NCBI GenBank assembly: GCA_964634595.1
Contig: CAZWKU010000002.1
Location: 4,070-68,069, forward strand
Reading direction: 5' to 3'
DNA length: 64,000 nt
DNA from: an uncultured Candidatus Saccharibacteria bacterium
GTDB taxonomy: Bacteria > Patescibacteriota > Minisyncoccia > Phycocordibacterales > Phycocordibacteraceae
Shown: positions 1-64,000 of the stretch, piece by piece
How positions within the stretch are numbered: the first letter of the stretch is position 1
How the letters are laid out: each line of letters begins with the position of its first letter
The notes under the pieces: model-generated
Seen by the model: only the letters and a program-made list of their open reading frames with translations
What the model was told of the DNA's origin: nothing
Database searches by the model: none
Position numbers and translations under genes: made by a program

Positions 1-1164
1 GATACTCCTGAAGCTGTCGTGGCCGCACTTCGGGGTATTGTCGCGGCAGTAAAAGCGTTCATGGAGCGTTTCGCCTCGCCTGGTGACGATCTCCTTGCTG
101 AAGAAGAAAGGACGGTATATACGCTTGAACGCGAAAAGGCAGATCTTGCCGAAAAGGAGCAAGCCTTGAGTAAGAGCCATGAGCACGCAAGACTAGCGCT
201 CGGGAGGGCACGTGAGGCATTAACCGCTCACGATGAAGCAGGTCGCGAGATACGTCGTCGCATCCTAGGGCTTGCTGAAGAGAAGGCGCAGTCAGAGGTG
301 AGTGTAGTGCGCCATGAGGCGCACGAGCGCGAGCTCGCGCTCCTCGCAGACGAACTTGATGCGGCTAAGGCGGAGTCAGTGGCGCTTGCGGGTACGACGG
401 TTGTAGCGTATGCCGCCCTTTCTGAAATCTCTCACGAAGATCGTAGAAAGCAGGAGGAGCGTAAAAAAGCGCTCGAGCGACTCAAGATACGTCTTGAGGA
501 GGCTGGCGGGGGTGGAGAAGATATACGGCACGAGTATAAAGAGGTTAGCGAGCGAGAGCAGTTTCTTGCGCGCGAGCTTGATGATCTTGGTAAATCTGCG
601 GCAGGGCTTCGGGCACTGATCAACGATCTCGATGCTGAACTCGCCAAGAGTTTCGCTGAGGGTCTGGCAAAGGTTAACGCTGCGTTTGGCGAATTTTTTG
701 GCATTCTTTTTGGCGGGGGTGGCGCGCGCCTGGTGCTTGAGGAGGCGGCAGACTCTAGTGAGGATAGTGAACTTGAAGAAGAGAGAGACTTACCTCAGAT
801 GCCTCAAAAGCCTGGCATCGAGATTGCCGTTACGATACCGAAGAAGCGGCTCCAATCGCTCATGCAGCTTTCAGGCGGAGAGCGTGCGCTGACCTCCATT
901 GCGCTTATCTTTGCAATGAGTCAAGTTAACCCACCACCCTTTTTGATACTTGACGAAACCGACGCTGCGCTCGATGAAGCTAACAGTCGTCGCTACGGAG
1001 ACATGATCGAAAATCTCTCGAAGAAGTCGCAGCTCATTGTGATAACTCACAACCGCGAGACCATGAGCCGGGCCTCGGTGCTTTACGGTGTCACCATGGG
1101 CGGCGACGGCATCTCCAAACTCCTCTCAGTCAAATTTGACGAGGCAGTCGCGGTCGCGAAATAG
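1..1164 (+). CDS. smc: Chromosome segregation protein SMC, C-terminal part (gene begins upstream of window)
   Basis: Open frame from nt 1. Coiled-coil E/K/R-rich region, ABC signature LSGGERALTSIALIFAM, Walker B ILDETDAALD and D-loop. Confidence 0.85.
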   Translation, partial: DTPEAVVAALRGIVAAVKAFMERFASPGDDLLAEEERTVYTLEREKADLAEKEQALSKSHEHARLALGRAREALTAHDEAGREIRRRILGLAEEKAQSEVSVVRHEAHERELALLADELDAAKAESVALAGTTVVAYAALSEISHEDRRKQEERKKALERLKIRLEEAGGGGEDIRHEYKEVSEREQFLARELDDLGKSAAGLRALINDLDAELAKSFAEGLAKVNAAFGEFFGILFGGGGARLVLEEAADSSEDSELEEERDLPQMPQKPGIEIAVTIPKKRLQSLMQLSGGERALTSIALIFAMSQVNPPPFLILDETDAALDEANSRRYGDMIENLSKKSQLIVITHNRETMSRASVLYGVTMGGDGISKLLSVKFDEAVAVAK

Positions 1165-1193
1165 CCGCGGTGGTGGTGGTACAATGAGCCGTC

Positions 1194-2405
1194 ATGGCGG
1201 CGTTTGAATATTTCAAACACAATGTGGGCAAGGCGGCAGAGCTTTTGCGCATACCTCACCCAGAGCTTGAAGCATTTTTAGAACCAGATCGGGTGCTAAA
1301 GGCTGATCTCACCATCCCGCTTGATGCAGGGGGCACGGCGACCTTTCAGGCATATCGTGTGCAGTTTAACAATGCGCGTGGGCCCTACAAAGGCGGTATA
1401 CGCTTTCATCCTGAGGCTGACGAAGACGAGGTTGAGGCGCTTGCTGCGATGATGGCGATCAAATGTGCAGTCGTTGATATCCCGATGGGCGGCGGCAAAG
1501 GAGGAGTGAGGGTTGACCCGAAAAAACTTTCGAAACAAGAGCTTCATGAGGTTGCACGTGCGTTCGTGCGGGCGTTTGCTTCGCACTTAGGGCCGGACAA
1601 AGATGTCCCCGCGCCTGATGTGTACACTAACCCAGAAATAATGGCCGTGATGCTCGATGAGTATGAAAAAATCGTGGGGCACCGTGCCCCAGCAATGATC
1701 ACGGGCAAGCCACTTGAGAAGGGTGGCATCGTAGGGCGCGATACTGCGACGGCAGATGGTGCTCTGTTTGTGCTCGAAGCTCTGCTCGGCGATCAGCACC
1801 GCTCCCTTCGCTCCCTGCGCGCCGCGATACAGGGGGCAGGGAATGCAGGTGCGCAAGCGGCACGTCTCCTTTCTGAGCGCGAAGCGAAGGTGGTCGCGAT
1901 AGCCGACAGTCACGGCACAATTTCAAATCAAGCGGGCCTTGATGTAGAGGCGGTGCTTCAAGCAAAAGAGGAGAAGGGCTCAGTACAGAATGCTCTCGGT
2001 GGCGAACAGAGTAGTCCCGAGGACGTGCTTTTTTCTGACTGCGATATTCTTGTCCCTGCCGCTCTTGAAGAACAGATACATAGAGAAAATGTCGAAAAAG
2101 TAACGGCTGACATTGTTCTTGAAATTGCAAATGGCCCCACGACACCTGAAGCTGACGAGATCCTTGCAAAACGTGGTGTTGCGGTAGTGCCAGATGTGCT
2201 TGCAAACGCGGGCGGCGTCACGGTCTCATATTTCGAATGGCTTCAAAACCGTTCGAGCGAGGAGTGGGGTAGGGCACGAGTTACCGAGCGCCTTGCCTCA
2301 ACCATGCATGATGCATATCGCGATGTTGCCGACTTCGCGCTTGATCGTGGCATCACGTTACGCGAAGCCGCCTACGCTCTGGCCCTACATCGAATCCTTG
2401 GGTAG
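1194..2405 (+). CDS. gdhA: Glu/Leu/Phe/Val-type (glutamate) dehydrogenase
   Basis: KGGIRFHP, catalytic-Lys region PMGGGKGG, Rossmann GAGNAGAQAA. Confidence 0.85.
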   Translation: MAAFEYFKHNVGKAAELLRIPHPELEAFLEPDRVLKADLTIPLDAGGTATFQAYRVQFNNARGPYKGGIRFHPEADEDEVEALAAMMAIKCAVVDIPMGGGKGGVRVDPKKLSKQELHEVARAFVRAFASHLGPDKDVPAPDVYTNPEIMAVMLDEYEKIVGHRAPAMITGKPLEKGGIVGRDTATADGALFVLEALLGDQHRSLRSLRAAIQGAGNAGAQAARLLSEREAKVVAIADSHGTISNQAGLDVEAVLQAKEEKGSVQNALGGEQSSPEDVLFSDCDILVPAALEEQIHRENVEKVTADIVLEIANGPTTPEADEILAKRGVAVVPDVLANAGGVTVSYFEWLQNRSSEEWGRARVTERLASTMHDAYRDVADFALDRGITLREAAYALALHRILG

Positions 2406-2434
2406 TAATCGTCTTTTCCTTACCCCATTTTGCA

Positions 2435-2453
2435 CTATCCACTATCTCAAACG
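2435..2453. promoter_or_regulatory. Operator-like motif copy 1 (CTATCCACTATCTCAAACG), 35 bp upstream of membrane-protein gene
   Basis: 26-bp block TTGCACTATCCACTATCTnnAACGAC nearly identical to the copy at 3031-3056. Inverted partner arm degenerate here. Confidence 0.4.
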
Positions 2454-2488
2454 ACAGCATTCTTTCTAGGTCGTGGTAAAATAAACTT

Positions 2489-2905
2489 ATGTGGCTACCG
2501 ATGAAATTTGGAGGGATTCTGCTTGTCGTCAATATAATTATCGGTCTGTTAGGTACGCGAATACCACTCATCAACGATGATCTACTTTTCCTCACATTCC
2601 CTACGGTATGGGCTTTCTTTGGTGGCGTTACCATTAGCTCAGTATTACTGTTCGTAATTGCTACTCTCATTCTATATTTCATCGCTGGATTAATTCTAGC
2701 GATCATAAGTAAAGTTTTAGAGAAATTCTTGCCATCCACAGCAGCTATGGTTATTGCCTTGCTCCTGCCGGTTCTACTTGTTGGATGGTATGGATACTCT
2801 GAATACCAAAAGACAAAGGCGTATCTCGAACAAAACACTTCTCAAGAGGCCCAACAGCAGCTTCCCGATGGAGTAGCCCCGATCATCATCCAGGAGTCCA
2901 ATTGA
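2489..2905 (+). CDS. Integral membrane protein, hypothetical (3-4 TM helices), AT-richer than neighbours
   Basis: ORF with hydrophobic helices, preceded by operator-like motif. Confidence 0.5.
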   Translation: MWLPMKFGGILLVVNIIIGLLGTRIPLINDDLLFLTFPTVWAFFGGVTISSVLLFVIATLILYFIAGLILAIISKVLEKFLPSTAAMVIALLLPVLLVGWYGYSEYQKTKAYLEQNTSQEAQQQLPDGVAPIIIQESN

Positions 2906-3038
2906 CTTTGCTTCACTAGGTGCAGTGCTTTGTGTAAGTTTGTATGAAGCAGGGAAAGATGATTGAGTCTTATATCCGTCTTTATTTTCCCTTACTCCAA
3001 GTTTTCTTGGAAGGTATCACCGATCTCCAGTTCTTGCA

Positions 3039-3086
3039 CTATCCACTATCTACAACGACCGTACACGGTAGTGGATGATAGGATAG
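3039..3086. promoter_or_regulatory. Operator-like palindrome copy 2 (CTATCCACTA-N19-TAGTGGATgATAG) immediately upstream of the PaaX-like gene
   Basis: Inverted repeat ending 5 bp before ATG 3091. Candidate autoregulatory site. Confidence 0.45.
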
Positions 3087-3090
3087 GAGC

Positions 3091-3666
3091 ATGGGGAAGC
3101 AAGAAGAATTCGTACGCGAACGAGCCAAGCGTAACGCACTCAAAAACGCTCTTCTTCTTACACTCGCGGTCACGGGTCTGGTACTCATGGGAGTTCGACT
3201 CCCACCAAAAATCTTTACCTTCGGATTCTGGAGAGACGATGCTCGATTTCGATACCGTACCCGCACAACACTTTCAAGATTGGTACGGCAGGGGTTAGTA
3301 ACTTTTGTTGAAGATGGGGACAAAAGATATGCCAGACTCACTAAGAGAGGTGAAGCCTATATTGTATTTGAAAAGGCGAAACTAGAGCTACAAAAGAAAC
3401 GCAAGTGGGATAAGCGGTGGCGTATGGTGATATTTGATGTTCCAGAGCGTAGAAAGCAGATGCGTAATCGCTTACGCAGAGACATGGTGGAACTCGGCTT
3501 TCTTCGTCTGCAAGACAGCGTGTGGGTGCACCCGTATGATTGTGAAGATCTTATGGCACTGGTGAAAACACGCTGTGGCGTTGGCGCGCACGCACTCTAC
3601 GTCATTGCTGAAACGATAGAGCACGACCGCTCACTACGAGAGCATTTTCGCCTACCGATGACATAA
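3091..3666 (+). CDS. PaaX-like transcriptional regulator (N-terminal TM helix, winged helix, PaaX_C/Cas2-fold C-terminal domain)
   Basis: wHTH-like TLSRLVRQGLVTFVEDGDKRYARLTKRGEAY; C-terminal RWRMVIFDVPERRKQMRNRLRRDMVELGFLRLQDSVWVHP. Confidence 0.55.
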   Translation: MGKQEEFVRERAKRNALKNALLLTLAVTGLVLMGVRLPPKIFTFGFWRDDARFRYRTRTTLSRLVRQGLVTFVEDGDKRYARLTKRGEAYIVFEKAKLELQKKRKWDKRWRMVIFDVPERRKQMRNRLRRDMVELGFLRLQDSVWVHPYDCEDLMALVKTRCGVGAHALYVIAETIEHDRSLREHFRLPMT

Positions 3667-3672
3667 CCACAG

Positions 3673-3712
3673 CTATCCACTATCTCAAACGGTCGCACAA
3701 ATTAGTGGATAC
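3673..3712. promoter_or_regulatory. Operator-like palindrome copy 3 (CTATCCACTATCTCAAACG-N12-TAGTGGATA)
   Basis: Same half-sites as copy 2, located just after the PaaX-like stop. Confidence 0.4.
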
Positions 3713-3824
3713 GTCGGGTTTGTGATTTGGGATGGTGTTCCTGAGCCACTGAATCATTACGGCGATTTTGACGTAAATTATTTCGTGATATGATATCTTT
3801 TCGGGTTACAAATGGAGGATTGAA

Positions 3825-4112
3825 ATGCGCCGTAGTTTGTTCTGGAGCTCTGTTGTTGTCTGTGCAATCCCAACTGTAGCAGTAGCTGATATTGTGAAGG
3901 GTTTAACGTACCGTATTGGTTTGGGAAGCCAGCTGACCACCAAGACGAGATATCTTCTCCCCAAACCTATTGCTCCCGTTTTCGGAGATTGGATTGAGGC
4001 GATCATATGCAAAGCCAACACAAACTCTTTTATCTTCCGTGTGGTTCGGCACTCTGAGGCCAGATTTAGGTTTCTCCCGTCAACTTTTGAGTCGGGAAAG
4101 GAGACTCAATGA
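3825..4112 (+). CDS. Small hypothetical protein with N-terminal signal-peptide-like segment
   Basis: GGAGG 7 nt upstream of ATG; hydrophobic N-terminus; followed by terminator. Confidence 0.35.
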   Translation: MRRSLFWSSVVVCAIPTVAVADIVKGLTYRIGLGSQLTTKTRYLLPKPIAPVFGDWIEAIICKANTNSFIFRVVRHSEARFRFLPSTFESGKETQ

Positions 4113-4212
4113 CCCTTGTTGACGGTAATGGTGTCACATACAAAATCACAGGTGATAAGTTCTATTCTGGTTGTGGGCTTGATGTAATAGTAGAATGATC
4201 TGTCTCCCGCTA

Positions 4213-4249
4213 GACGCCACAAGATAAAACTTGCGGCGTCGCTTTTTTC
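4213..4249 (+). terminator. Rho-independent terminator (GACGCCACAAG...CTTGCGGCGTC then TTTTTT)
   Basis: GC stem-loop plus T-run seen in sequence. Confidence 0.45.
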
Positions 4250-4282
4250 AGAGAGACGAATTCAACTGCTTACGCAGACTTC

Positions 4283-6232
4283 TCAGTTCTGTACCAGTGC
4301 AAAGTCAAGTTCTTTTTCGGGGATGCGGGCGGCGATTAACTTTACGCGGATGGGGTCGCCAAGTTGGTACGAGGTTTTGGTGCGACGGCCGATAAGGCGG
4401 TAGTGTTTCTCGTCGTATTCAAAATAATCGTCGCCAATGCCAGCGATGCGAATCATGCCGTCGGCATGCGTCTCGGCGAGCTCTACGTAGAGCCCGCGTT
4501 CGTTAACGCCTGAAATAACCGCATCAAACTCCTCACCTATCCTGCCAGAGAGAAATTCGACCTGCTTCATTTTTACCGAGTCTCGCTCTGCTTCAGCTGC
4601 GCCCACCTCGCGTTCTGAGGCGTGTATTGCGAGTGCTTCGAACTCCTGCATCTCCTGCTCAGTTATCGGGGTCCCGCCCGCATGTGCTTTTACGAGGCGG
4701 TGGATTACGACGTCAGGGTAGCGACGGATAGGAGAGGTGAAGGTGGTATAAAAATCAAACGCGAGCCCAAAGTGACCGATATTTTTTGTTGTGTAGACGG
4801 CCTTTGCCATTGAGCGAAGCGCCGCTGTTTTTATTAGGTACTCTTCAGGTTTGCCCTTGGTTGCGGCCATGAGGCGGTTAAGCTCTGCACCGGTAACTCG
4901 CCCGGCATGCGTTTTGAGTTCGTAGCCGAGGACGCGCAAAAACTGGGCAAGATTCTCGATGCGGTCGGCATCTGGCGCATCATGGACACGATATAGCGAT
5001 GCAAAATGCGGCCCCCCGTTATTGGTGAGCTTTGCCAGGTGTTCGGCAACCGATTGGTTTGCGAGGAGCATGAAGTCTTCAATCAAGAGGTTGGTGTCCC
5101 TACGCTCTCTGAGGTGCACCGCGATCGGCTTACCCTCGGCATTGAGCTCGACTTTCACTTCGACCGTGTCAAACTCGATTGTCCCCTTGGCGACGCGCCG
5201 TACGCGCATCTTTTGTGCCAGTGTGCGTAGTATCGCAAGCTCTTCGTGCATAGTGCCGGTACCGGCATCGAGCACTCCCTGCGCCTCTTCGTAGGTAAAA
5301 CGTTTGGCCGAGTGGATGATGGTTTCGCCAAACCATGTACGGAGCACACGACCTTCGATATCGAGGGTGAACACAGCCGATACTGAGAGACGGTCTTCAT
5401 TAGGCACCAGCGAACAGAGATTGTTTGAGAGCACTTCGGGGAGCATGGGGATGGTGCGGTCGACAAGGTAGACCGAAGTTGCGCGCTCACGGCCCTCGCG
5501 ATCAAAAGCTGTCCCCGGTTGTACGAAAAAAGAGACATCGGCAATGTGCACACCTACCTCAATGTTCCCATCTTCGAGTTTTTGTACCGAGAGTGCGTCG
5601 TCAAAGTCTTTTGCGTCAAAGGGGTCGATGGTGCAGGTGGGTACTTTTCTAAAATCACGTCGTGTACCGCGTACTGTTTCTTGTTGAATCATCCTCTTGC
5701 CATCTATCTCGAGTTTCTCAGCTTCGCTTGTTACCTCGGGCGGGAAGGTGGGGCTAAAGCCCTGTCCGAGCGCGAGAGCGCGCATTTCGGTCTCGTGTAC
5801 CCCTGCGGGGCCGATAACTTCTTCAATGGTACCCAGCGGGTACTCTTTATCGGGGGCCCATGCACCGAGCCGTGCGAGTACTTTGTACCCAAGCGGAGCC
5901 TCGCCTCGGTCGAGGATCACCAAGGGCACGTACATCTTTTTATAATCGGGAGTGAGAAGCGTGAGGCCGTCGGCTTCAATAAGAGTCCCGACAAAGGTCT
6001 CGCGGGCGCGTGAGATTACTTCAACGACCTTGCCCGCCTCGCGTGGGGGCATCTTACCCGTAGGGTCGCGATAGAGTCCTTCCGGGGCTACCTTAACTAT
6101 ATCGCCGTGGAGGGCGTGCCCGGCCCACTCGGCAGGTATCAGGAGATCCTCACTTTCAGTATCGACACTGAAAAATCCCACGCCCTTACGGGTCATGGTA
6201 ATAGGTCCCTCGTATACCCTTGCTTCAGCCAT
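4283..6232 (-). CDS. rnr: Ribonuclease R / exoribonuclease II family (VacB)
   Basis: 649 aa, RNB catalytic domain motifs, C-terminal S1-like region. Confidence 0.85.
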   Translation of the reverse strand: MAEARVYEGPITMTRKGVGFFSVDTESEDLLIPAEWAGHALHGDIVKVAPEGLYRDPTGKMPPREAGKVVEVISRARETFVGTLIEADGLTLLTPDYKKMYVPLVILDRGEAPLGYKVLARLGAWAPDKEYPLGTIEEVIGPAGVHETEMRALALGQGFSPTFPPEVTSEAEKLEIDGKRMIQQETVRGTRRDFRKVPTCTIDPFDAKDFDDALSVQKLEDGNIEVGVHIADVSFFVQPGTAFDREGRERATSVYLVDRTIPMLPEVLSNNLCSLVPNEDRLSVSAVFTLDIEGRVLRTWFGETIIHSAKRFTYEEAQGVLDAGTGTMHEELAILRTLAQKMRVRRVAKGTIEFDTVEVKVELNAEGKPIAVHLRERRDTNLLIEDFMLLANQSVAEHLAKLTNNGGPHFASLYRVHDAPDADRIENLAQFLRVLGYELKTHAGRVTGAELNRLMAATKGKPEEYLIKTAALRSMAKAVYTTKNIGHFGLAFDFYTTFTSPIRRYPDVVIHRLVKAHAGGTPITEQEMQEFEALAIHASEREVGAAEAERDSVKMKQVEFLSGRIGEEFDAVISGVNERGLYVELAETHADGMIRIAGIGDDYFEYDEKHYRLIGRRTKTSYQLGDPIRVKLIAARIPEKELDFALVQN

Positions 6233-6282
6233 TTTTTGCTACTCTAGCAATATATAGCCCTTTCTGCTATAGTACCCCCCAC

Positions 6283-6651
6283 ATGTTGATGATTCGATTT
6301 CAGCGCATTGGCCGCACCAACGACCCGGCCTTTCGCATTGTTGTCCTTGAAAAAGAGCGTGCCGCCAAGAGTGGGCGTATCCTTGAGCAGTTGGGTACGT
6401 ATAACCCACGCACCAAGACAACGACGCTTCATGAAGCCGAGGTGAAGCATTGGATAAGCAAGGGTGCACAGCCGACCCCTTCGATGCATAACTTTCTAAT
6501 CACCAAGGGTGTAATTACCGGAAAGAAGATTAACGTCCTCCCTAAAAAGACTATTTCTAAACAGGAGCAAGAAGCAGTGCCAGCTGCTGACACACCGACA
6601 GCGCCTGCTGAAGTTGTAGCGACACCTGTTGAAACAGTGGCAGTCTCATAA
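6283..6651 (+). CDS. rpsP: 30S ribosomal protein S16 with C-terminal extension
   Basis: MLMIRFQRIGRTNDPAFRIVV...LGTYNPR. Start moved to ATG 6283 (divergent from rnr). Confidence 0.85.
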   Translation: MLMIRFQRIGRTNDPAFRIVVLEKERAAKSGRILEQLGTYNPRTKTTTLHEAEVKHWISKGAQPTPSMHNFLITKGVITGKKINVLPKKTISKQEQEAVPAADTPTAPAEVVATPVETVAVS

Positions 6652-6655
6652 CACC

Positions 6656-6961
6656 ATGGATGCTGACCACGCATTTTTGGATTTTGTGGTGAAAGCGGTC
6701 GTCACTAATACTGATGCAGTCGAGATTGTGCGTACGGTAGACGAGATGGGAGTCCTGCTCACGCTTACGGTTCACCCTGACGATATGGGCAAGATCATCG
6801 GCAAGAACGGCAAGACTGCCGAGTCACTGCGCACTCTCCTACGGGTCGTCGGGATGAAGCACAACGCCCGCGTTAATTTGAAGATTAATGAGCCCGCAGG
6901 TGGCAAACGTGCACTCGAAACCAAGACGGTCGATGAGGTTGTTGAGGGCATAAACGCTTAA
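6656..6961 (+). CDS. KH-domain RNA-binding protein (YlqC/UPF0109-like)
   Basis: GKIIGKNGKTAESLRTLL KH motif; standard position between rpsP and trmD. Start at ATG 6656 after rpsP stop. Confidence 0.75.
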   Translation: MDADHAFLDFVVKAVVTNTDAVEIVRTVDEMGVLLTLTVHPDDMGKIIGKNGKTAESLRTLLRVVGMKHNARVNLKINEPAGGKRALETKTVDEVVEGINA

Positions 6962-7608
6962 TGCGTTTTCATCTCGTTACTCTGTTTGCAGAAGCATGTG
7001 ACGCATATTTGAGTGCGTCGATTTTGGCGCGCGCGCGAAAAGAAAAAAAGATCGCTGTTTCGTACGTGAACCCCCGTGATTTTGTTGACAACAAATGGGG
7101 CAAAGTAGATGAGCGCCCCTATGGCGGCGGTCCGGGGATGGTGGTGATGGCATTGCCCATTGTGAAGGCGGTAGAGAAGGCACTCAAAAAAGCTAAGAAA
7201 CCTGTTGTGGTCTGGTTTAGCCCGGGCGCAAAGCAGTTCACCAACAAAGAGGCTGATGCGCTCGCAAAATACAGCGATGTGGTGCTTGTGTGCGGGCGTT
7301 ATGAGGGTATCGATGAGCGTGCAAAGAAGATCATCAAGACCCTCGCACCCGTAAAAGAGTTTGCGGTAGGCGAGGCCGTTTACACTGGCGGTGAGGTACC
7401 GGCCATGGCAATTGTTGATGCGGTGTCGCGCCGCCTCCCAGGAGTGCTCGGCAAAGACGCGTCAGTCGAAGAGCGTCGCACCGCGGCCTCGCAGGTGTAC
7501 ACGCGCCCAGACACAATAAGTTGGAAAGGGAAGTCGTATAAGGTCCCGGCTGTCCTCAAAACCGGCCACCATGCCAACATTGATGGGTATCGCCTCAAGA
7601 AGCGGTGA
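6961..7608 (+). CDS. trmD: tRNA (guanine37-N1)-methyltransferase
   Basis: TrmD motifs, PYGGGPGMV SAM-binding loop; start overlaps KH stop (TAATG). Confidence 0.9.
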   Translation: MRFHLVTLFAEACDAYLSASILARARKEKKIAVSYVNPRDFVDNKWGKVDERPYGGGPGMVVMALPIVKAVEKALKKAKKPVVVWFSPGAKQFTNKEADALAKYSDVVLVCGRYEGIDERAKKIIKTLAPVKEFAVGEAVYTGGEVPAMAIVDAVSRRLPGVLGKDASVEERRTAASQVYTRPDTISWKGKSYKVPAVLKTGHHANIDGYRLKKR

Positions 7609-7645
7609 CACACCCTCGCTTTGTCCCCAGGAGGCTGGGAGGGAG

Positions 7646-7675
7646 TTGACGGCGGGAGGGGTGGCGCGGTATGCT
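7646..7675 (+). promoter_or_regulatory. Candidate sigma70-type promoter upstream of rpoB (TTGACG-N18-TATGCT)
   Basis: Hexamers seen in sequence; no other support. Confidence 0.2.
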
Positions 7676-7826
7676 AGGGGTACCAGAAAATGAGTGAGTT
7701 AAGGTGTCTGGCGGGCACTGATTTGAATACAGGATTGTTTGGTAAGCGCAAAGGCGTTCTTCGCTGTGCGTTTATGTGCATTTGTTAACAAGCGTTTGAT
7801 TATCACCCCCGTAATCCCTACGCCGC

Positions 7827-10800
7827 ATGCAAAAAAAGCCGCTCCCCCAAAAGACCTTTGGCGCATACCAGGCGCCGCGCGTACCCTTTCCCGACCTTGT
7901 GGGGCACCAGAGCTCGTCATTTGATTGGCTCCTTAAAGATGGTCTCAAGGAGCTTTTTAAGGAGTTTTCGCCTATTGGTGATTACTCAAACAAAAAGTTT
8001 GAGCTCAAGTTTGAAGATTTTGAGATAGGAGAGGCGAAGTACGATGAGGATTATGCGCGGGAGAATATGCGCACCTACGAGGCCCCTCTTAAAGTTAGCG
8101 TAACCCTCCGCAACAAGACTCTCGGCACCGAGAAGTCGCAGGAGATTTTCCTCGCTGACCTCCCGATGATGACCCCCCATGGCTCGTTTATCGTTTCGGG
8201 TGTTGAGCGTGTGATAGTGCCGCAACTCGCCCGCTCGTTCGGGGCGTTTTTTGTGTCAGAGCTTATTCGCGGCAAACCGTTTTTTGGTGCGAAAATTATC
8301 CCCTCGCGCGGCGTATGGATCGAAATTGACTCAGAGGCAGATGGTGCAATCTTCGTCAAAATTGACCGCAAGCGCAAATTCCCGGTTACCCAGCTCCTCA
8401 CGGTATTTGGCGCAGGACTCGGCGAGAAGATTGCCGAAAAATTTGCTGATGACCCTGAAGCGCTGGCGGCTATAAAGGCTACCCTGGTACATGACACTGC
8501 TACTTCGGTTGAAGAGGCGTATATCGAGATACACCGCCGCATGCGCGATGGTGATCTTGCCACACCCGAGAACGCTAAGAACTTCGTGCAAGCGCTATTT
8601 GGTGCCGAGCGCTATGACCTCTCTAAGGTTGGGCGCCATCGTCTCAATGCGCGCTTTGATCTCCCGATAACCGAGAAGCAACTTGAGAAGCGTACGCTCT
8701 CACTCGCAGACTTCACACGTATTGTCGCCGAGATCGCGCGTCTTAACAGTGATCCCGCCGCTCGCCCCGACGACATTGACCACCTAGGTTTTCGGCGCGT
8801 ACGTTTCGTTGGTGAATTGCTCCAGTCACGCATGCGGGTTGGTATGTCGCGCATGAAGCGCAATGTCCAAGATCGCATGTCTACTATTGAGAGCGATACG
8901 ACGCTCCCAGCGGCACTCCTCAACCCGCGCCCCTTCTTTGCGGCTGTTCGTGAGTTCTTCACCGCAAACCAGCTCTCGCAGTTTATGGATCAGCAGAACA
9001 TTCTCGCCGAGCTTGAGCACATGCGTACGCTCTCGGCGCTTGGCCCTGGTGGACTTACCCGTGAGCGCGCGGGTTTTGAAGTGCGTGACGTGCACTCTTC
9101 TCACTACGGTCGCCTCTGCCCCATACACACCCCTGAAGGACAGAACATCGGGCTTATCTTGAGGCTCTCCACGCACGGGACAACTAACGATTACGGGGTG
9201 ATTGAGACGCCGTATGTCCGCGTAAAAAATGGCAAGGTGACTGAAGAGGTCATTTCAATTAACGCGCTTGATGAAGAGCGTGAGACTATCGCTCATGGTG
9301 CTACCAAGATTGATGAGAACGGCCGTATTGCAGAGGCAGTGCTTGAGGCTCGTCGCAAGGGCGAGACAGTTATTGTCCCGCGCGAAGAGATCACCTTGAT
9401 CGATGCTTCTACCTACCAAATGTTTTCAATTGCGACCTCGATGATCCCCTTTGTTGATCATGACGACGCTAACCGCGCGCTCATGGGTTCGAACATGCAA
9501 AAACAGGCGACACCAGTACTCCTTCCTGAAGCTCCACTCGTTGCTACGGGCATAGAGACACATGCGGCAAAAAATACGGGGCGTCTCGTACTCGCTCTTG
9601 AAGCGGGGGAGGTTTCGTATGTAGATGCTCGCCGTATCGTAGTAACTAATCGAGAAGGGAAGAAAAAAGAGTATCGCCTCCAGGGGCTCACTCAAACCAA
9701 CCAAAATTCGGCGTTCTGTCAGCGCCCCTCTGTCCTCCTTGGGGATAAGGTAAAGAAGGGAGATGTGCTCGCCGATGCCTCTTCAAGTGCACATGGTCAA
9801 ATGGCATTGGGACAAAACGTCCGAGTAGCGTTTATGAGTTGGAGCGGTGCTAACTACGAAGACGCTATTATCATTTCAGAGCGTCTTGTTGAGGACGCCA
9901 AGTTTACTACTATTCACATTGAAGATTTTGAGTGTGTGGTTCGTGACACCAAGCTTGGCGCTGAAGTGACCACTCACGACATCCCGAACGTGGGTGAGCT
10001 CCGCCTCAAGAACCTCGATGAAGAGGGAGTAATTCGTATTGGCGCCGAGGTGCGCCCTGGCGACATTTTGGTCGGCAAGGTCACCCCTAAGGGCGAAACC
10101 CAGCTCACTCCTGAAGAGCGGCTCCTGCGCTCAATCTTCGGGGATAAGGCGAAAGATGTGAAAGATACCTCGCTCCGTATGGAGGGTGGTAAGCGCGGCC
10201 GCGTCATTGGCGTGCGCGTCTTCTCTCGTGAAAAGGGTGATCAGCTTGAGAGCGGCATTATTAAAAAGATCGTGGTGGTAGTCGCTCAGGTGCGTAATGT
10301 CTCGGTCGGTGACAAACTCGCTGGCCGTCACGGTAACAAGGGCGTTATATCGCGCGTCTTGCCGGTTGAGGATATGCCCTACGACAAAGACGGCAATCCC
10401 GTCGACATTATCCTTACGCCGCTTGGGGTCCCTTCGCGTATGAACCTGGGACAAATCATGGAGATGCATCTCGGGCTCGCGGCAAATGCGCTTGGATACC
10501 AGGCTGTGGTGCCGCCCTTTTCAGGTGCCACGGCTGAAGAGATTCGCTCTGAGCTCGCGGCGGCAGGTTTTGACCGCTCGGGCAAGATGACCCTCTATGA
10601 TGGCCGTACGGGTGAAGCATTCTCTCAGAAAATTGCGGTTGGCTATATGTACGTCTTGAAGCTGCATCACATGGTGGAGGACAAGATCCACATGCGCTCC
10701 ATCGGGCCCTACTCGCTTATTACCCAGCAGCCGCTTGGTGGCAAGGCACAAAATGGTGGTCAACGTTTTGGCGAAATGGAAGTGTGGGCGCTTCTTGGCT

Positions 10801-11003
10801 ATGGCTCTGCGTACACACTCCGCGAGATGCTTACCATTAAATCAGACGATATTACGGGTCGCTCGGCGGCATTTGACGCCATCGTGAAGGGTGAGCCTAT
10901 TGCCCACACCGGTACCCCGGCCTCTTTCTCTGTTCTCACCAACCAAATACGCGGTCTTGCGCTTGATGTGGAGCCGAAGGATCTCCCGCCTGAAGCCGAA
11001 TAA
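7827..11003 (+). CDS. rpoB: DNA-directed RNA polymerase subunit beta
   Basis: 1058 aa; conserved RpoB blocks (GRHGNKGV, NMQRQ region). Confidence 0.95.
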   Translation: MQKKPLPQKTFGAYQAPRVPFPDLVGHQSSSFDWLLKDGLKELFKEFSPIGDYSNKKFELKFEDFEIGEAKYDEDYARENMRTYEAPLKVSVTLRNKTLGTEKSQEIFLADLPMMTPHGSFIVSGVERVIVPQLARSFGAFFVSELIRGKPFFGAKIIPSRGVWIEIDSEADGAIFVKIDRKRKFPVTQLLTVFGAGLGEKIAEKFADDPEALAAIKATLVHDTATSVEEAYIEIHRRMRDGDLATPENAKNFVQALFGAERYDLSKVGRHRLNARFDLPITEKQLEKRTLSLADFTRIVAEIARLNSDPAARPDDIDHLGFRRVRFVGELLQSRMRVGMSRMKRNVQDRMSTIESDTTLPAALLNPRPFFAAVREFFTANQLSQFMDQQNILAELEHMRTLSALGPGGLTRERAGFEVRDVHSSHYGRLCPIHTPEGQNIGLILRLSTHGTTNDYGVIETPYVRVKNGKVTEEVISINALDEERETIAHGATKIDENGRIAEAVLEARRKGETVIVPREEITLIDASTYQMFSIATSMIPFVDHDDANRALMGSNMQKQATPVLLPEAPLVATGIETHAAKNTGRLVLALEAGEVSYVDARRIVVTNREGKKKEYRLQGLTQTNQNSAFCQRPSVLLGDKVKKGDVLADASSSAHGQMALGQNVRVAFMSWSGANYEDAIIISERLVEDAKFTTIHIEDFECVVRDTKLGAEVTTHDIPNVGELRLKNLDEEGVIRIGAEVRPGDILVGKVTPKGETQLTPEERLLRSIFGDKAKDVKDTSLRMEGGKRGRVIGVRVFSREKGDQLESGIIKKIVVVVAQVRNVSVGDKLAGRHGNKGVISRVLPVEDMPYDKDGNPVDIILTPLGVPSRMNLGQIMEMHLGLAANALGYQAVVPPFSGATAEEIRSELAAAGFDRSGKMTLYDGRTGEAFSQKIAVGYMYVLKLHHMVEDKIHMRSIGPYSLITQQPLGGKAQNGGQRFGEMEVWALLGYGSAYTLREMLTIKSDDITGRSAAFDAIVKGEPIAHTGTPASFSVLTNQIRGLALDVEPKDLPPEAE

Positions 11004-11031
11004 CTTTTATTAATCCTACTCTCTACTCACT

Positions 11032-14000
11032 ATGGCTTTCACCCCCCGCCGCCCGCATGCACCTCGCGACACCTGGAATGCGCTTGGCCTGAAGCTCGCT
11101 TCGCCTGAGCGTATCCTTGAATGGTCGCATGGTGAGATAACGAAGCCTGAGACTATCAACTACCGCACCCAGCGGTCAGAGAAGCATGGCCTCTTCGATG
11201 AGAAGATTTTTGGGCCTGAAAAGGATTACGAGTGCTACTGCGGTAAGTACAAGGGTATCCGTTACAAAGGCATTGTCTGTGATAAGTGCGGCGTTGAGAT
11301 AACACGCTCTATCGTGCGCCGTGAACGCATGGGCCACATTGAGCTTTGTACTCCGGTCGCGCATATCTGGTTCTTGCGTTCGGTGCCTTCGCGAATGGCG
11401 CTTTTGCTCGGTGCCTCGGCCGCCGAAATAGAGAAGGTTGTCTACTTCGCGGGCTATATTGTCACGAAGGTAAATGAAGACGGCAAGAAGCGGCTCCTCT
11501 CAGAACTTGAGAGCGAATATAAATCAAAATATAAGTCAACCCACGACGACAAAGAGCGCGATGCGCTTAAAGAGAAGATGTCGCTCGCTAAGGCAGAGAT
11601 CGACGGCATTTTGATTGGGCGCGTTCTTGACGAGCTTGAGTACCACCGCTTTTCGGTGAAGTATGGCGGCCTCTTTGAGGCTGAAATCGGTGCTGAGTCG
11701 ATTTACAAAATATTCCGCTCAATTGACCTTACTGACCTTGAGAAAACTCTCCTCGCGAAATATCAAAAGGCGGGTGCGGCAGAGCGCGAAAAGCTTGCAA
11801 AACGCCTCTCGCTTATCTCGGGCATGATCGCGGCGGGGATACGGCCGGAGTGGATGTTCCTCACGCGCATACCGGTTATCCCCCCAGCGCTTCGCCCCAT
11901 GGTGGCGCTTGAGGGTGGTCGCCATGCAACGTCAGACGTCAATGATCTGTATCGTCGGGTGATTAATCGCAACAACCGTTTAAAGAAGCTTCTCGACATT
12001 CATGCACCTGAGGTAATTCTCCGCAACGAGAAGCGCATCCTTCAAGAAGCCGTTGACGCTCTTCTCGACAACTCTATTCGCAAAGGGGGTGCGTCTGCGG
12101 GCGCGCTCACGCCAGCACAGCGCCGGCCACTCAAGAGCCTCGCTGATTATCTCAAGGGCAAGCAAGGGTACTTTCGTCAGAACCTGCTCGGTAAGCGTGT
12201 CGACTACTCGGGCCGTTCGGTTATTGTCGTTGGCCCTGATCTCGAACTCGATGAGTGTGGTCTCCCCAAGCATATGGCGCTTGAACTCTTTAGGCCCTTC
12301 GTTATTGCAGGGCTCCTTTCGCGCGAACTTGCTTTTAACATTCGTGGCGCTGGTCGTTTAATTGAAGATGGTGTCGCTGAAGTGTGGGAAATACTCGAAG
12401 AGGCGATTAAAGGCAAATACGTGCTCCTTAACCGTGCACCTACTCTGCACCGCCAAGGTATCCAAGCATTTCGCCCGCGCCTTATTGAGGGCGATGCGAT
12501 ACAACTTCACCCCTTGGTCTGTAACGCGTTTAACGCCGATTTTGATGGCGACCAAATGGCAGTGCACGTCCCCCTCTCTGAAGAGGCGCAGTGGGAAGCG
12601 GCAAACGTGATGAGTGCCAATAAAAATATACTGAAGCCTGGTTCGGGCGAAATGATAGTGCTCACGGGGAAGCCTCTGGATATCGTACTAGGCGTGTACT
12701 GGCTTACTCGCGGTATTGCGGGCGCGAAGGGAGAGGGTCAGCACTTCAACTCACCGAATGCGGCGATTCTGGCGCACGAGTACGACGCGATTGATCTGCG
12801 TGCTTCAATCAATGTGATACCAACATCTGAGAAGGCAAAATATGCCCACTTTGAGGGCAGGGCGTTTGAAACGACGGTCGGCCGACTCCTCTTTAACACC
12901 GTGCTCCCGTCAGACTACCCCTATGTGAACGATGCGATTACCAAGAAAGTGCTATCAAAAATTGTGAATGAGTGCGGTATACGCTACGGGCTTGATCGCG
13001 TCCCTGAAATTGTGAATAAGGTGAAGCGCTTCGGCTTTGAATACGCGACACGTTCAGGTGTTTCGTGGTCGCTCGACGACATTATCGTGCCCGCGGGCAA
13101 GACCCAGATAGTTGAGGGCGCACGCGAAAAGGTGGCACGTATCGACAGCGACTTCAGAAACGGTCTCCTCTCTGAAGATGAGAAGCGTCGTATGGTTATT
13201 GAAATATGGCAGGGTGCGAAACAAGATATTGAAAAATTGGTGGCTGAGACACTTGATCCTATGGGCTCGGTGGCTGACATGGTTACCTCGGGTGCTCGTG
13301 GTTCGATGGGGCAGGTGACCCAGATGGCGGGTATGAAAGGGCTTATCCAAAACACGCAAGGCGAGACTATCGAGGTACCCATTATCTCTTCGTTTAGCGA
13401 AGGCTTGAACCCGATTGAGTACTTCATGTCGACGCACGGCGCGCGCAAAGGTCTTACTGACACTGCGCTTGGTACTGCAAAGGCGGGGTATCTCACGCGC
13501 CGACTCTTTGACGTTGCGCAAGACTCGATAATCACTGAAGAAGATTGCAAGACCAAACGTGGAGTAGCGATACGCCGCGTGTCAGCCTCGGGCATCAAAA
13601 TTGACTATGCTGAGACTATTGCAGGCCGCGTGCTGGCTGAAGACGCAAAGGATGCTGCGGGTGAAGTGCTGTTTAAGCGTGGGCACTATCTTGCCCCAGA
13701 AGATGCGAGAAAAATTGCTGCATCCTCGGCTGAGATGGTCATGGTTCGTGGTGCGATGGGTTGCGAGACGCGCTTTGGTGTCTGTCAAAAATGCTATGGT
13801 GTCGACCTCACGACCAAAAAAATGGTAGACCTTGGTGAGGCAGTGGGCACGGTTGCCGCACAGGCTATTGGTGAGCCGGGTACCCAGCTCACTATGCGTA
13901 CCTTCCATGCTGGTGGCGTTGCTTCAGTTGGTGGCGACATCACGCAAGGCCTCCCGCGCGTGGAGGAGGTGTTTGAAAAACGATCTCCCCAAAACCCCGC

Positions 14001-14763
14001 AGTTATCTCGAAGACAGACGGCATTGTGAGCGAAATTAAAGAGCTTGGTCGCGAGAAGGTGCTTGTGGTTGCGCCTGCCGCCGGTACGGGTAAGAAGGAT
14101 GGCTCTGCTTATGAATACTTGGCGCCATATCCGCGCATGGCCTTGGTGAAAGCGGGCGACGAGGTGAAGAAGGGCCAGATTTTAACCGACGGCTCAGCAG
14201 ACCTCGATCAGCTCTTCGAGTACGCAGGGCGCGAGCCAGTACAGGAGTATATTATCGCTGAAGCCTCGAAGATCTACGAGCTCCAGGGCGCACCGGTCTC
14301 TCGTAAGCACCTTGAGGTGATCGTGAAGCAGATGTTCTCACGAGTTAAGGTGACAGACTCAGGCGACACAGACTACTCGGTCGGCGACGTGATTGAAGAT
14401 TGGGAGTACGCTCAGGCACTCAAAGACTCTGAAGCGGCAGGCAAGATGCCCCCTAAGGCTGAAGACATTGTGCTCGGTATTAAAGAGAGCGCGCTCTCAC
14501 GCCGCTCCTTCCTCTCTGCGGCGTCATTCGAGCAGACTACAAAGATACTTATCACGGCCTCTCTGAAAGGCTCGATTGATCGCTTGCGCGGCCTCAAGGA
14601 GAACGTGATCTTGGGTCGCCTTATCCCTGCGGGTACTGGCTTTGCGGGTAGTGAAAAGTACGCCGCTATCAAAAAGCTTCAGGCCTCTCGCCCAGTGCCT
14701 GTGCGCGAAGATCGCTCGGTACCGTTTGCCAGCAAGCCCTCTTTCGGCAAAACCGTCCGCTAA
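11032..14763 (+). CDS. rpoC: DNA-directed RNA polymerase subunit beta'
   Basis: 1243 aa; Zn-finger CxxC...CxxC, NADFDGD catalytic motif. Confidence 0.95.
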
Positions 14764-14814
14764 AGTAGCGATAATAAAAAAGTGAACGCCGCCTCTTTCG
14801 GGGCGGCGTTTGCG
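14763..14814 (+). terminator. rpoC terminator (GCCGCCTCTTTCGGGGCGGC) lying inside a 52-bp direct repeat, copy 1
   Basis: Hairpin; 50/52 identical to 15717-15768. Confidence 0.6.
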
Positions 14815-15462
14815 TTACGATTTGGTTTCGGTTGCAATCAAGTGTTTTTGGTCTGGAGTAAGTTTGGGGAGCTGATTTGCCGTTTGGTATATATCCCAGA
14901 GTGGCTCCCAATCGGCCCGAAAGACTTCGAGGATGATTTCGTCTACATATTTACCATCATGAAACAATTGCTCTTTGTGTCTCCCGCAAATGCGATACCC
15001 ACATTTGATCAAGTGGCCGAGGCTTTGCGCATTCCATCCCTTAACGACAGAGGTTAGTTTGCGTAGCCCGAGTACCATAATGGCGTGGTATTGCAGGAGC
15101 AATTTCGCTTCAGTGCCATAGCCGCGCGCTTGGCTATGATCAGCACCGAGTACAGAGCCGGTCTTTGCTCGTCCGTCTGGCCACGTAATACCGTGAATAC
15201 CGGTGTGGCCGATATACCGACAGCCTTCACTCCCTTCAGTTTTGGTGTGCTCTAACACGGCGAACACCTCATCTTTGCCTTTAGATGTACTGTGGCTGCG
15301 CACCCAGTCTTGCCAGTTTTGTGGCGTGTAGGGTGGGCGCTGTAGTGTACCCTCTATGCCAATTCGTTTGTTCGGCCATGGCAGGTACTCTGCGCCGTAC
15401 TCTTCTTGCACGATCCCAAGCGATACGTGTACGAGGCCCTTGTAGGCAATAATGTGCTGCAT
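14815..15462 (-). CDS. GNAT family N-acetyltransferase
   Basis: GNAT acetyl-CoA motif region QARGYGTEAKLLLQYHAIMVLGLRKL. Confidence 0.7.
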   Translation of the reverse strand: MQHIIAYKGLVHVSLGIVQEEYGAEYLPWPNKRIGIEGTLQRPPYTPQNWQDWVRSHSTSKGKDEVFAVLEHTKTEGSEGCRYIGHTGIHGITWPDGRAKTGSVLGADHSQARGYGTEAKLLLQYHAIMVLGLRKLTSVVKGWNAQSLGHLIKCGYRICGRHKEQLFHDGKYVDEIILEVFRADWEPLWDIYQTANQLPKLTPDQKHLIATETKS

Positions 15463-15716
15463 TTCGAACTCCTTTCAAAGATCATGCTCTCTCAAAAATC
15501 GAAAACCTCGGCTTTCGCAGAGCCGAGGTCTTTCTTGGGTGTGGAGTGTTTACGAAGAAAAATCGCGGCTATGCATAAGCGTGCGCAAAAGCGCCAAGAG
15601 AGATGCTCTTGGTGCACACCGGCTGCATATCGCAATACCAATTCATAAAATGGACCCTACTTTACTATGATTAAGTTGTCAACCCACTGTAAGGACGGTC
15701 CTTACGGTGTAGTAAA

Positions 15717-15768
15717 AGTAGTGATAATGAAAAAGTGAACGCCGCCTCTTTCGGGGCGGCGTTTGCGC
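15717..15768 (+). repeat. 52-bp direct repeat copy 2 (duplicate of rpoC terminator region)
   Basis: AAGTAGTGATAATGAAAAAGTGAACGCCGCCTCTTTCGGGGCGGCGTTTGCG versus copy 1, 2 mismatches. Confidence 0.6.
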
Positions 15769-15936
15769 GTGCAAGATGTTTTACCTATCCTCCTCTACAA
15801 AGGCTCCCATCATAGCGGTAGCGAGCACCACGGTTGTAGGTCGTGGGGACCATGACCTATATAATATTATACACCTCTGCCAATCTCTTGTCAATACCCC
15901 CTGCAAGGGGGTGGAGAAACAGGGTAAAGTGAGGGC

Positions 15937-17640
15937 ATGGCGCAGGATACGGTACAAGAGGTAAAACGAAAGCTCTCAATACAAGATGTGGTAGCCCCCT
16001 TCATGAAGCTCCGGAAGGCGGGCCGCTCCTTGGTTGGGCTCTGCCCCTTTCATAAGGAGAAAACAGGCTCATTTCATGTTTCTCTAGAGCGGGGGAGTTA
16101 CCACTGCTTTGGGTGCGGCGAAGGTGGCGACGCATTTTCGTTTATTCAAAAAGTTGAGGGCGTTGACTTTAAGGGCGCGCTCAAAATACTTGCTGAAAAA
16201 GCTGGTGTCCCACTTGAGTACGAGAGCTTTGCTCGTGGTAAGGAGGTGCGCGAGAAAGTAGACAGGCTCCGTGAGGCGATGGCGCGCGCTGTTGAGTTTT
16301 ATGTCGCCCGACTAGAGGCGAGTAGTGCGCTAGGCTATGCGACCGGGCGAGGCCTCACCCCAGAGACCATACAGAGCTGGCAACTGGGCTACGCACCTGA
16401 TGATTGGCGTATGGTGCTTGAACACCTGCGCAAGGCTGGTTTCTCGACTGAAGAGATGCTTGCGGCAGGGCTTATCAAAGAGGCTGATGGCAAGCAAGGT
16501 ACCTACTATGACCGCTTTCGTAATCGGCTTATGTTCCCGATACGCGACACCGCAGGGCGAATGGTAGCGTTTACTGGGCGCATCTTGCCCGGTGAGCCGA
16601 GTGCGGGAGTCGAGCCGGCTAAATATCTTAATAGCCCAGAGACCGAGCTGTACCATAAGTCAGAAGTGCTTTTTGGCCTTGATCGGGCAAAAGATGCGAT
16701 ACGTACGCGCGGCTTTGCACTCTTGGTTGAAGGGCAAATGGATCTCTTGCATACGCACCAGGCCGGGTTTGAAAATACCGTGGCGCTCTCGGGCACAGCT
16801 TTTACCGCTGACCATGCGCGGCTTTTGAAGCGTTTTAGTGACAATCTTATGCTCTGTCTCGATGCTGATCATGCAGGACTCACTGCGACGCACAAGTCTG
16901 CTCTCGTAGCACTCACGAGCGGCATGCGGGTAAAGGCAGTACGGTTGCCTTCGGGTAAAGACCCGGCTGACGCTATAGGTGAAGATAAAGAGAAGTTCAA
17001 GCGAAGTGTGGTAGAGGCGCTCCCGATAGTTGAATTTTTTCTCACGGTCTTAGGCGAGCGCGAGCGTGACCAGCACCGCTTGGTGCTTGCTGCCGAGCGT
17101 ATCGTCCTCCCACTGCTTGCGGCTATTGCAAGCCCCCTCGAGCAATCGCATTTTATGCACATTACCGCGCGCGCCCTTGATCTTACCCCTGAAGCTGTGG
17201 CAAAGGCACTCCAACAGCGGGAGAGGCGTGCGGTAGTACCGCCTGGTGAGGCGGTGCACGAGAAAGAAGCAGCAAGCCCAAAACGATCTGCGCGTGAAGC
17301 GAGGGGTGAAATGATCGCGGCACTCGCGCGCGCCTATCCCGACACCCCACTTGCGAGCCGTATCAAAACAGAGTACGCTCGTATTACCGAAGCCCCTTTA
17401 CCGGAGACGGTGCCTGACGCGGCAGTTTTTGCTGTTGAGGCACACTATGGCGAGAGCCCCTCTCCTGAAGCGGCTGACGAATTGCTTACCGCCTTTGAAG
17501 CGGCTTTTGTCCGCGAGGCGTATCAAGCGGCGATAGCCGACCTCCGCCGTGCAGAACGGAGCGCAGATACAGAGCGTATTAGGGTCGCACACCAGGCGAC
17601 CACGATACTTTCAAAACGACTTGCTACTCTTACTCAATAA
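15937..17640 (+). CDS. dnaG: DNA primase
   Basis: CHC2 zinc finger [14 protein letters not shown]...HCFGCG; TOPRIM region. Confidence 0.9.
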
Positions 17641-17648
17641 TCTTTTGC

Positions 17649-18863
17649 ATGGCTAAAAAAAAGACAAAAAAAGCGAAGCATGTGCAACGCAAGTCTACCG
17701 CGCTCAAGCGGGGGCGTACTGCGCTCAGCCGAGTAAAGCGCGCACAGGTGAAACGGGTGGTGAAGATAGCGGCAACGGGCGCAAAGGCGCGCGCCGCTGT
17801 CGCACGCGAGACCTCAGCCGATCAACTGATTGCAAAAGGCAAGGAGCGTGGCTACGTCACCTATAACGAGATCCTCAAAGTTTTTCCTCATGTTGAAGAG
17901 GACGTGCACTTTCTCGAGTCTTTATATGAGCGTTTCTCGACTGCAGGAGTTGATGTGCTTGAGGGTGGGATGCTTGAAGACACCACCGACGAGTACCTTG
18001 CCACCAAAAATATCAAAGACCGCCAGTCAACTACCTATGATTCGATACAGATATATCTTCGCGAGATTGGCCAGTACCCTCTTCTGACGGGCGCTGAAGA
18101 GCGTGAGCTCGCAAAGCGCATTGAGAAGGGTGACAACGAGGCTCGTAATATCCTTGCCCGCAGCAACCTGCGCCTTGTGGTGTCAATTGCAAAAAAGTAC
18201 GTAGGTCGTTCGCCCGACCTCACCCTCCTTGACCTTATTCAAGAAGGGAATCTTGGCCTCTTTCGTGCCGTAGATAAGTTTGATTGGAATAAGGGTTTCA
18301 AATTTTCTACCTATGCGACGTGGTGGATACGCCAAGCTATTACGCGCGCGCTTGCTGACCAGTCGCGCACTATACGTATCCCGGTTCACATGGTTGAGAC
18401 TATTGCCAAATACAAGCAGGTCTCGCGCCGCCTCGCACAGGCGCTTGGTCGCGACCCACAACCTGAAGAGATAGCGGTTGAGATGGGAGTTGAACCCGAG
18501 AAGATTTACCAGATCGAGAAGATCAACCAAGACACACTCTCATTAGAGAACCCGGTTGGCTCAGATGATGATGAAAAGAGCACACTCGGAGACTTTATTG
18601 CCGATGATAAGATACCCTCGCCCGTGCAGGAGTCTTCAGAGCGTATCCTCTCTGAACAGGTCCGCGGCATTTTAAACGATCTTTCGCCCAAGGAGCGCAA
18701 GATTCTTGAGATGCGGCACGGGCTCCTTGACGGGATCTATCACACGCTTGAAGAGGTGGGTAAAGAGTTTGGCGTCACACGCGAGCGCATCCGCCAAATC
18801 GAGGCGAAGGCGCTTGAAAAGATACGCACCCACGACAAGGCGCGTCATTTGAAAAGCTATTAA
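17649..18863 (+). CDS. rpoD: RNA polymerase sigma-70 factor (primary sigma)
   Basis: Regions 1.2-4.2 present; dnaG-rpoD synteny. Confidence 0.9.
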
Positions 18864-18885
18864 AAACAAATAGGATACACATCGT

Positions 18886-19296
18886 ATGTCTGCACAGGGT
18901 AATTTTGTCACAGTGCTTGGGTGCATGGATGGTCGCTGTCAGGCAAAGACGGTCATTTTTGCTAAAAAGCTTTTCAAGGCGCAACACGTCGATACGATTA
19001 CCGAGCCGGGTATGGACAAGGTCTTGGCGGGTGGCGCGCACGCGGTCGCCGATAAAGAGTTTCTCCCCCATCTTCGAAAATGGATCAAGCGCAAAGCTCT
19101 GATTTCTGCAAAGGGTCATGGCTCTAAACACGTGCTCATAACGGGGCACATGAGCTGTGCGGGCAACCCCGTCTCGTATGAAGAGCATATTGCGCACCTT
19201 ACTGCCGCAAAAAAGTCTGTAGGGAAGTGGAAGCTTTTTGAGAAGATCCACGTTGCTGTGTTCGATGAAAAGTGGATGTTGAAAGCGCTGATGTAA
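18886..19296 (+). CDS. Small protein with beta-carbonic-anhydrase-like metal-binding motifs (CxDxR...HxxC), function uncertain
   Basis: GCMDGRCQ and ITGHMSCAGN. Confidence 0.4.
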   Translation: MSAQGNFVTVLGCMDGRCQAKTVIFAKKLFKAQHVDTITEPGMDKVLAGGAHAVADKEFLPHLRKWIKRKALISAKGHGSKHVLITGHMSCAGNPVSYEEHIAHLTAAKKSVGKWKLFEKIHVAVFDEKWMLKALM

Positions 19297-19300
19297 GAAA

Positions 19301-19340
19301 ACAGCCGCCCTCTCTAAGGGCGGCTGTAACGGTTTTTGTA
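19301..19340. terminator. Bidirectional terminator between convergent genes (ACAGCCGCCC...GGGCGGCTGT)
   Basis: GC hairpin with flanking T/A runs. Confidence 0.5.
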
Positions 19341-19349
19341 GTACGAGGG

Positions 19350-19952
19350 TCAGGCAGCTGAGAGAAGATTTCTTGCGGTCTGCGGATATGCTGACCACGA
19401 GCCCCGGTTCAAATGATAGGTCGCGTAGGGAACTGTTTTGTCAGAATCGTATACATGGAACCACACCCTCAAATCAGGTACGTCGAGATCTTTTGTCGCG
19501 TTACGAATGCGATCTTTCGCGGTAAAGAGCAATGCGCATTCGTTATGGATTGAAAGTCTGTGTAGCCGAGCCATACCGCAGGGGGCATGAGCGTAGAGAA
19601 TGACTGCTTTTGGCTGTTTCAACTGTATCGCGCCGACGAGATTTTCGAGTAAGACAGCATCATCGTGGCGTCGACTCCCGTCTTCACGCCTAAGCAAGGG
19701 AGATTCATTGGGGATAAGAAGTGCTCCGCCATTGAGTGAAAGCGGATGATGCAACTGCTCATCTTTGTGTCCGCAGATTTGTGTGTGGTATGTGAAGAGA
19801 TCGCCAAAATGGTGACCGTCAGCGCACGGGATAAAGATAGTGCCGGAGCGCATATTTTCGAGCAGAGCAGTATTAATCTCTTGAAATACTCCTGCGTCTC
19901 GCAAATCTTTGATTTCGGTGCGTTCATCGTGAGAAAGAACAATCTTCACCAT
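19350..19952 (-). CDS. Hypothetical protein, paralog-like of 18886..19296 (CxDGH...HxxCG motifs)
   Basis: IPCADGHHF and YAHAPCGMA with spacing similar to the neighbour. Confidence 0.4.
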   Translation of the reverse strand: MVKIVLSHDERTEIKDLRDAGVFQEINTALLENMRSGTIFIPCADGHHFGDLFTYHTQICGHKDEQLHHPLSLNGGALLIPNESPLLRREDGSRRHDDAVLLENLVGAIQLKQPKAVILYAHAPCGMARLHRLSIHNECALLFTAKDRIRNATKDLDVPDLRVWFHVYDSDKTVPYATYHLNRGSWSAYPQTARNLLSAA

Positions 19953-20011
19953 GGAGCTTCTCCTGTCATGGCGGTTGAGACTATGATTAAATATACCATT
20001 TTTCTTAACGT

Positions 20012-20911
20012 TTGCCTAGTGGGTACGCAGGGGTTCGCGGCATATATACTCTCTGCATGGCACGGCGCAAAAAAGTGAGTAAACTCCCCATAGCATATTG
20101 GAGCCACTCCTCGCTGATGGCATTTTTGCGCAACCCGCTTACCTGGTACAAACGGTACGTGAAAAAAATATATGACACGCCGTCAAACCCCTCGAGTATT
20201 GTTGGGAGGGCGGGGCACCTCGCGCTCCAGCACTTTTATCAAGGGGTCGATAAAGACACTGCAATACAGCTCGGGCTTGAGTACGTGCGAGGCGTGCCTG
20301 ACTTTGAGCTTAATTTCGGGAGAGCGAAGACGCGCACTGCGCGCCGAGCGAAGCGCGCGGGTATGGAGCGAGAGTACCTCCAGGCGATCGGCTACTATCT
20401 TGCGAAGCCTCCCAAGCACCAGGTGCTTGGGGTAGAGGTGATGGGTGTAGCAACGGTTAAAGGGCTCCCGCTACCCGTAAAGGCTATCTCAGACCTGGTG
20501 GTCGAGTCGCGGGTCGCGGCGGGCGCGGTTGATATTGTTGACCATAAATTTGTGGATACGTTTTCAAAAGGTGGTAAGGACAAGTCGCTGTTTGTCCTCC
20601 AGGCAATTTTTAATTTTTATACGGTTGGCGCGCTCTATGGTAAACCAGTGCACCGCTTTATTGTGTATGAATGTAAAAAATCAAAAAATAGTGATGGTCA
20701 CGCTCAGCTTCGTCGCTATGTGATCCATTACGCAGAGGTGAGAGAAGAGTTCGCTCTCTTTCATCGCCTCATCAACGACGCGACTGCTGATTTGGCACAG
20801 CGAACCATCTTTTTGCCCAACCCGTCAGATATGTTCGAAGGGGAGCACTCCTTTGATCTCTATCGTCTCGAGCTCATTAACACCGCAGATTCTGACCCGT
20901 CTAACGAATAG
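20012..20911 (+). CDS. PD-(D/E)XK nuclease superfamily protein (RecB/Cas4-like core)
   Basis: ISDLVVE...VDIVDHKF (D-E-K core) and downstream QAIFNFY (QxxxY). Confidence 0.55.
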   Translation: MPSGYAGVRGIYTLCMARRKKVSKLPIAYWSHSSLMAFLRNPLTWYKRYVKKIYDTPSNPSSIVGRAGHLALQHFYQGVDKDTAIQLGLEYVRGVPDFELNFGRAKTRTARRAKRAGMEREYLQAIGYYLAKPPKHQVLGVEVMGVATVKGLPLPVKAISDLVVESRVAAGAVDIVDHKFVDTFSKGGKDKSLFVLQAIFNFYTVGALYGKPVHRFIVYECKKSKNSDGHAQLRRYVIHYAEVREEFALFHRLINDATADLAQRTIFLPNPSDMFEGEHSFDLYRLELINTADSDPSNE

Positions 20912-21587
20912 CCTCAAGTGCGCTGTCTATCACGTCGCGCAAATCAGCATACCCCCACGCACCGGGGAGCACGACTGAATCTGCGCCCCGCACGAGCATA
21001 AGTGTGTGGGGGGTGCCTATGGCGCCGCTTTGCATCACCTCGGCTCGTTCTCGGTCGATCTTTGCGTCAATGCCGTTTGTGGCGGCAGATCGTACACAGG
21101 CAAGCACCTCTACGGAGTTGGCTCCTGCCTTTTGAGCAAGCTCACCATGCTTGGTCGGCGCCACAGGTTGATCGTGGTAGAGGAGGTCGGTAAACGCGAG
21201 GTAGGAAGTAGTGCCCGCAACTCTCGCGACGCACTCAGCCGCCCGGGCGTGCTGTTTCGCATTCTCACTGCGCTCAGTAATAGGGAAATTTCTGTACATA
21301 ATCGCTACGGTGCCCTGTACTCCATAGGTCTCTCCTACGCGACGGAGCGTCAGCGCAAAGTCTCTACAGTGCGAGCATTCAAAGTCGGTGTAGTTTATTA
21401 AAATCACGGGTGCGCTTGGGTTGCCAAGGACAGTATCTTGCGGCATAAGAGGTGAGATGGCCGCTATAGTCGCTGCAGGTTCACCCTGGGTAGGCAGGGC
21501 TGTTTCTCGGATACTCACCCACAGGGCAATGGCGAGTATCCCGCCCCCGGCAATGATGGCAAGGGGGATAATAAGAGAGTTTTTCAT
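20901..21587 (-). CDS. Membrane-anchored DsbA-like thiol:disulfide oxidoreductase
   Basis: N-terminal TM helix; thioredoxin-fold CxxC (FECSHCRDF). Confidence 0.7.
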   Translation of the reverse strand: MKNSLIIPLAIIAGGGILAIALWVSIRETALPTQGEPAATIAAISPLMPQDTVLGNPSAPVILINYTDFECSHCRDFALTLRRVGETYGVQGTVAIMYRNFPITERSENAKQHARAAECVARVAGTTSYLAFTDLLYHDQPVAPTKHGELAQKAGANSVEVLACVRSAATNGIDAKIDRERAEVMQSGAIGTPHTLMLVRGADSVVLPGAWGYADLRDVIDSALEAIR

Positions 21588-22168
21588 AGCGACAGCGTGT
21601 AGGTAAGTGCGGGGGCGGCAGCGCGCGAGCTCCAGGCGCTGGTGTCGAGCTTCATATCACGGACTTCGCGCAGGTCGCGGTATTTAAAAAGTCCGTTCTT
21701 GAGCGCGTAGTCATAAAGCTCTTTGGTAAGGCGGACATCGGCGATACAGTACTCGCGCACCTTTCCTACATCGCCCTTTCTCCACCATTCTTGGGCCTTA
21801 AGTCCGTCACCGGTCTTCCCGACGCCAAGCGTCGCTTGCGCTATCGAATCAAGACGCAGGCGTCGCCCAAGGGTGCGATACACCTCGCTTAAGAGATCGA
21901 GAGAGGGTATTTTGCTTAGGTCGCCCGGGTAGTAACGGTTTAAGAGCGGGATATCAAACGTATCTGAATTGTAGCCTATTAAGAGGTCAGCTTTTTCTAG
22001 GAGCGCCCAGAGTTTCGGGAGCTCCTCTTTCGCATACGATTGGTAGGTGTCGGTTAATGAGTCATATGCGGCGACTACGGTTATATCTTGTGCATCAATA
22101 TCGATACGGCCGCGTACCCCCACTCCGTCTTGAGAGATACACTCCACATCAAATACGACATACCGCAT
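21584..22168 (-). CDS. DEDDy-type 3'-5' exonuclease (RNase H-like fold)
   Basis: FDVE, GYNSDTFDIP, YCIADV motifs. Confidence 0.6.
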   Translation of the reverse strand: MRYVVFDVECISQDGVGVRGRIDIDAQDITVVAAYDSLTDTYQSYAKEELPKLWALLEKADLLIGYNSDTFDIPLLNRYYPGDLSKIPSLDLLSEVYRTLGRRLRLDSIAQATLGVGKTGDGLKAQEWWRKGDVGKVREYCIADVRLTKELYDYALKNGLFKYRDLREVRDMKLDTSAWSSRAAAPALTYTLSL

Positions 22169-22175
22169 AGCAAGA

Positions 22176-23429
22176 TTAGGCGGTGCGGATATACTGAGCG
22201 ATATCAGCGCTTGAAAGTGGGCGTTCGGTGCCCGAGGAGAGCTGTTTTACCCGCAGTATGTGAGTTCGACTCTCCTCCTCACCTACGGCCGCAAAATACG
22301 GTATCCCGCGCTTCACAGCCTCTTTAATTTGCTCGCCGAGCGATCGTTTTGATAAATTAAGAAAAACGCGAACACCTTCGTTGCGTAGCGCATCAGCGAC
22401 TTTTTGTGCCCGTGGGAGATCTTCTTCAGTGGGGGTGCCAAGAAAGAGCTCAGGTGCGCTAGCGCTCTTTGGTAGTAGATCATGCACAGTGAGAAAGTCA
22501 GAGAGCGTCACGTCGCCCATACCAAAGCCCACGGCCGGTATCGGGTCACCCCCAAAGAGCGCGACCAGGCCATCGTAGCGGCCGCCCCCAAACAGGGCAC
22601 GCGGATTTTCAGAGCTCGTATCAAATATCTCGAAGACGACACCGGTGTAATACTCAAAGCCACGCACGATTGTACCATCAAAGACAATGTTCGATACGCC
22701 TCGCGCCTTGCACGCGGTGATAAGTGCAGTGAGCTCTTCTTTTTCTTTACTAATGCGCTCATCATTGGTTTCAATGAGGTGCATCGGGTCAGTGGATGCA
22801 ATAGCCGCAAGGCTGGTTTTGAACTCTTCTATTGGCATTTTCGAGCTTCTATCAAGAAGGCGCATGTAGGCTTGCCGCGCTTCAGCGCTCATCCCTGTGG
22901 CTTGGCAGGCGGCCTCGAGCAGGGTGCGTGAGCTAACACGAATTACAAAATCCTGATCTTTTGCACCAAAGGCTGTAAGGAGTGCATGTGCGATAGTAAT
23001 GACCTCAGTATCTGCAGGCACACCCTTCACCCCGAGCAGGTCAACATTGAGTTGGTAGTGCTCACGGAGCCGCCCCCGTTGCGGCCGTTCGTAGCGAAAG
23101 ACGTTAGGGAGCGAGAACCAGCGGAGGGGGAGTGCGAATTCACGGCGTTTGCCGGCGACCATGCGCGCAAGCGTGGGTGTCATCTCGGGCCGGAGCGTGA
23201 CGCGGCGCCCGCCACGATCTTCAAATGTATAGGTTTGCTCGCGAACTATCTCGTCATTTCCCTTGCTCTCGTACAGTTCGGAGCGTTCAAGCGGGGAGGC
23301 GTTGTACTCTTCATAGCCATAGCGCGCGAGGGTGTTGCGCAGTACAGAGAATATCGCCTGCAAGGTCGCCCACTCTTGTGGGTAGAAATCCCGCACACCT
23401 TTATATGCATCGGTTGAGATCTCGCTCAT
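22176..23429 (-). CDS. hisS: Histidine--tRNA ligase
   Basis: Class II aaRS motifs; anticodon-binding C-terminal domain. Confidence 0.9.
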   Translation of the reverse strand: MSEISTDAYKGVRDFYPQEWATLQAIFSVLRNTLARYGYEEYNASPLERSELYESKGNDEIVREQTYTFEDRGGRRVTLRPEMTPTLARMVAGKRREFALPLRWFSLPNVFRYERPQRGRLREHYQLNVDLLGVKGVPADTEVITIAHALLTAFGAKDQDFVIRVSSRTLLEAACQATGMSAEARQAYMRLLDRSSKMPIEEFKTSLAAIASTDPMHLIETNDERISKEKEELTALITACKARGVSNIVFDGTIVRGFEYYTGVVFEIFDTSSENPRALFGGGRYDGLVALFGGDPIPAVGFGMGDVTLSDFLTVHDLLPKSASAPELFLGTPTEEDLPRAQKVADALRNEGVRVFLNLSKRSLGEQIKEAVKRGIPYFAAVGEEESRTHILRVKQLSSGTERPLSSADIAQYIRTA

Positions 23430-23447
23430 TGCACCAGTGTAGCAAAC

Positions 23448-23981
23448 TCAAGCCTCGTGTGCGGCAGGATTATTGGGTACGTACTTGAGGATGGTGTCGC
23501 GCAGGCTCCCTGGGTGTGGTATCCCGCGCATCTTAAATCGCTCAGTGGTGCCCGCACTCTGTACGTGGATATCGCCAATATCAAAGAGCGAGACCAGGAT
23601 ACCCTCGGTGGCGACGGTGACATCTTGCACCCGATTTAAAAGGAGGCTCGAGACTTGGCGGCGAAAGAAACCTTTTTGATTAATATCGACAATACGCATG
23701 TTCGTAAGGATCCACGCATCTAGATAGTAGTCAGTGAAGCGATTAAAGGCACCTATCCATACCAGGAGCCACCATGCACCAAGAAAAAGGCGCGCTTCAG
23801 AGCCAGTGAAATCAAGAGCGGAGAAGGGTTTGAGAACCTCATACATGCCGAAAAGGTTGGGGAGCGCGAGTGGGAGGAGCACCAATATAGCGAAGGGTAA
23901 GAGTTGGAGCGCAAAAATGAACCAGTGCTTGCGGACCTCCTGTAAGACTCTTTCGCCGGCCTCAAGTTCAAATTCTTTCAT
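23448..23981 (-). CDS. Bacterial PH-domain (bPH_2/YdbS-like) membrane protein
   Basis: Two N-terminal TM helices followed by a PH-like domain. Confidence 0.55.
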   Translation of the reverse strand: MKEFELEAGERVLQEVRKHWFIFALQLLPFAILVLLPLALPNLFGMYEVLKPFSALDFTGSEARLFLGAWWLLVWIGAFNRFTDYYLDAWILTNMRIVDINQKGFFRRQVSSLLLNRVQDVTVATEGILVSLFDIGDIHVQSAGTTERFKMRGIPHPGSLRDTILKYVPNNPAAHEA

Positions 23982-24232
23982 GGGAGGTTGGTGGGGAGGC
24001 CGGTCACGGCGTAGCCAATCAGTATGAGCGAGATAACGACATGTGTGGCGAGCACGGGCAGTGCGACTAAGGATCCGTGGCTATAGCGTAGCCAGTGGTA
24101 CGTAACGACGGCAGTGTAGAGCAACCAAAGTACGACAATGCCAATGAGGGCACCCGTGACCAATTCTAATGAGGAGATGTGGAGACCAAAACTCGCGAGT
24201 ATTTCAAGCGGGTTTTTCACGGGACTGCTCAT
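23978..24232 (-). CDS. Small membrane protein, hypothetical
   Basis: Two hydrophobic helices; start overlaps neighbour stop. Confidence 0.35.
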   Translation of the reverse strand: MSSPVKNPLEILASFGLHISSLELVTGALIGIVVLWLLYTAVVTYHWLRYSHGSLVALPVLATHVVISLILIGYAVTGLPTNLP

Positions 24233-24954
24233 TAAGGGTAGGATACCACAATGAGACGGGGGCGCTCGTACTGGTCGTTATGAATCTCCGCAGTAAAACC
24301 TTGCTCCGTAAAAAGCTCACGCGCCGCTGTTGCGTGCAGGCTGTCGCACTCTATCCAAGCATTGCCCCCAGGGGCGAGATGTCGGGAAAGCCGATTGGCA
24401 ATACGCTGAATAACTGCGAGCCCGTCTGCACCCGCACGAAGTGCCAAGGCGGGTTCAAAATCTCTGACACTCGCATCGAGTACACGACTCTCTGGTATAT
24501 AGGGAGGGTTTGCCGCAATCACAGCAAATTGCATGTCAGTAAACGGCGAGAAAAGGTTGCCGATTCTGACGTTTGCGCGCGCTTCGTCTAGATTATTCTC
24601 GCGAATATTTTTCAAAATAGTCGTCTCGTGGGCGGGGTCAATTTCTCCAAAATATACCCTGGTATTCGGGCAGTGTTTAAGGATAGCGCACCCTATCGCC
24701 CCACTCCCCGCGCATAAGTCGAGTATCTTGAGCGGCGCATCAGGCGAAAGGGGCGTTTGTGAAGAAATAGTCTGGCCGACCGAAGGGAGGAGCCCCGAGG
24801 ACTTTTCTGCAACAAATGCCCCTGGCGCCAGCGCCGTAACGAGCTCCTCAGCCCACCACTCTGTCTCAGGGCGGGGGATAAGGGGCCTCGAATCAAGCCA
24901 TATCGTAAGGCCTAAAAATGGCACCCACCCTTCTCGATATGCCTCGGGCTCCAT
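24232..24954 (-). CDS. prmC: Release factor glutamine N5-methyltransferase (HemK/PrmC)
   Basis: SAM motif LDLCAGSGAIG and NPPY catalytic motif. Confidence 0.8.
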   Translation of the reverse strand: MEPEAYREGWVPFLGLTIWLDSRPLIPRPETEWWAEELVTALAPGAFVAEKSSGLLPSVGQTISSQTPLSPDAPLKILDLCAGSGAIGCAILKHCPNTRVYFGEIDPAHETTILKNIRENNLDEARANVRIGNLFSPFTDMQFAVIAANPPYIPESRVLDASVRDFEPALALRAGADGLAVIQRIANRLSRHLAPGGNAWIECDSLHATAARELFTEQGFTAEIHNDQYERPRLIVVSYP

Positions 24955-25017
24955 GTTGTGGAGGCATCATAACAAAAACACTCCTTCAAGGGGAGCGTTT
25001 TTGTTTAGGGGAGAGGA

Positions 25018-25400
25018 TTAATAGCCGCCGCGGCCATAGCCGCCACCGCCACCGTATCCGCCACCACCGCCATAGCCACCGCCACCGCGGTCGCCGTATC
25101 CGCCACCACCGTTTTCACGGCGAGGAGGTCGATCGCCCTGTGGGCGAGCAAAGGGACCGAGAGCGTGCGCCCATCGAGCTCCTTGCCATCCCAACGGTCT
25201 ATTGCCGCTTGAGCCTCTTCAGCAGAGCCCATCTCGACAAAGCCAAAACCGCGTGAGCGGCCAGTCATGCGATCGCTGATAATGCTCGCTGACACGACAT
25301 TACCGGCCTCCGAAAAGGCCTTCTTGAGGTCGTCTTCAGTCGAGCGGTAGGGAATACCGCCCACGTAGAGCTTGTTCCCCTGTACGCTTGCTTGATCCAT
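25018..25400 (-). CDS. RRM-type RNA-binding protein with Gly-rich (GGYGG) tail; apparent -1/+2 frameshift near 25150
   Basis: RNP1 RGFGFVEM and RNP2 LYVGGI. Gly-rich tail QGDRPPRRENGGGGYGDRGGGGYGGGGGY...RGGY ends at TAA 25018-25020 but is in another frame, shifted at CCC/TTT homopolymers. Confidence 0.6.
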
Positions 25401-25686
25401 CTTGTGAACTTAACCGGGTAAGCTCGCCGATACTGAACGCTGTAGGCCCTTTTGGAGCTTGAGCTCACTTATATGCGAGTAGCCTTAATATGCCAGAAAG
25501 TGGCAATAAACACAAGGTTGTCGTTATCCCCATTATAACTATGGGATCGGGGTACCCGAAAAGATGGGGAAGGCAAGAGCGATGGTCGCAAATATCATTA
25601 CCAGTGCGATGGCAATGGCGAACGCCTTCTGTAGACCTTTTTTCATACGTTTCGAATAGTACCATGCCCACTACAATAACAACCAG

Positions 25687-27393
25687 TTAGGGATCAGTAC
25701 GGGTGATCATGTCGCGCTTAATGTCGTCAAAGGTGCCACCGACTTTTTTGCCTGGGTTAAAGATAGCTAAGGGGTCGAATATCTTTTTTGTTTTTACAAA
25801 AAGCTCTGCCATCTGGGGGCCAAAAAGTTTTTCGAGATAGGGAGTGCGGATAATGCCGTCATTGTGCTCACCTGTGGTTGAGCCACCATAGGAGATAACC
25901 AGGTCATATACCTGCGGAGCAAGATCAAGTACTACCTGTCGTACCTCGGGCTTTGCGAGATCCATGAGGGGGATAATATGAAAATTGCCGTTACCGATAT
26001 GCCCGGCGATGGTGTAGATGAAGTGTTCGCGATAGCGCGCCAGGAGCGCGTCAAGTCTCGGTAAGAAGTCGCTGTAGCAGTGGGGTGGCACCACAAAATC
26101 GTCAATAAATGGCGAGGCATACATGCCGTGGAGGTTTTTACGAAGGAGGCGAAAGCTCTCTCGGCGCACTATCCAGAATTTTTCACTCTCCATCTCGTTT
26201 TTTTCGACCTTGGTAGTGAGCTTAAGGTCTGCGAGGATACGCTCTGCCTCGTGTGCCTTGCGGCTCGCCTCCTCACTCGTGGCTTCGGCAAACTCTGCCA
26301 TGAGGATAAGGCGCGGCACCCCGCCCGTGAGCACCAGCTCTGCTTCGGGGATAAATGAGATCCCGAGACGTGCCGCTTTTACCCAGCCCATTTGTGCAAG
26401 CATCTCGGGCAAAAAGCGTACCGCAAGTTTGAATGTCTGGTCGTCGTAGCTCTCAAACGATTCAGGGTGCAGGGGGAGGATGCGCCGCACCACATCGGGG
26501 AGCACGGCAAGCTCGTGTAAAAAGACCACCAGCATCGCCCGATGCTCTTTGGGCCGTACTAAGGAGAGCTTGGCGCGGCTCCAGAGCGCGAGCGTCCCCT
26601 GCGATCCGCAGATAAGCTTTGCCAGGTTAAAACCGTGCTCGCCGGCAATACTCCAGAGCGCGTACCCGGCTGAATTTTTTGAGACCTTGGGGCGTTTGGC
26701 GTTTATGAGTGCTGTGTTTTCGCGAATAAGCGCGTGCATGCCCCGATAGATCTCACCCTCAAGCCCCTTCATGAGCTTTTTTTCATCAAGCTCTTGCGGT
26801 GTCAGAGCTTTAAACGTAGTAACTGTACCGTCGGAGAGTACCACCTCAAGCTCCTCGACATAGCGCTCGGTTTTGCCGTACTCAAGTGTGCGCTCGCCTC
26901 CTGAATTATTTGCCACTATCCCACCCATTGCGGCTATTTCACGCGAGGCAGGATATGAGGGGAGGAGCAACCCCTTTTTGAGCGTCTCTTTTTCGAAATC
27001 GCGATAATACACGCCTGGCTCGGTGACAGCGTATGCGCCCATTGAAGGATCAGCTACTTCGATGACACGGTTCATATGCTCGGTAAACGATGCTACGACT
27101 GAGGTGGTCAGGGGCCCACCGGACATATCGGTGCCCGCGGCGCGCGCGGTGAGTGAGACGTCCTCGCCGACCTCTTTTGCGGCTTTGATGTCTTGCACCA
27201 GTGCAGAGAGCTCGGCAGTATTTTTTGGATAGGCTACCAAAGAGGGTGTGCGAGTAAAGATAGAGGTATCACGCGCAAGCTTTGCACGTACTGCCGCATC
27301 TTCGCTCACCTCACCTTTGTACTGCAAAAAACGCATACCTATAGTATACTCGTGACACTGTATGAAAGAGTATCTTGGGGTAGGGATAATCAT
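25687..27393 (-). CDS. FAD-linked oxidase (GlcD / D-lactate dehydrogenase family)
   Basis: FAD-binding PCMH domain plus C-terminal FAD-oxidase domain. Confidence 0.8.
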   Translation of the reverse strand: MIIPTPRYSFIQCHEYTIGMRFLQYKGEVSEDAAVRAKLARDTSIFTRTPSLVAYPKNTAELSALVQDIKAAKEVGEDVSLTARAAGTDMSGGPLTTSVVASFTEHMNRVIEVADPSMGAYAVTEPGVYYRDFEKETLKKGLLLPSYPASREIAAMGGIVANNSGGERTLEYGKTERYVEELEVVLSDGTVTTFKALTPQELDEKKLMKGLEGEIYRGMHALIRENTALINAKRPKVSKNSAGYALWSIAGEHGFNLAKLICGSQGTLALWSRAKLSLVRPKEHRAMLVVFLHELAVLPDVVRRILPLHPESFESYDDQTFKLAVRFLPEMLAQMGWVKAARLGISFIPEAELVLTGGVPRLILMAEFAEATSEEASRKAHEAERILADLKLTTKVEKNEMESEKFWIVRRESFRLLRKNLHGMYASPFIDDFVVPPHCYSDFLPRLDALLARYREHFIYTIAGHIGNGNFHIIPLMDLAKPEVRQVVLDLAPQVYDLVISYGGSTTGEHNDGIIRTPYLEKLFGPQMAELFVKTKKIFDPLAIFNPGKKVGGTFDDIKRDMITRTDP

Positions 27394-27850
27394 GGTGCTT
27401 CTTGCGGCAATAGTGGGGGGTGCGGTGCTCCTTATGACGCAAGCAGAGCGGCGCTATGAGAACATGTCGAGTCGTGAAATGGCGTCCCTTTGTATCACAC
27501 ATGCAAATCTCGCACTCCATATTCACCCACATCTCACCATCAAAATTAATGGTGTTGCGGAGGCGATACAGGCAAATATCGGTATTACCCCCGAATGTAT
27601 GCGCACACTCCATACACATGACCCCGACGGCAAGATACACATTGAGGGGCCGGTTGCGAAAGAATTTACCCTAGGGGATTTCTTTTTTGTGTGGGATAAG
27701 CCCTTCAGCAAGGACGAGATACTGGGCTACAAAGCCGATGCGACACACGCGGTCAGTATGACCGTCAATGGTACACCCGTTGATACCTTTGAGAATACGA
27801 TTTTGAAAGATCTCGACGCTATCGTGATCTCTTACGATAAGAAACCATAG
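27362..27850 (+). CDS. Hypothetical membrane-anchored protein
   Basis: N-terminal TM helix; no recognisable domain. Confidence 0.4.
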   Translation: MKEYLGVGIIMVLLAAIVGGAVLLMTQAERRYENMSSREMASLCITHANLALHIHPHLTIKINGVAEAIQANIGITPECMRTLHTHDPDGKIHIEGPVAKEFTLGDFFFVWDKPFSKDEILGYKADATHAVSMTVNGTPVDTFENTILKDLDAIVISYDKKP

Positions 27851-27875
27851 GCAGGGTGCGGGGCTTCACCGTACA

Positions 27876-28556
27876 ATGAGGGGTATGCATACTAAGCTCG
27901 CGGTAATGCTTGCTTGCGTGGTAATGGGAGTCGTTGCCGTGCTATGGCTCTGGCCTTTTGCTGAGAGCGGGGGAGAGGTAAGTAAAGCACCTGGGCCAGT
28001 GCCGACCGTCGTGCTCCCTAAGAGCAAGATAGGCTTTCGCTATGACACTGTGCTCTATCTGTTTGCTAAGGCGGGTGAGTCTCTTGCGAGCGACAGCGTG
28101 ATACCGCCCTGTGACGAAAGCTTTGAGTACTGTATCTACCGCACCAGCGAAGGATATGCAGGGACCAATTTTTCGACGGCGGGCCTGCGTATAACTCAGC
28201 GCACCGACCTCACCGAAGAGGAGGCGTGTACCGGTACCGAACCCGCGGGGTATAGCGGGCTTGCGGTAAAGCGGCGAGGCGGTGAAGGGTATAGTGTCTC
28301 GGTATTTGGGCCGCGTACCGGCGCCGCGGCTGGTCAGCGCAGTTTTAGTGCCGTCTACCGCTTGTTTACGAAGGGTTACTGCTATGAATTCGAGGCCCGA
28401 GTAGCAGAATCGCAATTTGAAAATTATCCGGCAGGTACCATAGAGCGTTTTACTTCGGCTGAAAGAGAGATCGTATATAGTGGGCTGGTTGATATTTTAA
28501 CGACCACCTCACGCGAAGGCTCCTCAGTGCCCATTGTGTACCCGTCACTTGATTAG
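27876..28556 (+). CDS. Hypothetical secreted/membrane-anchored protein
   Basis: Signal-anchor-like N-terminus. Confidence 0.4.
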   Translation: MRGMHTKLAVMLACVVMGVVAVLWLWPFAESGGEVSKAPGPVPTVVLPKSKIGFRYDTVLYLFAKAGESLASDSVIPPCDESFEYCIYRTSEGYAGTNFSTAGLRITQRTDLTEEEACTGTEPAGYSGLAVKRRGGEGYSVSVFGPRTGAAAGQRSFSAVYRLFTKGYCYEFEARVAESQFENYPAGTIERFTSAEREIVYSGLVDILTTTSREGSSVPIVYPSLD

Positions 28557-28567
28557 GAGTAATAACA

Positions 28568-28599
28568 CAACCCCGCGTCGCGCGGGGTTGTGTGTTTTG
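28568..28599. terminator. Bidirectional terminator (CAACCCCGCG...CGCGGGGTTG)
   Basis: Perfect GC hairpin between convergent genes. Confidence 0.5.
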
Positions 28600-28615
28600 A
28601 AGACTCTGCCCGTGG

Positions 28616-29041
28616 TTAGCGACGCTTGAAGTGGTTGGTGAAGTGGAAGCACGAGTACGCAAGGTATGCGGTAATAGCGATGCCGATCCAGGAGATCCAA
28701 TTAGGCACCATAAAGTCGCCAAGCCACAAATGTGTGCCAAAGGCCAGCTGGGCAAGGTGCCCTATCGCCATGAGGAGGAAGATGAACCCTGCAATGATAA
28801 GCAGAGTCTTTTCTGAAGGCGATTGTATAGGGAGCTTCATGTTCCATGCGAAGTGGATCAAGATAAGGAGGAGTGCAATATCAAAAACGAGTATCATAGG
28901 CACCATGTCGTCGGTCCATCTGACCCCGAGCAAGGTCATCGGGAGTAGGCCGGCGGCTGAATACCAGACGGTGGTGATAATATCTGCGACCACGAGGCCG
29001 ACGCCTATCTTGGCTATCTCGCGGAGTGTTGCATGGCTCAT
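28616..29041 (-). CDS. Integral membrane protein, hypothetical
   Basis: 4 predicted TM helices. Confidence 0.45.
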   Translation of the reverse strand: MSHATLREIAKIGVGLVVADIITTVWYSAAGLLPMTLLGVRWTDDMVPMILVFDIALLLILIHFAWNMKLPIQSPSEKTLLIIAGFIFLLMAIGHLAQLAFGTHLWLGDFMVPNWISWIGIAITAYLAYSCFHFTNHFKRR

Positions 29042-29158
29042 AGGTAAATAAAGAGCATAGGTTAATGGATAAAAGGCGCGGACAACGCCAATACTCTCTA
29101 GTATCGCATCACCACCCTTGCTTTTTGCAGAAAACAGTACCCCCCTGTGAATAACCTT

Positions 29159-29905
29159 TTATATTGCAATGAGAGATGCAATGAAAAAAGCAGTCTCATT
29201 CGGATCTTTCACCGCATGGGTTTTAATGGGTGTAGTACGTGCGGGTGCGTCGTTGCCACCGGGCTCAAGCTCGTCACCGACATAGAGCATCTCTGCGACA
29301 GAGAGTGCGAGGTGCTCGGCGAGTCGCCGAATACCAAAAGCCTTATCAACTCCCTTTTTGGTGATGTCGATAGAGGTTGAGCCACCCATGCCAACAGAAT
29401 ATGTAGGGAGGCGTAATGAAAGCTCTTTTTGCAGTGCTTGCCGCTTGGTTTTGTCAGGATCCCACGCTTGCTTTTTATCGAGGGGGGCGAGTTGCCCAAG
29501 CGCAGAGAGCGTTACCTCGCTCCCACGGTCTTCGATACGCTCGCCATAGGCGGGTTTAGAAAAGTCAATAACGCCTGTCTCTTTTGAAACTGCAAGAATC
29601 GCGGCTTTAATCTCTGCTACCTCTTCGGGCGTGAGACGCTCCTCGTATACCTGGCTCCACGAGCCGCCTCGCCACTCATAAAGCGCGGCGCCTGAAGTGG
29701 GGAGTAGGTAGAGGCTCGCAAGCTTCGCGTTTGGGGGGAGTGTGTCAACCACTTGTTTTAGAAATTGCGGCAGTGCGCCCCCCGAGATAACTGCAACTTT
29801 AGTACGTAAAAGCAATTTTGCCACCAACTCAGCCATCTGGGGCGTGAGAGCCTGCTTGCTTTCAGCAAGCGTTTGGTCTAAGTCAAACATAATCACGGGC
29901 GGCAT
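29159..29905 (-). CDS. Phosphomannomutase, HAD-type (eukaryotic PMM/Sec53-like)
   Basis: FDLDQTL HAD motif I; C-terminal YVGDELEPGGNDAP (compare eukaryotic PMM GDKTMPGGNDHEI). Confidence 0.65.
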   Translation of the reverse strand: MPPVIMFDLDQTLAESKQALTPQMAELVAKLLLRTKVAVISGGALPQFLKQVVDTLPPNAKLASLYLLPTSGAALYEWRGGSWSQVYEERLTPEEVAEIKAAILAVSKETGVIDFSKPAYGERIEDRGSEVTLSALGQLAPLDKKQAWDPDKTKRQALQKELSLRLPTYSVGMGGSTSIDITKKGVDKAFGIRRLAEHLALSVAEMLYVGDELEPGGNDAPARTTPIKTHAVKDPNETAFFIASLIAI

Positions 29906-29912
29906 GTGTTTA

Positions 29913-30158
29913 TTATAGCCCTTCGATTTTCTGATTGTAGCGGTTTTCGAGTTGCTGTTTGGCTCCTCGTGCAGAGTCTATAGCCTCAAGCTGACCCGGT
30001 ATGCTTGTGGGCGCAACAAGGGTATCTATAAGTGCAGGAGCAACGATTTTTGGTGTAAACAAGTCGCTTCGCCAGGCAAAAAGCCCAATAAGCGCTAGCG
30101 ATAGAATGAGAGCCAATAGCCCCACAAACCCACGCCTATACTGCAATTTCATACACAC
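29913..30158 (-). CDS. Small membrane protein, hypothetical
   Basis: One TM helix. Confidence 0.3.
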   Translation of the reverse strand: MCMKLQYRRGFVGLLALILSLALIGLFAWRSDLFTPKIVAPALIDTLVAPTSIPGQLEAIDSARGAKQQLENRYNQKIEGL

Positions 30159-30181
30159 AACTCTAGCATGTGCATTGCTCT

Positions 30182-30646
30182 CTATTTACCGGAGTTCTTT
30201 TTGATGTGTGCAATAAACGGAGAGGCAAGGAGTTGTTTCCAGGGGAAGAAAAGTGGTTTTGGGAGAGATGCGAAATCACGCCAATCTAGATCGATATATT
30301 TATTAGGCTCGGTGATGTGTGGAGTGCCGCTCTTATATTCAGAGAGCATCCACACCGTAAGATAGTGTTTGCCGTCTCTTCTAAAGAAATCGTTTGTTAT
30401 AGCGCCAAAGCGAATATTTTTTATGTGTACTCCCGTTTCTTCTTTTGCTTCACGGGCCGCCGTCTGTGCAGGAGACTCACCAAACTCCTGATGCCCACCA
30501 GGAACAGACCATGTACCAGAACCGTGTGCGCCTTTGCGTTTGCCCATTAAAAATCTACTGTCTCTAAAAATAAAAATGCCAACCCCGACCCGTACCTGTG
30601 GTTTTGCCACCTCCTTTTTCTTCTTCATGCGCCCCCATAATACCAC
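30182..30646 (-). CDS. NUDIX hydrolase
   Basis: Nudix box GGHQEFGESPAQTAAREAKEETG. Confidence 0.8.
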   Translation of the reverse strand: MVLWGRMKKKKEVAKPQVRVGVGIFIFRDSRFLMGKRKGAHGSGTWSVPGGHQEFGESPAQTAAREAKEETGVHIKNIRFGAITNDFFRRDGKHYLTVWMLSEYKSGTPHITEPNKYIDLDWRDFASLPKPLFFPWKQLLASPFIAHIKKNSGK

Positions 30647-30649
30647 ATC

Positions 30650-32575
30650 TTATGAAAGGGCGGAGAGGATGCGGGAGATAGAGCCCGAGGCGACACCGAG
30701 GACCTTGTCACCGCCACCGTAGTAGAGATAGAGCGTATCGCCGCGGACGATTTGCCCACACGCAAAGACGACATTGCCCACCTCGCCGCCTTTTTCGTAA
30801 TCGGTTTCGGGCTCAAAAATGGGGTCAGCGGTACGCGCCAACACAACGATGCCGGCGGCGTCAAGAAGGGCAGCGCCGAGGCGGTAGCGGCTCCGATGCG
30901 AGACGCCATGATAGATAAGGAGCCACGCGTGGTGCCCGGGGGAGAGGCTCACTTTTATTGGTGGCCCCGCAATGCCGACTTTGAGTGCGTCCCACATGCC
31001 CTCGCGCGGGCCCATGATCTCGATACAGCGCGAGACAGGTTTTTTGAAGGTGAGGTCAGGTAAAAGGTCGGCGCAGATACGCCCGGAGACCCGATGATAG
31101 AGGAGGTATTGCCCGCGGTATGCCTCGCCAAGGAGCCCCACATCTTTATCGTCAACCTGGTCTGGCGTCACGTGCACCGGCATGCTCCACTTGTCGAACT
31201 TGCGCGCCAAAAAGTCTTTAACGCTAATTGAGGTGATAGCGCCGCGCGGCGCCTTAACAGCATCGAAGGCGGTGTAGGTCATGTAGAGCATGTCGTCTAT
31301 CTGCACGATGCGCGGGTCTTCACAGCCTGAATTACCGCTTGCTTGTTTTGTCTCAAAGGTAGCGCGCGGCACGTAGCAGGGCTCAGGGAGGCGTTCATCT
31401 ATGTGAATACCATCTTTTGATAGTGCAAGACCAATGGTCGAGGTGTGATCGCTCCCCATCGCGCGGTAGAGGATATGGGCGGTACCGTCAATATCGAGCG
31501 CGGCGGCATTAAAGGTGGCGACACTTTCAAAGCCGCTACCTTGGGGTGTGAGGATAGGGTTTTGCGGAGCTCGCACGAGTGCGGGTGCCTTGCCCTTGGC
31601 GTCGAGAGTTTCGACCAGATCTGAAAGCTTCAGCTGTGCTTTTGCACAAATGGTGTCTGCGGCACCGTAGAAGAGGTCAAGGGTGCCGTCGCCGTTGTCG
31701 GTTGCTCCCGTGGGAAATACGATGTCAGGCACGAGCCCGTAGCGCTCATAGATCTCTTCAGGGACAAGAAAAGGGTAGGTGCGTCCTAGCACAATTGATG
31801 GATCATGGAGATCAAGAAGAGCGGCCTCAATACCGAACACACGCGGCCCGCCGCCAAAATAATTGACGATGTAGGAGTAGAAAATAAGCCAACCGCGCTC
31901 AGTCTTAATGGGAGGTGCTCCGGCCTCGATGTGGTCTCTGTCGCTGCGGCGGAGCTTCAAAATATGACTTTGCCAGTCGGCGTACCAGCGGGTCCAAAAG
32001 TCAGCCGACCAAAAATCTTCGATCTTGTCTGCCAGTGCGAGGCACATCTCTCCGGGTGGCCGATCAGTGTGTACGGTGAGTATGGCGGCATATTTAGTAC
32101 TCTTGTCGGCGAGCACCACTTTTTCAGGGAAGAGGGTAAAGGCCTTTGCATTGAAGGGGGTTACGAGGTGTCGCTCATCGAAATGTTCGCCATCTTTTGA
32201 TACAGCAACGCCGACTTTGATGTTGTCGGGGCCAAAAGGGTAGCCACCAAGCGCAGTATAGGTGACGTAGGTGGTGCCCTCGATGATAGTTGCGCGCGGG
32301 TCTTCACAGCCAAAGGCCTCCCAGACCTCTTGCGGGGCGATAACTTGCTGGCGCGTATGAAAATGGATACCGTCTTCAGAAAAAGCCGTGCCGATGGTTG
32401 ATTGACCTGCGTAGGGTGAGACAAGTGCCGCTGGGTTTGCAAGTGCCCGGTAGTACATACGCACACCATCTTTGACTCGTACCACACTTGGGTTAAAGGT
32501 GCCTAAAGACTCCCACGGGTGCTCACGCCTCGGTGAAAGGATGGGGTTGTGACTTGATCGTCGTGCGACAAACAT
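30650..32575 (-). CDS. Tandem two-domain GH130-family protein (beta-mannoside phosphorylase/glycosidase-like, DUF377)
   Basis: Two ~320-aa halves each with N-terminal NPIL(S/T)P...FNP...YRA motifs. Confidence 0.7.
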   Translation of the reverse strand: MFVARRSSHNPILSPRREHPWESLGTFNPSVVRVKDGVRMYYRALANPAALVSPYAGQSTIGTAFSEDGIHFHTRQQVIAPQEVWEAFGCEDPRATIIEGTTYVTYTALGGYPFGPDNIKVGVAVSKDGEHFDERHLVTPFNAKAFTLFPEKVVLADKSTKYAAILTVHTDRPPGEMCLALADKIEDFWSADFWTRWYADWQSHILKLRRSDRDHIEAGAPPIKTERGWLIFYSYIVNYFGGGPRVFGIEAALLDLHDPSIVLGRTYPFLVPEEIYERYGLVPDIVFPTGATDNGDGTLDLFYGAADTICAKAQLKLSDLVETLDAKGKAPALVRAPQNPILTPQGSGFESVATFNAAALDIDGTAHILYRAMGSDHTSTIGLALSKDGIHIDERLPEPCYVPRATFETKQASGNSGCEDPRIVQIDDMLYMTYTAFDAVKAPRGAITSISVKDFLARKFDKWSMPVHVTPDQVDDKDVGLLGEAYRGQYLLYHRVSGRICADLLPDLTFKKPVSRCIEIMGPREGMWDALKVGIAGPPIKVSLSPGHHAWLLIYHGVSHRSRYRLGAALLDAAGIVVLARTADPIFEPETDYEKGGEVGNVVFACGQIVRGDTLYLYYGGGDKVLGVASGSISRILSALS

Positions 32576-32587
32576 AAGCTAATTCTA

Positions 32588-33742
32588 TCAGGTCGCCTCT
32601 ATCTGTTCGGGGTAAAGCGCAGCTGCCGCACCCTGCTCGAGAGCCTGGAGAAAACGCTCGAGGTGAGCAGTGGCGACACAGACTACCTTGTCGGCGCCAC
32701 CGTAGTAGAGGTAGATATGTCCATCCTGAATAGTCGCACCGCACGCGTACACCACACCGGGCTTGCCTATGTTTTCATATTCAAAATCAGGTTCGAGGAC
32801 AGGTGTTTGTCCGCGGGCGACAATGTGGGTGGGGTCGTTAAGGTCAAGGAGCATGGCGCCTATTTTGTAGCGCGAGTCGCCTGGTGAGTGCGCATGGTAA
32901 AAAAGGAGCCAGCCTCGGTCAGTTCGCAAGGGTGGGGGGCCCGCACTGCGTACGTGGTCGTGCCACGCTATAAGCTTGTCCTTGCTTTGTTGCGGGTCAG
33001 GGCTCTCGAAGCCCCGCTCGCGGAGCAGGCGAAGGTCATCAGTGTACTCAATGCGTACTCGGTCATCAGACTCTCCAATAATGCTGTGGAGCACGGCAAA
33101 TTTGCCGCGTATCTTTTCGGGAAAGAGGACCCAATTTTTATCCCTGCTCCCGTGAGAAAGTACGGTGGGGCCATCCCATTTGTAGAAACGTTTCTTCACA
33201 AAGTCTTCGGTGGAGAGGGAGATGTAGCCTACGCGAAGTGTCCAATGTTCAAACATATTGAAGGTGACATAGACCGTATCCTCAATGGTAACCATACGCG
33301 GGTCTTCGCAACCGCCCCAACTACCGCCTGAAGGGTAGAGAACGGGCGAATATCGTTGCATGTTCCGTGGTACTGCGCCAAGTCCATTTGCGACATAGAC
33401 AGGGTAGGGGAGGCGCTCGTCAAAACGAAGGCCATCTTGGGAGGATGCGTAGCCGAGGCGCGAGACGCCGTCGGCGCCTATGGCCCGATATACGAGGTGG
33501 GTGCGACCGCCGATGATGGCGGCGGCCGGGTTAAGTACAGCCTCGGCCTGCCATAGGTGTTTGTCAGGCCGCAGTATTGGATTAAGAAGTGGGCGAGAAA
33601 AGCCGAACCCAAGCCGCGCCACACGCTTGATCGCGGCTACAACTGCTTCGCGGAAGGGGCGCGAGAAAGCCGCGCCGAGCACGCACCCTATGACAAATAG
33701 AGAGATAAGGAGCGCGAACCAGTAGACAAGCAGAAGTGTCAT
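32588..33742 (-). CDS. GH130-family protein with N-terminal transmembrane anchor
   Basis: TM helix then LNPILRPD...AVLNPAA...VYRAIG GH130 signature. Confidence 0.7.
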   Translation of the reverse strand: MTLLLVYWFALLISLFVIGCVLGAAFSRPFREAVVAAIKRVARLGFGFSRPLLNPILRPDKHLWQAEAVLNPAAAIIGGRTHLVYRAIGADGVSRLGYASSQDGLRFDERLPYPVYVANGLGAVPRNMQRYSPVLYPSGGSWGGCEDPRMVTIEDTVYVTFNMFEHWTLRVGYISLSTEDFVKKRFYKWDGPTVLSHGSRDKNWVLFPEKIRGKFAVLHSIIGESDDRVRIEYTDDLRLLRERGFESPDPQQSKDKLIAWHDHVRSAGPPPLRTDRGWLLFYHAHSPGDSRYKIGAMLLDLNDPTHIVARGQTPVLEPDFEYENIGKPGVVYACGATIQDGHIYLYYGGADKVVCVATAHLERFLQALEQGAAAALYPEQIEAT

Positions 33743-34101
33743 TAGGGAGAAGATCGCCCAAAGTCATCTGCAACGCGCACGATGTCGCCCTCGTCAAAGG
33801 TGCCAAGCACGAGCTCGAGTACTGCGATGCCATTTTCGCCCCCAGCAAGTCGGTGCTCGGTGCCAATGGGGATCTCAAACTCGTCGCCCACATGAGCCTG
33901 GTGATCAATGCTCCCAATAGTAACCGTACCGTCGCCCTCAATAACGCGCCAAAACTCTGCGCGTGCGTGGTGATACTGCAAAGAGAGGCGTTTCTCAGGC
34001 GCAACTCGTAGTATCTTTACGGTGACTGGCTCAGCAAGCGTGAAGCGTTCAAACGAGCCCCAGGGACGATCCTCGCGGTCGCGGTTATTGAGGAGTGCCA
34101 T
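33742..34101 (-). CDS. Cupin-domain protein (type II phosphomannose isomerase C-terminal cupin-like)
   Basis: RPWGSFERF...LSLQYHHARAEFWRVIEGDG...GTEHRLAGGENG...DIVRVADDFGR. Confidence 0.65.
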   Translation of the reverse strand: MALLNNRDREDRPWGSFERFTLAEPVTVKILRVAPEKRLSLQYHHARAEFWRVIEGDGTVTIGSIDHQAHVGDEFEIPIGTEHRLAGGENGIAVLELVLGTFDEGDIVRVADDFGRSSP

Positions 34102-34120
34102 CCCCTAACGATACCATTTA

Positions 34121-34888
34121 TTAGATAAAGAAAAGGTAAAAAACCACAGCGAGGAGGATACGGTAGACGCCAAAGGCGGTAAAAGAGTGCCAGCGTACAT
34201 AAGAAAGTAACCAGCGCACTGAGGCAAGCGCGACAACAAAAGAGGATACAAAACCAACAAGGATAAGTATCCACTCGCCGTTGGAAAAGGCAAAACCCTC
34301 ACTAACAAGGTCAAGCCCTGAGGCGGCGAGGAGGGTGGGGACTGCTAGCAGAAAGGAGAACTCAACTATAGAAGTGCGCGAGTAACCAAGCGCAAGCCCG
34401 CCAATAACCGTGGCGGCGCTTCGCGAGACGCCCGGGATAATCGCAATTGCTTGAAAGAGACCGATGATAAGCGCATCGCGTGAGGACATGGGCTTTTCGA
34501 CAAGCTCTTCTTCAGGATGCTTCGCGTGAAAGTACTCGAAAATGATCAGGGCTATGCCCCCGCCAACAAGGGCAACAAGCACAATAAACACGTCGCCGAG
34601 CAAGTACTCTCGTGCAAAAGGATATAGTGCAAAACCCACGATACCGGTTGGGATAAAGGCGAGTGCGATTTTTTTAAGCTTCTCTACATCAAGAAACGAT
34701 CGCCAATAGAGCGCAACGACGGCGAGGATAGCTCCTAGCTGTACAACGATATCAAAGCTCTTTGAAAACTCGGTGACCGCGTTGCCAAGCGCGGCATTCG
34801 TAAGGATAAGGTGGCCGGTCGAAGATATGGGCAAAAACTCCGTCGCCCCCTCGACTATCCCGAGGAGTATTGCATCAAACCAAGTCAT
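34121..34888 (-). CDS. uppP: Undecaprenyl-diphosphatase
   Basis: GIVEGATEFLPISSTGHLIL motif; 8-TM BacA/UppP architecture. Confidence 0.85.
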   Translation of the reverse strand: MTWFDAILLGIVEGATEFLPISSTGHLILTNAALGNAVTEFSKSFDIVVQLGAILAVVALYWRSFLDVEKLKKIALAFIPTGIVGFALYPFAREYLLGDVFIVLVALVGGGIALIIFEYFHAKHPEEELVEKPMSSRDALIIGLFQAIAIIPGVSRSAATVIGGLALGYSRTSIVEFSFLLAVPTLLAASGLDLVSEGFAFSNGEWILILVGFVSSFVVALASVRWLLSYVRWHSFTAFGVYRILLAVVFYLFFI

Positions 34889-34990
34889 ATTTAGAGTGTA
34901 GCACGCCCCCGCCAGACCACTTGACAGAGAGTTGTCAATGTGCTATCATATAAAAAGCGAGGTAGTTACTAGCTATTTCGTCATCTAATT

Positions 34991-35533
34991 ATGTCTACAT
35001 TCGTACTCGGAGGCCTTATGGCCTTTTTTATCTTCACCGGCACCGCCGGGCACGCTACCGCACCCGACTTGCCGAGCTTCACTGCCGCGGTAACGGCCTA
35101 TAATGCCGTGCCCGAGCAGACTGACAGCGACCCGTTCACTACTGCTTCAGGAGCCTTCTCTAACCCAGAGATTGTTGCCGCACGCTCGCGTGACCTCGCT
35201 GATACACTACCCTTTGGTACCGTTATCGCTATCGAGACCGCACCGCGCTCAGATAGCTGTGGGATGTCGCTCATGGAGCGCTCTATCGGGTATCGCGTTA
35301 TCGCAGATACCATGAACCCTCGCATCACTAACACCGTTGACCTTCTCATCGCTACCGATGATATGGTGCAGGTGGGTGACAAGAGGGTGAATGCGGCCCG
35401 CGCGCTTGGGGTGTGTGAGGAGGTGACGATTCGTATCGTGGGTAAAATTGATATGACGAAACCCTCAAAAATCCCCAAAAGCCAAATGGAGCTTATTGCG
35501 CTCTTTGGCACCTCAGCCCTCGCCATCAAATAA
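34991..35533 (+). CDS. 3D-domain (RlpA/MltA-like double-psi beta-barrel) secreted protein
   Basis: Signal peptide; conserved Asp pattern IADTMNPRITNTVDLLI. Confidence 0.55.
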   Translation: MSTFVLGGLMAFFIFTGTAGHATAPDLPSFTAAVTAYNAVPEQTDSDPFTTASGAFSNPEIVAARSRDLADTLPFGTVIAIETAPRSDSCGMSLMERSIGYRVIADTMNPRITNTVDLLIATDDMVQVGDKRVNAARALGVCEEVTIRIVGKIDMTKPSKIPKSQMELIALFGTSALAIK

Positions 35534-35554
35534 AATATATTGTGATGCTCAGGT

Positions 35555-35597
35555 CAACCGCCGCTCTCCCGCAAGGAGAGCGGCGGTTGCGTTTGTG
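35555..35597 (+). terminator. Rho-independent terminator (CAACCGCCGCTCTCC...GGAGAGCGGCGGTTG)
   Basis: 15-bp perfect stem, T-rich tail. Confidence 0.55.
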
Positions 35598-35614
35598 CTA
35601 CGCTTGAGAGAAGT

Positions 35615-36205
35615 ATGGAGTCTCTTACCTTACTCATCATTGAATACCGTTACTGGTTTCTTATCCCGCTCACATTTCTTGAAGGGCCTATTGTTGCGCT
35701 TCTTGCGGGTACTCTCGCTGCCGCACACTATTTTGATATATACCTCCTTGCACTCATTTTCATTATACGAGAAGTGGTGATGGACGGAGTGTATTACGCG
35801 CTTGGATATTACGGCGGTAAGATTGTCTGGGTGCAAAAAATGCTACACAGAGCAGGCATTCACGAAGACCATTTGGACGATATACGGCTATTGTGGGAAC
35901 GGTACCCTTTTCGAACCATGTTCGTAGGTAAAATCTCATATGGTATTGCGCTGGTATTTATACTTTGCGCCGGCTTCATACGCATGAATCTGTGGAGATT
36001 TTATGGGTATGGGATGGTTGTGGCAGTGATCCAATACGGTGTCTTATTGGCGATTGGCTATGGATACGGAAACGCATTTAGTGGAGATTTGATACACATG
36101 TTCGAACAGGCGCACTACCTCATAGCGCTCATTACGCTCATAGGTGTTATCTATTATGTGCTCGCAAAGCGTGCCAAGAGAAAGTTGTTTGAAGTGTCTG
36201 GTTAG
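35615..36205 (+). CDS. Membrane protein, possibly DedA/VTT family
   Basis: 5-6 TM helices; weak DedA-like pattern. Confidence 0.45.
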   Translation: MESLTLLIIEYRYWFLIPLTFLEGPIVALLAGTLAAAHYFDIYLLALIFIIREVVMDGVYYALGYYGGKIVWVQKMLHRAGIHEDHLDDIRLLWERYPFRTMFVGKISYGIALVFILCAGFIRMNLWRFYGYGMVVAVIQYGVLLAIGYGYGNAFSGDLIHMFEQAHYLIALITLIGVIYYVLAKRAKRKLFEVSG

Positions 36206-36948
36206 AGTCGCTTCAGCTTGCGCAGTTGATACATTTGGCGGATAGACCCGAGCACGCCCGCTATGTGGATAATGTTGGTAACCATTTTTATATCGTGTCG
36301 CACGCCACGCCATAATCCATGCTTAGCTTGTTTCGCGGGGTTCTCAACATTTGGCCACGCCACCGAAGCAATTCGCAGTTTTGCCTTGATGACGAGCGAG
36401 TTGATATACACTTCAATACCAAAACCAGGGAGCGATCGAATCGTCTGTAAATTGTGTGCCAGGAGCTTTCTTGGGACCACGCGCTCTCCAGAGAGATAGT
36501 CAATACCAATAAGTTTTAGAGCTCGGTTGATACCGATGGCGCGCCAGAACCCTCGTGCATTGATTCGGAAACTGATACTCATATCTGCATCTCCAGAAAG
36601 GACGGGAGCAAGCAGTGCCGAGATATTTTCCTCCGTAAGACCGTAGAGGTCAGCATCGAGAAAACAAAGCAAATCACCCGAAGATTTTTCAATACCTTGT
36701 GCCAGTGCATAACTTTTACCCCTATTTTTGGGCAGCGTGATAAGCGTAATAGGGAAACGTGCCGCGACAGCACTCGTATCGTCAGTGGATCCATCGTCAA
36801 CTACGATAACCTCCGCTATATCGGGTCGTCCGACCACTAGGGGGATAATAGTACCGATGCGTGGAGCCTCATTGTACGCGGGGATAATCACGGAGACTCG
36901 ATGTATCATAGACGTACTAAGTATGCTATAGAGATTCACCACTATCAA
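36202..36948 (-). CDS. Family-2 glycosyltransferase (dolichyl/polyprenyl-phosphate mannose/glucose synthase-like)
   Basis: VSVIIPAYNEAPRI, VDDGSTDDT, DADL motifs. Confidence 0.8.
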   Translation of the reverse strand: MIVVNLYSILSTSMIHRVSVIIPAYNEAPRIGTIIPLVVGRPDIAEVIVVDDGSTDDTSAVAARFPITLITLPKNRGKSYALAQGIEKSSGDLLCFLDADLYGLTEENISALLAPVLSGDADMSISFRINARGFWRAIGINRALKLIGIDYLSGERVVPRKLLAHNLQTIRSLPGFGIEVYINSLVIKAKLRIASVAWPNVENPAKQAKHGLWRGVRHDIKMVTNIIHIAGVLGSIRQMYQLRKLKRL

Positions 36949-37027
36949 CAGGGGGGGCTACACCGAGGCTATAAATCATTCATAATAGAGAGGTTCGTTT
37001 ACCTAACTAATCTTTTACTCAATCTAT

Positions 37028-37276
37028 ATGAAAGGGATGCACATGATTGCCTTTATCCTCACTATTGTCGGCGGCCTTAATTGGGGTCTGGTTGGCGTAG
37101 GTGGGTTTATGGGGCAGGAGCTTAATCTCGTCAACATGTTGCTTGGTGCATGGCCGCAGGTAGAATGGTTGGTCTATATCTTGGTTGGCCTCTCGGCACT
37201 CTGGCTTGCCGTTATGCACAAAAGTGATTGCCGTATGTGCTCGGGCGGAGGAATGGCTGGCGGCATGCCGATGTAA
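37028..37276 (+). CDS. DUF378-family small membrane protein
   Basis: IAFILTIVGGLNWGLVG typical DUF378 start; Cys/Met/Gly-rich tail. Confidence 0.55.
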   Translation: MKGMHMIAFILTIVGGLNWGLVGVGGFMGQELNLVNMLLGAWPQVEWLVYILVGLSALWLAVMHKSDCRMCSGGGMAGGMPM

Positions 37277-37293
37277 CCCAACCTGGGGAGAAC

Positions 37294-37322
37294 AAAAGCG
37301 CCCTCGTAGGGCGCTTTTGCGT
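37294..37322 (+). terminator. Rho-independent terminator (AAAAGCGCCCTCGTAGGGCGCTTTTGC)
   Basis: Hairpin plus T-run. Confidence 0.5.
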
Positions 37323-37333
37323 ATACTTGGAGC

Positions 37334-37963
37334 ATGTTCGGTCTTACTCAGCACGAGCTCGCCCTGATCAAGAAACTTACTACTCCCATCAAGATTCAAG
37401 ATTTTTTAGACCAGTTGCCGTTTAATTTTGAAGAAAAGGGGGAGACGCACATGAGCCCTCGCCGCGTGCTTCGCACGCGGCGAGCACAGTGTATCGAGGG
37501 CGCGCTCTTGGCGGCTCTCGCGCTCGTCGTGCATGGCGAGAAGCCGCTCCTTATGGATTTTCGCGCGAGGAAAAACGACGATGACCATGTCGTTGCACTG
37601 TATCGTAAGAACGGCTACTGGGGGCTTATCTCAAAAACGAATCACGCCACGATTCGCTTTCGTGACCCCGTTTACAAAACGCTCCGAGAGCTCGCGCTCT
37701 CTTATTATCACGAGTGGTTCTTAAACACGACAGGAGAGAAAACGCTTGAGAGCTACTCAAACCCTCTCGACCTCTCAAAAATGAAACGCAACTGGGTCAC
37801 TGACGAGGCCGACCTTTGGTGGCTCGATAGAGAGCTCGATCGGCTACCACATCACTCGCTGGTACCGCCGAAAAACAGGCAATACCTACGTGATGCTGAC
37901 CCGATGGAGCTCAGGGCGGGCCGCCTTGTCGAATGGCACGCGAGGGGCAAGAAATCTCGCTAA
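37334..37963 (+). CDS. Hypothetical protein with conserved Cys...His...Asp pattern (possible papain/transglutaminase-like fold)
   Basis: RRAQCIEGALLAALAL ... DDDHVVALY ... ISKTNH. Confidence 0.4.
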   Translation: MFGLTQHELALIKKLTTPIKIQDFLDQLPFNFEEKGETHMSPRRVLRTRRAQCIEGALLAALALVVHGEKPLLMDFRARKNDDDHVVALYRKNGYWGLISKTNHATIRFRDPVYKTLRELALSYYHEWFLNTTGEKTLESYSNPLDLSKMKRNWVTDEADLWWLDRELDRLPHHSLVPPKNRQYLRDADPMELRAGRLVEWHARGKKSR

Positions 37964-38388
37964 AAGAGCTTGTTGCTGTGCCCGCGGTAGCGGGTGAAGA
38001 GGCGTAGCGCCGCAAGTAGGTAGATAACACCGACAATCATAAAGACTGTTGGGTCGGTGCTGATGCGCATGCCGATATTGATGTGAAATATGCCGTTGAA
38101 ACCCATATTAATGCCTGAAATAATACTCACCCAAAAAGCGGCGAGATCCCAATAGTCTTGGTGGCCAAAAAGTTTTTGATCAGCGCGAAGCCAGTGGTAG
38201 AGCAGGTATGCAGAGACAATACCCGAGACTATCCAAAAGACATAAAGTATATTTGCCCCTACATCAGCAAAAGCAGGGAAGAGGTAGATAAGGGGTGGCA
38301 CACCGCCCAAAAAGAGTGCGGCTGCGGCGATAAGGAGCCGTGCCTGCGACCAGTAAAATGCGTAGCGAACAAGTGTTGCGGGGCGCAT
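37960..38388 (-). CDS. Integral membrane protein, hypothetical
   Basis: 4 TM helices. Confidence 0.4.
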   Translation of the reverse strand: MRPATLVRYAFYWSQARLLIAAAALFLGGVPPLIYLFPAFADVGANILYVFWIVSGIVSAYLLYHWLRADQKLFGHQDYWDLAAFWVSIISGINMGFNGIFHINIGMRISTDPTVFMIVGVIYLLAALRLFTRYRGHSNKLF

Positions 38389-38439
38389 AGGTTAAAGGGC
38401 TAATGAGTAATTACGCAGTAAGTATACCAAGTGTGAGGC

Positions 38440-39027
38440 GTGGTACAGTGTGGTTATCCTATGCTCCCTCCCTCAATAGTGCTTGCCATCGCCATTCTTA
38501 CCGTGTTTTTAGCACTGGTCGTAGGTCTCAAATACGCGGTTCAAGATAATTTCACGCGCACCCGCATAGGCATGACCGCATTTTTTGTCTTTATTGTTGT
38601 CACACTCACCATTTCTTTTTGGGAGCATGCGCTCGTCACGCTCCCGTTTACCGTCCCCTCGGCAATTGTTGGTATCATCATAGGGTACGTGCTTGGGGTT
38701 CGGACCGAGCAACAAAAGCTCGCGATGCACGGGCTCGAGTATTACATGGACCACTTTGCCCACATTCACCTCTCTGATTTTATGCATCTCACGTGGTGGA
38801 GTTTTATCAACTTTTATTCGGTTATGGGTGCGCTCGCACTCATTAATCTCGTTGGCCTAACCAATGTGATCTTTGCAGGCTCAGAGTCCTTGACCGAGCT
38901 CCTTGCTATCTGCTCGTCTGTCTTCGGTGCCTTCTTAATAGGCAGTATCGTCCCCTACCTCCTCCACCTCTGGAGCATTCGCCTTGGTCGAAAACCTAGG
39001 TTGAGTGAAAAAATTAAGGGGTGGTGA
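38440..39027 (+). CDS. Integral membrane protein, hypothetical
   Basis: 5 TM helices. Confidence 0.4.
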   Translation: MVQCGYPMLPPSIVLAIAILTVFLALVVGLKYAVQDNFTRTRIGMTAFFVFIVVTLTISFWEHALVTLPFTVPSAIVGIIIGYVLGVRTEQQKLAMHGLEYYMDHFAHIHLSDFMHLTWWSFINFYSVMGALALINLVGLTNVIFAGSESLTELLAICSSVFGAFLIGSIVPYLLHLWSIRLGRKPRLSEKIKGW

Positions 39028-39727
39028 GGTAGAGGGTGAAAGCGAGGAGGATAATGAGGGAGAGGAGAAAGGTGTGCTTGGCGAATTTTTTAGTTTGAGG
39101 CGTGGGAGGTCGGGTAATGAAGGAGGGGATACCGGCCGCCGTATAATCGTCGTAGCAATAGATCGCGATCGCGATAAAGTGCCCTATTTGCCATACAAAA
39201 AGAAATGCAAACAGGGTGAGCGCGGTGAGATCAAGCGTATTTGCAACTGCGGTGTAGCCGACCACGGGCGGCATCGCCCCTGCCACGGCGCCCACAAAGA
39301 GCGCGTGGCGAGTGCGGCGCTTAAGGGGTGTATACGCGCCTACATAAACGAGGAGCCCAAAGAGCGCCATGAGTGTGGTGAGTAGGTTGGTACCTATACC
39401 GAGGGTGAGCGTGCCGAGTACGCCGAGTACGAGCGCAAAAGATTTTGCATTTTTAAGGGAGATCTCTCCCGTGACAAGTGGGCGATCTTTGGTGCGCGCC
39501 ATGCGCGCATCAATGTCGCGGTCGAGATAATTATTTGCGGCGCAGGCCGAGGCAATAATAAGCCCAAGCCCGATAGCCATGGCCACGAGGCGTACCCAAT
39601 CGACCGGTTCGCCCGATACGTAAAAAAAGCCGCCAAGCGCAACCAGCACATTGCCGTAGACAATACCGGGCTTTGCGAGCCGGTAGTATGCATTAATCAC
39701 GCTGGTTTTGAGGAGAAACGATGCCAT
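39014..39727 (-). CDS. cyoE: Protoheme IX farnesyltransferase (heme O synthase), UbiA family
   Basis: NNYLDRDIDARMARTKDRPLVTGEIS; last gene of cyo operon. Confidence 0.75.
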   Translation of the reverse strand: MASFLLKTSVINAYYRLAKPGIVYGNVLVALGGFFYVSGEPVDWVRLVAMAIGLGLIIASACAANNYLDRDIDARMARTKDRPLVTGEISLKNAKSFALVLGVLGTLTLGIGTNLLTTLMALFGLLVYVGAYTPLKRRTRHALFVGAVAGAMPPVVGYTAVANTLDLTALTLFAFLFVWQIGHFIAIAIYCYDDYTAAGIPSFITRPPTPQTKKFAKHTFLLSLIILLAFTLYLTTP

Positions 39728-40025
39728 CTTTAAATTTTTCTAGATCACCTTGGTGGTGCTCGAGGTGTCCCATGATCCAAAGCGTACCACCCACAAGAAT
39801 ACCCACAACAATAAGGGTGAAGGCAAAAAATGCAACCTCGAACTCCTGGCCCTTTTCGCGCCCCAGGTGGAGAAAGTAGATGAGCTGTACGCCAAGCTGG
39901 AGCAGAGCGAGTAATACCAAAAGTGTTTTTGCCAAGGTACCGCTTACGCCAAACACAATGATGAGCGCCGCAAGGAGCGTGAGGAGGAGTGAAAGGCTAA
40001 AGCCAATAAGGTAGCGCCGTATCAT
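39693..40025 (-). CDS. cyoD: Quinol oxidase subunit IV
   Basis: 3 TM helices; start set at ATG overlapping cyoC stop (ATGA). Confidence 0.65.
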   Translation of the reverse strand: MIRRYLIGFSLSLLLTLLAALIIVFGVSGTLAKTLLVLLALLQLGVQLIYFLHLGREKGQEFEVAFFAFTLIVVGILVGGTLWIMGHLEHHQGDLEKFKDGIVSPQNQRD

Positions 40026-40597
40026 ACAAAAGCAAAGAGATACACTATCGTGAAGAGGAATATCCAAATAAGGTCGAGGAAGTGCCAATAGAGCCCGAGA
40101 CAGGAGAGTTTACGCAGTGTGCCCTCAGTAAAGCCACGGAGCACAAGGTGCATACCTACCACGAACATCCAAAGGAGCCCCACGCTCACATGGAGCCCAT
40201 GCGTGCCCACCAGTGTGAAAAAGGCTGAGAGAAACGCATTGGTAGCAGGGCCGTGGCCCTCGGCTATCAGGTGCGCAAACTCTACAAGCTCAAGGGCAAC
40301 GAAACTGGCACCAAGAATAAAGGTAGCGGCAAGCGCAAGAAGAGCTAGGGTCTTTTTTGCATGCCCTGCTGCAATGAGTGCAAGCCCCATCAAAAAGCTC
40401 GAGGTGAGCAGGACAATGCTTTGGGTCAGTACAAACGAGAGTGAAAAGAGCTCTTTGCCGCCAGGGCCGCCAAAGGTCGCGCTCTCGAGTACGGCGTAGG
40501 TTGCGAAGAGGCCCGCGAAGAGAACAGCGTCGGTCATCAGATAGACCCAAAAGCCAAAGGTGACGGTACTGGTGTGGGGTGAGGGTGTGTGACTCAT
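40022..40597 (-). CDS. cyoC: Quinol oxidase subunit III
   Basis: Heme-copper oxidase subunit III fold, 5 TM helices. Confidence 0.85.
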
Positions 40598-42528
40598 ACG
40601 AGTTTTTCTTTGGGGAGGGTGTACTCGATCTCCTCATCAAACGAGCGTGCAATTAGTAGCACTACTGCCGCGAGTGTGCCCAGGGCCGCAAGCCACCAGA
40701 TATGCCAGATAATCCCGAACCCGGCGACAAAGCTCGCTCCCGCGATGTACAAGCCCACCGCAGTATTTTTGGGGAGCTCGATATCGACCAGTGTGCCTCG
40801 CGCCGCCACCTTTTCGACCTCGCCTTTTTTCTCCATCCAAAACGCATCGCGACCGTGTACTATCGGGGTCGCGGCAAAGTTGTAAAAAGGTGGCGGCGCG
40901 CTCGTTGCCCACTCGAGCGTGCGCCCGCCCCAGGGGTCGCCAGTAACCGCAAGCTCCTTTCGCTTCCAGATACTGTAGGCCACCTGCACTACCTGCAAAA
41001 AGACAGCAAGCGCAATGATGCCGACGCCGATAGCGGCCACTGTGAGCAGGGGGTGCCACCCGGTCGTCGGGTCGATGTGGTAGAGGCGGCGGGTCATGCC
41101 CATAAAGCCAAGGGCATAGAGCGGTAAGAAGGCGGTTACAAAGCCCGTCATCCAGCACCAAAAGGCCGCACGCCCGAGGCCTTCGTGGAGTGTGAAGCCT
41201 GCAAACTTGGGGAACCAGTACGAGATACCAGCAAAGACTCCAAACAAAACACCGCCGATTATCATGTTGTGAAAGTGCGCGACCAAAAAGAGTGAATTAT
41301 GGAGCTCGAAGTCTGCGCCTGGCACCGAGAGGAGCACACCGGTCATCCCGCCAATGGTGAAGCTCACAATAAAACCCATAAACCAGAGCATGGGGGTTGC
41401 GAAGCGTACGCGCCCGCGAAACATGGTAAAGAGCCAGTTAAAAACTTTCACCCCGGTAGGTATGGCTATAGTGGCGGTCATAATGCCGAAAAAGGCGTTC
41501 ACATTTGCTCCTGCTCCCATGGTAAAGAAGTGGTGCACCCACACCACAAACGAGAGCACCACGATTGCGAGCGTCGCGACCACCATCGACGTGTAGCCGA
41601 AAAGTTTTTTTTGTGAAAAGACCGGCACTATTTCTGAAAAAATACCGAACGCGGGGAGAACTAATATATACACCTCGGGGTGACCCCACGCCCAGATCAG
41701 GTTGACGTAGAGCATTGCGTTGCCGCCAAGATCAGTGGTGAAAAAATGCATGTCAAAAAGGCGGTCAAACGAGAGGAGGGCGAGAGTGACGGTAAGGATA
41801 GGGAAGGCGAAGAGCACTAGCGTCATCGAGCCAAGTGCTGTCCAGGTAAAGATCGGCATACGCATCAGGGTCATGCCCGGCGCGCGCATTTTAAGTATCG
41901 TGGCCACAAAATTAATCCCGCCGAGAAGCGAGCCGATACCCGCTATCTGCAGAGCCCAAATGTAGTAATCAACACCCACCCCGGGGCTATATTCAAGCCC
42001 TGAGAGCGGTGGGTAGGCGAGCCACCCGGTGGCCGCAAACTCGCCCACTACCAGGGAGAGGTTAATGAGCATGGCGCCTGCAGCCGTGAGCCAAAAGGAG
42101 AGCGAGTTTAAGAAGGGGTAGGCGACATCACGCGCACCTATCTGTAGGGGGACGATCAAATTTAAGAGCCCAAAGATAAAGGGCATTGCAACAAAAAAGA
42201 TCATGATCACGCCGTGGGCGCTAAATATCTGCGCGAAATGGTCAGGCGAGAGGTAGCCAAATTGGTCACCTACGGCAAGTACCTGCTGACCGCGCATCAA
42301 GAAGGCGTCCATAGCGCCGCGCGCAAACATCGCCGAGGCGAGGACGAGGTACATGATGCCGATTTTTTTGGCATCAAGCGAGGTAAGCCACTCGCGCCAT
42401 AGCCAGCCCCACTTCTTAAATAGGGTAATGAGGAGCAGGGCGCCGAGAACCCCACCCACAACCATGAGTTGGCCAAAGGTCTCGATAGGCCCGTGCACAA
42501 ACGCATCAATGGTGAGGCGACCAAACAT
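40594..42528 (-). CDS. cyoB: Heme-copper quinol oxidase subunit I
   Basis: 644 aa; [14 protein letters not shown] and conserved His ligands. Confidence 0.9.
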
Positions 42529-42530
42529 AG

Positions 42531-43406
42531 TTAATGTGACTGCATGACTCTCTCTTTTGGCCCGCTATAGCGCATAAGGAGATTATAAAAGAGGTTGGGC
42601 GCAACTGCCGCATAGCTCACCTCTCTACCGCCTGGCTGAGCGCGCAGTATTGCATACTCGCTCTGTGAGAGCGTGCCGCTCGTGCTTTTAACTCGCTCGA
42701 TAAAGAGCGCGTACTCCTCCTGAGTGAGTGCATACACAGGGAAGGCCATTTCGGCGAAACCCTGACCGCTGTAATTTGCAGAAGAGCCGCGATAGGTCCC
42801 AGGGGTGTCGGCGATAAGGTGGAGCATCGTCGCCATGCCCGTCATTGCGTATATCTGCCCGCCAAGCGCGGGTATCCAAAATGAGTTCATGGGCGCATCA
42901 GCAGTAATTGCAAATTCGATTTGTTGCCCAACAGGTATCGCAAGGTGATTTGCGATAGCGACGCCTTCACCAGGGTACACAAAGAGCCATTGCGAAGGGA
43001 GGGCGATCACCTGCACCTTGAGAGGATCGCCCCCTTTTTCGAGCGCACGCGAAGGGTCAAGCGCATGGGTGCTCGACCAAATCAAGGCACCTACCACAAG
43101 CACTATCTCAATAGGTATCGCCCACCACACCAGTTCGCCCAAAGGGCCGTGCTCCCATTCGGGCTCATAGCGTGCCCGTGTGTTGCTTGCTCGATACCAC
43201 CAAGCGACGAAGCCTGCAAGCGAGAAAACCGCCACTGCGGTGATGAGCATCAGATAGAAGACATTGGTGATAAGCGAAAGCTCTTCTTGCGCGATATGGC
43301 CCTGCGGGGCGAGGAGGGTAGCACCGTGCTCTTGCAAGACAAGTGCGATAACGCCAACAACCGCAATCATGCTAAAGAGCGCCACCCCGATGAGCGGAGA
43401 CTTCAT
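42531..43406 (-). CDS. cyoA: Quinol oxidase subunit II (no CuA Cys-x3-Cys-x3-His motif, so quinol-type)
   Basis: Two N-terminal TM helices plus cupredoxin-like domain lacking CuA cysteines. Confidence 0.8.
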
Positions 43407-43444
43407 TTCAGCCTAGTATAACAGTATTCAATAATAGTCAGCTC

Positions 43445-44161
43445 CTAAATACCCGAGACTCCAAAGAGATAGCCGATCAGGTAGGTGCTGGCCATAGCAA
43501 GTGCGCCTCCAGCGGCAACTCGGAGTGTCGCCTGCAGCCGCCCCGCGCCGCCTGCCCGTGCCCCGAGCCAGCCGGTCGCCATAAGAGCTAGCAGAGCCGC
43601 CACAAAGGTGGCAGGTATTTCGATTGCGGGCGGTGCGACCACGATCACCGCTATCGGTATCACCGCACCAGAAAAAAAAGAGAGTGCCGAGGCAAAGGCG
43701 GCTTGCGTGGGGCTCGCGAGTTTACCGGGGTCGAGTTTAAGTTCGGTCTCAACATGTGCGCTAAAGGCGTCGTTTGCAGTGAGCTCGCGAGCAACGGTAG
43801 CTGCCGTGAGGCGCGAGAGCCCCTTTGTCACATAGAGACCAACTAACTCCTCAAGTTCAGCCTCAGGCTCGGTATCAAGCTCGCGGCGCTCTTTTGCAAG
43901 GAGTGCCTGCTCGGTATCGCGCTCGGCCGCGACAGAGACATACTCACCTGCAGCCATCGAGAGAGCGCCCGCGATGGTGCCTGCTATGCCGGCGGTAAGT
44001 ATGGCGCGCGGGTCTGACGTAGCTCCGGCGACACCAACTACAAGTGCCGCGACCGAGACTATACCGTCATTTGCACCAAGTACGGCTGCACGAAGCCAGT
44101 TTATGCGTGAACTCAGGTTGGCAGTGTGTGGCTCTTCGTGTTCGGGTGTGTGTGGGAGCAT
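43445..44161 (-). CDS. VIT1/CCC1-family (DUF125) membrane transporter, putative Fe/Mn transporter
   Basis: GANDGIVSVAALVVG and MAAGEYVSV motifs. Confidence 0.75.
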   Translation of the reverse strand: MLPHTPEHEEPHTANLSSRINWLRAAVLGANDGIVSVAALVVGVAGATSDPRAILTAGIAGTIAGALSMAAGEYVSVAAERDTEQALLAKERRELDTEPEAELEELVGLYVTKGLSRLTAATVARELTANDAFSAHVETELKLDPGKLASPTQAAFASALSFFSGAVIPIAVIVVAPPAIEIPATFVAALLALMATGWLGARAGGAGRLQATLRVAAGGALAMASTYLIGYLFGVSGI

Positions 44162-44177
44162 GTAGTGTAAATAAACC

Positions 44178-44369
44178 TCAGATAAGGCGACTTATTTTGT
44201 TGCTGTCGAAAAAGAGTATGAGGGCACCTACGACAAGAGAGGCGATAAAACTCGAGAGCTCATGATTAGGGAAGAGGTAAAGATCAGATATACCCCAAAT
44301 GCCGCGCCACACGAGCACCGCACCTATGGTGAGCGCAAGGAGTCGTAACTTTTTCGATAGGCTACTCAT
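44178..44369 (-). CDS. Small membrane protein, hypothetical
   Basis: 2 TM helices. Confidence 0.3.
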   Translation of the reverse strand: MSSLSKKLRLLALTIGAVLVWRGIWGISDLYLFPNHELSSFIASLVVGALILFFDSNKISRLI

Positions 44370-44396
44370 GACCTTATTAAAGCATGCCTTTGAGGG

Positions 44397-44666
44397 TCAG
44401 CGGCGTGGTTGTAACGATTTGAGATACAAGGGGAGCCAGTCCATAAATTTTTTACGATGTGCATCAAGTGACCATAGGCCGTCATCTTTAAACTGCCCTA
44501 TGTAGCTTTGTTGATAGAGCGCAAGGAGCGAGCGGGATGCACGCGGAAATTCGGGCGGCAAGGCTTCATTATAGAGCTTGAGAAATGTACCGAGTGAGTG
44601 ACGCTCTTCGCTACGCACCTTATCGACATCAATAGGGCGTGGTTTCATCATTAAAGTATACCACAT
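44397..44666 (-). CDS. Hypothetical protein
   Basis: ORF only. Confidence 0.35.
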   Translation of the reverse strand: MWYTLMMKPRPIDVDKVRSEERHSLGTFLKLYNEALPPEFPRASRSLLALYQQSYIGQFKDDGLWSLDAHRKKFMDWLPLYLKSLQPRR

Positions 44667-44715
44667 TTACCATAGCAATGCTCTAGTACAAAAATTATTG
44701 CGTATACTGCATGCT

Positions 44716-45528
44716 ATGAAAAAGGTAGTGGTGTTGCAAAAAAGAGTAGGGGAGACACCGCTTGCTGCGCTTAGGGCGTGGCAAGCGGCACATCCTGAAG
44801 TTGCTAGCGCACCGGTGTCGTATGCCGGTCGGCTTGACCCAATGGCTTCAGGCAAGCTCCTGGTGCTTGTTGGTGACGAGTGTAAACGGCAAGCTGCATA
44901 CACGAAACTTGATAAGGAGTATGAAGTTGAGATATTGCTTGATGTGAGCAGTGATACAGGCGATGTTCTAGGTTTGCCGCACTATGCGAACACCGTTTCG
45001 CATCCGCAGGGGCGCGCGATTACCCGCGCGCTTGCCCAAGAGGTTGGCGTGCACGAATGCGCCTACCCCGTTTTTTCTTCAAAGACCGTCAAGGGTAAAC
45101 CACTCTTTATGTATGCGCTCGAAGGTTCACTTTCAATGATTACCGTGCCAACTCACGAAGAGCGAATCTACTCTATACAATTACTCTCGATACGCACCGA
45201 GGCCTCTGCCACTTTACGCGAACATATTCTTAAACTGCTTGAACTTGTGCCACGTACTAGCGAGCCTTCGAAAGAGCTGGGCGAAAATTTTCGTGTTGAG
45301 GTGATACGTCCACAGTGGGAAAAGCTGTTGGGCGATATGCTCCCGCGCGATTTTGTAATACTGAGAGTGAGGGTAGCGTGTGGCTCGGGTGCGTACATGC
45401 GCTCGCTCGCGAGTCGTATAGGAGAGTCTCTCGGCACCAAAGCCCTCGCACTCTCGATCAGCCGTACCACCATAGGGAGATACCTCCCGCTCCCGTTTAC
45501 CGCGGGGTTGTGGTTGTACAGCTGCTAA
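44716..45528 (+). CDS. truB: tRNA pseudouridine(55) synthase
   Basis: GRLDPMASGKLLVLVG catalytic Asp motif. Confidence 0.8.
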   Translation: MKKVVVLQKRVGETPLAALRAWQAAHPEVASAPVSYAGRLDPMASGKLLVLVGDECKRQAAYTKLDKEYEVEILLDVSSDTGDVLGLPHYANTVSHPQGRAITRALAQEVGVHECAYPVFSSKTVKGKPLFMYALEGSLSMITVPTHEERIYSIQLLSIRTEASATLREHILKLLELVPRTSEPSKELGENFRVEVIRPQWEKLLGDMLPRDFVILRVRVACGSGAYMRSLASRIGESLGTKALALSISRTTIGRYLPLPFTAGLWLYSC

Positions 45529-45767
45529 GTGACCGCTCTTAAAAAGAAAGCCTGCAAAGTAACGAAGTCCGACTTCGTTACTTTGTGCTCGGTAAACATT
45601 ATGCGCAGAACGAACGTTGCGGGATGAAATCTAGTACGGTAGGTTTTAAGTCGGACTAGCAATCACTGTGGGGCTGGCTTTTGCTATAGATGTGGAAGGA
45701 GTGAAAAATGAAGAATCTCCTTAGAACGGCGACTCCTGTCATGTGTCGCGTGAGCTTCCCCACACTA

Positions 45768-46181
45768 TCATTTTTTGCCTCTGAGTATGCAGTTGGGGCA
45801 TCGGCACCCTTTGGGTTTGATGTGGCGATCAAAATACTCTTTCCCATAGTCGTAGGTAAGCTCTTCTCCTGCTTTGATTGCGCGACGAGCAACAATGAAT
45901 ACTTTGCCTTCGGGGCCATCGGCTTCGCAGTTTGGCTTGCAGGAGTGGTTGATATAGCGTGCAATGTTCGTTTTTATATTTCCGTCAATTGTTTTCCCTT
46001 TTCCTACCTCAAACAAATATTTACCTTGGTCGCGGTCTGCCTCGGCTTCGCTTACTGGCCGGCCTCTATACTCAACAATACAGGCGCCTCTGTGTATAGC
46101 ATCAAAGGTATAGAGGCCAAGACCAGTGTTCGATCTCCGTACTTTGAGTGCGTAGGTACCAGCTATAAAGTGCTTCGACAT
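45768..46181 (-). CDS. SET-domain protein-lysine methyltransferase with post-SET Cys cluster
   Basis: NHSCKPNCEA, ELTYDY, CRCPNC. Confidence 0.8.
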   Translation of the reverse strand: MSKHFIAGTYALKVRRSNTGLGLYTFDAIHRGACIVEYRGRPVSEAEADRDQGKYLFEVGKGKTIDGNIKTNIARYINHSCKPNCEADGPEGKVFIVARRAIKAGEELTYDYGKEYFDRHIKPKGCRCPNCILRGKK

Positions 46182-46188
46182 AAAATAG

Positions 46189-47700
46189 TTATGCGCGCAA
46201 CTCCGCGATAAGGGTATCGAGATCTTTGTGGCGCTCTACCACCGTTTCGTGCTGGAGTACCCAAAAGAGTTTTTGTTTGAGTGCGTCGATGAACTCATGA
46301 TCGTGGGTGACGAGCAGCAAGGTGCTTTTAGAGGTATTACAGGCGTTTAAAAGAATCTCCCAGGTCACTTCATCGAGGTGGTTGGTTGGCTCGTCGAGAA
46401 TCAAAACATCGGGCTTGCCGCCAAATACGAGAGCAAAGCGAAGGCGCATGCGCTGTCCGCCCGAGAGGCTCCCGAGTGGGGTCTCCATGGTGTCAGTGTC
46501 GAACTTCATCGCCCCAAGCGCAGCACGTCCCGCTTCGTCGGTGAGTGAGATCTCGCTCGTGACTACTTCAAGAGGGGTGCGGGATCCGTCAAACTCTGTG
46601 TGCTGGTCGAAGTACGCAATTTTCAGTTTTTCAGCCCAGGTGATCGTACCTGTTTTGAGGGGGAGCTTGCCGAGGAGACATTTAAGAAAGGTTGACTTGC
46701 CTGAGCCATTGCGCCCCAAAAGTACGATGTGGCTCCCGGTACGCATTTCAAGATTTACGTTATGAAAGGCGCTCTTTTTGCTACCCCCATATGCAAACGA
46801 AGTATCAAGTATGCGGCACAAGAGTTTCCCAGAGTGGAGCGCCGAGTCGCTTTGGCGAAGCGATATTTTGGTGCGCGTATCTTCAGCGCGGCCCGACTCT
46901 TTGTGCTTCGCTTTGAGCCCCTCGAGCTCGGCTTTAAACTTATGGTACGTTGCGGTTTCTTTACCGCGAAATGCTTTTTGCCCCATAATAACCACGGCCT
47001 CGCGCAGCTGTTTGATTCGCTTCGTCTCGGTGTCAAAGGCTCGCTGCAGGCCCTCAATACGGCTCAAGCGGTGTTCTATATACTCGTCATACCCACCATG
47101 CGAAAGGTGCGCCTGACCCTGCGCGATCTCGATAACTTTTTCAGCAAGGGAGTCAATCATAAGCCGGTCGTGTGAGATGAAAAGGACGCCCCCGCGATAC
47201 TCTTGTAATAGCGCAATAAGCTCAAGTCGGCTCACAATATCGAGGTGGTTTTCGGGCTCATCAAGCAGAAGAAAGTCGGGTTGTACCGCGATGCCGCATG
47301 AAAGCGCAAGGATTTTTTGCTGACCGCCTGAAAGTAGGTGACACTCTTTGCTCGCGTGTTTTTCAAGGTTAAAACCGAGCTCTTTACCAAGCGCGTAGAC
47401 CCTTTTCGCAAGAGTCACACCGGCGTTTTGGGCGACATACTGAGCGACCGTGGTGCCAGTGTCACTTACTACAAATTCTTGCGGCACATACAAGGTGCGG
47501 ATATGGCCACTCTTTTCGATCGACCCCCTGTTTGGTTCGATAACCCCAGCAATTATTTTGAGCAGGGTAGACTTGCCTGAGCCGTTGTCGCCCACGATGC
47601 ACACTTTCTCATTCTCGGCGCATTTCAAGGTCACCGCCTCAAGGAGCGGTTTTTCAGTAAACGAGTGGCCGATGTTTTTAAGCGAAATCGTTTTTGCCAT
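46189..47700 (-). CDS. ABC-F family ATPase (two tandem ABC domains, no TMD)
   Basis: Walker A GDNGSGKST and GRNGSGKST; two LSGGQ signatures. Confidence 0.85.
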   Translation of the reverse strand: MAKTISLKNIGHSFTEKPLLEAVTLKCAENEKVCIVGDNGSGKSTLLKIIAGVIEPNRGSIEKSGHIRTLYVPQEFVVSDTGTTVAQYVAQNAGVTLAKRVYALGKELGFNLEKHASKECHLLSGGQQKILALSCGIAVQPDFLLLDEPENHLDIVSRLELIALLQEYRGGVLFISHDRLMIDSLAEKVIEIAQGQAHLSHGGYDEYIEHRLSRIEGLQRAFDTETKRIKQLREAVVIMGQKAFRGKETATYHKFKAELEGLKAKHKESGRAEDTRTKISLRQSDSALHSGKLLCRILDTSFAYGGSKKSAFHNVNLEMRTGSHIVLLGRNGSGKSTFLKCLLGKLPLKTGTITWAEKLKIAYFDQHTEFDGSRTPLEVVTSEISLTDEAGRAALGAMKFDTDTMETPLGSLSGGQRMRLRFALVFGGKPDVLILDEPTNHLDEVTWEILLNACNTSKSTLLLVTHDHEFIDALKQKLFWVLQHETVVERHKDLDTLIAELRA

Positions 47701-47801
47701 TTAGTATGAAGAGCCTAGCAAATAACACGTTCTTTTACTAACGAGCAGACCTTAGGTTCGAAGCTCCTGACGCGACTGTCCCCAGTGTCCCCACGGTCAC
47801 C

Positions 47802-47831
47802 TTGCATTTAGAGCATTTGCTCTAATATACT
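47802..47831 (+). promoter_or_regulatory. lexA promoter with candidate LexA operator: TTGCAT-[TTAGAGCATTTGCTCTAA]-TATACT
   Basis: Perfect palindrome TAGAGCA-N2-TGCTCTA (47809-47824) fills the -35/-10 spacer. -10 ends 6 nt before ATG 47838 (possible leaderless transcript). Confidence 0.45.
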
Positions 47832-47837
47832 GTGGTT

Positions 47838-48401
47838 ATGAAAGACGTTAAAGAAAAGATCGCCACCTTCTATCGCAAGCGCCGCCGTATGCCTTCGCAT
47901 ACCGAGGTGGCGAAGTTGCTTGGATATAAATCACGAGGTGCTACCGCATACGCTATCGAAAAACTAATTGACGCTGGGGTTATCTCTAAGGACAAGACGG
48001 GGCGCTTGCTCCCCGGAGAGATGCAACATGGTCTCAAGATGCTCGGCTTGATTGAGGCGGGGTTTCCCTCGCCCGCAGAAGAGGAGTTGCTCGATGTGAT
48101 GGATTTCGACGAGTATCTCACTCCAAACAAAGAGTCTAGTTACATCCTCAAGGTAAAAGGAGACTCCATGATTGAGGCGGGGATTAACGAGGGCGATATG
48201 GTTATCGTCGAGCGTCGCCAAGTATATAAACCAGGACAAATCGTTATCGCATCAATTGATGGAGAGTTCACTATGAAGTATCTGCGCAAGAAAGGGGGCG
48301 ACTATTATTTAGAGCCAGCCAATGCGAAATATAAGCCGATGTACCCCGAGAGAGATCTAAAGCTAGAGGCGGTAGTGACGGCGGTCGTGCGCAAATACTA
48401 G
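47838..48401 (+). CDS. lexA: LexA-type repressor (wHTH plus S24 peptidase)
   Basis: KVKGDSMIEAGI Ser nucleophile, catalytic Lys in MKYLRK. Confidence 0.8.
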   Translation: MKDVKEKIATFYRKRRRMPSHTEVAKLLGYKSRGATAYAIEKLIDAGVISKDKTGRLLPGEMQHGLKMLGLIEAGFPSPAEEELLDVMDFDEYLTPNKESSYILKVKGDSMIEAGINEGDMVIVERRQVYKPGQIVIASIDGEFTMKYLRKKGGDYYLEPANAKYKPMYPERDLKLEAVVTAVVRKY

Positions 48402-48402
48402 T

Positions 48403-49710
48403 ATGGCCTGGGGCTCTCTCCGCTCGTTCCCGCGCGCCATTTTGCACATTGATGGGGATGCGTTCTTCGCGGCATGCGAAGTTGCTAAGAACCCAAAACT
48501 ACGCGGGAGGCCTGTTATCACTGGCAAAGAGCGTGGCATTGTTTCTGCGGCTACCTATGAGGCAAAAGCGCTCGGTATCAAGCGGGGGATGACCTTGTCT
48601 GAGGTACAGAAGATCTGCCCTGAAGCCGTGATCCTCCCCTCTGACTACGAGACGTACAGCCTCTTCTCTGAGCGCATGTACGCCATTGTGAGGCGCTATA
48701 CACCCGACGTAGAGGAGTACAGTATTGACGAATGCTTTGCTGATTTAACAGGTCTGCGGCGGATGTTTCGCATGTCATACCCCCAGATAGCAGAGAAAAT
48801 AAAACAGCAACTAGACCGCGAGCTCGGGATGACATTTTCTATAGGAGTCTCAGCGACGAAGACCCTTGCCAAGATAGGTTCGAAATGGAAGAAGCCTTCG
48901 GGTCTGACGGTAATCCCCCTCAGAGACGCGCCGATTTATTTAAAGGGGATTAAGGTAGACGCCGTATGGGGTATTGGCCCACAGACCAGCGCTTTTCTCA
49001 ATAAACATGCTGTTAGAACCGCCTACGACTTTAGTAGCAAGAGCGAGGAGTGGGTGAAAAAGCATCTATCGAAACCCTTCTACGAAACATGGTTAGAACT
49101 GAACGGTTCAGTAGCAAACGAGTTGAACCTCACTGGTCGTGAGACCTATCAATCTATCAGTAAGACAAAAACATTTACCCCACCCTCGAGGGACCCTGTA
49201 TTTGTATATGCTCAGCTCTCAAAAAATGTAGAGAACGCCTGTAGTAAGGCACGGAGATGGAAGCTCTCGACCCCCACCGTTTTCTTTTTTCTCAAGACTC
49301 AAGACTTTCGTTATAGCGGATACGAAGTTAAGCTCCCGTTTCCGACCTCCAACCCTCTCGATATTCTGAAAGAGATCACTACCTATTTCTCTCGCGTGTT
49401 CAAAAAGAACACGGTATACCGAGCTACCGGGATAACGCTCATTAACCTGACTGAAGAGGGTACCGCACAGCTTGATCTGTTCGGGCTAGTCAAGAAGTCT
49501 GAGGCTGTTAAACGGGTGTTTGAGAGTACTGACAAGCTTGCTCAGCGTTATGGGAAGCACGTCGTCTTTCTTGGGTCTAGTTTTGATGCGATGACGCATG
49601 CGGCACACCTCGGCGCACGGGGGGAGGTGACTGCACGTGTTACGGCTTTATTTAAAGGTGAAACTAGTCGCCGACGATTGGCACTACCGATGCTGGGAGA
49701 AGTACGCTGA
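48403..49710 (+). CDS. Y-family DNA polymerase (DinB/UmuC-like)
   Basis: ILHIDGDAFFAACE, SIDECFADLTG motifs. Confidence 0.85.
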   Translation: MAWGSLRSFPRAILHIDGDAFFAACEVAKNPKLRGRPVITGKERGIVSAATYEAKALGIKRGMTLSEVQKICPEAVILPSDYETYSLFSERMYAIVRRYTPDVEEYSIDECFADLTGLRRMFRMSYPQIAEKIKQQLDRELGMTFSIGVSATKTLAKIGSKWKKPSGLTVIPLRDAPIYLKGIKVDAVWGIGPQTSAFLNKHAVRTAYDFSSKSEEWVKKHLSKPFYETWLELNGSVANELNLTGRETYQSISKTKTFTPPSRDPVFVYAQLSKNVENACSKARRWKLSTPTVFFFLKTQDFRYSGYEVKLPFPTSNPLDILKEITTYFSRVFKKNTVYRATGITLINLTEEGTAQLDLFGLVKKSEAVKRVFESTDKLAQRYGKHVVFLGSSFDAMTHAAHLGARGEVTARVTALFKGETSRRRLALPMLGEVR

Positions 49711-49742
49711 CAAAGTTTGGGAGGCAGAGCTGAAATAAAAAA

Positions 49743-49769
49743 GCCGCCGCGCACTGGGGCGCGGCGGCA
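49743..49769. terminator. GC hairpin terminator (GCCGCCGCGC...GCGCGGCGGC); T-run on the minus strand
   Basis: Hairpin preceded by AAATAAAAAA. Confidence 0.5.
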
Positions 49770-49779
49770 GGCAATGTGA

Positions 49780-50208
49780 TTACCATTTTCGAAAGATCCG
49801 CAGTATGTGCACCTGCTTGGCGACCTCTGCCAGTGTTTGCCTGCGGGTGATCCAGACTATAAACCCGAGGCACCCAAAACATCCCCAGAGGGCGTAGAGC
49901 GCGACGGTGTGGAGCAGTTCGCTCTTAGGCTCGGCCATATCGCTTATCGCCCACGCGACATTCATGACGATCCACATGAGGGCGCTCGTGTGAACAAGGA
50001 TCGGCACCCACGCGCGTTCAATGTAGTTGAACATGGTAAGCGCAAGGGTTATCGCGGTAATACCCGCGATGTAATTGCCGCTACGCCACTCGAGAAACCA
50101 CGTCGCATCGGTTAAAAGCCAAGAGATACCGCAAGCGAATTCGAGTCGCGCAAGCCGCTCTTCATGCACCGCACCATCCGCAATGAAACATGTGTATTTC
50201 TGAGACAT
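49780..50208 (-). CDS. Integral membrane protein, hypothetical
   Basis: 4 TM helices. Confidence 0.4.
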   Translation of the reverse strand: MSQKYTCFIADGAVHEERLARLEFACGISWLLTDATWFLEWRSGNYIAGITAITLALTMFNYIERAWVPILVHTSALMWIVMNVAWAISDMAEPKSELLHTVALYALWGCFGCLGFIVWITRRQTLAEVAKQVHILRIFRKW

Positions 50209-50496
50209 CTCTTTCTCCCCTCATATAGAGACTAGATGACCAAACACAGGATGACATTAGGCTATGATCGGAAGACTCTAAACATTATTGTATCACACTC
50301 CTGAAAGATGTCAGGCCTGCGGGATCGTCTGCACTGTTTGGCGGGGAAAACGGAGTGACAGGGTTTTAGGCGAATGGGCGATGCTATAGGGGGTAACGAC
50401 ATCATCGCGCTTCGCCCTAGCAGGCGCGCTGTGACCCTACTCGAACCGATTTTGGAGACACTATCTTCAAAAGGCTTCACGGTTGTCTTGCTTTCG

Positions 50497-50583
50497 GCCA
50501 GGAGGAAATGGGGACAGTCACGATTTAAGCTAAGCTGCCAGGAGGAAATGGGAGGAAATGGGGACAGTCACGATTTAAGCTAA
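50497..50583 (+). repeat. Tandem duplication (~40 bp unit) of the RAYT element left end (GCCAGGAGGAAATGGGGACAGTCACGATTTAAGCTAA x2)
   Basis: Direct comparison in sequence. Confidence 0.65.
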
Positions 50584-51315
50584 AATAACGTTGCATAATA
50601 TATTAATGCCCCGTCTTGCTCGCGTTGATGTCGGAAACGAAATATATCATGTCATTAATCGCGCGAATGGTCGCCTCAAGATCTTTGAATCATCACAGGA
50701 TTATCAACTCTTCGAACAGCTTCTTCTTGATGCTCAAGAACTAACCGACATGCGTATTCTCGCCTATGTCATTATGCCAAACCACTGGCACTTGTTGTTG
50801 TGGCCTATGCATGATGGCGATCTCGCACAATTCATGCATCGTCTCTCTAACACCCACACCAGGCGTATGCATACTGCTACCGGCACTATTGGGAATGGGC
50901 ACTTATACCAAGGTCGATACAAATCTTTTCTGGTTGATTCAAACAACTACCTTCTTACGATTATCAAATACATTGAACGCAATCCAGTGCGTGCCAGACT
51001 CTCCAATGCATGTGAAGAATGGCAATGGGGAAGTGCTTGGAGGCGGTCGCAGGGAACCTCAAAGCAAAAGAAACTTATACACCCCTCACCTGAACCGCTA
51101 CCACACCCGTACCTTAAGTGGATAAATACCGCCGAAAAGCCCAATGACCTCTCCATCATACGCGCCTCCGTTAACAAGAACATTCCTTTTGGCAGAGATT
51201 CGTGGGTTGACACAATGATATCCACCTATCACCTAGAGACAACGAAGCGTGGAGTGGGGCGGCCCAGAAAGAATCAGAACACACATTCATCAAAAGAATC
51301 GTGACTGTCCCCATT
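50558..51315 (+). mobile_element. RAYT/IS200-like (HuH Y1 transposase) element copy 1, 758 bp, 19-bp terminal inverted repeats AATGGGGACAGTCACGATT
   Basis: TIRs at 50558-50576 and 51297-51315; near-identical copy at 57578-58336. Confidence 0.75.
50591..51304 (+). CDS. REP-associated tyrosine transposase-like HuH (Y1) transposase
   Basis: HuH motif NHWHLLLW, catalytic Tyr region YQGRYKS, YIERNPVRARL. Confidence 0.8.
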   Translation: MHNILMPRLARVDVGNEIYHVINRANGRLKIFESSQDYQLFEQLLLDAQELTDMRILAYVIMPNHWHLLLWPMHDGDLAQFMHRLSNTHTRRMHTATGTIGNGHLYQGRYKSFLVDSNNYLLTIIKYIERNPVRARLSNACEEWQWGSAWRRSQGTSKQKKLIHPSPEPLPHPYLKWINTAEKPNDLSIIRASVNKNIPFGRDSWVDTMISTYHLETTKRGVGRPRKNQNTHSSKES

Positions 51316-51770
51316 TGTTCCCCCGTATTCGCCCTCCAACACCCGCATGGCTGAAGGCCAAGGGTGGGGGTGAAATAGCGCTGCTCCTGGACTGCACGGA
51401 TAGATGAGGTGCAAGTTCAGTCGGTAACCAGTCCACGGACGTCACAAACGCTCAACGAAAGGTGGATGGTAATTAATAAAAACGGTATTCCACCCTTCTT
51501 CATCGGCAAGTAATTTCTTTAACTCACCTTTGGCTTTATAAAGGACGTCGAGCATCTGTATGCCCTCATAGATTGCCACGTGTACCATACCATTATTATA
51601 CTAAAGTGCAAGCATTGCATCGCTGGCGACCTAATTTTCAAGAGGCGAAGCAACTATGAAAATGGAAGTACTCTTGGGGTGCTAGAGAGCGTTCTGAATC
51701 CTGAGCTTTTCGAAGGAGTACCTTTGTATAAAAGAAAGTCCGCCCATCTCCGTGAGGAAAAGGGCGGGAG

Positions 51771-51980
51771 TCATGGGTTTTTCAGGGGTGGGTCGCTACG
51801 TTTTCTCGCAAGTCGTTTTTTTATCCCGCTCAGTGTTTGGGTGCCGAATACTATGTCGATGCCGACAAAGAACAAGAGCCCAAGCCCGGGGGTCCCGGGG
51901 ACGATGCCCCCGATTGCCCCAATGATGATAGCAACGATGCCGATTGGCTTTCGGGCGATCCGCCACAGTCGAGCCCTCAC
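51771..51980 (-). CDS. DUF454/YbaN-like small inner-membrane protein
   Basis: RKPIGIVAIIIGAIGGIVPGTPGLGLLFFVGIDIVF. Confidence 0.5.
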   Translation of the reverse strand: MRARLWRIARKPIGIVAIIIGAIGGIVPGTPGLGLLFFVGIDIVFGTQTLSGIKKRLARKRSDPPLKNP

Positions 51981-52069
51981 GTAAAGACGCCGTTTTGCAT
52001 TTAGTTTCCTCCTGTTGCTCCGTGATCAATTATATATGGGAATGCATGAATGGTACCTGCGTAATACCT

Positions 52070-52226
52070 AACGCGCCTCCGTTAACAAGAACATTCCTTT
52101 TGGCAGAGATTCGTGGGTTGACACAATGATATCCACCTATCACCTAGAGACAACGAAGCGTGGAGTGGGGCGGCCCAGAAAGAATCAGAACACACATTCA
52201 TCAAAAGAATCGTGACTGTCCCCATT
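52070..52226 (+). mobile_element. Solo right-end fragment (157 bp) of the RAYT element including TIR
   Basis: Near-identical to 51160-51315, including 4 bp of flank (GTTC). Confidence 0.65.
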
Positions 52227-52636
52227 TGTTCATGGCACTCTTTGCTCGCGTTTTTCTCAAGATCAAAGCCGAGCTCTTTACCAAGAGCGTAGACCCTCTT
52301 CGCGAGAGTCACGCCAGCGTTTTGGGCGACATACTGAGCGACAGTGGTGTCGGTGCCACCTGTCACAAATTCTTGTGGCACATACAAGGTGCGGATATGG
52401 CCGCTTTTTTCTAGCGACCCACTGTTCGGTTCGATAACCCCAGCAATTATTTTGAGCAGGGTAGATTTGCCCGAACCATTATCGCCCACGATACATACTT
52501 TTTCGTTTTCAGCACATTTCAAAGTTACCGCCTCAAGGAGCGGTTTTTCAGTAAACGAGTGGCCGATGTTTTTTAATGAAATCGTTTTTGTCATTGAGTA
52601 TGAGGAGCCTAGCAAAAAACACGCTCTTTTACTATC
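52227..52636 (-). pseudogene. Diverged partial duplicate of the abcF 5' end (codes ~122 N-terminal aa) fused to the transposon end fragment
   Basis: ~88% nt identity to 47338-47748. MTKTISLKNIGHSFTEKPLLEAVTLKCAENEKVCIVGDNGSGKSTLLKIIAGVIEPN. Confidence 0.65.
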
Positions 52637-52689
52637 AGCTCTCAAAAAGAAAAGCCGCCCGAGAGCGGCTTTTCGTGTGTGGGCGGGAG

Positions 52690-52830
52690 TCACGGGTTTT
52701 TCGAGGGTGGGTCGTTTTGTTTTCTTGCAAATCGCTTCTTTATTGCGCTCATTGTTTGTGTGCCAAACACCATATCGATGCCAATTTGCATTTAGTTTCC
52801 TCCTGTTGCCCCGTGAGAATTACCTTTGTA
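52690..52830 (-). pseudogene. Internally deleted duplicate of the DUF454 gene region
   Basis: Homology to 51763-51800 and 51985-52030 with the coding middle missing. Confidence 0.4.
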
Positions 52831-53709
52831 CTCGTAGTTCTCGCTGATTTTCCACACACCCTTCTCTCTGAATGCTGGAATATTCTGTCGACGCGCGGCG
52901 TTCGTTATGGCCGATGCAGACTTGGCATGGCTTTTCGTGTACTCGGAAAGGCGAATGACTTTGTCGCCCTTGAGGTAAGCGATGCGTTTATGCAGTGACT
53001 CCATGAGGCCGAGGGAGATAGCTTTTTCTAACGTCTTGGTGTTTTTGTCGTCACGGTAGTCGCCAAACGATTTGTAGTATTCTTTTTTCTCACGGTCCCG
53101 AATAATAATCATCGGGAACCCCAGACGCTGAAGCTGGTAAGAAATAAGCACACGGCCAATACGACCGTTGCCATCGCAGAACGGGTGGGTAGTTTCAAAA
53201 TCTAAATGGAACTTGGCGATCTTGTCTAAAAAGTATGCAGACATATCACTCGTGTATTCGGTGATGGTTGCCTCAATCAGACGCTCAACTTGCTCCGGAG
53301 CCGGAGCGACATGCGTGCCAATACGAACGTATTCACCAGGGGCTCGGAAACGACCTGCAATCTTGTCGTCAATGCCGCCGATCAACATCTGATGTAAAAG
53401 CAGTATGAGCTCTCGGTTTACCTCAGTTTCTTTTGATTTGCCACGAATATATTCGATGACGCGAGCAAGATTTTTTGCCTCATACACCTCGCGCAGGGAA
53501 ACGTCTCGAGCGACCTCCATATCCAAAAGAATCTTCTCAGTCTCCTTGAGGGTAAGGGTGGAGTTCTCGATAGCGTTGGAGTTATAGACGCTCTCCGGCA
53601 CCTCGGCATCGTCGATCATGACCAAAAGCGCGTCCTTGCCTTTGCGAAGGACATCATATTCGGCCTTTAGAGTCTGAATGCGATTTTTGATTGGTTTGGT
53701 TGTAGCCAC
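52792..53709 (-). CDS. Fic/DOC family protein (AMPylator-type) with N-terminal SxxxEN inhibitory-like motif
   Basis: HPFCDGNGRIGR Fic motif; SNAIEN near N-terminus. Confidence 0.85.
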   Translation of the reverse strand: MATTKPIKNRIQTLKAEYDVLRKGKDALLVMIDDAEVPESVYNSNAIENSTLTLKETEKILLDMEVARDVSLREVYEAKNLARVIEYIRGKSKETEVNRELILLLHQMLIGGIDDKIAGRFRAPGEYVRIGTHVAPAPEQVERLIEATITEYTSDMSAYFLDKIAKFHLDFETTHPFCDGNGRIGRVLISYQLQRLGFPMIIIRDREKKEYYKSFGDYRDDKNTKTLEKAISLGLMESLHKRIAYLKGDKVIRLSEYTKSHAKSASAITNAARRQNIPAFREKGVWKISENYEYKGNSHGATGGN

Positions 53710-53889
53710 AGGTGTAAATAGTGCTTTTATAGAGACAGTATAGTCTATTTAGCTCTAAAAGTCAATCTTTAGTGAATAAGGACTAGAAACTACCACTTAT
53801 TCACTAGAATCAACCACCAAGCCCCGCAGGGGGCGGGGTATGGCGTGATGCATGGGCTTAGTGCCAGAGGGTGAGTTTGGGGAGGGTCA

Positions 53890-53942
53890 GTTCGAACCTG
53901 TGAGGTATAGAAAAAGGCCGTGTCCCAAATTGGAACACGGCC
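53890..53942. repeat. Partial member of intergenic repeat family (GTTCGAACCTGTG..TATAGAAAAAGG plus hairpin)
   Basis: Shares 3' half of the motif listed at 54306. Confidence 0.4.
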
Positions 53943-54305
53943 CGTGTTGTATCAGAGACTCGTTCAGTCTCCGCCCCCGCCGCCCCCTCCGGAGTCGCTG
54001 CCGCCCGAATCGTAGCTACCGGAGTCGCTCGGGGAACTGGGCTCATTGTGGTGAGAGCCACGTTCGTGCGAACCGCTGTGCGAAGGTTCGTTGCTCGAAA
54101 GAAGCTGCATCAGAATCATAGTGTTAAGAATACTGCCGTCATCGGAGCAATAGCTTCCGTTCGACTGTTGCACGTATGTACGACCCTGATGGACGACCTT
54201 TTGGGGTCGACTTTTTCTATTTCGATTCACAGAACACCTCTCTGTTTATGGGTGATTACCCCTGAATGAACAGGACGGCAGTATCTTAGCACGCCATACA
54301 CATAT

Positions 54306-54388
54306 TGTCAATATCTAGCCCCGCTGGGTAGAGAACGTTCGAACCTTTGTGTAAAAAGAAAACCGCCCAAACGGACGATCTTCCGTTA
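54306..54388. repeat. Intergenic repeat family member: GTCAATATCTAGCCCCGCTGGGTAGAGAACGTTCGAACCTTTGTGTAAAAAGAAAA plus hairpin
   Basis: Conserved block shared with 56501, 57169, 61251, 61741, 62631. Lies right after the yjjX stop. Confidence 0.6.
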
Positions 54389-54399
54389 GGCAGTCGGAT

Positions 54400-54930
54400 T
54401 TAATTATTCATGTAGTGCTCGAAATGAATGGGTCGCACCAAAGCGCACTGGAGGGCTTGCACCAAGAACTCTTCGCGCTTCAGCTTCCCGCCTGAGAGAT
54501 AGTGCATAGGGTCTTTCTCTCCGCCATAGCCGCGCTTTTTGATGATTTCGCCGAGCTCGCTCTTTTCTGCGAACGTCTGTTCGGCGATGTCCCGAGGAAT
54601 CGGAAACTCTGCCCCGAAGGCAACCGAACGGCCGCCGTTTGAGCCGAGCACTACGATGCACGCTTGATCAAACCACAGGCCGTTGCGCTGGACCAGGCCG
54701 CTCTCAATGCCGATGGCAGCACCAGCATTCTCGACGGCGTTCCAGGCTGCTTGGGCACGATTGCTTGCACCAAGCTCCATTTCTTCAACGCCAACGGGCT
54801 GGATGCTGACACCCGACTCGGATTTGTGGGCGATAATCTCGAAAGGGTATGTCATCAAACTCTTGCACACGCTCTCTACCGCACGAAGCTTCAGAGCGCT
54901 TTCGGTTCCGACAGCAATTCTCATGGTCAT
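54400..54930 (-). CDS. Non-canonical purine NTP phosphatase (YjjX/inosine-xanthosine triphosphatase family)
   Basis: MRIAVGTESALKLRAV N-terminus typical of YjjX. Start set at internal ATG. Confidence 0.65.
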   Translation of the reverse strand: MTMRIAVGTESALKLRAVESVCKSLMTYPFEIIAHKSESGVSIQPVGVEEMELGASNRAQAAWNAVENAGAAIGIESGLVQRNGLWFDQACIVVLGSNGGRSVAFGAEFPIPRDIAEQTFAEKSELGEIIKKRGYGGEKDPMHYLSGGKLKREEFLVQALQCALVRPIHFEHYMNN

Positions 54931-55030
54931 ATGATTCTCCGTTGGTTTATGCTCCATTTCTGGCGGTAGATTGTCATTATATCGCGTATTTGACAAGATG
55001 TCCCGCCTTTTTGCTATACTCTTCATAATC

Positions 55031-55507
55031 ATGAAAATCTATGTCCTTGGCAGCACCCATTTCAAAGTACGGATGGTCGAATGCAAAGAAGAACTTTGCG
55101 CTCTCGGCTACGACGGCTGGATACATCCTCACTATGAAGAGTTTGTGCGGGGCGGGCGGCAAGACCAGGTTGCTCGCTGGACGACAGGCGACCCAACGGA
55201 GCTTGCGAAGATAAAGCGAGAAAACAACTACCTCCACGACCACTATAAGCACATCCTCGCAAGCGATGCGATACTCGTTGTGAATGATGAGAAGAACGGC
55301 ATCAAAAACTACATCGGTGGCAACGTTCTCATGGAGATGGGACAAGCATACGTTAACCATAAGAAGATATTCCTCCTGAACGGCATACCCGAAGGCCTTT
55401 CCTATCTCTCTGAAATAGAGTCCATGGATCCGATCTGTTTGGATGGGAAACTCGGGAACATTAATTTAGGGCAGGGAAGTACACAACGTTCACAAGTTCA
55501 CCTCTAG
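55031..55507 (+). CDS. Nucleoside 2-deoxyribosyltransferase-like protein
   Basis: MKIYVLGS...GGNVLMEMGQA pattern. Start set at internal ATG. Confidence 0.45.
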   Translation: MKIYVLGSTHFKVRMVECKEELCALGYDGWIHPHYEEFVRGGRQDQVARWTTGDPTELAKIKRENNYLHDHYKHILASDAILVVNDEKNGIKNYIGGNVLMEMGQAYVNHKKIFLLNGIPEGLSYLSEIESMDPICLDGKLGNINLGQGSTQRSQVHL

Positions 55508-55607
55508 CTCCGCTCTCTAGAAAACGTTTCCTGTCCTGAGTCAGCGAAGGAGAACCTGCGTATAAAAAGAAAAAGCCCGGCGGTGAAGCAGGGCTTCTCC
55601 GTCGGGC

Positions 55608-55922
55608 TTATGTATTGCAGAGGGCTATCGCCGTCTTCAACCAAGCAAATTCGCATTGCGGGACCCCGGCATCCTCAATTGTCATTACTAGGTCTGCTAG
55701 ATTAAGTATGTCGAAATCCCCCGCACTCCCCTTAATCTGAAGCAACGCATCACAAGTTACTTTTTCAAGCTTTTCTATTGTTTCAAAACCCGCCTCAATA
55801 AGAAGAGCTGGTGTTGTCTCGTCTTCGAACTTGAGAGTATTCAGATGAGTTGATGCTGTGCTCACAGTTGTCTCCTTTAGAACTTTCAATACCAGTATGA
55901 CACCAGTGTTTGAGTCTGTCAA
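55608..55922 (-). CDS. Hypothetical protein (non-ATG start, weak)
   Basis: ORF only, TTG start, no clear RBS. Confidence 0.2.
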   Translation of the reverse strand: MTDSNTGVILVLKVLKETTVSTASTHLNTLKFEDETTPALLIEAGFETIEKLEKVTCDALLQIKGSAGDFDILNLADLVMTIEDAGVPQCEFAWLKTAIALCNT

Positions 55923-56009
55923 TACCTACATAATGGTTCTATAGCTTGGCACCACCCGCTAATACCAAAATAAATCGATAATCTGCGGTGTCCGTGTAAA
56001 CTACTTGGT

Positions 56010-56414
56010 ATGAAAAAGGACTTTCAGCGGTGGACGACGAAGAAAGAACAACTCAATGATACCGAGGGCACAGCCCTTTTCCACGAACGCGAGGTGTGGT
56101 GGTGTGCCCTCGGTGCGAATATTGGCTTTGAACAGGATGGCAGTAGTGAGCTGTTCACGCGCCCCGTCGTCGTACTCTCCAAGTTCAACCTTGATGCGTG
56201 CCTTGTCGTACCGCTAACCGCTAAGCCCAAGAAGGGCAAGTATTACTTCTCGGTGGGCAACGTCTCGGGGCGCGACGCGGTCGCGGTGCTCTCGCAAATC
56301 CGCTTTGTAGACCGTAAGCGGCTGGCTGTGAAGATCGCCACGATGGAACAAGAGACTTTTGATGCACTCACGAAGGTGGTCGTCAAAGCGTGCTTCCCGA
56401 ATCTTACCCCCTAA
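56010..56414 (+). CDS. MazF/PemK-like toxin-fold protein (putative type II toxin), no obvious antitoxin partner
   Basis: EVWWCALGANIGFEQDG...RPVVVLS...VPLT pattern resembling the PemK/MazF SH3-like barrel. Confidence 0.45.
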   Translation: MKKDFQRWTTKKEQLNDTEGTALFHEREVWWCALGANIGFEQDGSSELFTRPVVVLSKFNLDACLVVPLTAKPKKGKYYFSVGNVSGRDAVAVLSQIRFVDRKRLAVKIATMEQETFDALTKVVVKACFPNLTP

Positions 56415-56500
56415 ATGTTTTCTCCCCGCCTTTTACAGCGGGGAGCAGGCCGAAGCCGTTTGTTCAAGTATCATATCAGAGAGCGAGATGAAAAGTCAAT

Positions 56501-56548
56501 GGGGGTTTCGAACCTTTGTGTAAAAGAAAAGCCGTCCTCCAACGGCTT
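56501..56548. repeat. Intergenic repeat family member (GGTTTCGAACCTTTGTGTAAAAGAAAAG plus hairpin AGCCGT...ACGGCT)
   Basis: Follows the stop of minus-strand gene 56568..57107. Confidence 0.55.
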
Positions 56549-56567
56549 TTCATTAAAGAGCGAGACT

Positions 56568-57107
56568 TTAGTCCGGGATCAGTCCACTGCGCTTGGCTTC
56601 GCCAAACATGGCAATCAGGTCACCTTCATGCAATAAATCTCCCGTCTTCGTATCGGTCCATACAACCTGACCTGCAGTGGCTCCGGCCACTCGATCTGTC
56701 AAGGTGTGAACTGAAGGGTTCACTTGTCCTGTTCGGTCGAGGGCAACGAAACGAATAATATCTTGGCAAAAGGTTGAACTACCTAGTGCAAGAACCATTA
56801 CGTTTCCGGTTGAATCTCCTTTCTTTTTTCCTTTTGTCAGCGCCAAGAATGTCTCGGCGACGACATCGATCATCTCGATCGGCATACTGAAGATGTTTAT
56901 GCCTCCAGCCTCAATCATGTATTGTGGGCCTTCGGTGAACAAAGCACCCTCGAATTTCTTTGGTTTCGAGAGAAGCTGAATATTCTTCGCTTCCCAGGCC
57001 TTCAGAAAAACGGCGGCAAATGAAGCTGCAAGGACATTCGGTGGAACAACTCTTCCTTCCTGAAAGGGGCTGATACTTGCGGCAATTACTTGCCTAGACT
57101 GCTTGTT
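56568..57107 (-). CDS. Hypothetical protein
   Basis: ORF with internal ATG start; no recognisable domain. Confidence 0.4.
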   Translation of the reverse strand, partial: NKQSRQVIAASISPFQEGRVVPPNVLAASFAAVFLKAWEAKNIQLLSKPKKFEGALFTEGPQYMIEAGGINIFSMPIEMIDVVAETFLALTKGKKKGDSTGNVMVLALGSSTFCQDIIRFVALDRTGQVNPSVHTLTDRVAGATAGQVVWTDTKTGDLLHEGDLIAMFGEAKRSGLIPD

Positions 57108-57168
57108 CATTTGGGCTATTCCCTCATGTTTCCTGTAAATTATGGTAGCACGCATCTAAATATACGTC

Positions 57169-57249
57169 AATACCTAGCTCCGCTGGGTGGAGGATCTTCG
57201 AACTTGTTTGGTGTAAAGAAAAACACCGGGCCCTTTCGGATCCCGGTGG
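57169..57249. repeat. Intergenic repeat family member (AATACCTAGCTCCGCTGGGTGGAGGATCTTCGAACTTGTTTGGTGTAAAGAAAAA plus hairpin CCGGG...CCCGG)
   Basis: Downstream of a short minus-strand ORF (57286-57447, ~54 aa). Confidence 0.55.
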
Positions 57250-57482
57250 TTAAGGTGTTTAGCGATTTGCGCATCTTTCGAGTTCTTTGATCGCCCATTC
57301 GAGAGCGCTAAGAATAAATCCATCACCGGAAGCGGGGTGCGTCGGGCTTTCACTTTTATGCATCCGCTCAACATGCATTTCACAAGCTTTCTTCAGCCCT
57401 TCTAGAGAGTAAGAGCTTGTCATAGCAGGGTTCCTTCTACTAGTTGGTTCGACGATTACAATACTCTATTTGCTATAAATGT

Positions 57483-57553
57483 CAGCTCCGCGGGTAAGTA
57501 GGCTTGCCCGCTGTCGCCTCGTTCAAAAACAAAAAAGCCCGGCCGGCAGAATG
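57483..57553. repeat. Second repeat family (GCTCCGCGGGTAAGTAGGCTTGCCCGCTGTCGCCTCGTTCAAAAACAAAAAAGCCCG) copy 1, abutting RAYT copy 2 left end
   Basis: 58-bp block identical at 62548-62605. Confidence 0.55.
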
Positions 57554-57577
57554 CAGAATGGGGACAGCAGAATGCAG

Positions 57578-58336
57578 AATGGGGACAGTCACGATTTAAA
57601 TCAAAATAACGTTGCATAATATATTAATGCCCCGTCTTGCTCGCGTCGATGTCGGAAACGAAATATACCATGTCATTAATCGCGCGAATGGTCGCCTCAA
57701 AATCTTTGACTCGTCACAGGACTATCAGCTCTTCGAACAACTTCTTCTTGAGGCTCAAGAACTCACTGACATGCGTATTCTCGCCTATGTCATTATGCCA
57801 AATCACTGGCACTTGTTGTTGTGGCCTATGAATGATGGCGATCTCGCACAATTCATGCATCGTCTCTCTAACACCCACACCAGGCGTATGCATACTGCTA
57901 CCGGCACTATTGGGAATGGGCACTTATACCAAGGTCGATACAAATCTTTTCTGGTTGATTCAAACAACTACCTTCTTACGATTATCAAATACATTGAACG
58001 CAATCCAGTGCGTGCCAGACTCTCCAATGCATGTGAAGAATGGCAATGGGGAAGTGCTTGGAGGCGGTCGCAGGGAACCTCAAAGCAAAAGAAACTTATA
58101 CACCCCTCACCTGAACCGCTACCACACCCGTACCTTAAGTGGATAAATACCGCCGAAAAGCCCAATGACCTCTCCATCATACGCGCCTCCGTTAACAAGA
58201 ACATTCCTTTTGGCAGAGATTCGTGGGTTGACACAATGATATCCACCTATCACCTAGAGACAACGAAGCGTGGAGTCGGGCGGCCAAGAAAGAATCAGAA
58301 CACACATTCATCGAAAGAATCGTGACTGTCCCCATT
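57578..58336 (+). mobile_element. RAYT/IS200-like element copy 2 (759 bp) with 19-bp TIRs, tandem-duplicated left-end stub upstream (57549-57577)
   Basis: TIRs 57578-57596 and 58318-58336; ~99% identical to copy 1. Confidence 0.75.
57612..58325 (+). CDS. REP-associated tyrosine transposase-like HuH (Y1) transposase, copy 2
   Basis: 3 aa differences from copy 1 (E33D, D47E, H75N). Confidence 0.8.
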   Translation: MHNILMPRLARVDVGNEIYHVINRANGRLKIFDSSQDYQLFEQLLLEAQELTDMRILAYVIMPNHWHLLLWPMNDGDLAQFMHRLSNTHTRRMHTATGTIGNGHLYQGRYKSFLVDSNNYLLTIIKYIERNPVRARLSNACEEWQWGSAWRRSQGTSKQKKLIHPSPEPLPHPYLKWINTAEKPNDLSIIRASVNKNIPFGRDSWVDTMISTYHLETTKRGVGRPRKNQNTHSSKES

Positions 58337-58433
58337 TACTCACCTATCACCTAGAGACAACGAAGCGTGGAGTCGGGCGGCCAAGAAAGAATCAGAACAC
58401 ACATTCATCGAAAGAATCGTGACTGTCCCCATT
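58337..58433 (+). repeat. 97-bp tandem duplication of the element right end (second TIR at 58415-58433)
   Basis: 58240-58336 repeated exactly. Confidence 0.7.
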
Positions 58434-58883
58434 TACTTCATGCAGGAGCTTTTCCACTTCGTCGTTGGTGATTTTGTTCTTGGTGGCGAGTGCTTGCATT
58501 ATCTTGTCCCGCTTCTTGCGTTTGCGATCTTGGATTGCGACGCGGGCTTTGGTGAGCAAGTCGCGGATAGAGTGAGTTTGGGCGGTTGGTACAGGCACCG
58601 TCAAGGACGGCGGCAGGATCGGCTCAGCCTCAGGAGGCAACGGCTCATTTGGCGGTATTTGAGCCGTTTGGGTTGTGGATTGAGCGACCTGAGTTTCTTG
58701 ACGGTCATCCGTCTTAGAAACTGGAAGTGGTCCTTGTGACCCCGTTGCGGGTGTTTGAGGTGCTTCTGTGGGCGCGGGAGGAGTTTCAGGAGGCGTAACT
58801 GGCTCTGCGACAAGAGCGGGAGCTTCAACGGCAGGGCTCGGCGATTCTGGTGCTGGTTGCGGGGTGCTCTCTTCTGGGGGCAT
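58392..58883 (-). CDS. Proline-rich hypothetical protein whose last 14 codons and stop lie in the duplicated transposon end
   Basis: PxxP-rich N-terminus. C-terminal residues NGDSHDSFDECVF are the antisense of the IS right end. Confidence 0.35.
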   Translation of the reverse strand: MPPEESTPQPAPESPSPAVEAPALVAEPVTPPETPPAPTEAPQTPATGSQGPLPVSKTDDRQETQVAQSTTQTAQIPPNEPLPPEAEPILPPSLTVPVPTAQTHSIRDLLTKARVAIQDRKRKKRDKIMQALATKNKITNDEVEKLLHEVNGDSHDSFDECVF

Positions 58884-58924
58884 AGCTCAATTCTAACCCA
58901 TAGATGGGCTGTGCTTCAGGCGAA

Positions 58925-58956
58925 TAACTCAACCCGTTGGGTTATTCGCCTTGAGA
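58925..58956. repeat. Palindromic element GGCGAATAACTCAACCCGTTGGGTTATTCGCC upstream of grpB
   Basis: Perfect hairpin; related copy at 59584-59613. Confidence 0.5.
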
Positions 58957-59004
58957 GATTCTAGAGCATAAGGCCAGCCGTGGTTGTAGTGTTAAACTTT
59001 GCCT

Positions 59005-59538
59005 ATGAACGATGTCGGCTTAAAGCGAGGAACGGTGGAGCTTCGGGAACATAACCCGAAGTGGAAAGAGATTTTTGAAGAGGAGAAACAAATGCTTCTC
59101 GGACATTTCCCCGGCCAGATTCTCGAGGTCTCTCACGGCGGTAGTACTGCGATCCCTAAAATGCCGGCAAAACCTATTATCGACATGTTCGCAGTTGTCC
59201 CAGCATTGCGAGTGGCAGAAGATATGAGAAGCGAGTTAGAAAAGCTTGGCTATCACTATCGTGGTGAGGAGGGGGTGTCGGGAAGAATTTTGTATGCCAA
59301 GGGAGAAGAAGAAAAGCGAACGCATCATCTGCAGCTCGTTGAGCGCGAAGGGGACCAGTGGAAGAACCACCTTCTTATCAAGAACTATTATCTGCAACAT
59401 CCAGAAGTGGCGGAAGAATATGCATTACTTAAGCAGGAGCTGGCGGTAAAGTACCCGGAAAATCGTAGTGCTTATAGCAAAGGGAAAAACGAATTTGTGC
59501 AGGCTGTGATTGCGAAAGCGAAGACTAACGAAGTCTAA
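59005..59538 (+). CDS. GrpB-family (UPF0157) nucleotidyltransferase-fold protein
   Basis: GGSTAIPKMPAKPIIDM, HHLQLV motifs. Confidence 0.75.
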   Translation: MNDVGLKRGTVELREHNPKWKEIFEEEKQMLLGHFPGQILEVSHGGSTAIPKMPAKPIIDMFAVVPALRVAEDMRSELEKLGYHYRGEEGVSGRILYAKGEEEKRTHHLQLVEREGDQWKNHLLIKNYYLQHPEVAEEYALLKQELAVKYPENRSAYSKGKNEFVQAVIAKAKTNEV

Positions 59539-59583
59539 AAAGTATTCGAGAATTGAGGAAATACTAAACACTTCATCGCTTTG

Positions 59584-59613
59584 AGTGAATAACTCAACGG
59601 GTTGAGGTATTCG
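59584..59613. repeat. Palindromic element GAATAACTCAACGGGTTGAGGTATTC downstream of grpB
   Basis: Shares GAATAACTCAAC..GTTG with 58925-58956. Confidence 0.5.
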
Positions 59614-60022
59614 ATGTTTTGCCGAGGAATTCACGAATCATTCGAATATCGTCAAAATCTTTAGGACGGCCATATTCTTGTTTAAAATCCATCAAGCTTT
59701 CAAGAGTGATGAAGGGAATATTTTCTACTATTACTGCGTTCTTCAGTAACTCCTTTGCAGAAATACCGCCAGTTTTCCGACTTAGCTGTACATATAATTC
59801 AATATCTCCTTTCTTGAGCCATTCTTTGCCGGGGATTCCATGTTTAGTCCACGATCGGATTTCCCACCCTTCTTTTTTGCACTTTTCGAATAGTTTAGGC
59901 GTTACCACGATATCGAGATCGTTTGTCTTTCGAATGCCCATTGCAACCATGATTGCACTTCCTACAACGATATATTCGTTGGGCGGGAAATTCAATTCCT
60001 TTATTTCGGCAAAAATATCCAT
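59594..60022 (-). CDS. Minimal nucleotidyltransferase (Pol-beta superfamily NTase domain)
   Basis: VVGSAIMVAMGIRKTNDLDIVV (GS...DxD) motif; AT-rich. Confidence 0.5.
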   Translation of the reverse strand: MDIFAEIKELNFPPNEYIVVGSAIMVAMGIRKTNDLDIVVTPKLFEKCKKEGWEIRSWTKHGIPGKEWLKKGDIELYVQLSRKTGGISAKELLKNAVIVENIPFITLESLMDFKQEYGRPKDFDDIRMIREFLGKTSNTSTR

Positions 60023-60318
60023 TATTTTAGTGTGTAATAGACGGTTTTGCCGATATCGCCGTGCTGGGTGATCTTCCCCTCCTTTTCTAGCTCGTCCAAA
60101 TACCGCTCCGCTGTCGCGTTAGAAACTCCGGCTAGTTTTTCCACATCATTATTCTGAATTTTTCCGTGCTGCTGCACGAACGCGAGAAGCTTCTGCTTGT
60201 TCTCGGCTTTCTGTTCCATCTGCTTGGCGATAAATCCGGCATTCGTGTTTCGACGAGCGATGTACATCCCTAGTGCGATTCCGGCGAGAGCGACGAGGAT
60301 TAAGATAAGATAGTTCAT
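60022..60318 (-). CDS. Membrane-anchored winged-helix DNA-binding protein
   Basis: N-terminal TM helix; C-terminal HTH-like DVEKLAGVSNATAERYLDELEKEGKITQHG. Confidence 0.45.
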   Translation of the reverse strand: MNYLILILVALAGIALGMYIARRNTNAGFIAKQMEQKAENKQKLLAFVQQHGKIQNNDVEKLAGVSNATAERYLDELEKEGKITQHGDIGKTVYYTLK

Positions 60319-60321
60319 GTT

Positions 60322-60912
60322 TTAGTTTCGCTGGATGACAATACCACGATACGCAAAGAATTTCCTGAACTGAGCATAAGGTACAAAGACTCTTTCTTGT
60401 GAGCCGTTTGATTGAAAACCAGATGGGTTATTGATATAGAAACCTCGACTCCTGTCGTCATAACCGACGACCAAAATGAGATGCCCACCACGTTTCGGAG
60501 GATTACTTTCAGGATTTCGTATGTTTGGATGAACGGAAGCAATAACAAAATCGCCCCTACTTATTGCACCTTTGATTTCACAGAAAGAAAGTGCCGGAAT
60601 AGATTTCGCATTCAATCTGTACTCACTGCGGACGAAACTGCAAAACTCCGCATAGTAGAGTGGCGATATCTTCTTATCTTTTATCTTGAAGACTCCATAC
60701 TCTCCTGCCTTCTTTGCGAGCTTCACTAGTGGAATTGAAGCGTACTTTTTATCTCCGGCGGCGAGTATCATTTTAAAACACGCAATACCGCAGTCACTCC
60801 ATGTCCATCGCTCGTATTCGTCTTCATTATCAGCCCCCGACTGCACCCATAAGGGGTCTGTACTTAATGCAACCTCGCCGTGTATATATTTCTCTACTAG
60901 GTCGGCGGACAT
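60322..60912 (-). CDS. C39-like (Peptidase_C39_2) papain-fold cysteine peptidase
   Basis: Nucleophile SDCGIACFKMIL and His GGHLILVVGYDD. The 5' end of the longer ORF (to 60987) runs into an IS remnant; start placed at ATG 60912. Confidence 0.6.
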   Translation of the reverse strand: MSADLVEKYIHGEVALSTDPLWVQSGADNEDEYERWTWSDCGIACFKMILAAGDKKYASIPLVKLAKKAGEYGVFKIKDKKISPLYYAEFCSFVRSEYRLNAKSIPALSFCEIKGAISRGDFVIASVHPNIRNPESNPPKRGGHLILVVGYDDRSRGFYINNPSGFQSNGSQERVFVPYAQFRKFFAYRGIVIQRN

Positions 60913-60947
60913 GAACTGCGAATAGTATGGCGCTTCTACTGACGCAG

Positions 60948-61038
60948 AATGGGGACAGTCACGATTTAAATCAAAATAACGTTGCATAATATATCAGTGC
61001 CCCGTCTTGATCGCGTCGATGTCGGAAACGAAATATAT
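60948..61038 (+). mobile_element. Left-end remnant (~90 bp, with TIR) of a third RAYT element; rest deleted
   Basis: GCAGAATGGGGACAGTCACGATTTAAATCAAAATAACGTTGCATAATATAT...GTCGGAAACGAAATATAT then divergence. Confidence 0.6.
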
Positions 61039-61250
61039 ATCAAGGCTAGGGATGAACACGGTGGGACCGTGGGTACACATTTCTCTCACAAAATAAGTTC
61101 GTCGTCACTCACTTATTTCGCGAGCCGCCTCGCGCGACCCCTCGTGCTCTCGGGGTACCCCGCGCTCGCTTTCGAATCCTACACGAACTGCTCTTGCAGT
61201 TCTCCGCGGAGCACAGAAAAAGCGCCTTTCGGCGCCTCTTCTTTTTCTGT

Positions 61251-61340
61251 GCTCCGCTGGGTAGAAAATGTTCGAACCTTTGTATAAAAGAAAACCGCCT
61301 CGCCAGGAGAGCGACGAGGTCGGTCTCTTGAGCGAGGCGG
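61251..61340. repeat. Intergenic repeat family member (GCTCCGCTGGGTAGAAAATGTTCGAACCTTTGTATAAAAGAAAA plus long hairpin)
   Basis: Preceded by a nested hairpin 61208-61250 (GCACAGAAAAAGCGCCTTTCGGCGCCTCTTCTTTTTCTGTGC). Confidence 0.55.
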
Positions 61341-61343
61341 GCG

Positions 61344-61676
61344 CTAGTCTTCCTTCAGGTTGGCTATCGCTGCTGAAATTGCGGGCTCCAGTTCTCTGGG
61401 CGTATAGATTCTGAAACCCTCGGACATCCAAGCGGTGACACAATTGTTTTTGAAGTTTCCAGCAGCAATAACCGTTTGCATTTTGCTACTGGCGTAGAGG
61501 CCGCTGGCTTGTGCAAGGTCGAGATGACTAACGTGCCACCCAACGTAGAGAGTGTGTTTATTCCCCTCTCCCTTTGCGAGCAAGAATTTACCCAACCCAG
61601 CTCCTTTGCGAGCTTCTTTCCACACGACTTCAATTTCGAGGACTTTCATTTCGGTCTTTTTTGGTTTCCTCACCAC
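61344..61676 (-). CDS. Hypothetical protein
   Basis: ORF; probable start at internal ATG (MKVLEIEVVW). Confidence 0.35.
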   Translation of the reverse strand: MVRKPKKTEMKVLEIEVVWKEARKGAGLGKFLLAKGEGNKHTLYVGWHVSHLDLAQASGLYASSKMQTVIAAGNFKNNCVTAWMSEGFRIYTPRELEPAISAAIANLKED

Positions 61677-61740
61677 TTTGTTAGCGTCCTTGGCGCTGGT
61701 TGGAACATTCGTTATTATCTAAGCACAATATAGAAACGGT

Positions 61741-61828
61741 GTCAATACCTAGCTCCGCTGGGTAGAGAACGTTCGAACCTGTATATAAAAGAAAAACCGC
61801 CCGGAGCGCGGCGGAGACACTCCGGGCG
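61741..61828. repeat. Intergenic repeat family member (GTCAATACCTAGCTCCGCTGGGTAGAGAACGTTCGAACCTGTATATAAAAGAAAAA plus hairpin CGCCCGGAG...CTCCGGGCG)
   Basis: Best-preserved copy; follows the stop of 61839..62465. Confidence 0.6.
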
Positions 61829-61838
61829 CTTCAAGCGG

Positions 61839-62465
61839 TCAGTTCATCGAGCTACGTTGGGCGCTTTTCACTTTGCCCCATATTGAAGCGTGATAGAAAA
61901 GTTCTGCCACCTTCCCGCCTATGCGGAGCGGTTTACGGCTTGAATCCTGCAGACAATTCCAGTTATCGACTTTCGAAAGGAGAGGCTCACGTCGTCCTCC
62001 CTCCATCCACTTGAAGTTCCGGAGGATACTTGCCGCCTGGCTTTTGCTACGGCAGACCGCGAGGTGGAATGCGGAGTTCTCGTCGGCCCAGATGAGAATG
62101 CCTTCTCCTCTTGGGCCCGTAGGTAAGGGTCCCCAGAAACCTCCAAGCTCAGGTGGGGCAAACGCATCGACGCGGGCACCCGCACTCGTCATCGCCACAA
62201 GCATGTTGCCAAGACTGCTACCTGCATCCCCTAAGATTTCGACGACTTCGTCACTTGAAGTCGCGGGGAGTTCAGCAGAGACGCCCGTAAGCTCATCTCC
62301 ATGCTTCAAATTCTTTGTGGTGAGCAGGGATTGAATTTGCTCTTGAGACGAGCATACCCAGAGCCGGAGGTTGGGAGAACTGCCGCTTTCAGTACGGCCT
62401 TCGTCCCACTCGCAATGGGCCACCAAGGGTTGTTGCAAATGGGTCGGTCCAATGGTGAAGAACAC
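61839..62465 (-). CDS. Hypothetical protein
   Basis: ORF only. Confidence 0.35.
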   Translation of the reverse strand: MFFTIGPTHLQQPLVAHCEWDEGRTESGSSPNLRLWVCSSQEQIQSLLTTKNLKHGDELTGVSAELPATSSDEVVEILGDAGSSLGNMLVAMTSAGARVDAFAPPELGGFWGPLPTGPRGEGILIWADENSAFHLAVCRSKSQAASILRNFKWMEGGRREPLLSKVDNWNCLQDSSRKPLRIGGKVAELFYHASIWGKVKSAQRSSMN

Positions 62466-62547
62466 GGAACACCTCTTTGTTTTGAGTTCTATCGTGGACT
62501 ATAATACAAAAATACAAATTTGTCAGTTCGAACAAAATCTATTGCCC

Positions 62548-62620
62548 GGCTCCGCGGGTAAGTAGGCTTGCCCGCTGTCGCCTCGTTCAAAAACAAAAAA
62601 GCCCGATGAGGGCTCTTTTG
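62548..62620. repeat. Second repeat family copy 2, followed by terminator hairpin GCCCGATGAGGGC plus T-run
   Basis: Identical 58-bp block to 57483-57540. Confidence 0.55.
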
Positions 62621-62630
62621 TTTTATTCTC

Positions 62631-62701
62631 TCGGCTCCGCTGGGTAGAGAACGTTCGAACCTGTTTATAAAAAGAAAAGCCACCCAATAAGAGCGGGTGG
62701 C
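62631..62701. repeat. Intergenic repeat family member (GGCTCCGCTGGGTAGAGAACGTTCGAACCTGTTTATAAAAAGAAAA plus hairpin GCCACCC...GGGTGGC)
   Basis: Follows the stop of 62722..63273. Confidence 0.6.
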
Positions 62702-62721
62702 CCTTCAAGGGTGGCGGTAAT

Positions 62722-63273
62722 CTAAGTCATTGGTTTTCTGAGAATCGTTGAGCGTAGCTGCTGCCAGTGACTCTTGAGAAACTGCCAGAACTCGCGCCAG
62801 TCATTGCGAATCCCGCGAATAAATGATGGTTCCTGGAGCCGATATGTCGGCAGTGGGATAACCTCATGCGGGATGCCAAGCCAGTCTTGGTATACGCTCT
62901 TGTAGAGCGCAACGAAGTCTGCCGTGTTTGGACTCTCGATTGCTATTTTGACAACTCGCCGCCCGGGCGTATCGAGTGCTTCAGAAACGTTCGCTTTTGC
63001 TTCCCCGAGCGTGAACATCTTGAAATAGCTTTTACGATAGGCATCTTCAGGAAGACGAGGCAATGTGGTCACCCACATCTCATCCCGCAAGCTAATGACA
63101 TGTGCAGCGAGATGTTCTGTGGGTAGCGAATCATTCAACACTGACCACAAATCGAGTGTGCCGCAGGTTGAGCCGCAGATTCTAGACAAGCGCAAAATTT
63201 TCATAGAACTTCTCCTTTCGCTCTGCCGTGGCTTTACCACGGTCAGGCCATAGGCGCGCCAACATTGACGCAA
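62722..63273 (-). CDS. Hypothetical protein
   Basis: ORF only. Confidence 0.35.
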   Translation of the reverse strand: MRQCWRAYGLTVVKPRQSERRSSMKILRLSRICGSTCGTLDLWSVLNDSLPTEHLAAHVISLRDEMWVTTLPRLPEDAYRKSYFKMFTLGEAKANVSEALDTPGRRVVKIAIESPNTADFVALYKSVYQDWLGIPHEVIPLPTYRLQEPSFIRGIRNDWREFWQFLKSHWQQLRSTILRKPMT

Positions 63274-63592
63274 AATAAGTCTAGCATATTAAAATACTTT
63301 TGTCAATCTTTTGCTCCCCATTGCGGCCAAGTTCAGAATGGCAGATTGGGTACAGATTGAGCGCGACCTTCAATACAGTGGTCTCCTGTCATCGCCGTTC
63401 TTCGCAGATTTGACCTACGCATAAAGCGCATTTCATTGAGACAGGTTCAGAACTATTCGACTATGGTATGCTGGACACATGAACAAGATACCCCCGCAGG
63501 TTCTCTTCTTTTCAGGACAGATGCCACGTGAGGCAATCACTCAAACGAAAAAAGAAGGGCAACAAGCGGAACAATCAACAAAAGAAGTTCGG

Positions 63593-64000
63593 TTAGCTTA
63601 TACTGATAAGCACTTCGCCATCGGGGACCTTGCACTCGCGCACCTCTTGAATGACACCCTTGTCCTTCGCAAAAGTTAGCATTTTCGACTCACCCTTTTT
63701 GAACAAGCCCTCCATTTCCTCCTTGGTCATTTTCGTTTGCGAAGCAATGATGCCAGCTATCTTATCTTGGTCCGTGCTCAGTCGACTATCTATCTCCTGA
63801 ACTGCGGCCAAGTTCAACGTAGCCCCTTGCTGTAGGTTTACTCCGACCCCATGAAAGAGAAAGCTGCTGTTTTCAACGGCATACCTTTCTGCACCTGCAA
63901 CGAAAATAACAGTTGCGATTGAGTCGATGGAACCGATGTTGTGCATCACGGCCTTGACGGGCAAACTCTTGAGGAAGTTGTAGAGCGTGATGCCAGAGGA
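63593..64000 (-). CDS. ClpP-family (S14) serine peptidase, C-terminal part (N-terminus beyond window)
   Basis: IGSIDSIATVIFVAGA (Ser region, compare GQAASMGAFLLAAGA) and FLFHGVG (His region, compare IMIHQPLGG). Confidence 0.55.
   Translation of the reverse strand, partial: SSGITLYNFLKSLPVKAVMHNIGSIDSIATVIFVAGAERYAVENSSFLFHGVGVNLQQGATLNLAAVQEIDSRLSTDQDKIAGIIASQTKMTKEEMEGLFKKGESKMLTFAKDKGVIQEVRECKVPDGEVLISIS

Follow-up and report, generated by a model that had tools for sequence, protein, structure and literature searches.

A short PaaX-like protein gene of Patescibacteria and its two bracketing palindromes: a candidate autoregulatory module

PaaX of Escherichia coli has the operator TGATTC-N27-GAATCA and represses its own promoter by steric hindrance (PMC9493321). 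PaaX operators at the promoters Pa, Pz and Px (in E. coli and Pseudomonas) are composed of short inverted arms and measure about 36-39 bp overall, and the protein itself, of about 305-316 amino acids, consists of an N-terminal winged helix, followed by the Cas2-fold domain PaaX_M and by PaaX_C. Cas2 has a ferredoxin-like beta-alpha-beta-beta-alpha-beta fold. The C proteins of restriction-modification systems, which are Xre-type helix-turn-helix proteins of about 80 amino acids with tandem 12-bp boxes (also referred to as C-boxes), are likewise small DNA-binding proteins with a palindromic operator at their own promoter and control over the next gene. In the lac (O1/O2) and gal (OE/OI) systems, the primary operator at the promoter has a cognate partner site some hundreds of bp further downstream, and in RAYT/REP and IS200/IS605 elements a single gene is bracketed by two similar, lineage-specific palindromes. 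Here, we describe a locus in a 64-kb stretch of patescibacterial DNA (the window, meaning this whole stretch) that resembles each of these in part, and compare it with a set of 79 homologous Patescibacteria loci covering 395 kb. Literature searches for PaaX combined with Cas2/operator, Patescibacteria or candidate phyla radiation returned no papers.

The gene in question (3091..3666, + strand) encodes a short PaaX-like protein of 191 amino acids, composed of a hydrophobic N-terminal helix, a predicted winged helix (recognition helix at about residues 50-66, wing at 70-83) and a Cas2-fold PaaX_M domain (PF20803; residues 104-179, E 3.5e-22, 78.7 bits against a cutoff of 24 bits). The same order is found in PaaX, which is the top solved structure (8a39) in a Foldseek search with the AF2 model (180 aligned columns, E 4.5e-6; the N-terminal 45-57 residues are of low confidence). 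Unlike PaaX, the protein, which is complete at 191 residues, gives no match to PaaX_C, has no obvious ligand-binding domain, carries the hydrophobic N-terminal helix and has no paa genes nearby; the full-length equivalog model TIGR02277 gives 47.7 bits, below its cutoff of 264.55 bits, and the N-terminal winged-helix model PF07848 gives 14 bits by sequence, under its cutoff of 24.8 bits. The ferredoxin-like fold is shared with Cas2, as is a VxFD motif in beta1, whose Asp is invariant and occupies the Cas2 beta1 position, and many homologues are named CRISPR Cas2 at NCBI. The window protein differs from Cas2 by its fusion to a winged helix and by its scores, which stay below the curated cutoffs (TIGR01573, 24.3 bits against 24.5; PF09827, 18.7 bits against 23.8); PADLOC returned only weak Cas2 matches for it (E 4e-6). 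We rejected an identity as Cas2 on these grounds, and because PaaX_M scores far higher, no CRISPR repeat array lies in the 64-kb window and the genes called next to the regulator in the examined loci include neither cas1 nor other cas genes. An earlier sequence-only reading had described a membrane-anchored regulator with a winged helix and PaaX_C, and had proposed a profile comparison of the C-terminal domain with PaaX_C and Cas2: the winged helix is probable from the fold match, whereas the C-terminal domain is PaaX_M and not PaaX_C. A membrane anchor is possible. A 19-residue N-terminal segment reaches the hydrophobicity of a membrane helix (mean Kyte-Doolittle value 2.07, and about 2.1 across the family), but its flanks carry more K+R on the N-terminal side (5.5) than on the C-terminal side (3.0), which predicts that the DNA-binding part would be extracellular if the segment spans the membrane and counts against an operator function. 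The AF2 models are ambiguous here, a second one (P0009) having residues 15-57 below pLDDT 50.

The motif CTATCCACTATCT, as reported by the sequence-only reading, occurs exactly three times in the 64-kb window (2435-2447, 3039-3051 and 3673-3685), always on the + strand, and with up to two mismatches there is a single further match, at 54497 (1 mismatch, in a coding region; 0.87 expected). Copies 2 and 3 are palindromic, forming ATCCACTA-N20-TAGTGGAT dyads at 3041-3076 and 3675-3710; no other such dyad exists in the 64-kb window, and none arose in 100 shuffles. The space between the arms, previously given as 12-19 bp, is exactly 20 bp, and the two 36-bp dyads obey the formula ATCCACTA-N7-CG(AC/GT)CG-N7-TAGTGGAT. 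The 6-mer at the dyad centre is a feature absent from the earlier description. Copy 2 (the U site, 3041..3076, ATCCACTA-N7-CGACCG-N7-TAGTGGAT) is a putative autoregulatory operator, with its centre CGACCG at 3056-3061 and its dyad centre 32.5 nt 5' of the ATG at 3091. Its right arm ends at 3076, 14 nt before the ATG (and not 5 bp before it, as had been stated), and overlaps an extended -10-like box, TGATAGGAT (3076..3084, + strand), the first base of which is the last base of the arm and which ends 6 nt 5' of the ATG. The dyad may be compared with that of PaaX, as an 8-N20-8 arrangement abutting an extended -10 box, and predicted to be an operator, against a 6-N27-6 arrangement. Copy 3 (the D site, 3675..3710, ATCCACTA-N7-CGGTCG-N7-TAGTGGAT) starts 9 nt 3' of the stop codon and has its centre CGGTCG at 3690-3695. 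Copy 1 (2430..2457, + strand) consists of TTGCAC, a left arm ATCCACTA at 2437-2444 and a centre-like CGACAG at 2452-2457, with a degenerate right arm; it was rightly considered similar to copy 2, with which it has TTGCACTATCCACTATCT..AACGAC in common. On direct reading of the sequence, its dyad centre lies 34.5 nt 5' of the ATG at 2489, in the same register as copy 2.

That ATG opens the gene of an orphan hydrophobic protein (2489..2905, + strand; 138 amino acids, low GC), a putative second target of the regulator, and is likewise preceded by an extended -10-like box, TGGTAAAAT (2474..2482, + strand), which ends 6 nt 5' of it and follows the family pattern TGnTAnnnT at -15..-7. The NCBI call for this gene is 134 amino acids from 2501, and a search among 5.8 billion proteins returned the protein itself as the sole hit. 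On the other side, a 95-aa ORF (3825-4112, + strand) has its own TGATATGAT box at 3786-3794 and a GGAGG at 3814-3818; it lies about 100 nt from copy 3 and is therefore probably not under direct control of that copy. No promoter adjoins copy 3 in the window, and a role of this copy as operator of a downstream gene is thus unsupported there. Scans for consensus sigma-70 promoters and terminators gave nothing at the three copies; the promoter signal emerged only from the family alignment. The neighbours of the regulator gene are smc, gdh, the orphan membrane ORF, the 95-aa ORF and rnr, and the unit lies in a low-GC island within a variable slot between gdh and rnr, being absent from syntenic relatives.

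In almost all of the 79 loci, a pair of cognate palindromes, each about 40 bp long, flanks the homologue on either side, with CTATAG, CGGTCG, CGACCG or CGGCCG at their centre. A core-centred palindrome is found at a fixed distance 5' of the gene in 73/79 loci and just 3' of the stop codon in 74/79, and this comparative two-palindrome layout is the main new result. Counting core-centred sites with at least 10/17 symmetric flank positions, 51 fall in the 60-nt upstream zone and 64 in the 115-nt post-stop zone, and only 8 comparable sites lie elsewhere in the 395 kb. Relative to the ATG, the upstream centres concentrate at -38 to -42 and -19; relative to the stop codon, the post-stop centres concentrate at +20 to +27. 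The U and D sites are 611-732 bp apart. The two sites of a locus belong together: U and D are identical at a mean of 32.6/46 positions within a locus against 19.3 between loci, and the D site of the same locus is the best match of the U site in 38/73 loci. Third cognate copies occur at four loci (L009, L025, L042 and L073). TATCC at -18 to -14 from the centre is common to the window and relatives. The upstream site is accompanied by the extended -10 box TGnTAnnnT, which ends 6 nt 5' of the ATG; TAnnnT lies at exactly -12 in 60/80 family loci, preceded by a T at -15 and a G at -14. No Shine-Dalgarno enrichment was seen in the family loci, and the genes appear to be leaderless. Leaderless extended -10 promoters, conservation of the 6-bp operator centre, the additional site directly 3' of the stop codon and several paralogues per genome (mutually about 40-50% identical) all distinguish the family from PaaX. 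It is a large family, comprising 1,731 clusters at 50% identity (E <1e-10). An arm-only scan of metagenomes gave more than 120 hits, mostly by chance; the family centre was present in 3/120, two of which adjoin a regulator homologue, and one locus (L179) has arms and centre with no regulator nearby. Arm divergence has a rho of 0.45 with the winged helix and 0.46 with the Cas2-fold domain, nearly equal values that do not discriminate and count against the operator reading.

Palindromes of this kind could instead act as nucleic-acid hairpins, either as RNA 3'-end terminators or stabilisers or as extruded DNA cruciforms, and not as double-stranded protein sites. The arms are perfect over 17-21 bp in some relatives, the post-stop site lies directly 3' of the stop codon, and copies 2 and 3 give better folds than their shuffled counterparts (z -2.8 and -2.6). 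In the window, however, stems of only 8-11 bp enclose loops of about 14-20 nt and a T tract is missing, copy 1 fails to fold (z -0.9), and, with a leaderless start, the upstream site lies outside the transcript of the gene. The sequence changes also fit poorly with pairing: arm mismatches of the G:T and A:C kind number 38:56 in U and 57:58 in D, so that G:T is not favoured, and pair-preserving double changes between U and D were observed 10 times where about 15 are expected by chance. Moreover, these organisms use ordinary terminators with a GC stem and T tract, and the other genes in the 395 kb are essentially free of such sites. Rfam gave no match, for the region at E up to 1 or for the whole window at gathering thresholds. 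A role as intrinsic terminators was rejected, as no terminator is predicted at any of the three copies by GC-rich stem, short loop and T tract, and we regard hairpins in general as very unlikely.

The sequence of the arms raises another possibility, namely that they are bound by a different factor such as DnaA, of which the regulator family would be a conserved target. The DnaA-box consensus is the 9-mer TTATCCACA; (C/G)TATCCACA or TTATC(C/A)ACA is present in the arms of many relatives, and in two subgroups the TATCCACA arms agree with the box at 8-9/9 positions. The window arm CTATCCACT, in contrast, matches at 7/9 positions only, other subgroups have the unrelated arms TACACACA, ACTTGTTTATAAA and CTCTTACTATTTTCG with centre, positions and U/D pairing unchanged, and the sites go with the regulator gene at any genome location, all of which makes this explanation highly improbable. 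In loci of the subgroup with TATCCACA arms, the D site directly adjoins a TATAAT/TATACT box of the next gene, which encodes a PD-(D/E)XK nuclease with no match in PADLOC or NCBIfam. This recalls the C proteins and the genes they control; no DNA methyltransferase was seen beside the nuclease, and the window has no such nuclease.

An insertion history is suggested by direct repeats of the 3' end of the upstream host gene, which surround the whole unit in about 10/73 loci (e.g. 51 nt at 100% identity in L077, 40 nt at 90% in L064, 47 nt at 94% in L020 and 144 nt in L073); they would be superfluous for a plain regulator and count against the operator reading. The palindromes may be where a small mobile or formerly mobile cassette ends or recombines, the sole gene of which encodes a winged-helix/Cas2-fold protein that binds or cuts them in the course of insertion, excision or inversion. 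The arms and asymmetric 6-bp centre resemble core sites of the dif/lox type, the position of the gene between cognate palindromes is reminiscent of RAYT/REP and IS200/IS605, two cognate sites bracket the gene throughout the family, and the centre is found in both orientations between U and D (opposite in 11 loci, the same in 35). The variable low-GC slot occupied by the window's unit and the invariant Asp noted above point the same way. We nevertheless consider a cassette rather unlikely. The chromosomal context of each subgroup (after rpoD, gyrA, a beta-CASP RNase gene or yceG; mnmA is also among the neighbours in relatives) is kept across many genomes, identical proteins have one genomic context each and never two, and the paralogues within a genome share only about 40-50% identity. 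No relatives are found in viral contigs, the unit lacks a recombinase or HUH motif, and the distance between the upstream site and the -10 box is kept to within 1-2 nt, a precision that transposition does not call for. Around the window's own unit, neither direct repeats nor gene-tail remnants were found. The family also differs from RAYT/REP and IS200/IS605 in that its palindromes number 2-3 per locus and are not dispersed, HUH/Y1 motifs are absent, the context is stable and the upstream site is promoter-locked. An element of the IS200/IS605 or RAYT type was rejected, as the regulator has no match to the Y1_Tnp profile and the motif does not extend beyond its three local copies; the genuine Y1_Tnp genes found elsewhere in the window have no relation to the regulator.

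The reading we prefer, with a probability of roughly 0.6, is that of a self-contained module, in which a Patescibacteria-specific two-domain PaaX-like protein would repress its own gene via PaaX-type, wide-spaced operators and control one local target gene. We infer that the protein dimerizes through its Cas2-fold domain, so that the two winged helices would recognise the outer TATCCAC arms, located 14-18 bp away from the dyad axis, and the dimer body would cover the conserved CGACCG/CGGTCG centre of 6 bp. As copy 2 reaches into the extended -10 box of the regulator gene, itself apparently leaderless, the bound protein should block RNA polymerase, resulting in autorepression. Copy 1, with its left arm and centre in the same register and an identical promoter layout, would subject the orphan membrane gene to this control too, with binding that is probably weaker; its missing right arm counts against the operator reading. 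Copy 3, the window's counterpart of the second site seen throughout the family, is most likely an auxiliary operator and could form a loop with copy 2, at a distance of about 634 bp; alternatively, it may act as a roadblock by which the transcript is ended or insulated. An auxiliary site is known from lac and gal, from which the present arrangement differs in that the second site lies just past the regulator's own stop codon and looping is inferred. The lack of a promoter beside copy 3 counts against the operator reading as well. The small autoregulated regulon proposed by the sequence-only reading is thus strongly supported by comparison, at the level of a prediction, through the family-wide site positions and the conserved -10 box adjoining the U site, but not for copy 3.

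A more speculative view, which we think unlikely, is that two matching private palindromes and the leaderless gene between them, with a universal 6-bp centre, make up a new kind of self-contained genetic unit and not an ordinary regulator. The Cas2-fold/winged-helix protein may then clamp both ends of its gene, to loop or insulate it or as a remnant of a Cas2-related integration mechanism, which would explain the duplications of 30-140 bp of host gene tail around some units; the conserved hydrophobic helix could possibly tether such units to the membrane.

For the preferred module as for this view, the setting is one in which little is known: Patescibacteria (also referred to as CPR) have tiny genomes with few recognisable regulators, and their transcription control is almost unknown. 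Here, a large family with several paralogues per genome, routinely mislabelled as Cas2, gains a predicted operator (arms and a CG(GT/AC)CG or CTATAG centre), a promoter type (extended -10, apparently leaderless) and a conserved two-site architecture. The matched pairs of protein and site provide a ready set for studies of specificity, and the layout raises a mechanistic question, namely what purpose is served by sites at both ends of the gene.

The 13-mer CTATCCACTATCT is found as exact matches on the plus strand at 2435, 3039 and 3673 (copies 1, 2 and 3), as the sequence-only reading had stated, although that reading overlooked the 6-mer at the dyad centre. With up to two mismatches allowed, the 64-kb window holds one extra match, at 54497 within a coding region (0.87 expected). 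At copies 2 and 3 the sequence is a true dyad, ATCCACTA-N20-TAGTGGAT (3041-3076 and 3675-3710), a form found in none of 100 shuffles, and their centres, CGACCG (3056-3061) and CGGTCG (3690-3695), are mutually reverse complementary. On the left side, copy 1 is identical to copy 2 at 24 of 26 bases; its centre reads CGACAG, and its right arm is degenerate. The centre of copy 2 is located 32.5 nt upstream of the ATG (3091) of the gene for a short PaaX-like regulator, the centre of copy 1 34.5 nt upstream of the ATG (2489) of a neighbouring open reading frame (ORF), and the centre of copy 3 26 nt past the regulator's stop codon.

The regulator belongs to a large family of proteins of about 193 aa, which is confined to Patescibacteria (Kaiserbacteria, Paceibacterota, Adlerbacteria, Nomurabacteria and others) and comprises 1,731 clusters (50% identity) with E < 1e-10; two to three paralogues per assembly are seen in at least 19 assemblies when just the 80 best genome loci are counted. 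When the flanks of the regulator gene are extracted from the best genome loci, a palindrome of 36-46 bp is seen at two positions in nearly every homologue: upstream of the start codon (U site) and directly past the stop codon (D site), with CTATAG, CGGTCG, CGACCG or CGGCCG at its centre. Of 79 loci, 73 have a core in the upstream and 74 in the post-stop zone. When a site is counted only if it is core-centred and symmetric at 10 or more of 17 flank positions, these 79 loci (395 kb) hold 51 in the 60-nt upstream zone and 64 in the 115-nt post-stop zone, against eight everywhere else. U-site centres are grouped at -38 to -42, or at -19, from the ATG, and D-site centres at +20 to +27 from the stop codon, so that the left arm begins at the stop. 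The arms vary among subgroups and agree within a locus (32.6 of 46 positions identical between U and D sites, 19.3 between loci), and in 38 of 73 loci the best match of the U site is its own D site. Divergence of the arms is correlated to the same degree with that of the winged helix and that of the Cas2-fold domain of the protein, with no covariation specific to the winged helix. The window conforms to this pattern, with TATCC at -18 to -14 from the dyad centre, like its TATCC-type relatives, and a third cognate palindrome in L009, L025, L042 and L073, four homologous loci, makes the three-copy layout a recurrent one. The idea of an autoregulated small regulon put forward in the sequence-only reading is upheld in its main interpretation by these family-wide sites: all three copies are probable operator-type sites at which the protein encoded next to them would bind and regulate. 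In two subgroups, the outer arms also share 8-9 of the 9 positions of the DnaA-box consensus TTATCCACA (CTTATCCACA in L035, L041 and L066; CTATCCACA in L009), and one such subgroup is located directly downstream of gyrA; this resemblance is possibly a coincidence.

Palindromes in such positions could also be RNA or DNA hairpins, but several findings speak rather for a symmetric site at which a protein binds double-stranded DNA. Stem lengths in the window are 8-11 bp, loops are large, T tracts are absent, folding fails for copy 1 and no Rfam match is found. Elsewhere, relatives use ordinary terminators with a GC stem and a T tract. Among mismatched symmetric positions, G:T is not preferred over A:C (38 versus 56 in U sites, 57 versus 58 in D sites). 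Differences between the U and D sites of a locus coincide at the same symmetric positions (63 double differences versus 36 expected), and thus positions that are unconstrained are so in both half-sites; only 10 of the 63 preserve pairing, versus about 15 by chance. Such a half-site pattern would be expected of a symmetric protein dimer, with selection not acting on base pairing itself.

Scanning metagenomes with the arms only yields 120+ matches, mostly due to chance because only 16 bases are specified. The family centre is present in only three of these, two of which lie directly against a regulator homologue, as a post-stop site (L162) and as an upstream site (L132). A site in L179 (3031-3066), whose arms are exactly those of the window and whose centre is CGACCG, follows a gene for a 205-aa secreted protein on a high-GC contig; no regulator homologue is found within 8.5 kb, and the site may be an orphan or may match by chance.

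The regulator itself (3091-3666, 191 aa) was previously read as carrying a PaaX_C domain, to be weighed against Cas2. The PaaX_C part of this description falls away: the domain search finds none, and matches PaaX_M, the Cas2-fold central domain of PaaX (E 3.5e-22), along with a PaaX winged helix that is sub-threshold only. The protein scores 47.7 bits against TIGR02277 (PaaX; cutoff 264.55) and 24.3 bits against TIGR01573 (Cas2; cutoff 24.5), a near miss that explains why many homologues are labelled 'Cas2' in public records. Membership of the PaaX equivalog is rejected, as PaaX_C and paa genes are lacking, and so is Cas2 identity, with scores under the cutoffs and no CRISPR context. An AF2 model (pLDDT 78) has a long N-terminal helix, a recognition helix with a beta wing and a beta-alpha-beta-beta-alpha-beta domain; its top match among solved structures is Escherichia coli PaaX (8a39), followed by PaaX-like 3l09 and 3kfw, with Cas2 structures lower. 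A hydrophobic segment of 19 residues (20-38; window 3148-3204) is conserved family-wide and membrane-like (mean Kyte-Doolittle 2.07), and K+R are more frequent N-terminal than C-terminal to it; two AF2 runs differ in their confidence in this helix. It may anchor the protein in the membrane, serve in oligomerisation or form the first helix of the winged helix; should it span the membrane, the DNA-binding domains would be extracellular by the positive-inside rule.

The complete unit of palindrome, regulator gene and palindrome lies between direct repeats in about 10 of 73 loci. The repeated sequence is the 3' end of the host gene upstream, and the clearest repeats are 27-144 nt long and 89-100% identical. 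In L077, a 51-nt beta-CASP RNase tail is repeated at 100% identity, with the displaced original tail and terminator downstream; the same arrangement is seen with weaker repeats in L064 (40 nt at 90%) and L045 (about 75% over about 60 nt), and L162, outside the 73-locus scan, also has a displaced RNase tail and terminator past its D site. An epimerase tail is duplicated around the unit in L020 and L026, and L073 has a 144-nt repeat (2289-2432 / 3096-3239). RNase-tail repeats also flank the unit in L070, and a host-gene-tail repeat that in L019. These repeats look like old insertion scars and, like the universal post-stop site, the hydrophobic segment of the protein and the equal arm correlations, sit poorly with a plain regulator. 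Present mobility of the units is countered by three observations: the chromosomal context is fixed per subgroup across many genomes, identical proteins never occur in two contexts and no relatives are found in viral contigs. Around the window's own unit there is no flanking repeat; the unit lies in a low-GC island (0.40-0.49 versus 0.55). The order smc-gdh-[variable]-rnr(-)-rpsP-KH-trmD is kept in relatives with 72-75% identical gdh (L205-L209), each with different small genes in the gdh-rnr slot (window 2406-4283), and the island is specific to the window's genome. Within this slot, a relative without the regulator there has a GC-rich, CTATAG-centred palindrome (13 of 17 symmetric positions; L205 6238-6283, L206 3811-3856) between two minus-strand ORFs, which is probably a terminator. 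Repeats elsewhere in the window include three copies of the start of an IS200-like Y1 (RAYT-like) transposase gene (50553, 57574 and 60944, within 50553-61040; ORF 50591-51304 matches PF01797, E 3.5e-16), an 87-nt family (54282/57141/61716) and a 97-nt tandem repeat (58244-58437).

When 80 start regions of the family are aligned, 60 loci have TAnnnT at exactly -12 to -7, position -15 favours T and position -14 favours G, and Shine-Dalgarno enrichment is absent; the gene starts with ATGGG in 71 loci, and TGnTAnnnT ends exactly 6 nt ahead of the ATG in about 75% of the family. This pattern suggests that these Patescibacteria make leaderless mRNAs from extended -10 promoters. In the window, the box TGATAGGAT (3076-3084), whose first base is the final base of the copy 2 right arm, ends 6 nt before the ATG at 3091, and TGGTAAAAT (2474-2482) ends 6 nt before that at 2489; with copies 1 and 2 centred 34.5 and 32.5 nt before these ATGs, the motif thus takes up the same register at two promoters. 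Bound to copy 2, a protein would cover roughly -50 to -15 and exclude RNA polymerase; PaaX excludes RNA polymerase at its own Px promoter (PMC9493321). The likeness to the PaaX operator, TGATTC-N27-GAATCA (PMC9493321), is one of geometry, namely two short arms spanning about 39 bp overall in PaaX and 36 bp in the window. We infer that copy 2 is an autoregulatory operator and that copy 1 probably extends this control to the neighbouring gene at 2489, an orphan membrane gene.

In the TATCCACA-arm subgroup, the D site directly adjoins the TATAAT/TATACT box of the next gene, which encodes a PD-(D/E)XK nuclease, and the sites are therefore able to serve neighbouring promoters. This nuclease (about 285 aa, PF12705, motif 'LPIKHWSHSSL') is conserved some 35-90 nt past the D site in L005, L011, L014, L029, L033, L058, L074, L075 and L084, with RNase HII in its place after the post-stop palindrome in L010 and L012. 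A promoter adjoining the D site is absent in most other loci and in the window, where the 95-aa ORF that starts at 3825 is preceded by a TGATATGAT box and GGAGG of its own, about 100 nt beyond copy 3. As far as the searchable literature shows, the bracketing by two sites, the common 6-bp centre and the leaderless extended -10 design are undescribed. Copy 3 is the family's conserved post-stop site, which is universal in the family and may act as a looping partner or a roadblock.

Follow-up and report, generated by a model that had tools for sequence, protein, structure and literature searches.

GH130 enzymes were for long seen as soluble phosphorylases together with a few secreted hydrolases, and weak transfer from GDP-mannose was first described for the family in late 2025. 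The characterized relatives are obligate dimers. Specificity for beta-1,2-linked mannosides is recognized by a Glu/Lys pair (E136/K184 of Uhgb_MS; E141/K199 of BT3780). The phosphorylases carry an Arg/His pair, R168/H231 of Uhgb_MP being equivalent to R202/H261 of Uhgb_MS, and have neither a catalytic base nor a signal peptide, while beta-mannosidases of the GH130_3 type employ a carboxylate pair as base (E227/E268 of BT3780) and often possess a signal peptide. For transferases (GT), a recently proposed rule holds that a short or out-folded L2 loop with three donor-phosphate contacts indicates GT activity and that four contacts indicate combined phosphorylase (GP) and GT activity (Ladeveze, 2025). 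The strict GTs of Leishmania are marked by a His at, or the loss of Arg from, the switch position that corresponds to R202 of Uhgb_MS. Introducing a Trp close to the donor site of Uhgb_MS raised its GT activity 5.5-fold, R202A abolished GT but not GP activity, and the choice between GP and GT is not decided by the switch residue alone (Franceus et al.).

The locus described here lies in a 64,000-nucleotide stretch of contig CAZWKU010000002.1 from an uncultured Candidatus Saccharibacteria bacterium, hereafter the window. The original prediction of a tightly packed, same-strand cluster of five genes encoding three GH130 domains is confirmed, at the stated coordinates, by ORF calls and by Pfam and NCBIfam searches, whose scores far exceed chance expectation (Table 1). 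The UppP gene lies on the same strand, 19 nt upstream of the cupin gene, whose stop is overlapped by 1 nt by the ATG of the anchored GH130 (spacing −1); gaps of 12 and 3 nt then separate the anchored GH130 from the fusion and the fusion from the NUDIX gene. At the distal end, an 81-aa ORF follows the NUDIX gene after 23 nt and precedes the HAD gene by 7 nt. This ORF is without a family match in Pfam and NCBIfam and without a homologue across 80 related loci; the ENA contig, which is identical, has it as a gene of 79 aa. UppP, DedA and GT2 genes do adjoin the operon in the window, as had been claimed, and since the DedA gene and a 180-aa gene occupy the opposite strand, GT2 falls outside the operon's transcription unit.

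Table 1. Features of the GH130 locus and its flanks, in positions of the window.
Feature	Position	Strand	Basis or remark
Membrane-anchored GH130, 384 aa, remodelled-site type	32588..33742	-	PF04041, 117 bits
N-terminal transmembrane helix, residues 3-25 (predicted)	33668..33736	-	codons verified
Anchored GH130, catalytic five-bladed propeller	32627..33595	-	alignments to Teth514_1788, Uhgb_MS; codons verified
Fusion, N-terminal GH130 domain, residues 1-328	31592..32575	-	120 homologues; codons verified
Fusion, C-terminal GH130 domain, residues 329-641	30650..31591	-	canonical beta-1,2-mannoside phosphorylase signature
HAD-IIB sugar-phosphate mutase (PgmH / eukaryotic-PMM family)	29159..29905	-	PF03332, TIGR01484
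Stand-alone cupin, C-terminal domain of type II PMI (bifunctional ManC/PMI)	33742..34101	-	PF01050, 65 bits
NUDIX hydrolase, NUDT1/MutT-like	30182..30646	-	PF00293, 77.6 bits
81-aa ORF, one hydrophobic segment	29913..30158	-	between NUDIX and HAD
Undecaprenyl-diphosphate phosphatase UppP	34121..34888	-	PF02673, 239 bits; TIGR00753 above cut-off
DedA/VTT	35615-36205	+	Pfam/NCBIfam
GT2	36202-36948	-	Pfam/NCBIfam

Comparison of 80 Patescibacteria genomes, with denominators that vary by gene (55, 67, 69 and 75), shows that the core shared among Paceibacteria-type Patescibacteria is an operon of only three genes, those of the anchored GH130, the GH130-GH130 fusion and the HAD-IIB sugar-phosphate mutase. 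The fusion is syntenic with the anchored GH130 in 63 of 69 genomes and is followed downstream by the mutase in 61 of 67, while relatives of the anchored GH130 are encoded in at least 362 species-level genomes. Two natural fusions, P0242, which joins a transmembrane segment to remodelled and canonical domains, and P0241, which unites remodelled, N and C domains in a single 971-aa chain, indicate together with this synteny that the GH130 domains form one system. The other genes are local additions, either lineage-specific coincidences or add-ons: the cupin gene immediately precedes the anchored GH130 in no more than 10 of 75 genomes, a NUDIX gene occupies the operon position in none of the 67 others, UppP is found within 6 kb upstream in only 5 of 55, and GT2 and DedA adjoin in 4 and 1 of 55 respectively. 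The notion of a coherent five-gene module is thus lost, as is the clue to a lipid-linked acceptor that these neighbours had been taken to provide. Neither the operon nor the 10 kb on either side of it in the 80 genomes encodes a transporter, a secreted glycoside hydrolase or ManC, and the window has none of these either; likewise no binding protein occurs in or near the operon across the 80 genomes, and no flippase or exporter is linked to it.

All three GH130 domains are closest, by sequence and by fold, to the GH130_6 beta-1,2-mannoside phosphorylases. Each is a five-bladed beta-propeller matching PF04041, with the proton-donor Asp in an 'EDPR' block (D147 in the anchored protein, D92 and D420 in the fusion) invariant in 120/120 homologues, and the beta-1,2 markers E136/K184, R47 and the C-terminal Asp (Uhgb_MS numbering) are invariant in all three domain families. 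The switch Arg sets the domains apart, being Arg in 120/120 C-domains, Ser or Gly in 120/120 anchored proteins (101 and 19 respectively) and Thr, Ser or Ala in 120/120 N-domains. What survives of the proposal that all three are phosphorylases is therefore the GH130 fold, the catalytic Asp and the −1/+1 subsites, the full set of phosphate ligands being confined to the C-domain. Assignment to GT108 was considered and rejected, as no GT108 chain matched any domain by sequence at E<=1e-3 and the fold match to GT108 6Q50 (E 3e-9, 12% identity) ranked below 35 GH130 chains.

The 641-aa fusion contains PF04041 twice (285 bits), and the protein as a whole reaches 364 of the 450 bits that the NCBIfam model for beta-1,2-mannobiose phosphorylase demands of an equivalog; the AF2 model of the fusion has a pTM of 0.89, with pLDDT >90 in the N-domain. 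Judged by its signature residues (R371, E419, D420, K477, H494-R495, K532, H556, Y564 and D623), the C-domain looks like a canonical beta-1,2-mannoside phosphorylase, and its top PDB match is Teth514_1788 (E 6e-44). R495 and H556 each occur in 120/120 homologues, with K532 and Y564 kept, giving the Arg/His pair of the phosphorylases within an internal domain of a cytoplasmic protein. The N-domain retains the sugar site (R43, E91, D92, R94, K144, D307) and has lost every phosphate ligand, with T170, H215, S234 and F247 in their stead: besides the switch Arg, the equivalent of H261 is lost to Ser or Ala, R242 to His or Gln and Y269 to Phe, so that no Arg/His pair is left. Three carboxylates that are invariant in its 120 homologues, D171, E217 and E250, have been gained beside the lost ligands; they are not demonstrably equivalent to E227/E268 of BT3780, and there is no signal peptide. 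From these residues we infer a hydrolase-like trimming or a chain-binding role for the N-domain, which would form a permanent pseudo-dimer with its phosphorylase neighbour.

A sequence search identified Teth514_1788 (E 5e-39) and then Teth514_1789 as the closest PDB relatives of the anchored GH130, whose AF2 model (pLDDT 82) gives 9fj8 as top Foldseek match (TMt 0.81). Scoring of 8000 candidates yielded 2633 homologues at E<=1e-10, and the best 120 of these, all of about 380-390 aa, possess the N-terminal hydrophobic helix without exception. Residues 3-25 are modelled as helical (pLDDT 87-93) and are followed by a second, basic and amphipathic helix (28-41); a GxxxG motif (G19...G23) in the first is kept in 119/120 homologues. 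The charge-free run has a median of 28 residues, with a net charge of zero or below on the N-flank in 116/120 and of at least +1 on the C-flank in 115/120, a pattern expected of a single-pass anchor (a hydrophobic helix of at least about 20 residues with more positive charge on its cytoplasmic flank). The transmembrane helix originally proposed is therefore real, and the positive-inside rule, the only basis used for topology, predicts an N-out/C-in orientation with the catalytic domain cytoplasmic and tethered rather than exported. Most members of the wider clade are soluble, and many relatives bear an extra, clearly degenerate GH130-like domain 'X'. The remodelled state described below is also seen in soluble forms (59 X-S representatives), so anchor and remodelling are separable.

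Residue states were taken from alignments to Teth514_1788 and Uhgb_MS and mapped to the published Uhgb_MS numbering. The anchored GH130 keeps R86, E146, D147 (the proton donor, codon at 33302-33304), R149, K202, H283, Y292 and D351. Its donor/phosphate site is remodelled by W204 (33131-33133), by S220 in place of the switch Arg (33083-33085) and by V264-R265 (32948-32953), in which the basic residue is displaced by one, K264-(L/I/V)265 flipping to (V/I/L)264-R265 without an indel in the W260-G266 interval. These changes covary: in the wider clade, 100 of 139 domains have Trp204 without Arg220 and 37 have Arg220 without Trp204, leaving 2 exceptions (Fisher p 2e-31, a statistic that ignores shared ancestry). 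The phosphorylase pair is broken, the Arg being lost and the His retained, and no carboxylate of the GH130_3 beta-mannosidase type has been gained. The L2 loop is short, 4 residues longer than that of Teth514_1788, and with the switch Arg absent the protein falls formally under the GDP-Man transferase rule, a rule that is post hoc and has to be set against the loss of GT activity in the R202A variant of Uhgb_MS. On these residue patterns the anchored GH130 may favour the transfer of mannose from an activated alpha-linked donor, GDP-mannose being the likeliest, and the earlier suggestion of a glycosyltransferase is consistent with the missing switch Arg and with the published GH130/GT108 decision rules.

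The mutase preserves the core motifs of the HAD-IIB PMM/PgmH phosphohexomutases, DxDxT (D8, D10, T12) and GD...GGND, and scores 32.5 bits against the PMM model PF03332, above the gathering cut-off of 22.4. It matches 4BND, the alpha-phosphoglucomutase of L. lactis, over its full length at E 6e-47, compared with 1e-8 to 1e-12 for eukaryotic PMMs. Hence the predicted linkage to a HAD-type sugar-phosphate mutase is upheld whereas its specificity for mannose is not established, a mannose preference being argued only by the recurrent operon context. That the closest characterized relative is a phosphoglucomutase counts against a mannose scheme, and PgmH of L. lactis is reportedly glucose-specific. 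The cupin aligns over its full length to the C-terminus of E. coli CpsB and keeps the RPWG, SLQxH..R.E.W, G..HR and DD.GR signature blocks of type II PMI, which is consistent with a PMI-type cupin; Q42, H44, R47, E49 and H83 are retained in all 12 CPR orthologues, while in the SLQxHHHRxEHW block, one of those that hold the metal and active-site residues of the family, the third His of 'HHH' is replaced by Ala, Lys or Glu and 'EHW' reads 'EFW'. It is an accessory partner outside the conserved core. The nearest PDB entries to the NUDIX protein are A. thaliana NUDT1, NUDT15 and a geranyl-diphosphate phosphohydrolase. A GDP-mannose-specific enzyme (Gmm/NudD, NudK) was rejected, the GDP-mannose mannosyl hydrolase model giving 16.7 bits against a cut-off of 146 and the structural matches being of NUDT1, NUDT15 and MutT types; given its absence from the other genomes, the gene is probably unrelated to the GH130 module.

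We favour, with slightly less than an even chance, an explanation in which the differentiated domains of the trio synthesize and phosphorolytically recycle an endogenous beta-1,2-mannoside rather than digest an external sugar. The operon would act on beta-1,2-linked mannosides at the cytoplasmic side of the membrane, and alpha-mannose-1-phosphate would be its common exchange metabolite. The anchored GH130 would act as primer or elongating enzyme, most likely with GDP-mannose as donor; the fusion C-domain would catalyse the reversible reaction (Man)n + Pi <-> (Man)n-1 + Man-1-P, beside an N-domain that would trim the chain in a hydrolase-like manner or bind it; the mutase would connect Man-1-P with Man-6-P and the cupin, where present, Man-6-P with fructose-6-P. 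We infer the direction of this cycle and the identity of its polymer, which may be a mannogen-like reserve or a membrane-associated mannan. An endogenous substrate is favoured by the lack of any transporter, secreted glycoside hydrolase or ManC near the operon in the 80 genomes. Against the explanation, ManC as a source of GDP-mannose is missing from the window and the flanks, the residue rules are post hoc, the remodelled state also occurs in soluble forms, so that the role of the membrane is left unexplained, and our search of the literature found no report of a beta-1,2-mannan from these bacteria.

The original prediction had envisaged an ATP-sparing catabolism in which imported beta-mannosides yield Man-1-P, which the mutase and PMI convert to fructose-6-P. 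GH130 phosphorylases are classically assigned this role, and a Microgenomates genome paper interpreted its GH130 genes likewise; one canonical phosphorylase domain is indeed present, the mutase is syntenic, and a PMI-type cupin is adjacent here and in a minority of other genomes. However, none of the 80 genomes has a transporter, a binding protein or an extracellular glycosidase in or near the operon, two of the three domains lack the full phosphate site, and beta-1,2-mannans are rare substrates for which no source is known even for Thermoanaerobacter. As the conserved membrane tether and the remodelled pocket would also be left unexplained, salvage of external beta-mannosides appears rather unlikely.

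A lower probability still attaches to an envelope glycan made without nucleotide sugars, for which the anchored GH130 and the fusion would mannosylate a membrane acceptor by reverse phosphorolysis, with Man-1-P provided by the mutase, for later export. The acceptor could be a glycolipid, a lipid-linked glycan or a lipoprotein. The conserved membrane tether with its GxxxG motif speaks for such a scheme, which might suit organisms with a poor supply of nucleotides. In vitro, enzymes of the Teth514_1788 type use Man-1-P to build beta-1,2 chains of great length, no partner other than the mutase is conserved, and UppP, DedA and GT2 adjoin the operon in the window. Their adjacency is nevertheless rare, as counted above, no flippase or exporter is linked, and the majority of clade members are soluble. 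The smaller number of phosphate ligands in the anchored GH130 should moreover weaken its use of Man-1-P, and high cytoplasmic Pi is thermodynamically unfavourable for net synthesis by phosphorylases. The loss of phosphate ligands from the anchored GH130 and the N-domain, the frequent degenerate domain 'X' among relatives and the obligate dimers of characterized enzymes might instead suggest that the C-domain alone is enzymatic, the other two being dead, lectin-like partners that localize or regulate one phosphorylase. We consider this quite improbable, since the proton-donor Asp and every sugar-contacting residue are invariant in both across hundreds of species, the anchored type shows a coordinated and specific remodelling rather than decay, and the N-domain has acquired invariant carboxylates at the former phosphate site.

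A bolder form of the explanation that we favour, in which the anchored Trp204/Ser220/Arg265 GH130 would be a natural, dedicated beta-1,2-mannosyltransferase, a GT within a GH family, that in hundreds of Patescibacteria species cooperates with the fusion and the mutase to form and turn over a beta-1,2-mannan on the inner face of the membrane, must be considered doubtful. If true, bacteria would have their own equivalent of the Leishmania mannogen system, and the polymer might serve these ultra-small cells as their chief carbohydrate store or as a precursor of surface glycans. The operon gives CPR biology a concrete and testable candidate for a mannan that the cell itself makes for storage or for its envelope. 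Three differentiated versions of GH130 are kept together, and sometimes fused, in a phylum with very few carbohydrate enzymes, and the donor pocket of the membrane-tethered one exists in two mutually exclusive, covarying states, which offers enzymologists a natural experiment on what sets phosphorylase, transferase or hydrolase chemistry in the GH130 fold. Were all three GH130 domains ordinary phosphorylases, the locus would amount to an unremarkable operon for sugar salvage, odd only in its anchor.

Among known systems, the Teth514_1788 type (X-514; PDB 9FJ8, 7FIP) is closest to each of the three domains in sequence (E 5e-39 to 6e-44, ~30-32% identity) and in fold (TMt 0.81), with a short L2 loop, the E/K beta-1,2 pair and the proton donor in common, and the fusion C-domain shares its entire phosphate site. 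The X-514 enzymes are, however, soluble and single-domain, whereas in the operon here one domain is tethered and has a remodelled donor pocket, two are fused and one is without a phosphate site; the Thermoanaerobacter catabolic/salvage cluster includes an ABC transporter, GH5, ManC and GT4, in contrast to a HAD mutase as the only conserved partner here. Uhgb_MS and Lin0857 (GH130_4), which combine phosphorylase with weak GDP-Man transferase activity, are a precedent for the use of GDP-mannose by a beta-1,2 GH130, but they are soluble, keep R202 and R242, have a lid loop of 48 residues that the domains here do not possess, and carry Cys or Val rather than Trp at K184+2. Like the N-domain, the GH130_3 beta-1,2-mannosidases BT3780 and BACOVA_03624 have lost phosphate ligands and gained carboxylates while keeping the K199-type Lys and the proton donor; the N-domain differs in that its carboxylates adjoin, and are not demonstrably at, E227/E268, and in being cytoplasmic, fused to a phosphorylase and without a signal peptide. 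The mutase is homologous over its full length to L. lactis PgmH (4BND) and to PMM1/PMM2 (HAD-IIB), with shared motifs. A functional analogue of the CPR operon may be found in Leishmania mannogen, a cytosolic beta-1,2-mannan cycled via Man-1-P and GDP-Man, whose propeller paralogues (GT108 MTP1-7) are split into strict transferases without the switch Arg and phosphorylases that have it. These belong to another family, with MTP4 (6Q50) only distantly matched and with a switch His as opposed to Ser or Gly, and the putative Patescibacteria system is bacterial, membrane-tethered and operon-encoded. Cgs, in which GT84 and a GH94 phosphorylase domain are combined in one membrane protein, is a membrane-bound synthase of cyclic beta-1,2-glucan; there, too, a phosphorylase-type domain beside a transferase controls a beta-1,2 chain, a likeness that would be one of function only, as the folds and the sugar differ.

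The five genes from which the original prediction assembled a beta-mannoside to fructose-6-phosphate route are present with exactly the predicted boundaries, all on the minus strand, and the tight packing it described was measured as intergenic gaps of -1 to 23 nt. Each domain call was confirmed with Pfam and NCBIfam, which place two GH130 domains in the 641-aa fusion and one in the 384-aa anchored protein, assign the cupin to PF01050 (type II PMI C-terminal), locate the NUDIX domain in an ORF of its own, score the HAD-IIB protein also above the threshold of PF03332 (eukaryotic PMM) and identify the adjoining genes as UppP, a DedA/VTT protein and GT2. The other genes of the window are housekeeping (rpoB/C, dnaG, sigma-70, HisRS, RNase R and others); ManC, sugar transporters and additional glycan genes are not among them, and an Rfam scan of the whole window gave zero matches. 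The window belongs to a Patescibacteria (CPR) genome, and the same gene set is found on a 24.7-kb ENA contig of identical sequence. Close homologues all come from MAGs of Paceibacteria, Kaiserbacteria, Parcubacteria or Minisyncoccia.

Positions of the genes discussed, in window coordinates unless a related locus is named; gaps are to the next operon gene in the direction of transcription
Gene	Position	Strand	Product	Gap (nt)
UppP			UppP	19
Cupin	33742-34101	-	PMI-type cupin	-1 (stop/start overlap)
Anchored GH130	32588-33742	-	384 aa, N-terminal helix	12
Fusion	30650-32575	-	641 aa, GH130-GH130	3
NUDIX	30182-30646	-	NUDIX	23
Small ORF			81 aa	7
HAD	29159-29905	-	HAD mutase	
FAD-linked oxidase	25687-27393	-	PF01565 + PF02913, D-lactate/glycolate-oxidase-like	
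Upstream protein	34991-35533	+	180 aa, hydrophobic N-terminal segment	
Upstream protein	37334-37963	+	209 aa, unassigned	
Terminal oxidase operon	39014-43406	-	COX2, COX1 (644 aa), COX3, COX4_pro, UbiA-type haem O synthase	
Transposase	50591-51304	+	237 aa, IS200-like Y1 (PF01797)	
Transposase	57612-58325	+	237 aa, IS200-like Y1 (PF01797)	
Inserted gene	L085 (related locus): 11164-11787		~205 aa, basic	
Inserted gene	L086 (related locus): 11157-11774		~205 aa, basic	

[quoted passage not shown] For the anchored protein, the AlphaFold model (pLDDT 82) finds its best match in 9FJ8 (TMt 0.81, 32% identity), whereas MTP4, the GT108 enzyme of Leishmania, matches only distantly (E 3e-9, 12% identity). 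Residues diagnostic of phosphorylases, hydrolases and transferases were taken from the literature, mapped through an explicit Uhgb_MS alignment anchored at E136-D137 in 'ED', K184 in 'NKD', R202 in '(L/F)HR' and R242 in 'aRVG', and scored in 120 homologues per protein. In all three domain types these sets show no variation at the proton donor Asp, the beta-1,2-diagnostic Glu/Lys pair, R47 or the C-terminal Asp. The phosphate site divides them. The fusion C-domain keeps the complete set (R495 in 120/120, with K532, H556 and Y564) and by published criteria is predicted to be a beta-1,2 phosphorylase. In the anchored protein the switch Arg, at the position of Uhgb_MS R202, is replaced by Ser (101 of 120) or Gly (19), with the His and Tyr retained. 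The fusion N-domain has no phosphate ligand left, because Arg is replaced by Thr/Ser/Ala, R242 by His/Gln, H261 by Ser/Ala and Y269 by Phe; it presents instead three invariant carboxylates, D171, E217 and E250, the last two standing where the other two domain types have invariant glycines. These carboxylates, which lie beside, though not provably at, the positions of E227/E268 of BT3780, echo the published rule that exchanging basic phosphate ligands for carboxylates turns a GH130 phosphorylase into a hydrolase. Li et al. (2020) tabulated 15 meta-nodes, and the anchored type and the N-domain fall into none of them. GH130 membership of all three domains is clear and each keeps the catalytic Asp, but the full phosphate site expected by the original prediction is missing from two of the three, which fall outside the phosphorylase class.

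The state of the donor site was followed in a wider set. When 1.8 billion cluster representatives were searched exhaustively, 3029 relatives were recovered, and architectures were read from the best 150 of these with HMMs for the three domain types. Among those 150 the anchored-type catalytic domain follows a TM helix in 11, follows a domain designated X in 88, stands alone in 28 (some of them fragments) and is also found fused to other GH130 types. The sugar-site residues do not vary across 139 such domains, while the donor site takes one of two mutually exclusive states: a canonical one in 38 (K202-N/S-(A/G/C)204, H219-R220, K264-(L/I/V)265) and a remodelled one in 101, including the window protein (K202-N-W204, H219-(S/G/N/A)220, (V/I/L)264-R265). 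The Trp/Arg rule is broken in only two of the 139 domains (Fisher p 2e-31, a measure of association that takes no account of phylogeny and so does not count independent events). Between W260 and G266 the spacing does not vary with the state, and the displacement of the basic residue by one position is therefore not produced by the alignment; at the 204 position, the four characterised beta-1,2 enzymes that could be aligned carry Ala, Ala, Val and Cys, never Trp. The idea that a 'migrated' arginine from a neighbouring strand makes up for the missing switch Arg was ruled out as a general explanation: close homologues all have R200 and R230, but most Arg-less members of the wider clade lack both. 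Members with and without the membrane helix occur in each state.

The commonest architecture outside this lineage is a soluble protein of ~610 aa combining X with the catalytic domain (P0245, P0246, P0254, P0259 and 84 further cluster representatives), another tandem arrangement, unlike the fusion of the window. Domain X, the N-terminal ~270 aa of these relatives, was considered as a foreign GT or membrane domain and this was ruled out; having no Pfam match but matching GH130 HMMs (51 at E<1e-3), it is read as a degenerate GH130-like propeller.

The N-terminal TM anchor predicted for the 384-aa protein is borne out. Its helix is kept in 120/120 homologues, with GxxxG in 119/120 and an uncharged run of median 28 residues; the residues before it are neutral or acidic in 116/120 and the 15 residues after it net positive in 115/120, and AlphaFold places helices at 3-25 and 28-41, with a linker of low confidence after them. 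By the positive-inside rule the more positive flank of a membrane helix lies on the cytoplasmic side, and the segment is accordingly predicted to be an N-out/C-in tether with the catalytic domain facing the cytoplasm. The lack of a basic n-region (116/120), the long uncharged run, the start overlapping the upstream stop, and the conserved helix and GxxxG ruled out both a Sec signal peptide and a start called in the wrong place. A catalytic domain so oriented would sit with phosphate, Man-1-P and GDP-Man, which removes the paradox of a membrane-anchored phosphorylase.

For the synteny comparison, a pattern search of one genome per species detected relatives of the anchored GH130 in 362 genomes, and each window protein was searched against all ORFs of the best 80 of these 362 loci, all from Patescibacteria. 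The anchored GH130 is followed by the fusion in 63 of 69 loci of sufficient length, and the fusion by the HAD protein in 61 of 67. Only 10 of 75 loci have the cupin immediately upstream of the anchored GH130, and NUDIX occupies the position seen in the window in none of 67 others. The real unit is therefore a trio of anchored GH130, GH130-GH130 fusion and HAD mutase, and the coherent five-gene module originally proposed is specific to this lineage. Besides synteny, natural fusions and a predicted pseudo-dimer tie the three domains into one system: P0242, a related cluster representative, joins TM helix, remodelled domain and canonical domain in a single chain, and another, P0241 (971 aa), joins remodelled, N-type and C-type domains. 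The confident prediction for the window fusion (pLDDT 91, pTM 0.89, 641 residues) implies, at the level of the model, a fixed pseudo-dimer of a carboxylate-bearing and a canonical propeller; characterised relatives dimerise through an interface next to the donor site.

At the other loci the genes upstream, transcribed divergently, encode PanD, a PLP enzyme, VIT1 and two unassigned proteins, none of them sugar-related. On the opposite strand, no more than 6 kb upstream of the operon, the 180-aa protein of the window is found again in 36/55 genomes and the 209-aa protein in 29/55; both are commoner near it than the cupin, UppP or GT2. In roughly one in four related loci the FAD-linked oxidase is found 2-9 kb downstream of the trio, which probably reflects conserved gene order and not a functional link. 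Five of 75 related loci, but not the window, have a ~205-aa basic protein between the anchored GH130 and the fusion; it has no Pfam, NCBIfam or PDB match.

The HAD protein, originally called a phosphomannomutase, has intact catalytic motifs and is, to judge from its sequence, surely a hexose-phosphate mutase. Its best full-length match is the HAD-type alpha-phosphoglucomutase 4BND of L. lactis (E 6e-47), eukaryotic PMMs scoring E 1e-8 to 1e-12; a preference for mannose is suggested only by its place in the operon. The whole length of the cupin aligns with the PMI domain of E. coli CpsB/ManC, and the blocks RPWG, SLQxH..R.E.W, G..HR and DD.GR are kept in 12/12 CPR orthologues, but not the third His of 'HHH'. 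A cupin lacking PMI-type ligands, which would have counted against the original prediction, was therefore not seen, and the protein is a candidate PMI. NUDIX is outside the conserved unit. Its nearest relatives are plant NUDT1, a geranyl-diphosphate phosphohydrolase, and NUDT15/MutT, making it NUDT1/MutT-like; a role as GDP-mannose hydrolase tied to nucleotide sugars was ruled out, the subfamily being wrong and the gene not syntenic. Its gene belongs to the same string as UppP and lies ~3.5 kb further downstream, and action on prenyl diphosphates rather than nucleotides is conceivable.

Patescibacteria are usually described as fermentative and without a respiratory chain. The window carries a haem-copper terminal oxidase operon, and AT skew is unusually high at 40-44 kb. 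A 2025 paper (PMC12577380) describes widespread adaptations to oxic conditions in CPR bacteria. The two transposase genes, 7 kb apart and 99% identical (234/237), are either a recent duplicate pair or copies of an element still active in a reduced genome; between and around them lie Fic/DOC, NTPase and other accessory genes, and GC falls to ~48%.

On the strength of the domain roles we tentatively favour synthesis and phosphorolytic recycling of an endogenous beta-1,2-mannoside, in a manner like the mannogen cycle. The fusion C-domain would carry out reversible phosphorolysis of beta-1,2-mannosides; the remodelled anchored enzyme, given its fewer basic contacts and the new aromatic residue in its donor pocket, would favour transfer reactions with a bulkier activated donor, GDP-Man for example; the fusion N-domain may trim or bind chains; and the mutase, with the cupin where present, would link Man-1-P to central metabolism. 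In the decision tree of Ladeveze a short L2 loop and three phosphate contacts predict a transferase (GT), strict transferases and phosphorylases (GP) of Leishmania differ at the same switch position, and GT activity rose 5.5-fold when a Trp was engineered close to the donor site; the R202A exchange in Uhgb_MS abolished GT rather than GP, and distal residues also matter. These residue rules are post hoc. No GDP-Man source was found in the window or the flanks of related loci, no beta-1,2-mannan is reported for these bacteria in the literature searched, and the proposal does not account for the membrane role, because most remodelled enzymes are soluble.

Catabolic salvage, as originally predicted, is a less probable reading, with the intact C-domain and the PMI blocks of the cupin on its side, and the incomplete phosphate sites and the lack of a linked transporter or secreted glycosidase in 80 genomes against it. 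Envelope glycan synthesis driven by Man-1-P on a membrane acceptor seems unlikely. The tether would suit it, but the adjacent UppP, GT2 and DedA genes, once taken as a sign of lipid-linked acceptors, were set aside since they occur within 6 kb upstream in only 5/55, 4/55 and 1/55 loci respectively and so are restricted to this lineage. Least likely of all, the divergent domains could be pseudo-enzyme partners of a single phosphorylase, consistent with the emptied phosphate site of the N-domain and at odds with the invariant proton donor.

The literature searched contains no account of a GH130 anchored in the membrane, of the operon described here or of a donor site with two states; GH130 in CPR genomes is mentioned in passing only, and GH130-GH130 tandems are noted in CAZy as rare curiosities. 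In contrast to the characterised Thermoanaerobacter cluster, which comes with a transporter, a glycosidase and ManC, the trio stands without these linked genes, no operon-linked transporter, secreted glycosidase or ManC being found in the window or in the operon and its ±10 kb flanks in 80 genomes. The operon is widespread, internally consistent and open to direct testing.

Follow-up and report, generated by a model that had tools for sequence, protein, structure and literature searches.

The last 14 kb of the 64,000-nucleotide stretch of DNA analysed here (the window) are an accessory genomic island, compositionally deviant and rich in mobile elements, that lies beside a tRNA gene and differs between strains by gain or loss. 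Repeated pseudo-tRNA boundaries, a strain junction lying within the tRNA gene and related modules in unrelated genomes lead us to the reading, to which we assign a probability of roughly 0.65, that the region from ~50.2 to ~64.4-64.7 kb is a tRNA-Asn-anchored island of a Candidatus Kaiserbacteria (Parcubacteria, CPR) chromosome, grown by serial site-specific accretion of mini-cassettes.

Composition and gene content

The original prediction of AT-richer sequence past 50.2 kb, with a windowed GC and tetranucleotide analysis as its proposed check, was borne out: GC falls from 0.527 in positions 1-50200 to 0.488 in 50201-64000, the lowest value among all 13.8-kb windows, and the tetranucleotide L1 distance to the core, in 5-kb windows, is 0.23-0.29 in the block (z = 5-8, relative to a core distance of 0.141 +/- 0.018 with a maximum of 0.193). 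Coding density is 77% in the block versus 94% in the rest of the window, coding GC is 0.492 versus 0.531 in the core (a difference residing mostly at codon position 1), and intergenic GC is 0.47 in both, so that the fall in GC is due in part to lower coding density and for the rest to lower coding GC. The fall in GC3 is small (0.570 in the core, 0.527 in the block; Mann-Whitney p = 0.08). Two stretches singled out beforehand as AT-rich (59594-60318 and 60322-60900) match the AT-richest genes of the block, such as the C39 gene (GC 0.438, GC3 0.419); an antisense ORF at 59619-60071, which covers almost the same stretch as the NTase-like gene, has a GC of 0.40. The YjjX, PemK, orf208 and Fic genes have host-like GC3, and with much of the cargo being so, the donors were probably close relatives and the "foreignness" of many genes is weak.

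The block also has the expected build of small, mostly same-strand and functionally unrelated genes interleaved with transposase copies and repeats: 15 of its 20 genes lie on the minus strand, most encode fewer than 250 aa, and two repeat families are confined to it within the window. A promoter scan found 28 promoter-like sites, versus 13.2 +/- 3.3 in shuffles. The proposed comparison of the locus across relatives says little at the species level: in 80 of them only lexA-dinB were kept together, and neither flank was conserved.

The cargo (Table 1) consists of assorted stand-alone genes and does not amount to a coherent defence or phage module. Pfam confirmed the Fic, MazF-like (PemK), YjjX, GrpB, C39 and ClpP-like identities that had been proposed from sequence. 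The translated Fic gene, which has its own promoter-like site (53765-53737), shows a catalytic HPFCDGNGRIGR and an N-terminal inhibitory SNAIEN, in agreement with the predicted SxxxEN-type motif. NCBIfam matches of the YjjX-type gene fall under equivalog cut-offs, and gene callers applied to metagenomes choose a start that yields 176 aa. The proposed minimal nucleotidyltransferase is a motif-based assignment: GS-x10-DLD is present, but the DUF6036 match is sub-threshold (E = 0.04), there is no PDB match by sequence and the single-sequence AlphaFold model has a pLDDT of 43. Amongst the family-less proteins, that of 157 aa has no match in Pfam, NCBIfam, PADLOC, PHROG or PDB, and orf110 matches only itself among 5.8 billion proteins; the orf208 family comprises 43 cluster representatives at E < 1e-3 among 1.8 billion. 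Promoter-like sites also precede orf208 (62526-62498) and the 54-aa mini-cassette ORF (57485-57458).

Table 1. Features of the island, in window coordinates
Feature	Position	Strand	Evidence or remark
IS-like element copy 1; Y1 (HUH) transposase gene 50591-51304	50501-51322	+	Pfam Y1_Tnp E = 3.7e-16
Small membrane-protein ORF, 69 aa	51771-51980	-	
Solo 3' end fragment of transposase element	52071-52231	+	161 nt, 100% identical to 51160-51320
ABC-F ATPase duplicate, truncated (5' part, ~150 codons)	52233-52693	-	Partial Pfam ABC_tran match, blastn
Fic protein, 305 aa	52792-53709	-	Pfam Fic E = 3.9e-19
Partial module, terminator T-run + CACAGGTTCGAAC	53878-53918	-	Model R1 E = 0.015
88-aa Gly/Ser-rich protein, single-ORF cassette	53964-54230	-	No family
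Module with T-run, pseudo tRNA-Asn 3' end AGGTTCGAACGTTCTCTACCCAGCGGGGC, promoter TTGACA-N17-TAAGAT	54283-54371	-	R1 65 bits
YjjX/NTPase_I-T, ITP/XTP pyrophosphatase-like gene	54400-55032	-	Pfam E = 1.6e-29
157-aa protein, divergent from YjjX	55034-55507	+	No family
Weak gapped module downstream of orf104	55504-55578	-	R1 21 bits, E = 2e-4
orf104, 104 aa	55608-55922	-	No family; GC 0.438
PemK/MazF-fold protein, 134 aa	56010-56414	+	Pfam PemK_toxin E = 9e-12
Partial module, T-run + ACACAAAGGTTCGAA	56507-56538	-	R1 E = 3e-5
orf195, single-ORF cassette	56568-57155	-	No family; probably 180 aa, start 57109
Module with promoter TTGACG-N17-TACCAT	57142-57230	-	R1 54 bits
Mini-cassette, 54-aa ORF	57259-57423	-	Gene also called in contig L090
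Second-type pseudo-tRNA module, ending ...AACGAGG..GCCTACTTACCCGCGGAGC	57485-57541	-	57 nt, 100% identical to 62549-62605
IS-like element copy 2; transposase 57612-58325	57572-58438	+	95-97% identical to copy 1
Pro-rich protein gene, truncated	58392-58883	-	Alignment with L001
GrpB-family protein	58999-59538	+	Pfam E = 1.4e-44
AT-rich three-gene operon (C39-like, winged-helix, NTase-like)	59594-60987	-	
NTase-like protein	59594-60022	-	GS-x10-DLD motif
Membrane-anchored winged-helix protein	60022-60318	-	
C39-like peptidase (Peptidase_C39_2)	60322-60987	-	Pfam
Solo 5' end fragment of transposase element	60944-61037	+	
"Hairpin-X": bidirectional terminator hairpin + inverted tRNA-like piece	61061-61250	.	
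Module carrying the strain breakpoint	61246-61304	-	
orf110, single-ORF cassette	61344-61676	-	ORFan
Module with promoter TTGACA-N17-TTAGAT	61716-61805	-	R1 69 bits
orf208, single-ORF cassette	61839-62465	-	Small family of ~200-aa proteins, function unknown
Type-2 pseudo-tRNA (62549-62605) and type-1 module (62630-62687), back to back	62549-62687	-	
orf183, in tRNA-proximal unit (62722-64000, -)	62722-63273	-	No family
ClpP-like serine protease (CLP_protease), partial	63593-63964, running past window end	-	Pfam

A boundary module resembling the 3' end of tRNA-Asn

The boundary module consists of 45-60 nt that combine a terminator T-run with a pseudo tRNA-Asn 3' end, often together with a promoter; it resembles the T-loop and 3' acceptor strand of tRNA-Asn and has the consensus TTTTCTTTTATACAAAGGTTCGAACGTTCTCTACCCAGCGGAGC. 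At least nine such boundaries, counting weaker copies and a second module type, are arrayed on one strand between 53.9 and 62.7 kb, with units of 0.25-4 kb between them. Of all tRNA-Asn 3'-end matches on both strands of the window, the five full module copies rank as the best five, and each lies on the strand of tRNA-Asn. Each copy taken singly is borderline (scores of 29-34 versus shuffle maxima of 21-30), and the copies, belonging to one repeat family, are not independent evidence. Relative to the tRNA 3' end the module is not an exact copy and carries a 5-nt and a 1-nt insertion, so that the two share merely 7-9-nt identity blocks. The 50 kb of core sequence hold no copy despite their many promoters and terminators. 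A 25-mer of the second repeat family has all four of its matches within 54.3-62.7 kb (0 expected by chance), weaker copies extending the range to 53.9 kb. An orphan promoter-like site (56499-56470) lies next to the partial module at 56507-56538. The left, distal end of the island falls somewhere in 50.2-53.9 kb, a zone of transposase copies and duplications that contains no module copy.

Modules are known from at least three genomes, including that of the window, and are 80-94% conserved between genomes that have no other DNA similarity. The unrelated JGI contig L099 carries a genuine tRNA-Asn and, behind it, a promoter of the type seen in the window, two small ORFs, a terminator, a module copy (94% identical) and then a core gene. 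In an Adlerbacteria metagenome-assembled genome (L058) two co-oriented copies lie downstream of tRNA-Asn; their internal sequence is that of the module consensus and not of the host's own T-stem, and their 3' end tracks the host acceptor end.

The tRNA-Asn anchor and strain variation

Near-identical strain contigs place a tRNA-Asn(GTT) gene about 0.4-0.7 kb past the window end. Contig L093, 100% identical to window positions 63094-64000, continues with a 57-nt transposase-end fragment and then an intact tRNA-Asn(GTT) at a window-equivalent of ~64409-64485, beyond which lie the core genes frr, holB, mreB, murA-like, def and fmt and a winged-helix regulator. The claim that the island continues past the window thus holds for ~0.4-0.7 kb, after which tRNA-Asn and core genes follow.

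A second contig, L001, whose core flank is 99.96% identical to that of L093, has its tRNA-Asn joined directly to window position 61279 and continues down to 58439, lacking the 3.1-kb segment from 61280 to the tRNA. The homology stops at 61279, inside the T-arm of its tRNA-Asn, and the junction falls exactly in the 7-nt GCGGAGC common to the tRNA and the pseudo-copy, reading CCTACCC-GCGGAGC-ACAG in L001, CCTACCC-GCGGAGC-CCAC in L093 and TCTACCCA-GCGGAGC-ACAG in the window. Each arrangement has the support of independent contigs, and the assembly k of 141 far exceeds the length of the shared sequence. The 3.1-kb difference could instead represent a deletion between direct repeats.

Transposase elements and duplications

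The Y1 element is present in two full and three partial copies, all lying in the island or a short way beyond the window end, where the 57-nt fragment on L093 is the third of the partial ones. Its ends are inverted repeats of 19-26 nt (AATGGGGACAGTCACGATT), and a 16-mer from them has eight of eight copies within 50.5-61.0 kb (0.05 expected by chance). In copy 1 the left end is tandemly duplicated (50501-50533 and 50551-50583) and the inverted right end lies at 51297-51322; copy 2 has an extra right-end copy at 58415-58430. The solo 3' fragment abuts the ABC-F fragment, which shares 87-88% DNA identity with the neighbouring gene at 46189-47700, and the 69-aa membrane-protein ORF has a degenerate paralogue at 52681-52816, with the same ribosome-binding site and start, just downstream of Fic. 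Copy 2 cuts off the C-terminal winged-helix domain of the Pro-rich protein, which is intact in L001, and the annotated first ~14 codons of the C39 gene are antisense to a transposase-end fragment. The element later invaded the island at least five times and truncated genes; the partial duplications (ABC-F, small membrane-protein gene) contribute further to the decay.

The inverted tRNA-like piece of hairpin-X is TTCGAATCCTAC at 61171-61182 on the plus strand. A further contig, L004, joins a second copy of 61068-61165 to the ClpP-like cassette; this third junction hints at a duplicated hairpin-X segment of ~215 nt, which could mediate ordinary homologous recombination.

Alternative explanations

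It is possible, though we think it unlikely, that this is a native hypervariable region in which the module is a regulatory or structural host element, acting as a terminator or lying upstream of promoters, with no dedicated cassette mobility; its resemblance to tRNA-Asn would be incidental, or reflect co-option of sequence downstream of the tRNA, and the strains would differ through ordinary homologous or microhomology-mediated recombination and duplication between repeats. Three module copies run into near-identical promoters (TAGGTATTGACA...GTGCTnAGAT), a promoter of this type also comes after the real tRNA of L099, no recombinase was found, a ~215-nt duplicated segment suggested by L004 flanks the polymorphic 3.1 kb, and the segmental duplications and host-like GC3 of several cargo genes fit as well. 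However, the module is conserved in L099 and L058, every time downstream of and co-oriented with tRNA-Asn, and is absent from a promoter- and terminator-rich core; the L001 junction needs just a 7-nt shared core yet restores a perfect tRNA, tetranucleotide usage in the block departs strongly from that of the core, and the cassette ORFs are ORFans or rare families.

The original prediction favoured a single horizontally acquired integrative element or defence island, with the ClpP-like gene as a possible prohead protease and integrase, portal or capsid genes to be sought beyond 64 kb, a reading (or its variant, a prophage remnant) that we now consider very improbable. What survives of it is an accessory, deviant, tRNA-adjacent region with strain-level gain or loss. 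No integrase, conjugation or phage module occurs anywhere in the window, and the single-element reading is largely refuted by L093, where tRNA-Asn and core genes come after the ClpP-like gene and neither portal, capsid, terminase nor integrase genes are present. The at least nine att-like boundaries moreover subdivide the block, and the presence of one internal 3.1-kb segment varies independently of the rest. Deviant composition and PHROG matches of the NTase-like and C39-like proteins (function unknown) would suit such an element, as would the Fic matches to PADLOC candidate models (candidate system PDC-S04, 1e-32; SoFic, 2e-25), but among the 10 island proteins scanned only Fic gave a meaningful defence match: the small wHTH protein matched merely helix-turn-helix portions of several models, and the PemK-like gene has no PADLOC match and, in the ORF list, no adjacent antitoxin gene. 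The closest homologues (71-85% identity) of the ClpP-like protease (187-197 aa at full length) come from phage-like contigs, and its weak matches in PHROG and among phages are to head maturation proteases, so that the gene is probably a remnant or moron of phage origin; it has no portal or capsid gene beside it and is the only gene that the island shares with those contigs.

Least credible is a chimeric assembly, in which repeat-rich fragments that never formed one contiguous piece of genome were binned or scaffolded together. Short-read contigs do end at each transposase copy and at several modules (L005, L006 and L007 all at copy 1), which implies that the 64-kb window was joined across them in some other way. 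Against this, contigs obtained independently in three ENA assemblies and two Logan runs match the window at 99.9-100% identity and overlap the junctions in 39780-50973, 52682-56493, 54176-58674, 60221-62426 and 62635-64000, and the L093 core flank, given its identity to that of L001, belongs to the same population. This near-identity coverage excludes ~50974-52681 (RAYT copy 1 to the ABC-F fragment) and ~58675-60020, the latter covered just by the variant L001 (97.6% overall).

Model for island growth

Under the preferred reading of serial accretion, very small cassettes would insert repeatedly at the 3' end of tRNA-Asn, each newcomer presumably shifting earlier arrivals farther from the tRNA. 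A typical cassette measures 0.25-0.9 kb and has a sigma-70-type promoter of its own, a single small ORF, a terminator hairpin and the conserved 45-60-nt mimic end. Recombination, putatively site-specific, would take place within the GCGGAGC core common to the real tRNA and the mimic, thereby keeping the tRNA intact and leaving the mimic as a scar on the far side of the insert. No integrase or other site-specific recombinase was found in the window, L001, L093, L099 or the examined parts of L058, and we suggest that a recombinase encoded outside the island may act in trans. The closest published parallel to such a mini-cassette array is provided by the islands of Prochlorococcus, in which serial integration leaves partial tRNAs (bioRxiv 10.1101/2020.12.28.424599).

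Composition and limits of the island

The first 50,200 nucleotides of the window hold core genes (recN/SMC, glutamate dehydrogenase, RNase II, trmD, rpoB, rpoC, dnaG, rpoD, hisS, two GH130 genes, bacA, a cytochrome oxidase operon, VIT1, truB, an ABC-F ATPase, lexA and dinB), and the closest relatives of the DinB protein among 185,579 species genomes are Candidatus Kaiserbacteria and Parcubacteria MAGs (best match MFKU01000005, 82% amino-acid identity), which makes the source of the window a CPR bacterium. The original prediction had placed a compositionally deviant block beyond this point, and measurement bears this out: GC falls from 0.527 before 50200 to 0.488 after it, the lowest value of all 13.8-kb windows; tetranucleotide L1 distances to the core profile are 0.23-0.29 for 5-kb windows of the island as against 0.141 +/- 0.018 (maximum 0.193) for core windows (z = 5-8); coding density, from a crude ORF set, is 77% against 94%; and two repeat families, the transposase ends and a tRNA-like boundary module, are restricted to the island block. 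Intergenic GC is 0.47 in both parts, and coding GC is 0.492 in the island and 0.531 in the core, the drop occurring mostly at codon position 1. GC3 shifts only modestly (0.527 vs 0.570, p = 0.08) and is thus a marginal marker of foreign origin, much of the fall in GC coming from GC1 and coding density. Composition is also a mosaic: high AT content marks the C39-like gene, the NTase-like gene, orf104 and the transposases, and YjjX, PemK, orf208 and Fic look native.

Comparison of the locus among 80 related species, found via DinB, recovered only lexA and dinB together, with both flanks variable, a distance at which the comparison cannot tell island from core; no island cargo lies near lexA-dinB in these species, save for the PemK/MazF-fold homologues described below.

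Coordinates of the features discussed, and content of the island units counted from the tRNA along the minus strand
Feature	Sequence	Position	Strand	Remark
38-nt motif, three copies	window	2435-2472, 3039-3076, 3673-3710
PaaX-like regulator gene	window	3091-3666
53-nt repeat, two copies	window	14762-14814, 15715-15767		96% identity, contains terminator
GNAT acetyltransferase gene	window	14815-15462	minus	between rpoC and dnaG
CCGCCACC-type repeats	window	25025-25123		overlapping
tRNA-like stretch upstream of lexA	window	47737-47800	plus
Palindrome TAGAGCATTTGCTCTA	window	47809-47824		perfect arms
Boundary module, weak partial copy	window	51709-51745
Transposase 3' fragment	window	52071-52231
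Boundary module, partial copies	window	53890-53918, 55504-55578, 56507-56538
Type-2 module, two copies	window	57485-57541, 62549-62605		57 nt
Pro-rich gene, truncated	window	58392-58883
Pro-rich gene, intact	L001	9586-10152
Small membrane-anchored protein	window	60022-60318
Transposase 5' fragment	window	60944-61037
Antisense start of C39-like ORF	window	60946-60987
tRNA-Asn(GTT)	window equivalent, from L093	~64409-64485	minus
tRNA-Asn	L001	7146-7218
tRNA-Asn	L093	7911-7987
tRNA-Asn	L099	2438-2510
tRNA-Asn	L058	4589-4661
Module matches	L058	12139-12182, 12660-12696		co-oriented with tRNA-Asn
PemK/MazF-fold homologue	L016	3181-3552
PemK/MazF-fold homologue	L036	9146-9508
PemK/MazF-fold homologue	L070	6855-7217
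Unit 1	window		minus	transposase-end fragment, ClpP-like gene, orf183
Unit 2	window			terminator-only stub
Unit 3	window			promoter + orf208
Unit 4	window			promoter + orf110
Unit 5	window			hairpin-X, transposase 5' fragment, C39-like, winged-helix and NTase-like genes, GrpB, Pro-rich gene, transposase copy 2
Unit 6	window			promoter + 54-aa ORF
Unit 7	window			promoter + orf195
Unit 8	window			PemK + orf104
Unit 9	window			orf157 + YjjX
Unit 10	window			promoter + 88-aa Gly/Ser-rich ORF
Unit 11	window			Fic + small membrane-protein remnant

The tRNA-Asn anchor and a precise difference between strains

ARAGORN finds no tRNA gene in the window itself. Short-read contigs of the same population, recovered by exact-protein look-ups from three ENA assemblies and two Logan runs, match the window at 39780-50973, 52682-56493, 54176-58674, 60221-62426 and 62635-64000 with 99.9-100% identity. 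One of these (L093) is identical to window 63094-64000 and extends via the start of the ClpP-like gene, a 57-nt transposase-end fragment and a further 70 nt into an intact tRNA-Asn(GTT), beyond which lie a winged-helix regulator, fmt, def, a murA-like gene, mreB, holB and frr; the island is anchored at this tRNA-Asn and, given the core genes that follow, ends just past the window. The predicted continuation of the island beyond the window therefore holds only as far as the tRNA, and a search for integrase, portal or capsid genes on that side, proposed at the same time, meets nothing phage-like after the ClpP-like gene in L093.

A second contig of the population (L001) is 99.96% identical to L093 over 7.2 kb of core, yet has its tRNA-Asn joined straight to window position 61279, past which the C39-like, winged-helix, NTase-like, GrpB and Pro-rich genes follow; the 3.1 kb from 61280 to the tRNA are missing. 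The switch point lies inside the tRNA T-arm, in what is one copy of an intergenic repeat (repeat-finder families D5-D8). Comparison of the empty site in L001 (CCTACCC-GCGGAGC-ACAGAAAAAG) with the tRNA side of the insert in L093 (CCTACCC-GCGGAGC-CCACACTAGG) and its far side at window 61251-61279 (TCTACCCA-GCGGAGC-ACAGAAAAAG) requires the exchange to lie within the 7-nt GCGGAGC, a precise gain or loss between strains that leaves the tRNA-Asn intact. Both arrangements have independent support, a further contig (L002) being of the window type and L001 of the alternative; since, in addition, the shared sequence is far below the assembly k-mer (141), neither arrangement is an assembly chimera. Between L001 and L093 the tRNA-Asn gene itself shows a single base change, in the variable loop (GAGTAGG vs GAGTTGG), which is one of only about three differences in the 7.2 kb of otherwise identical core.

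An array of units bounded by tRNA mimics

The repeat at this junction is one of at least nine co-oriented tRNA-like repeats inside the island. Aligned on the minus strand it reads ...TTTTCTTTTATACAAAGGTTCGAAC[A/G]TT[T/C]TCTACCCAGCGGAGC..., against AGGTTCGAATCCTACCCGCGGAGC for the real tRNA-Asn 3' end, and when the last 26 nt of the tRNA are used as query in gapped local alignment, five full copies, all on the minus strand, take ranks 1-5 of the whole window (scores 29-34 vs shuffle maxima of 21-30). With these five copies and one from an unrelated contig (L099) a sequence model, R1, was made, which locates the partial copies listed in the table. A second type of module, tRNA-like from the anticodon stem to the 3' end and ending ...AACGAGG...GCCTACTTACCCGCGGAGC, occurs twice at 100% identity. 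No clear module copy marks the distal end of the island (50.2-53.9 kb).

Three module copies lead straight into near-identical sigma-70-type promoters (TTGACA-N17-TAAGAT and similar), and promoter-like sites number 28, twice what shuffled sequence gives (13.2 +/- 3.3). The family of orf208 has 43 cluster representatives among 1.8 billion; orf110 is an ORFan, for which 5.8 billion proteins yield no homologue, and hence offers no second context in which cassette mobility could be compared. Of other identities considered for the module, a known RNA family was ruled out, as no Rfam match reaches threshold; a phage attP was set aside, there being no exact matches in viral contigs; and the module palindrome GTTCGAACGTTC was rejected as a LexA box because the lexA promoter has a different one, TAGAGCATTTGCTCTA.

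The same architecture is found in other genomes. An exact-pattern scan of JGI metagenomes returned at least one further contig, L099, which has no other DNA similarity to the window and in which a real tRNA-Asn has directly after it a promoter (TAGACA-N17-TAGGAT) and two small ORFs; a terminator comes next, then a module copy with 94% identity to that at window 61251, and then, on the other strand, a histidine-phosphatase gene. The arrangement is that of exactly one cassette between the tRNA and its mimic. R1 also matches an Adlerbacteria MAG (L058) twice. The interior of these copies, GTTCGAAC[A/G]TCCTCTATC, agrees with the module consensus rather than with the T-stem of the host, and their 3' end, TCGCGCGGAGCA, tracks the host acceptor end. 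The boundary sequence is conserved in at least three different Parcubacteria-type genomes, and these instances make it an element-type sequence moving between genomes, not a local duplicate of each host's tRNA.

Insertion sequences and decay

The island has also been invaded by a Y1 (HUH) transposase element, whose 237-aa gene has inverted ends of 19-26 nt and is present, within ~14 kb, as two full copies at 95-97% identity and three partial ones, a 3' fragment and two 5' fragments of which the last lies just past the window end. The element is polymorphic between strains, and a 16-mer of its ends occurs eight times in the window, always at element ends, and not once in the 50-kb core. Copy 2 removes the C-terminal winged-helix domain of the Pro-rich gene, which is intact in L001; for 272 nt the two alleles do not differ at all, after which identity drops to ~80%, with indels, a recombination mosaic. 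The 3' fragment directly adjoins a shortened duplicate of the neighbouring ABC-F gene (87-88% identity). Taken together, these copies, fragments and truncations mark the island as also a sink for IS activity and decay. The winged-helix part of the Pro-rich protein is similar to the one found in the small membrane-anchored protein. In the annotated C39-like ORF, the first ~14 codons run antisense to the transposase left-end fragment; translation probably begins at an internal Met, or else the gene has had its 5' end replaced.

With RAYTs and the Y1 transposases of the IS200/IS605 family the element shares its Y1_Tnp (HUH) domain and the position of the gene between inverted, short, REP-like repeats. 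A typical RAYT is a domesticated gene in single copy whose REPs are scattered; the island element differs in being multi-copy and strain-polymorphic, which is IS-like behaviour, and a single-copy gene with dispersed REPs is not what is found within the 64-kb window. As a candidate recombinase for the cassettes the Y1 transposase was set aside: its ends (GGGGACAGTCACGATT) bear no relation to the tRNA-like module and are confined to transposase genes and fragments.

Cargo

Pfam agrees with the gene labels first assigned to the island from sequence (Fic, PemK/MazF, NTPase_I-T (YjjX), GrpB, Peptidase_C39_2, CLP_protease and two Y1_Tnp). The interpretation built on them has fared less evenly, its accessory island standing and its defence island, prophage or single integrative element falling away. 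A PADLOC scan of ten island proteins detects no cluster of recognised anti-phage systems: Fic alone matches a defence-type model (candidate system PDC-S04, SoFic), matches of the small wHTH regulator cover the helix-turn-helix portion only, and PemK has none. As for an integrative element or prophage, neither the island ORFs nor the rest of the window contain an integrase or site-specific recombinase domain, the tRNA is followed by core genes, and no phage structural, conjugation or mobilisation module is present, a lone ClpP-like gene being the sole candidate and other PHROG matches being of unknown function.

Fic (Pfam E = 3.9e-19) carries the active-site motif HxFx(D/E)GNGRxxR as HPFCDGNGRIGR and the inhibitory (S/T)xxxE(G/N) as SNAIEN, motifs that would place it in the AMPylase class with an N-terminal inhibitory helix. 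PemK matches PemK_toxin (Pfam E = 9e-12) and scores 25 bits with the NCBIfam MazF model (cut-off 120); no antitoxin gene lies beside it, the upstream orf104 being divergent (minus strand) and only a terminator lying downstream. PemK/MazF-fold homologues (40-48% identity) are found between or beside lexA and dinB in three related genomes (L016, L036 and L070), which suggests that an orphan toxin-fold gene is recurrently linked with the SOS cassette. The NTase-like protein has the motif hG[GS]x9-13Dh[DE] as VVGSAIMVAMGIRKTNDLDIVV (GS-x10-DLD); its match to DUF6036 (E = 0.04) is below threshold, it has no sequence match in the PDB, and its single-sequence AlphaFold model (pLDDT 43) is too poor for a fold search.

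The full-length ClpP-like protein scores 51.8 bits with Pfam CLP_protease (cut-off 20.2); among structures its best PDB match is 9uxt, 'Clp protease' (2e-17), with canonical ClpP at only E ~ 1e-6, and head maturation proteases are among its weak matches. Its nearest relatives (71-85% identity) lie on phage-like contigs together with Cpn60, NinG, lysozyme, an SU10-type adaptor or a PG_binding_1 domain. No other island gene occurs on the phage-like contigs L097, L098, L100 and L101, so that membership in a prophage was rejected for this sole common gene, and we read it as a stray phage-derived gene. L097 (41 kb, Logan SRR29078263, GC 0.415), L100 and L101 each have a lone ClpP-like gene, and may be phages of Parcubacteria.

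Observations in the core and around lexA-dinB

In four loci among the 80 relatives (L015, L047, L058, L085) tRNA-Asn is found within 10 kb of lexA-dinB, and in seven (L021, L022, L024, L031, L036, L039, L041) the tmRNA gene is; both are classical integration hotspots. In L058 lexA-dinB lies between the tRNA-Asn and the two pseudo-tRNA module copies, and in these lineages island cargo may include the SOS cassette itself. Upstream of lexA in the window stands TAACGAG-N8-AGGTTCGAA, with the spacing of the tRNA-Asn anticodon stem to T-loop, followed by CGACTGTCCCCA, which resembles a transposase end. This tRNA-like stretch begins at the very point at which the ABC-F gene and its truncated duplicate cease to be homologous, so that the variable region may begin before lexA, although the match is statistically weak (score 24 vs shuffle maxima of 21-30). 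The lexA promoter (TTGCAT-N17-TATACT) contains the palindrome TAGAGCATTTGCTCTA, a candidate LexA operator for the lineage.

Elsewhere in the core, the GNAT acetyltransferase gene is flanked by two copies of a terminator-containing repeat, and the segment may be another small inserted cassette. A motif of ~38 nt with palindromic ends (CTATCCACTATCT...TAGTGGAT) flanks a gene for a PaaX-like regulator (Cas2-like middle domain) in a low-GC patch (0.47-0.49), and CCGCCACC-type repeats fall within a coding region, opposite a Gly-rich low-complexity stretch.

Interpretation

The locus has the adjacency to a tRNA, deviant base composition, variable presence among close relatives and mobility genes (transposase) of a classical tRNA island; the kind of island is known, and the lineage is one in which such elements are barely described. 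The closest parallel is the tRNA-seeded islands of streamlined marine cyanobacteria, in which each round of integration displaces older elements inward and partial tRNAs are left behind, as described for Prochlorococcus (bioRxiv 10.1101/2020.12.28.424599). Common to those islands with their tycheposons and to the present one are a tRNA neighbour, several co-oriented partial-tRNA repeats, newer inserts nearest the tRNA (in the present island, probably), gain and loss between strains confined to the island, a streamlined host with few classical mobile elements, and small accessory cargo. Unlike tycheposons, however, which by description are marked by a hallmark integrase and replication or packaging genes between full and partial tRNA, the island has partial-tRNA arrays only, with neither a tyrosine or serine recombinase nor a replication module; at 0.25-0.9 kb its units are much shorter and consist of a single ORF under its own promoter and with its own terminator, and its repeat is a conserved element-type mimic with fixed insertions across genera, not a plain copy of the host tRNA.

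Integrons and CALINs (attC clusters without an integrase) are similar in their short, mostly single-ORF, co-oriented and unrelated cassettes split by a recombination-site-like repeat of ~50-60 nt, in their many ORFans and some toxin-type genes, and, for CALINs, in having no adjacent integrase. In contrast to attC hairpins the repeat here is tRNA-like, with no Rfam or structural match and, by alignment A2, no attC-type conserved palindrome; the cassettes have their own promoters and terminators, and the array starts at a tRNA, not at attI/intI, with no IntI integrase. CIMEs are integrase-less, att-flanked elements mobilised in cis or trans by a related integrative element, as in the accretion of streptococcal ICEs. 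The island resembles them in its tandem of att-flanked, integrase-less units at a tRNA-type site, and differs in having no identified ICE or integrase partner and in units an order of magnitude smaller.

We consider it possible, at a probability of about 0.3, that Parcubacteria (CPR) have a dedicated integron-like system of promoter-ORF-terminator cassettes, each ending in an att site of ~45 nt that mimics tRNA-Asn, which a putative recombinase acting in trans would capture, stack and excise at the tRNA-Asn 3' end, perhaps carrying lexA-dinB as well. The reading favoured here is that cassettes are probably inserted singly by a site-specific recombinase acting in trans, with older units farther from the tRNA; no recombinase is encoded in the window, L001, L093, L099 or the examined parts of L058. 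The main rival explanation takes the module for a terminator/promoter motif of the host and puts the variation down to ordinary recombination between repeats. The two readings meet in a third junction variant from the same population: in L004 (1-113) a second copy of window 61068-61165 is joined to the ClpP-like cassette through a perfect 15-nt tRNA-Asn end, a junction type which would shift the tRNA ~0.2-0.3 kb further. This may mean that hairpin-X, a segment of ~215 nt with a bidirectional terminator hairpin, is duplicated on either side of the polymorphic 3.1 kb and would permit their homologous deletion, in favour of ordinary recombination; it may equally be the junction of a circle or tandem duplication of window ~61061-64423. 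Site-specific excision of the 3.1-kb unit as a circle would be expected to leave the junction ...GGTTCGAACATTTTCTACCCA-GCGGAGC-CCACACTAGG....

Little is known of how CPR/Patescibacteria, with their tiny streamlined genomes, acquire accessory genes, and the locus offers a concrete route: a tRNA-Asn hotspot at which tiny self-contained cassettes accumulate and are gained and lost between strains 99.96% identical elsewhere. It also cautions that labels such as Fic, MazF or ClpP-like are not enough to annotate a defence island or a prophage, and it provides, in the model R1 or the pattern GGTTCGAACRTTYTCTACCCAGCGG, a searchable handle for more arrays, their cargo and the recombinase. If the proposed cassette system is real, it would yield arrays of ORFans and stress-type genes in genomes thought poor in mobile elements.
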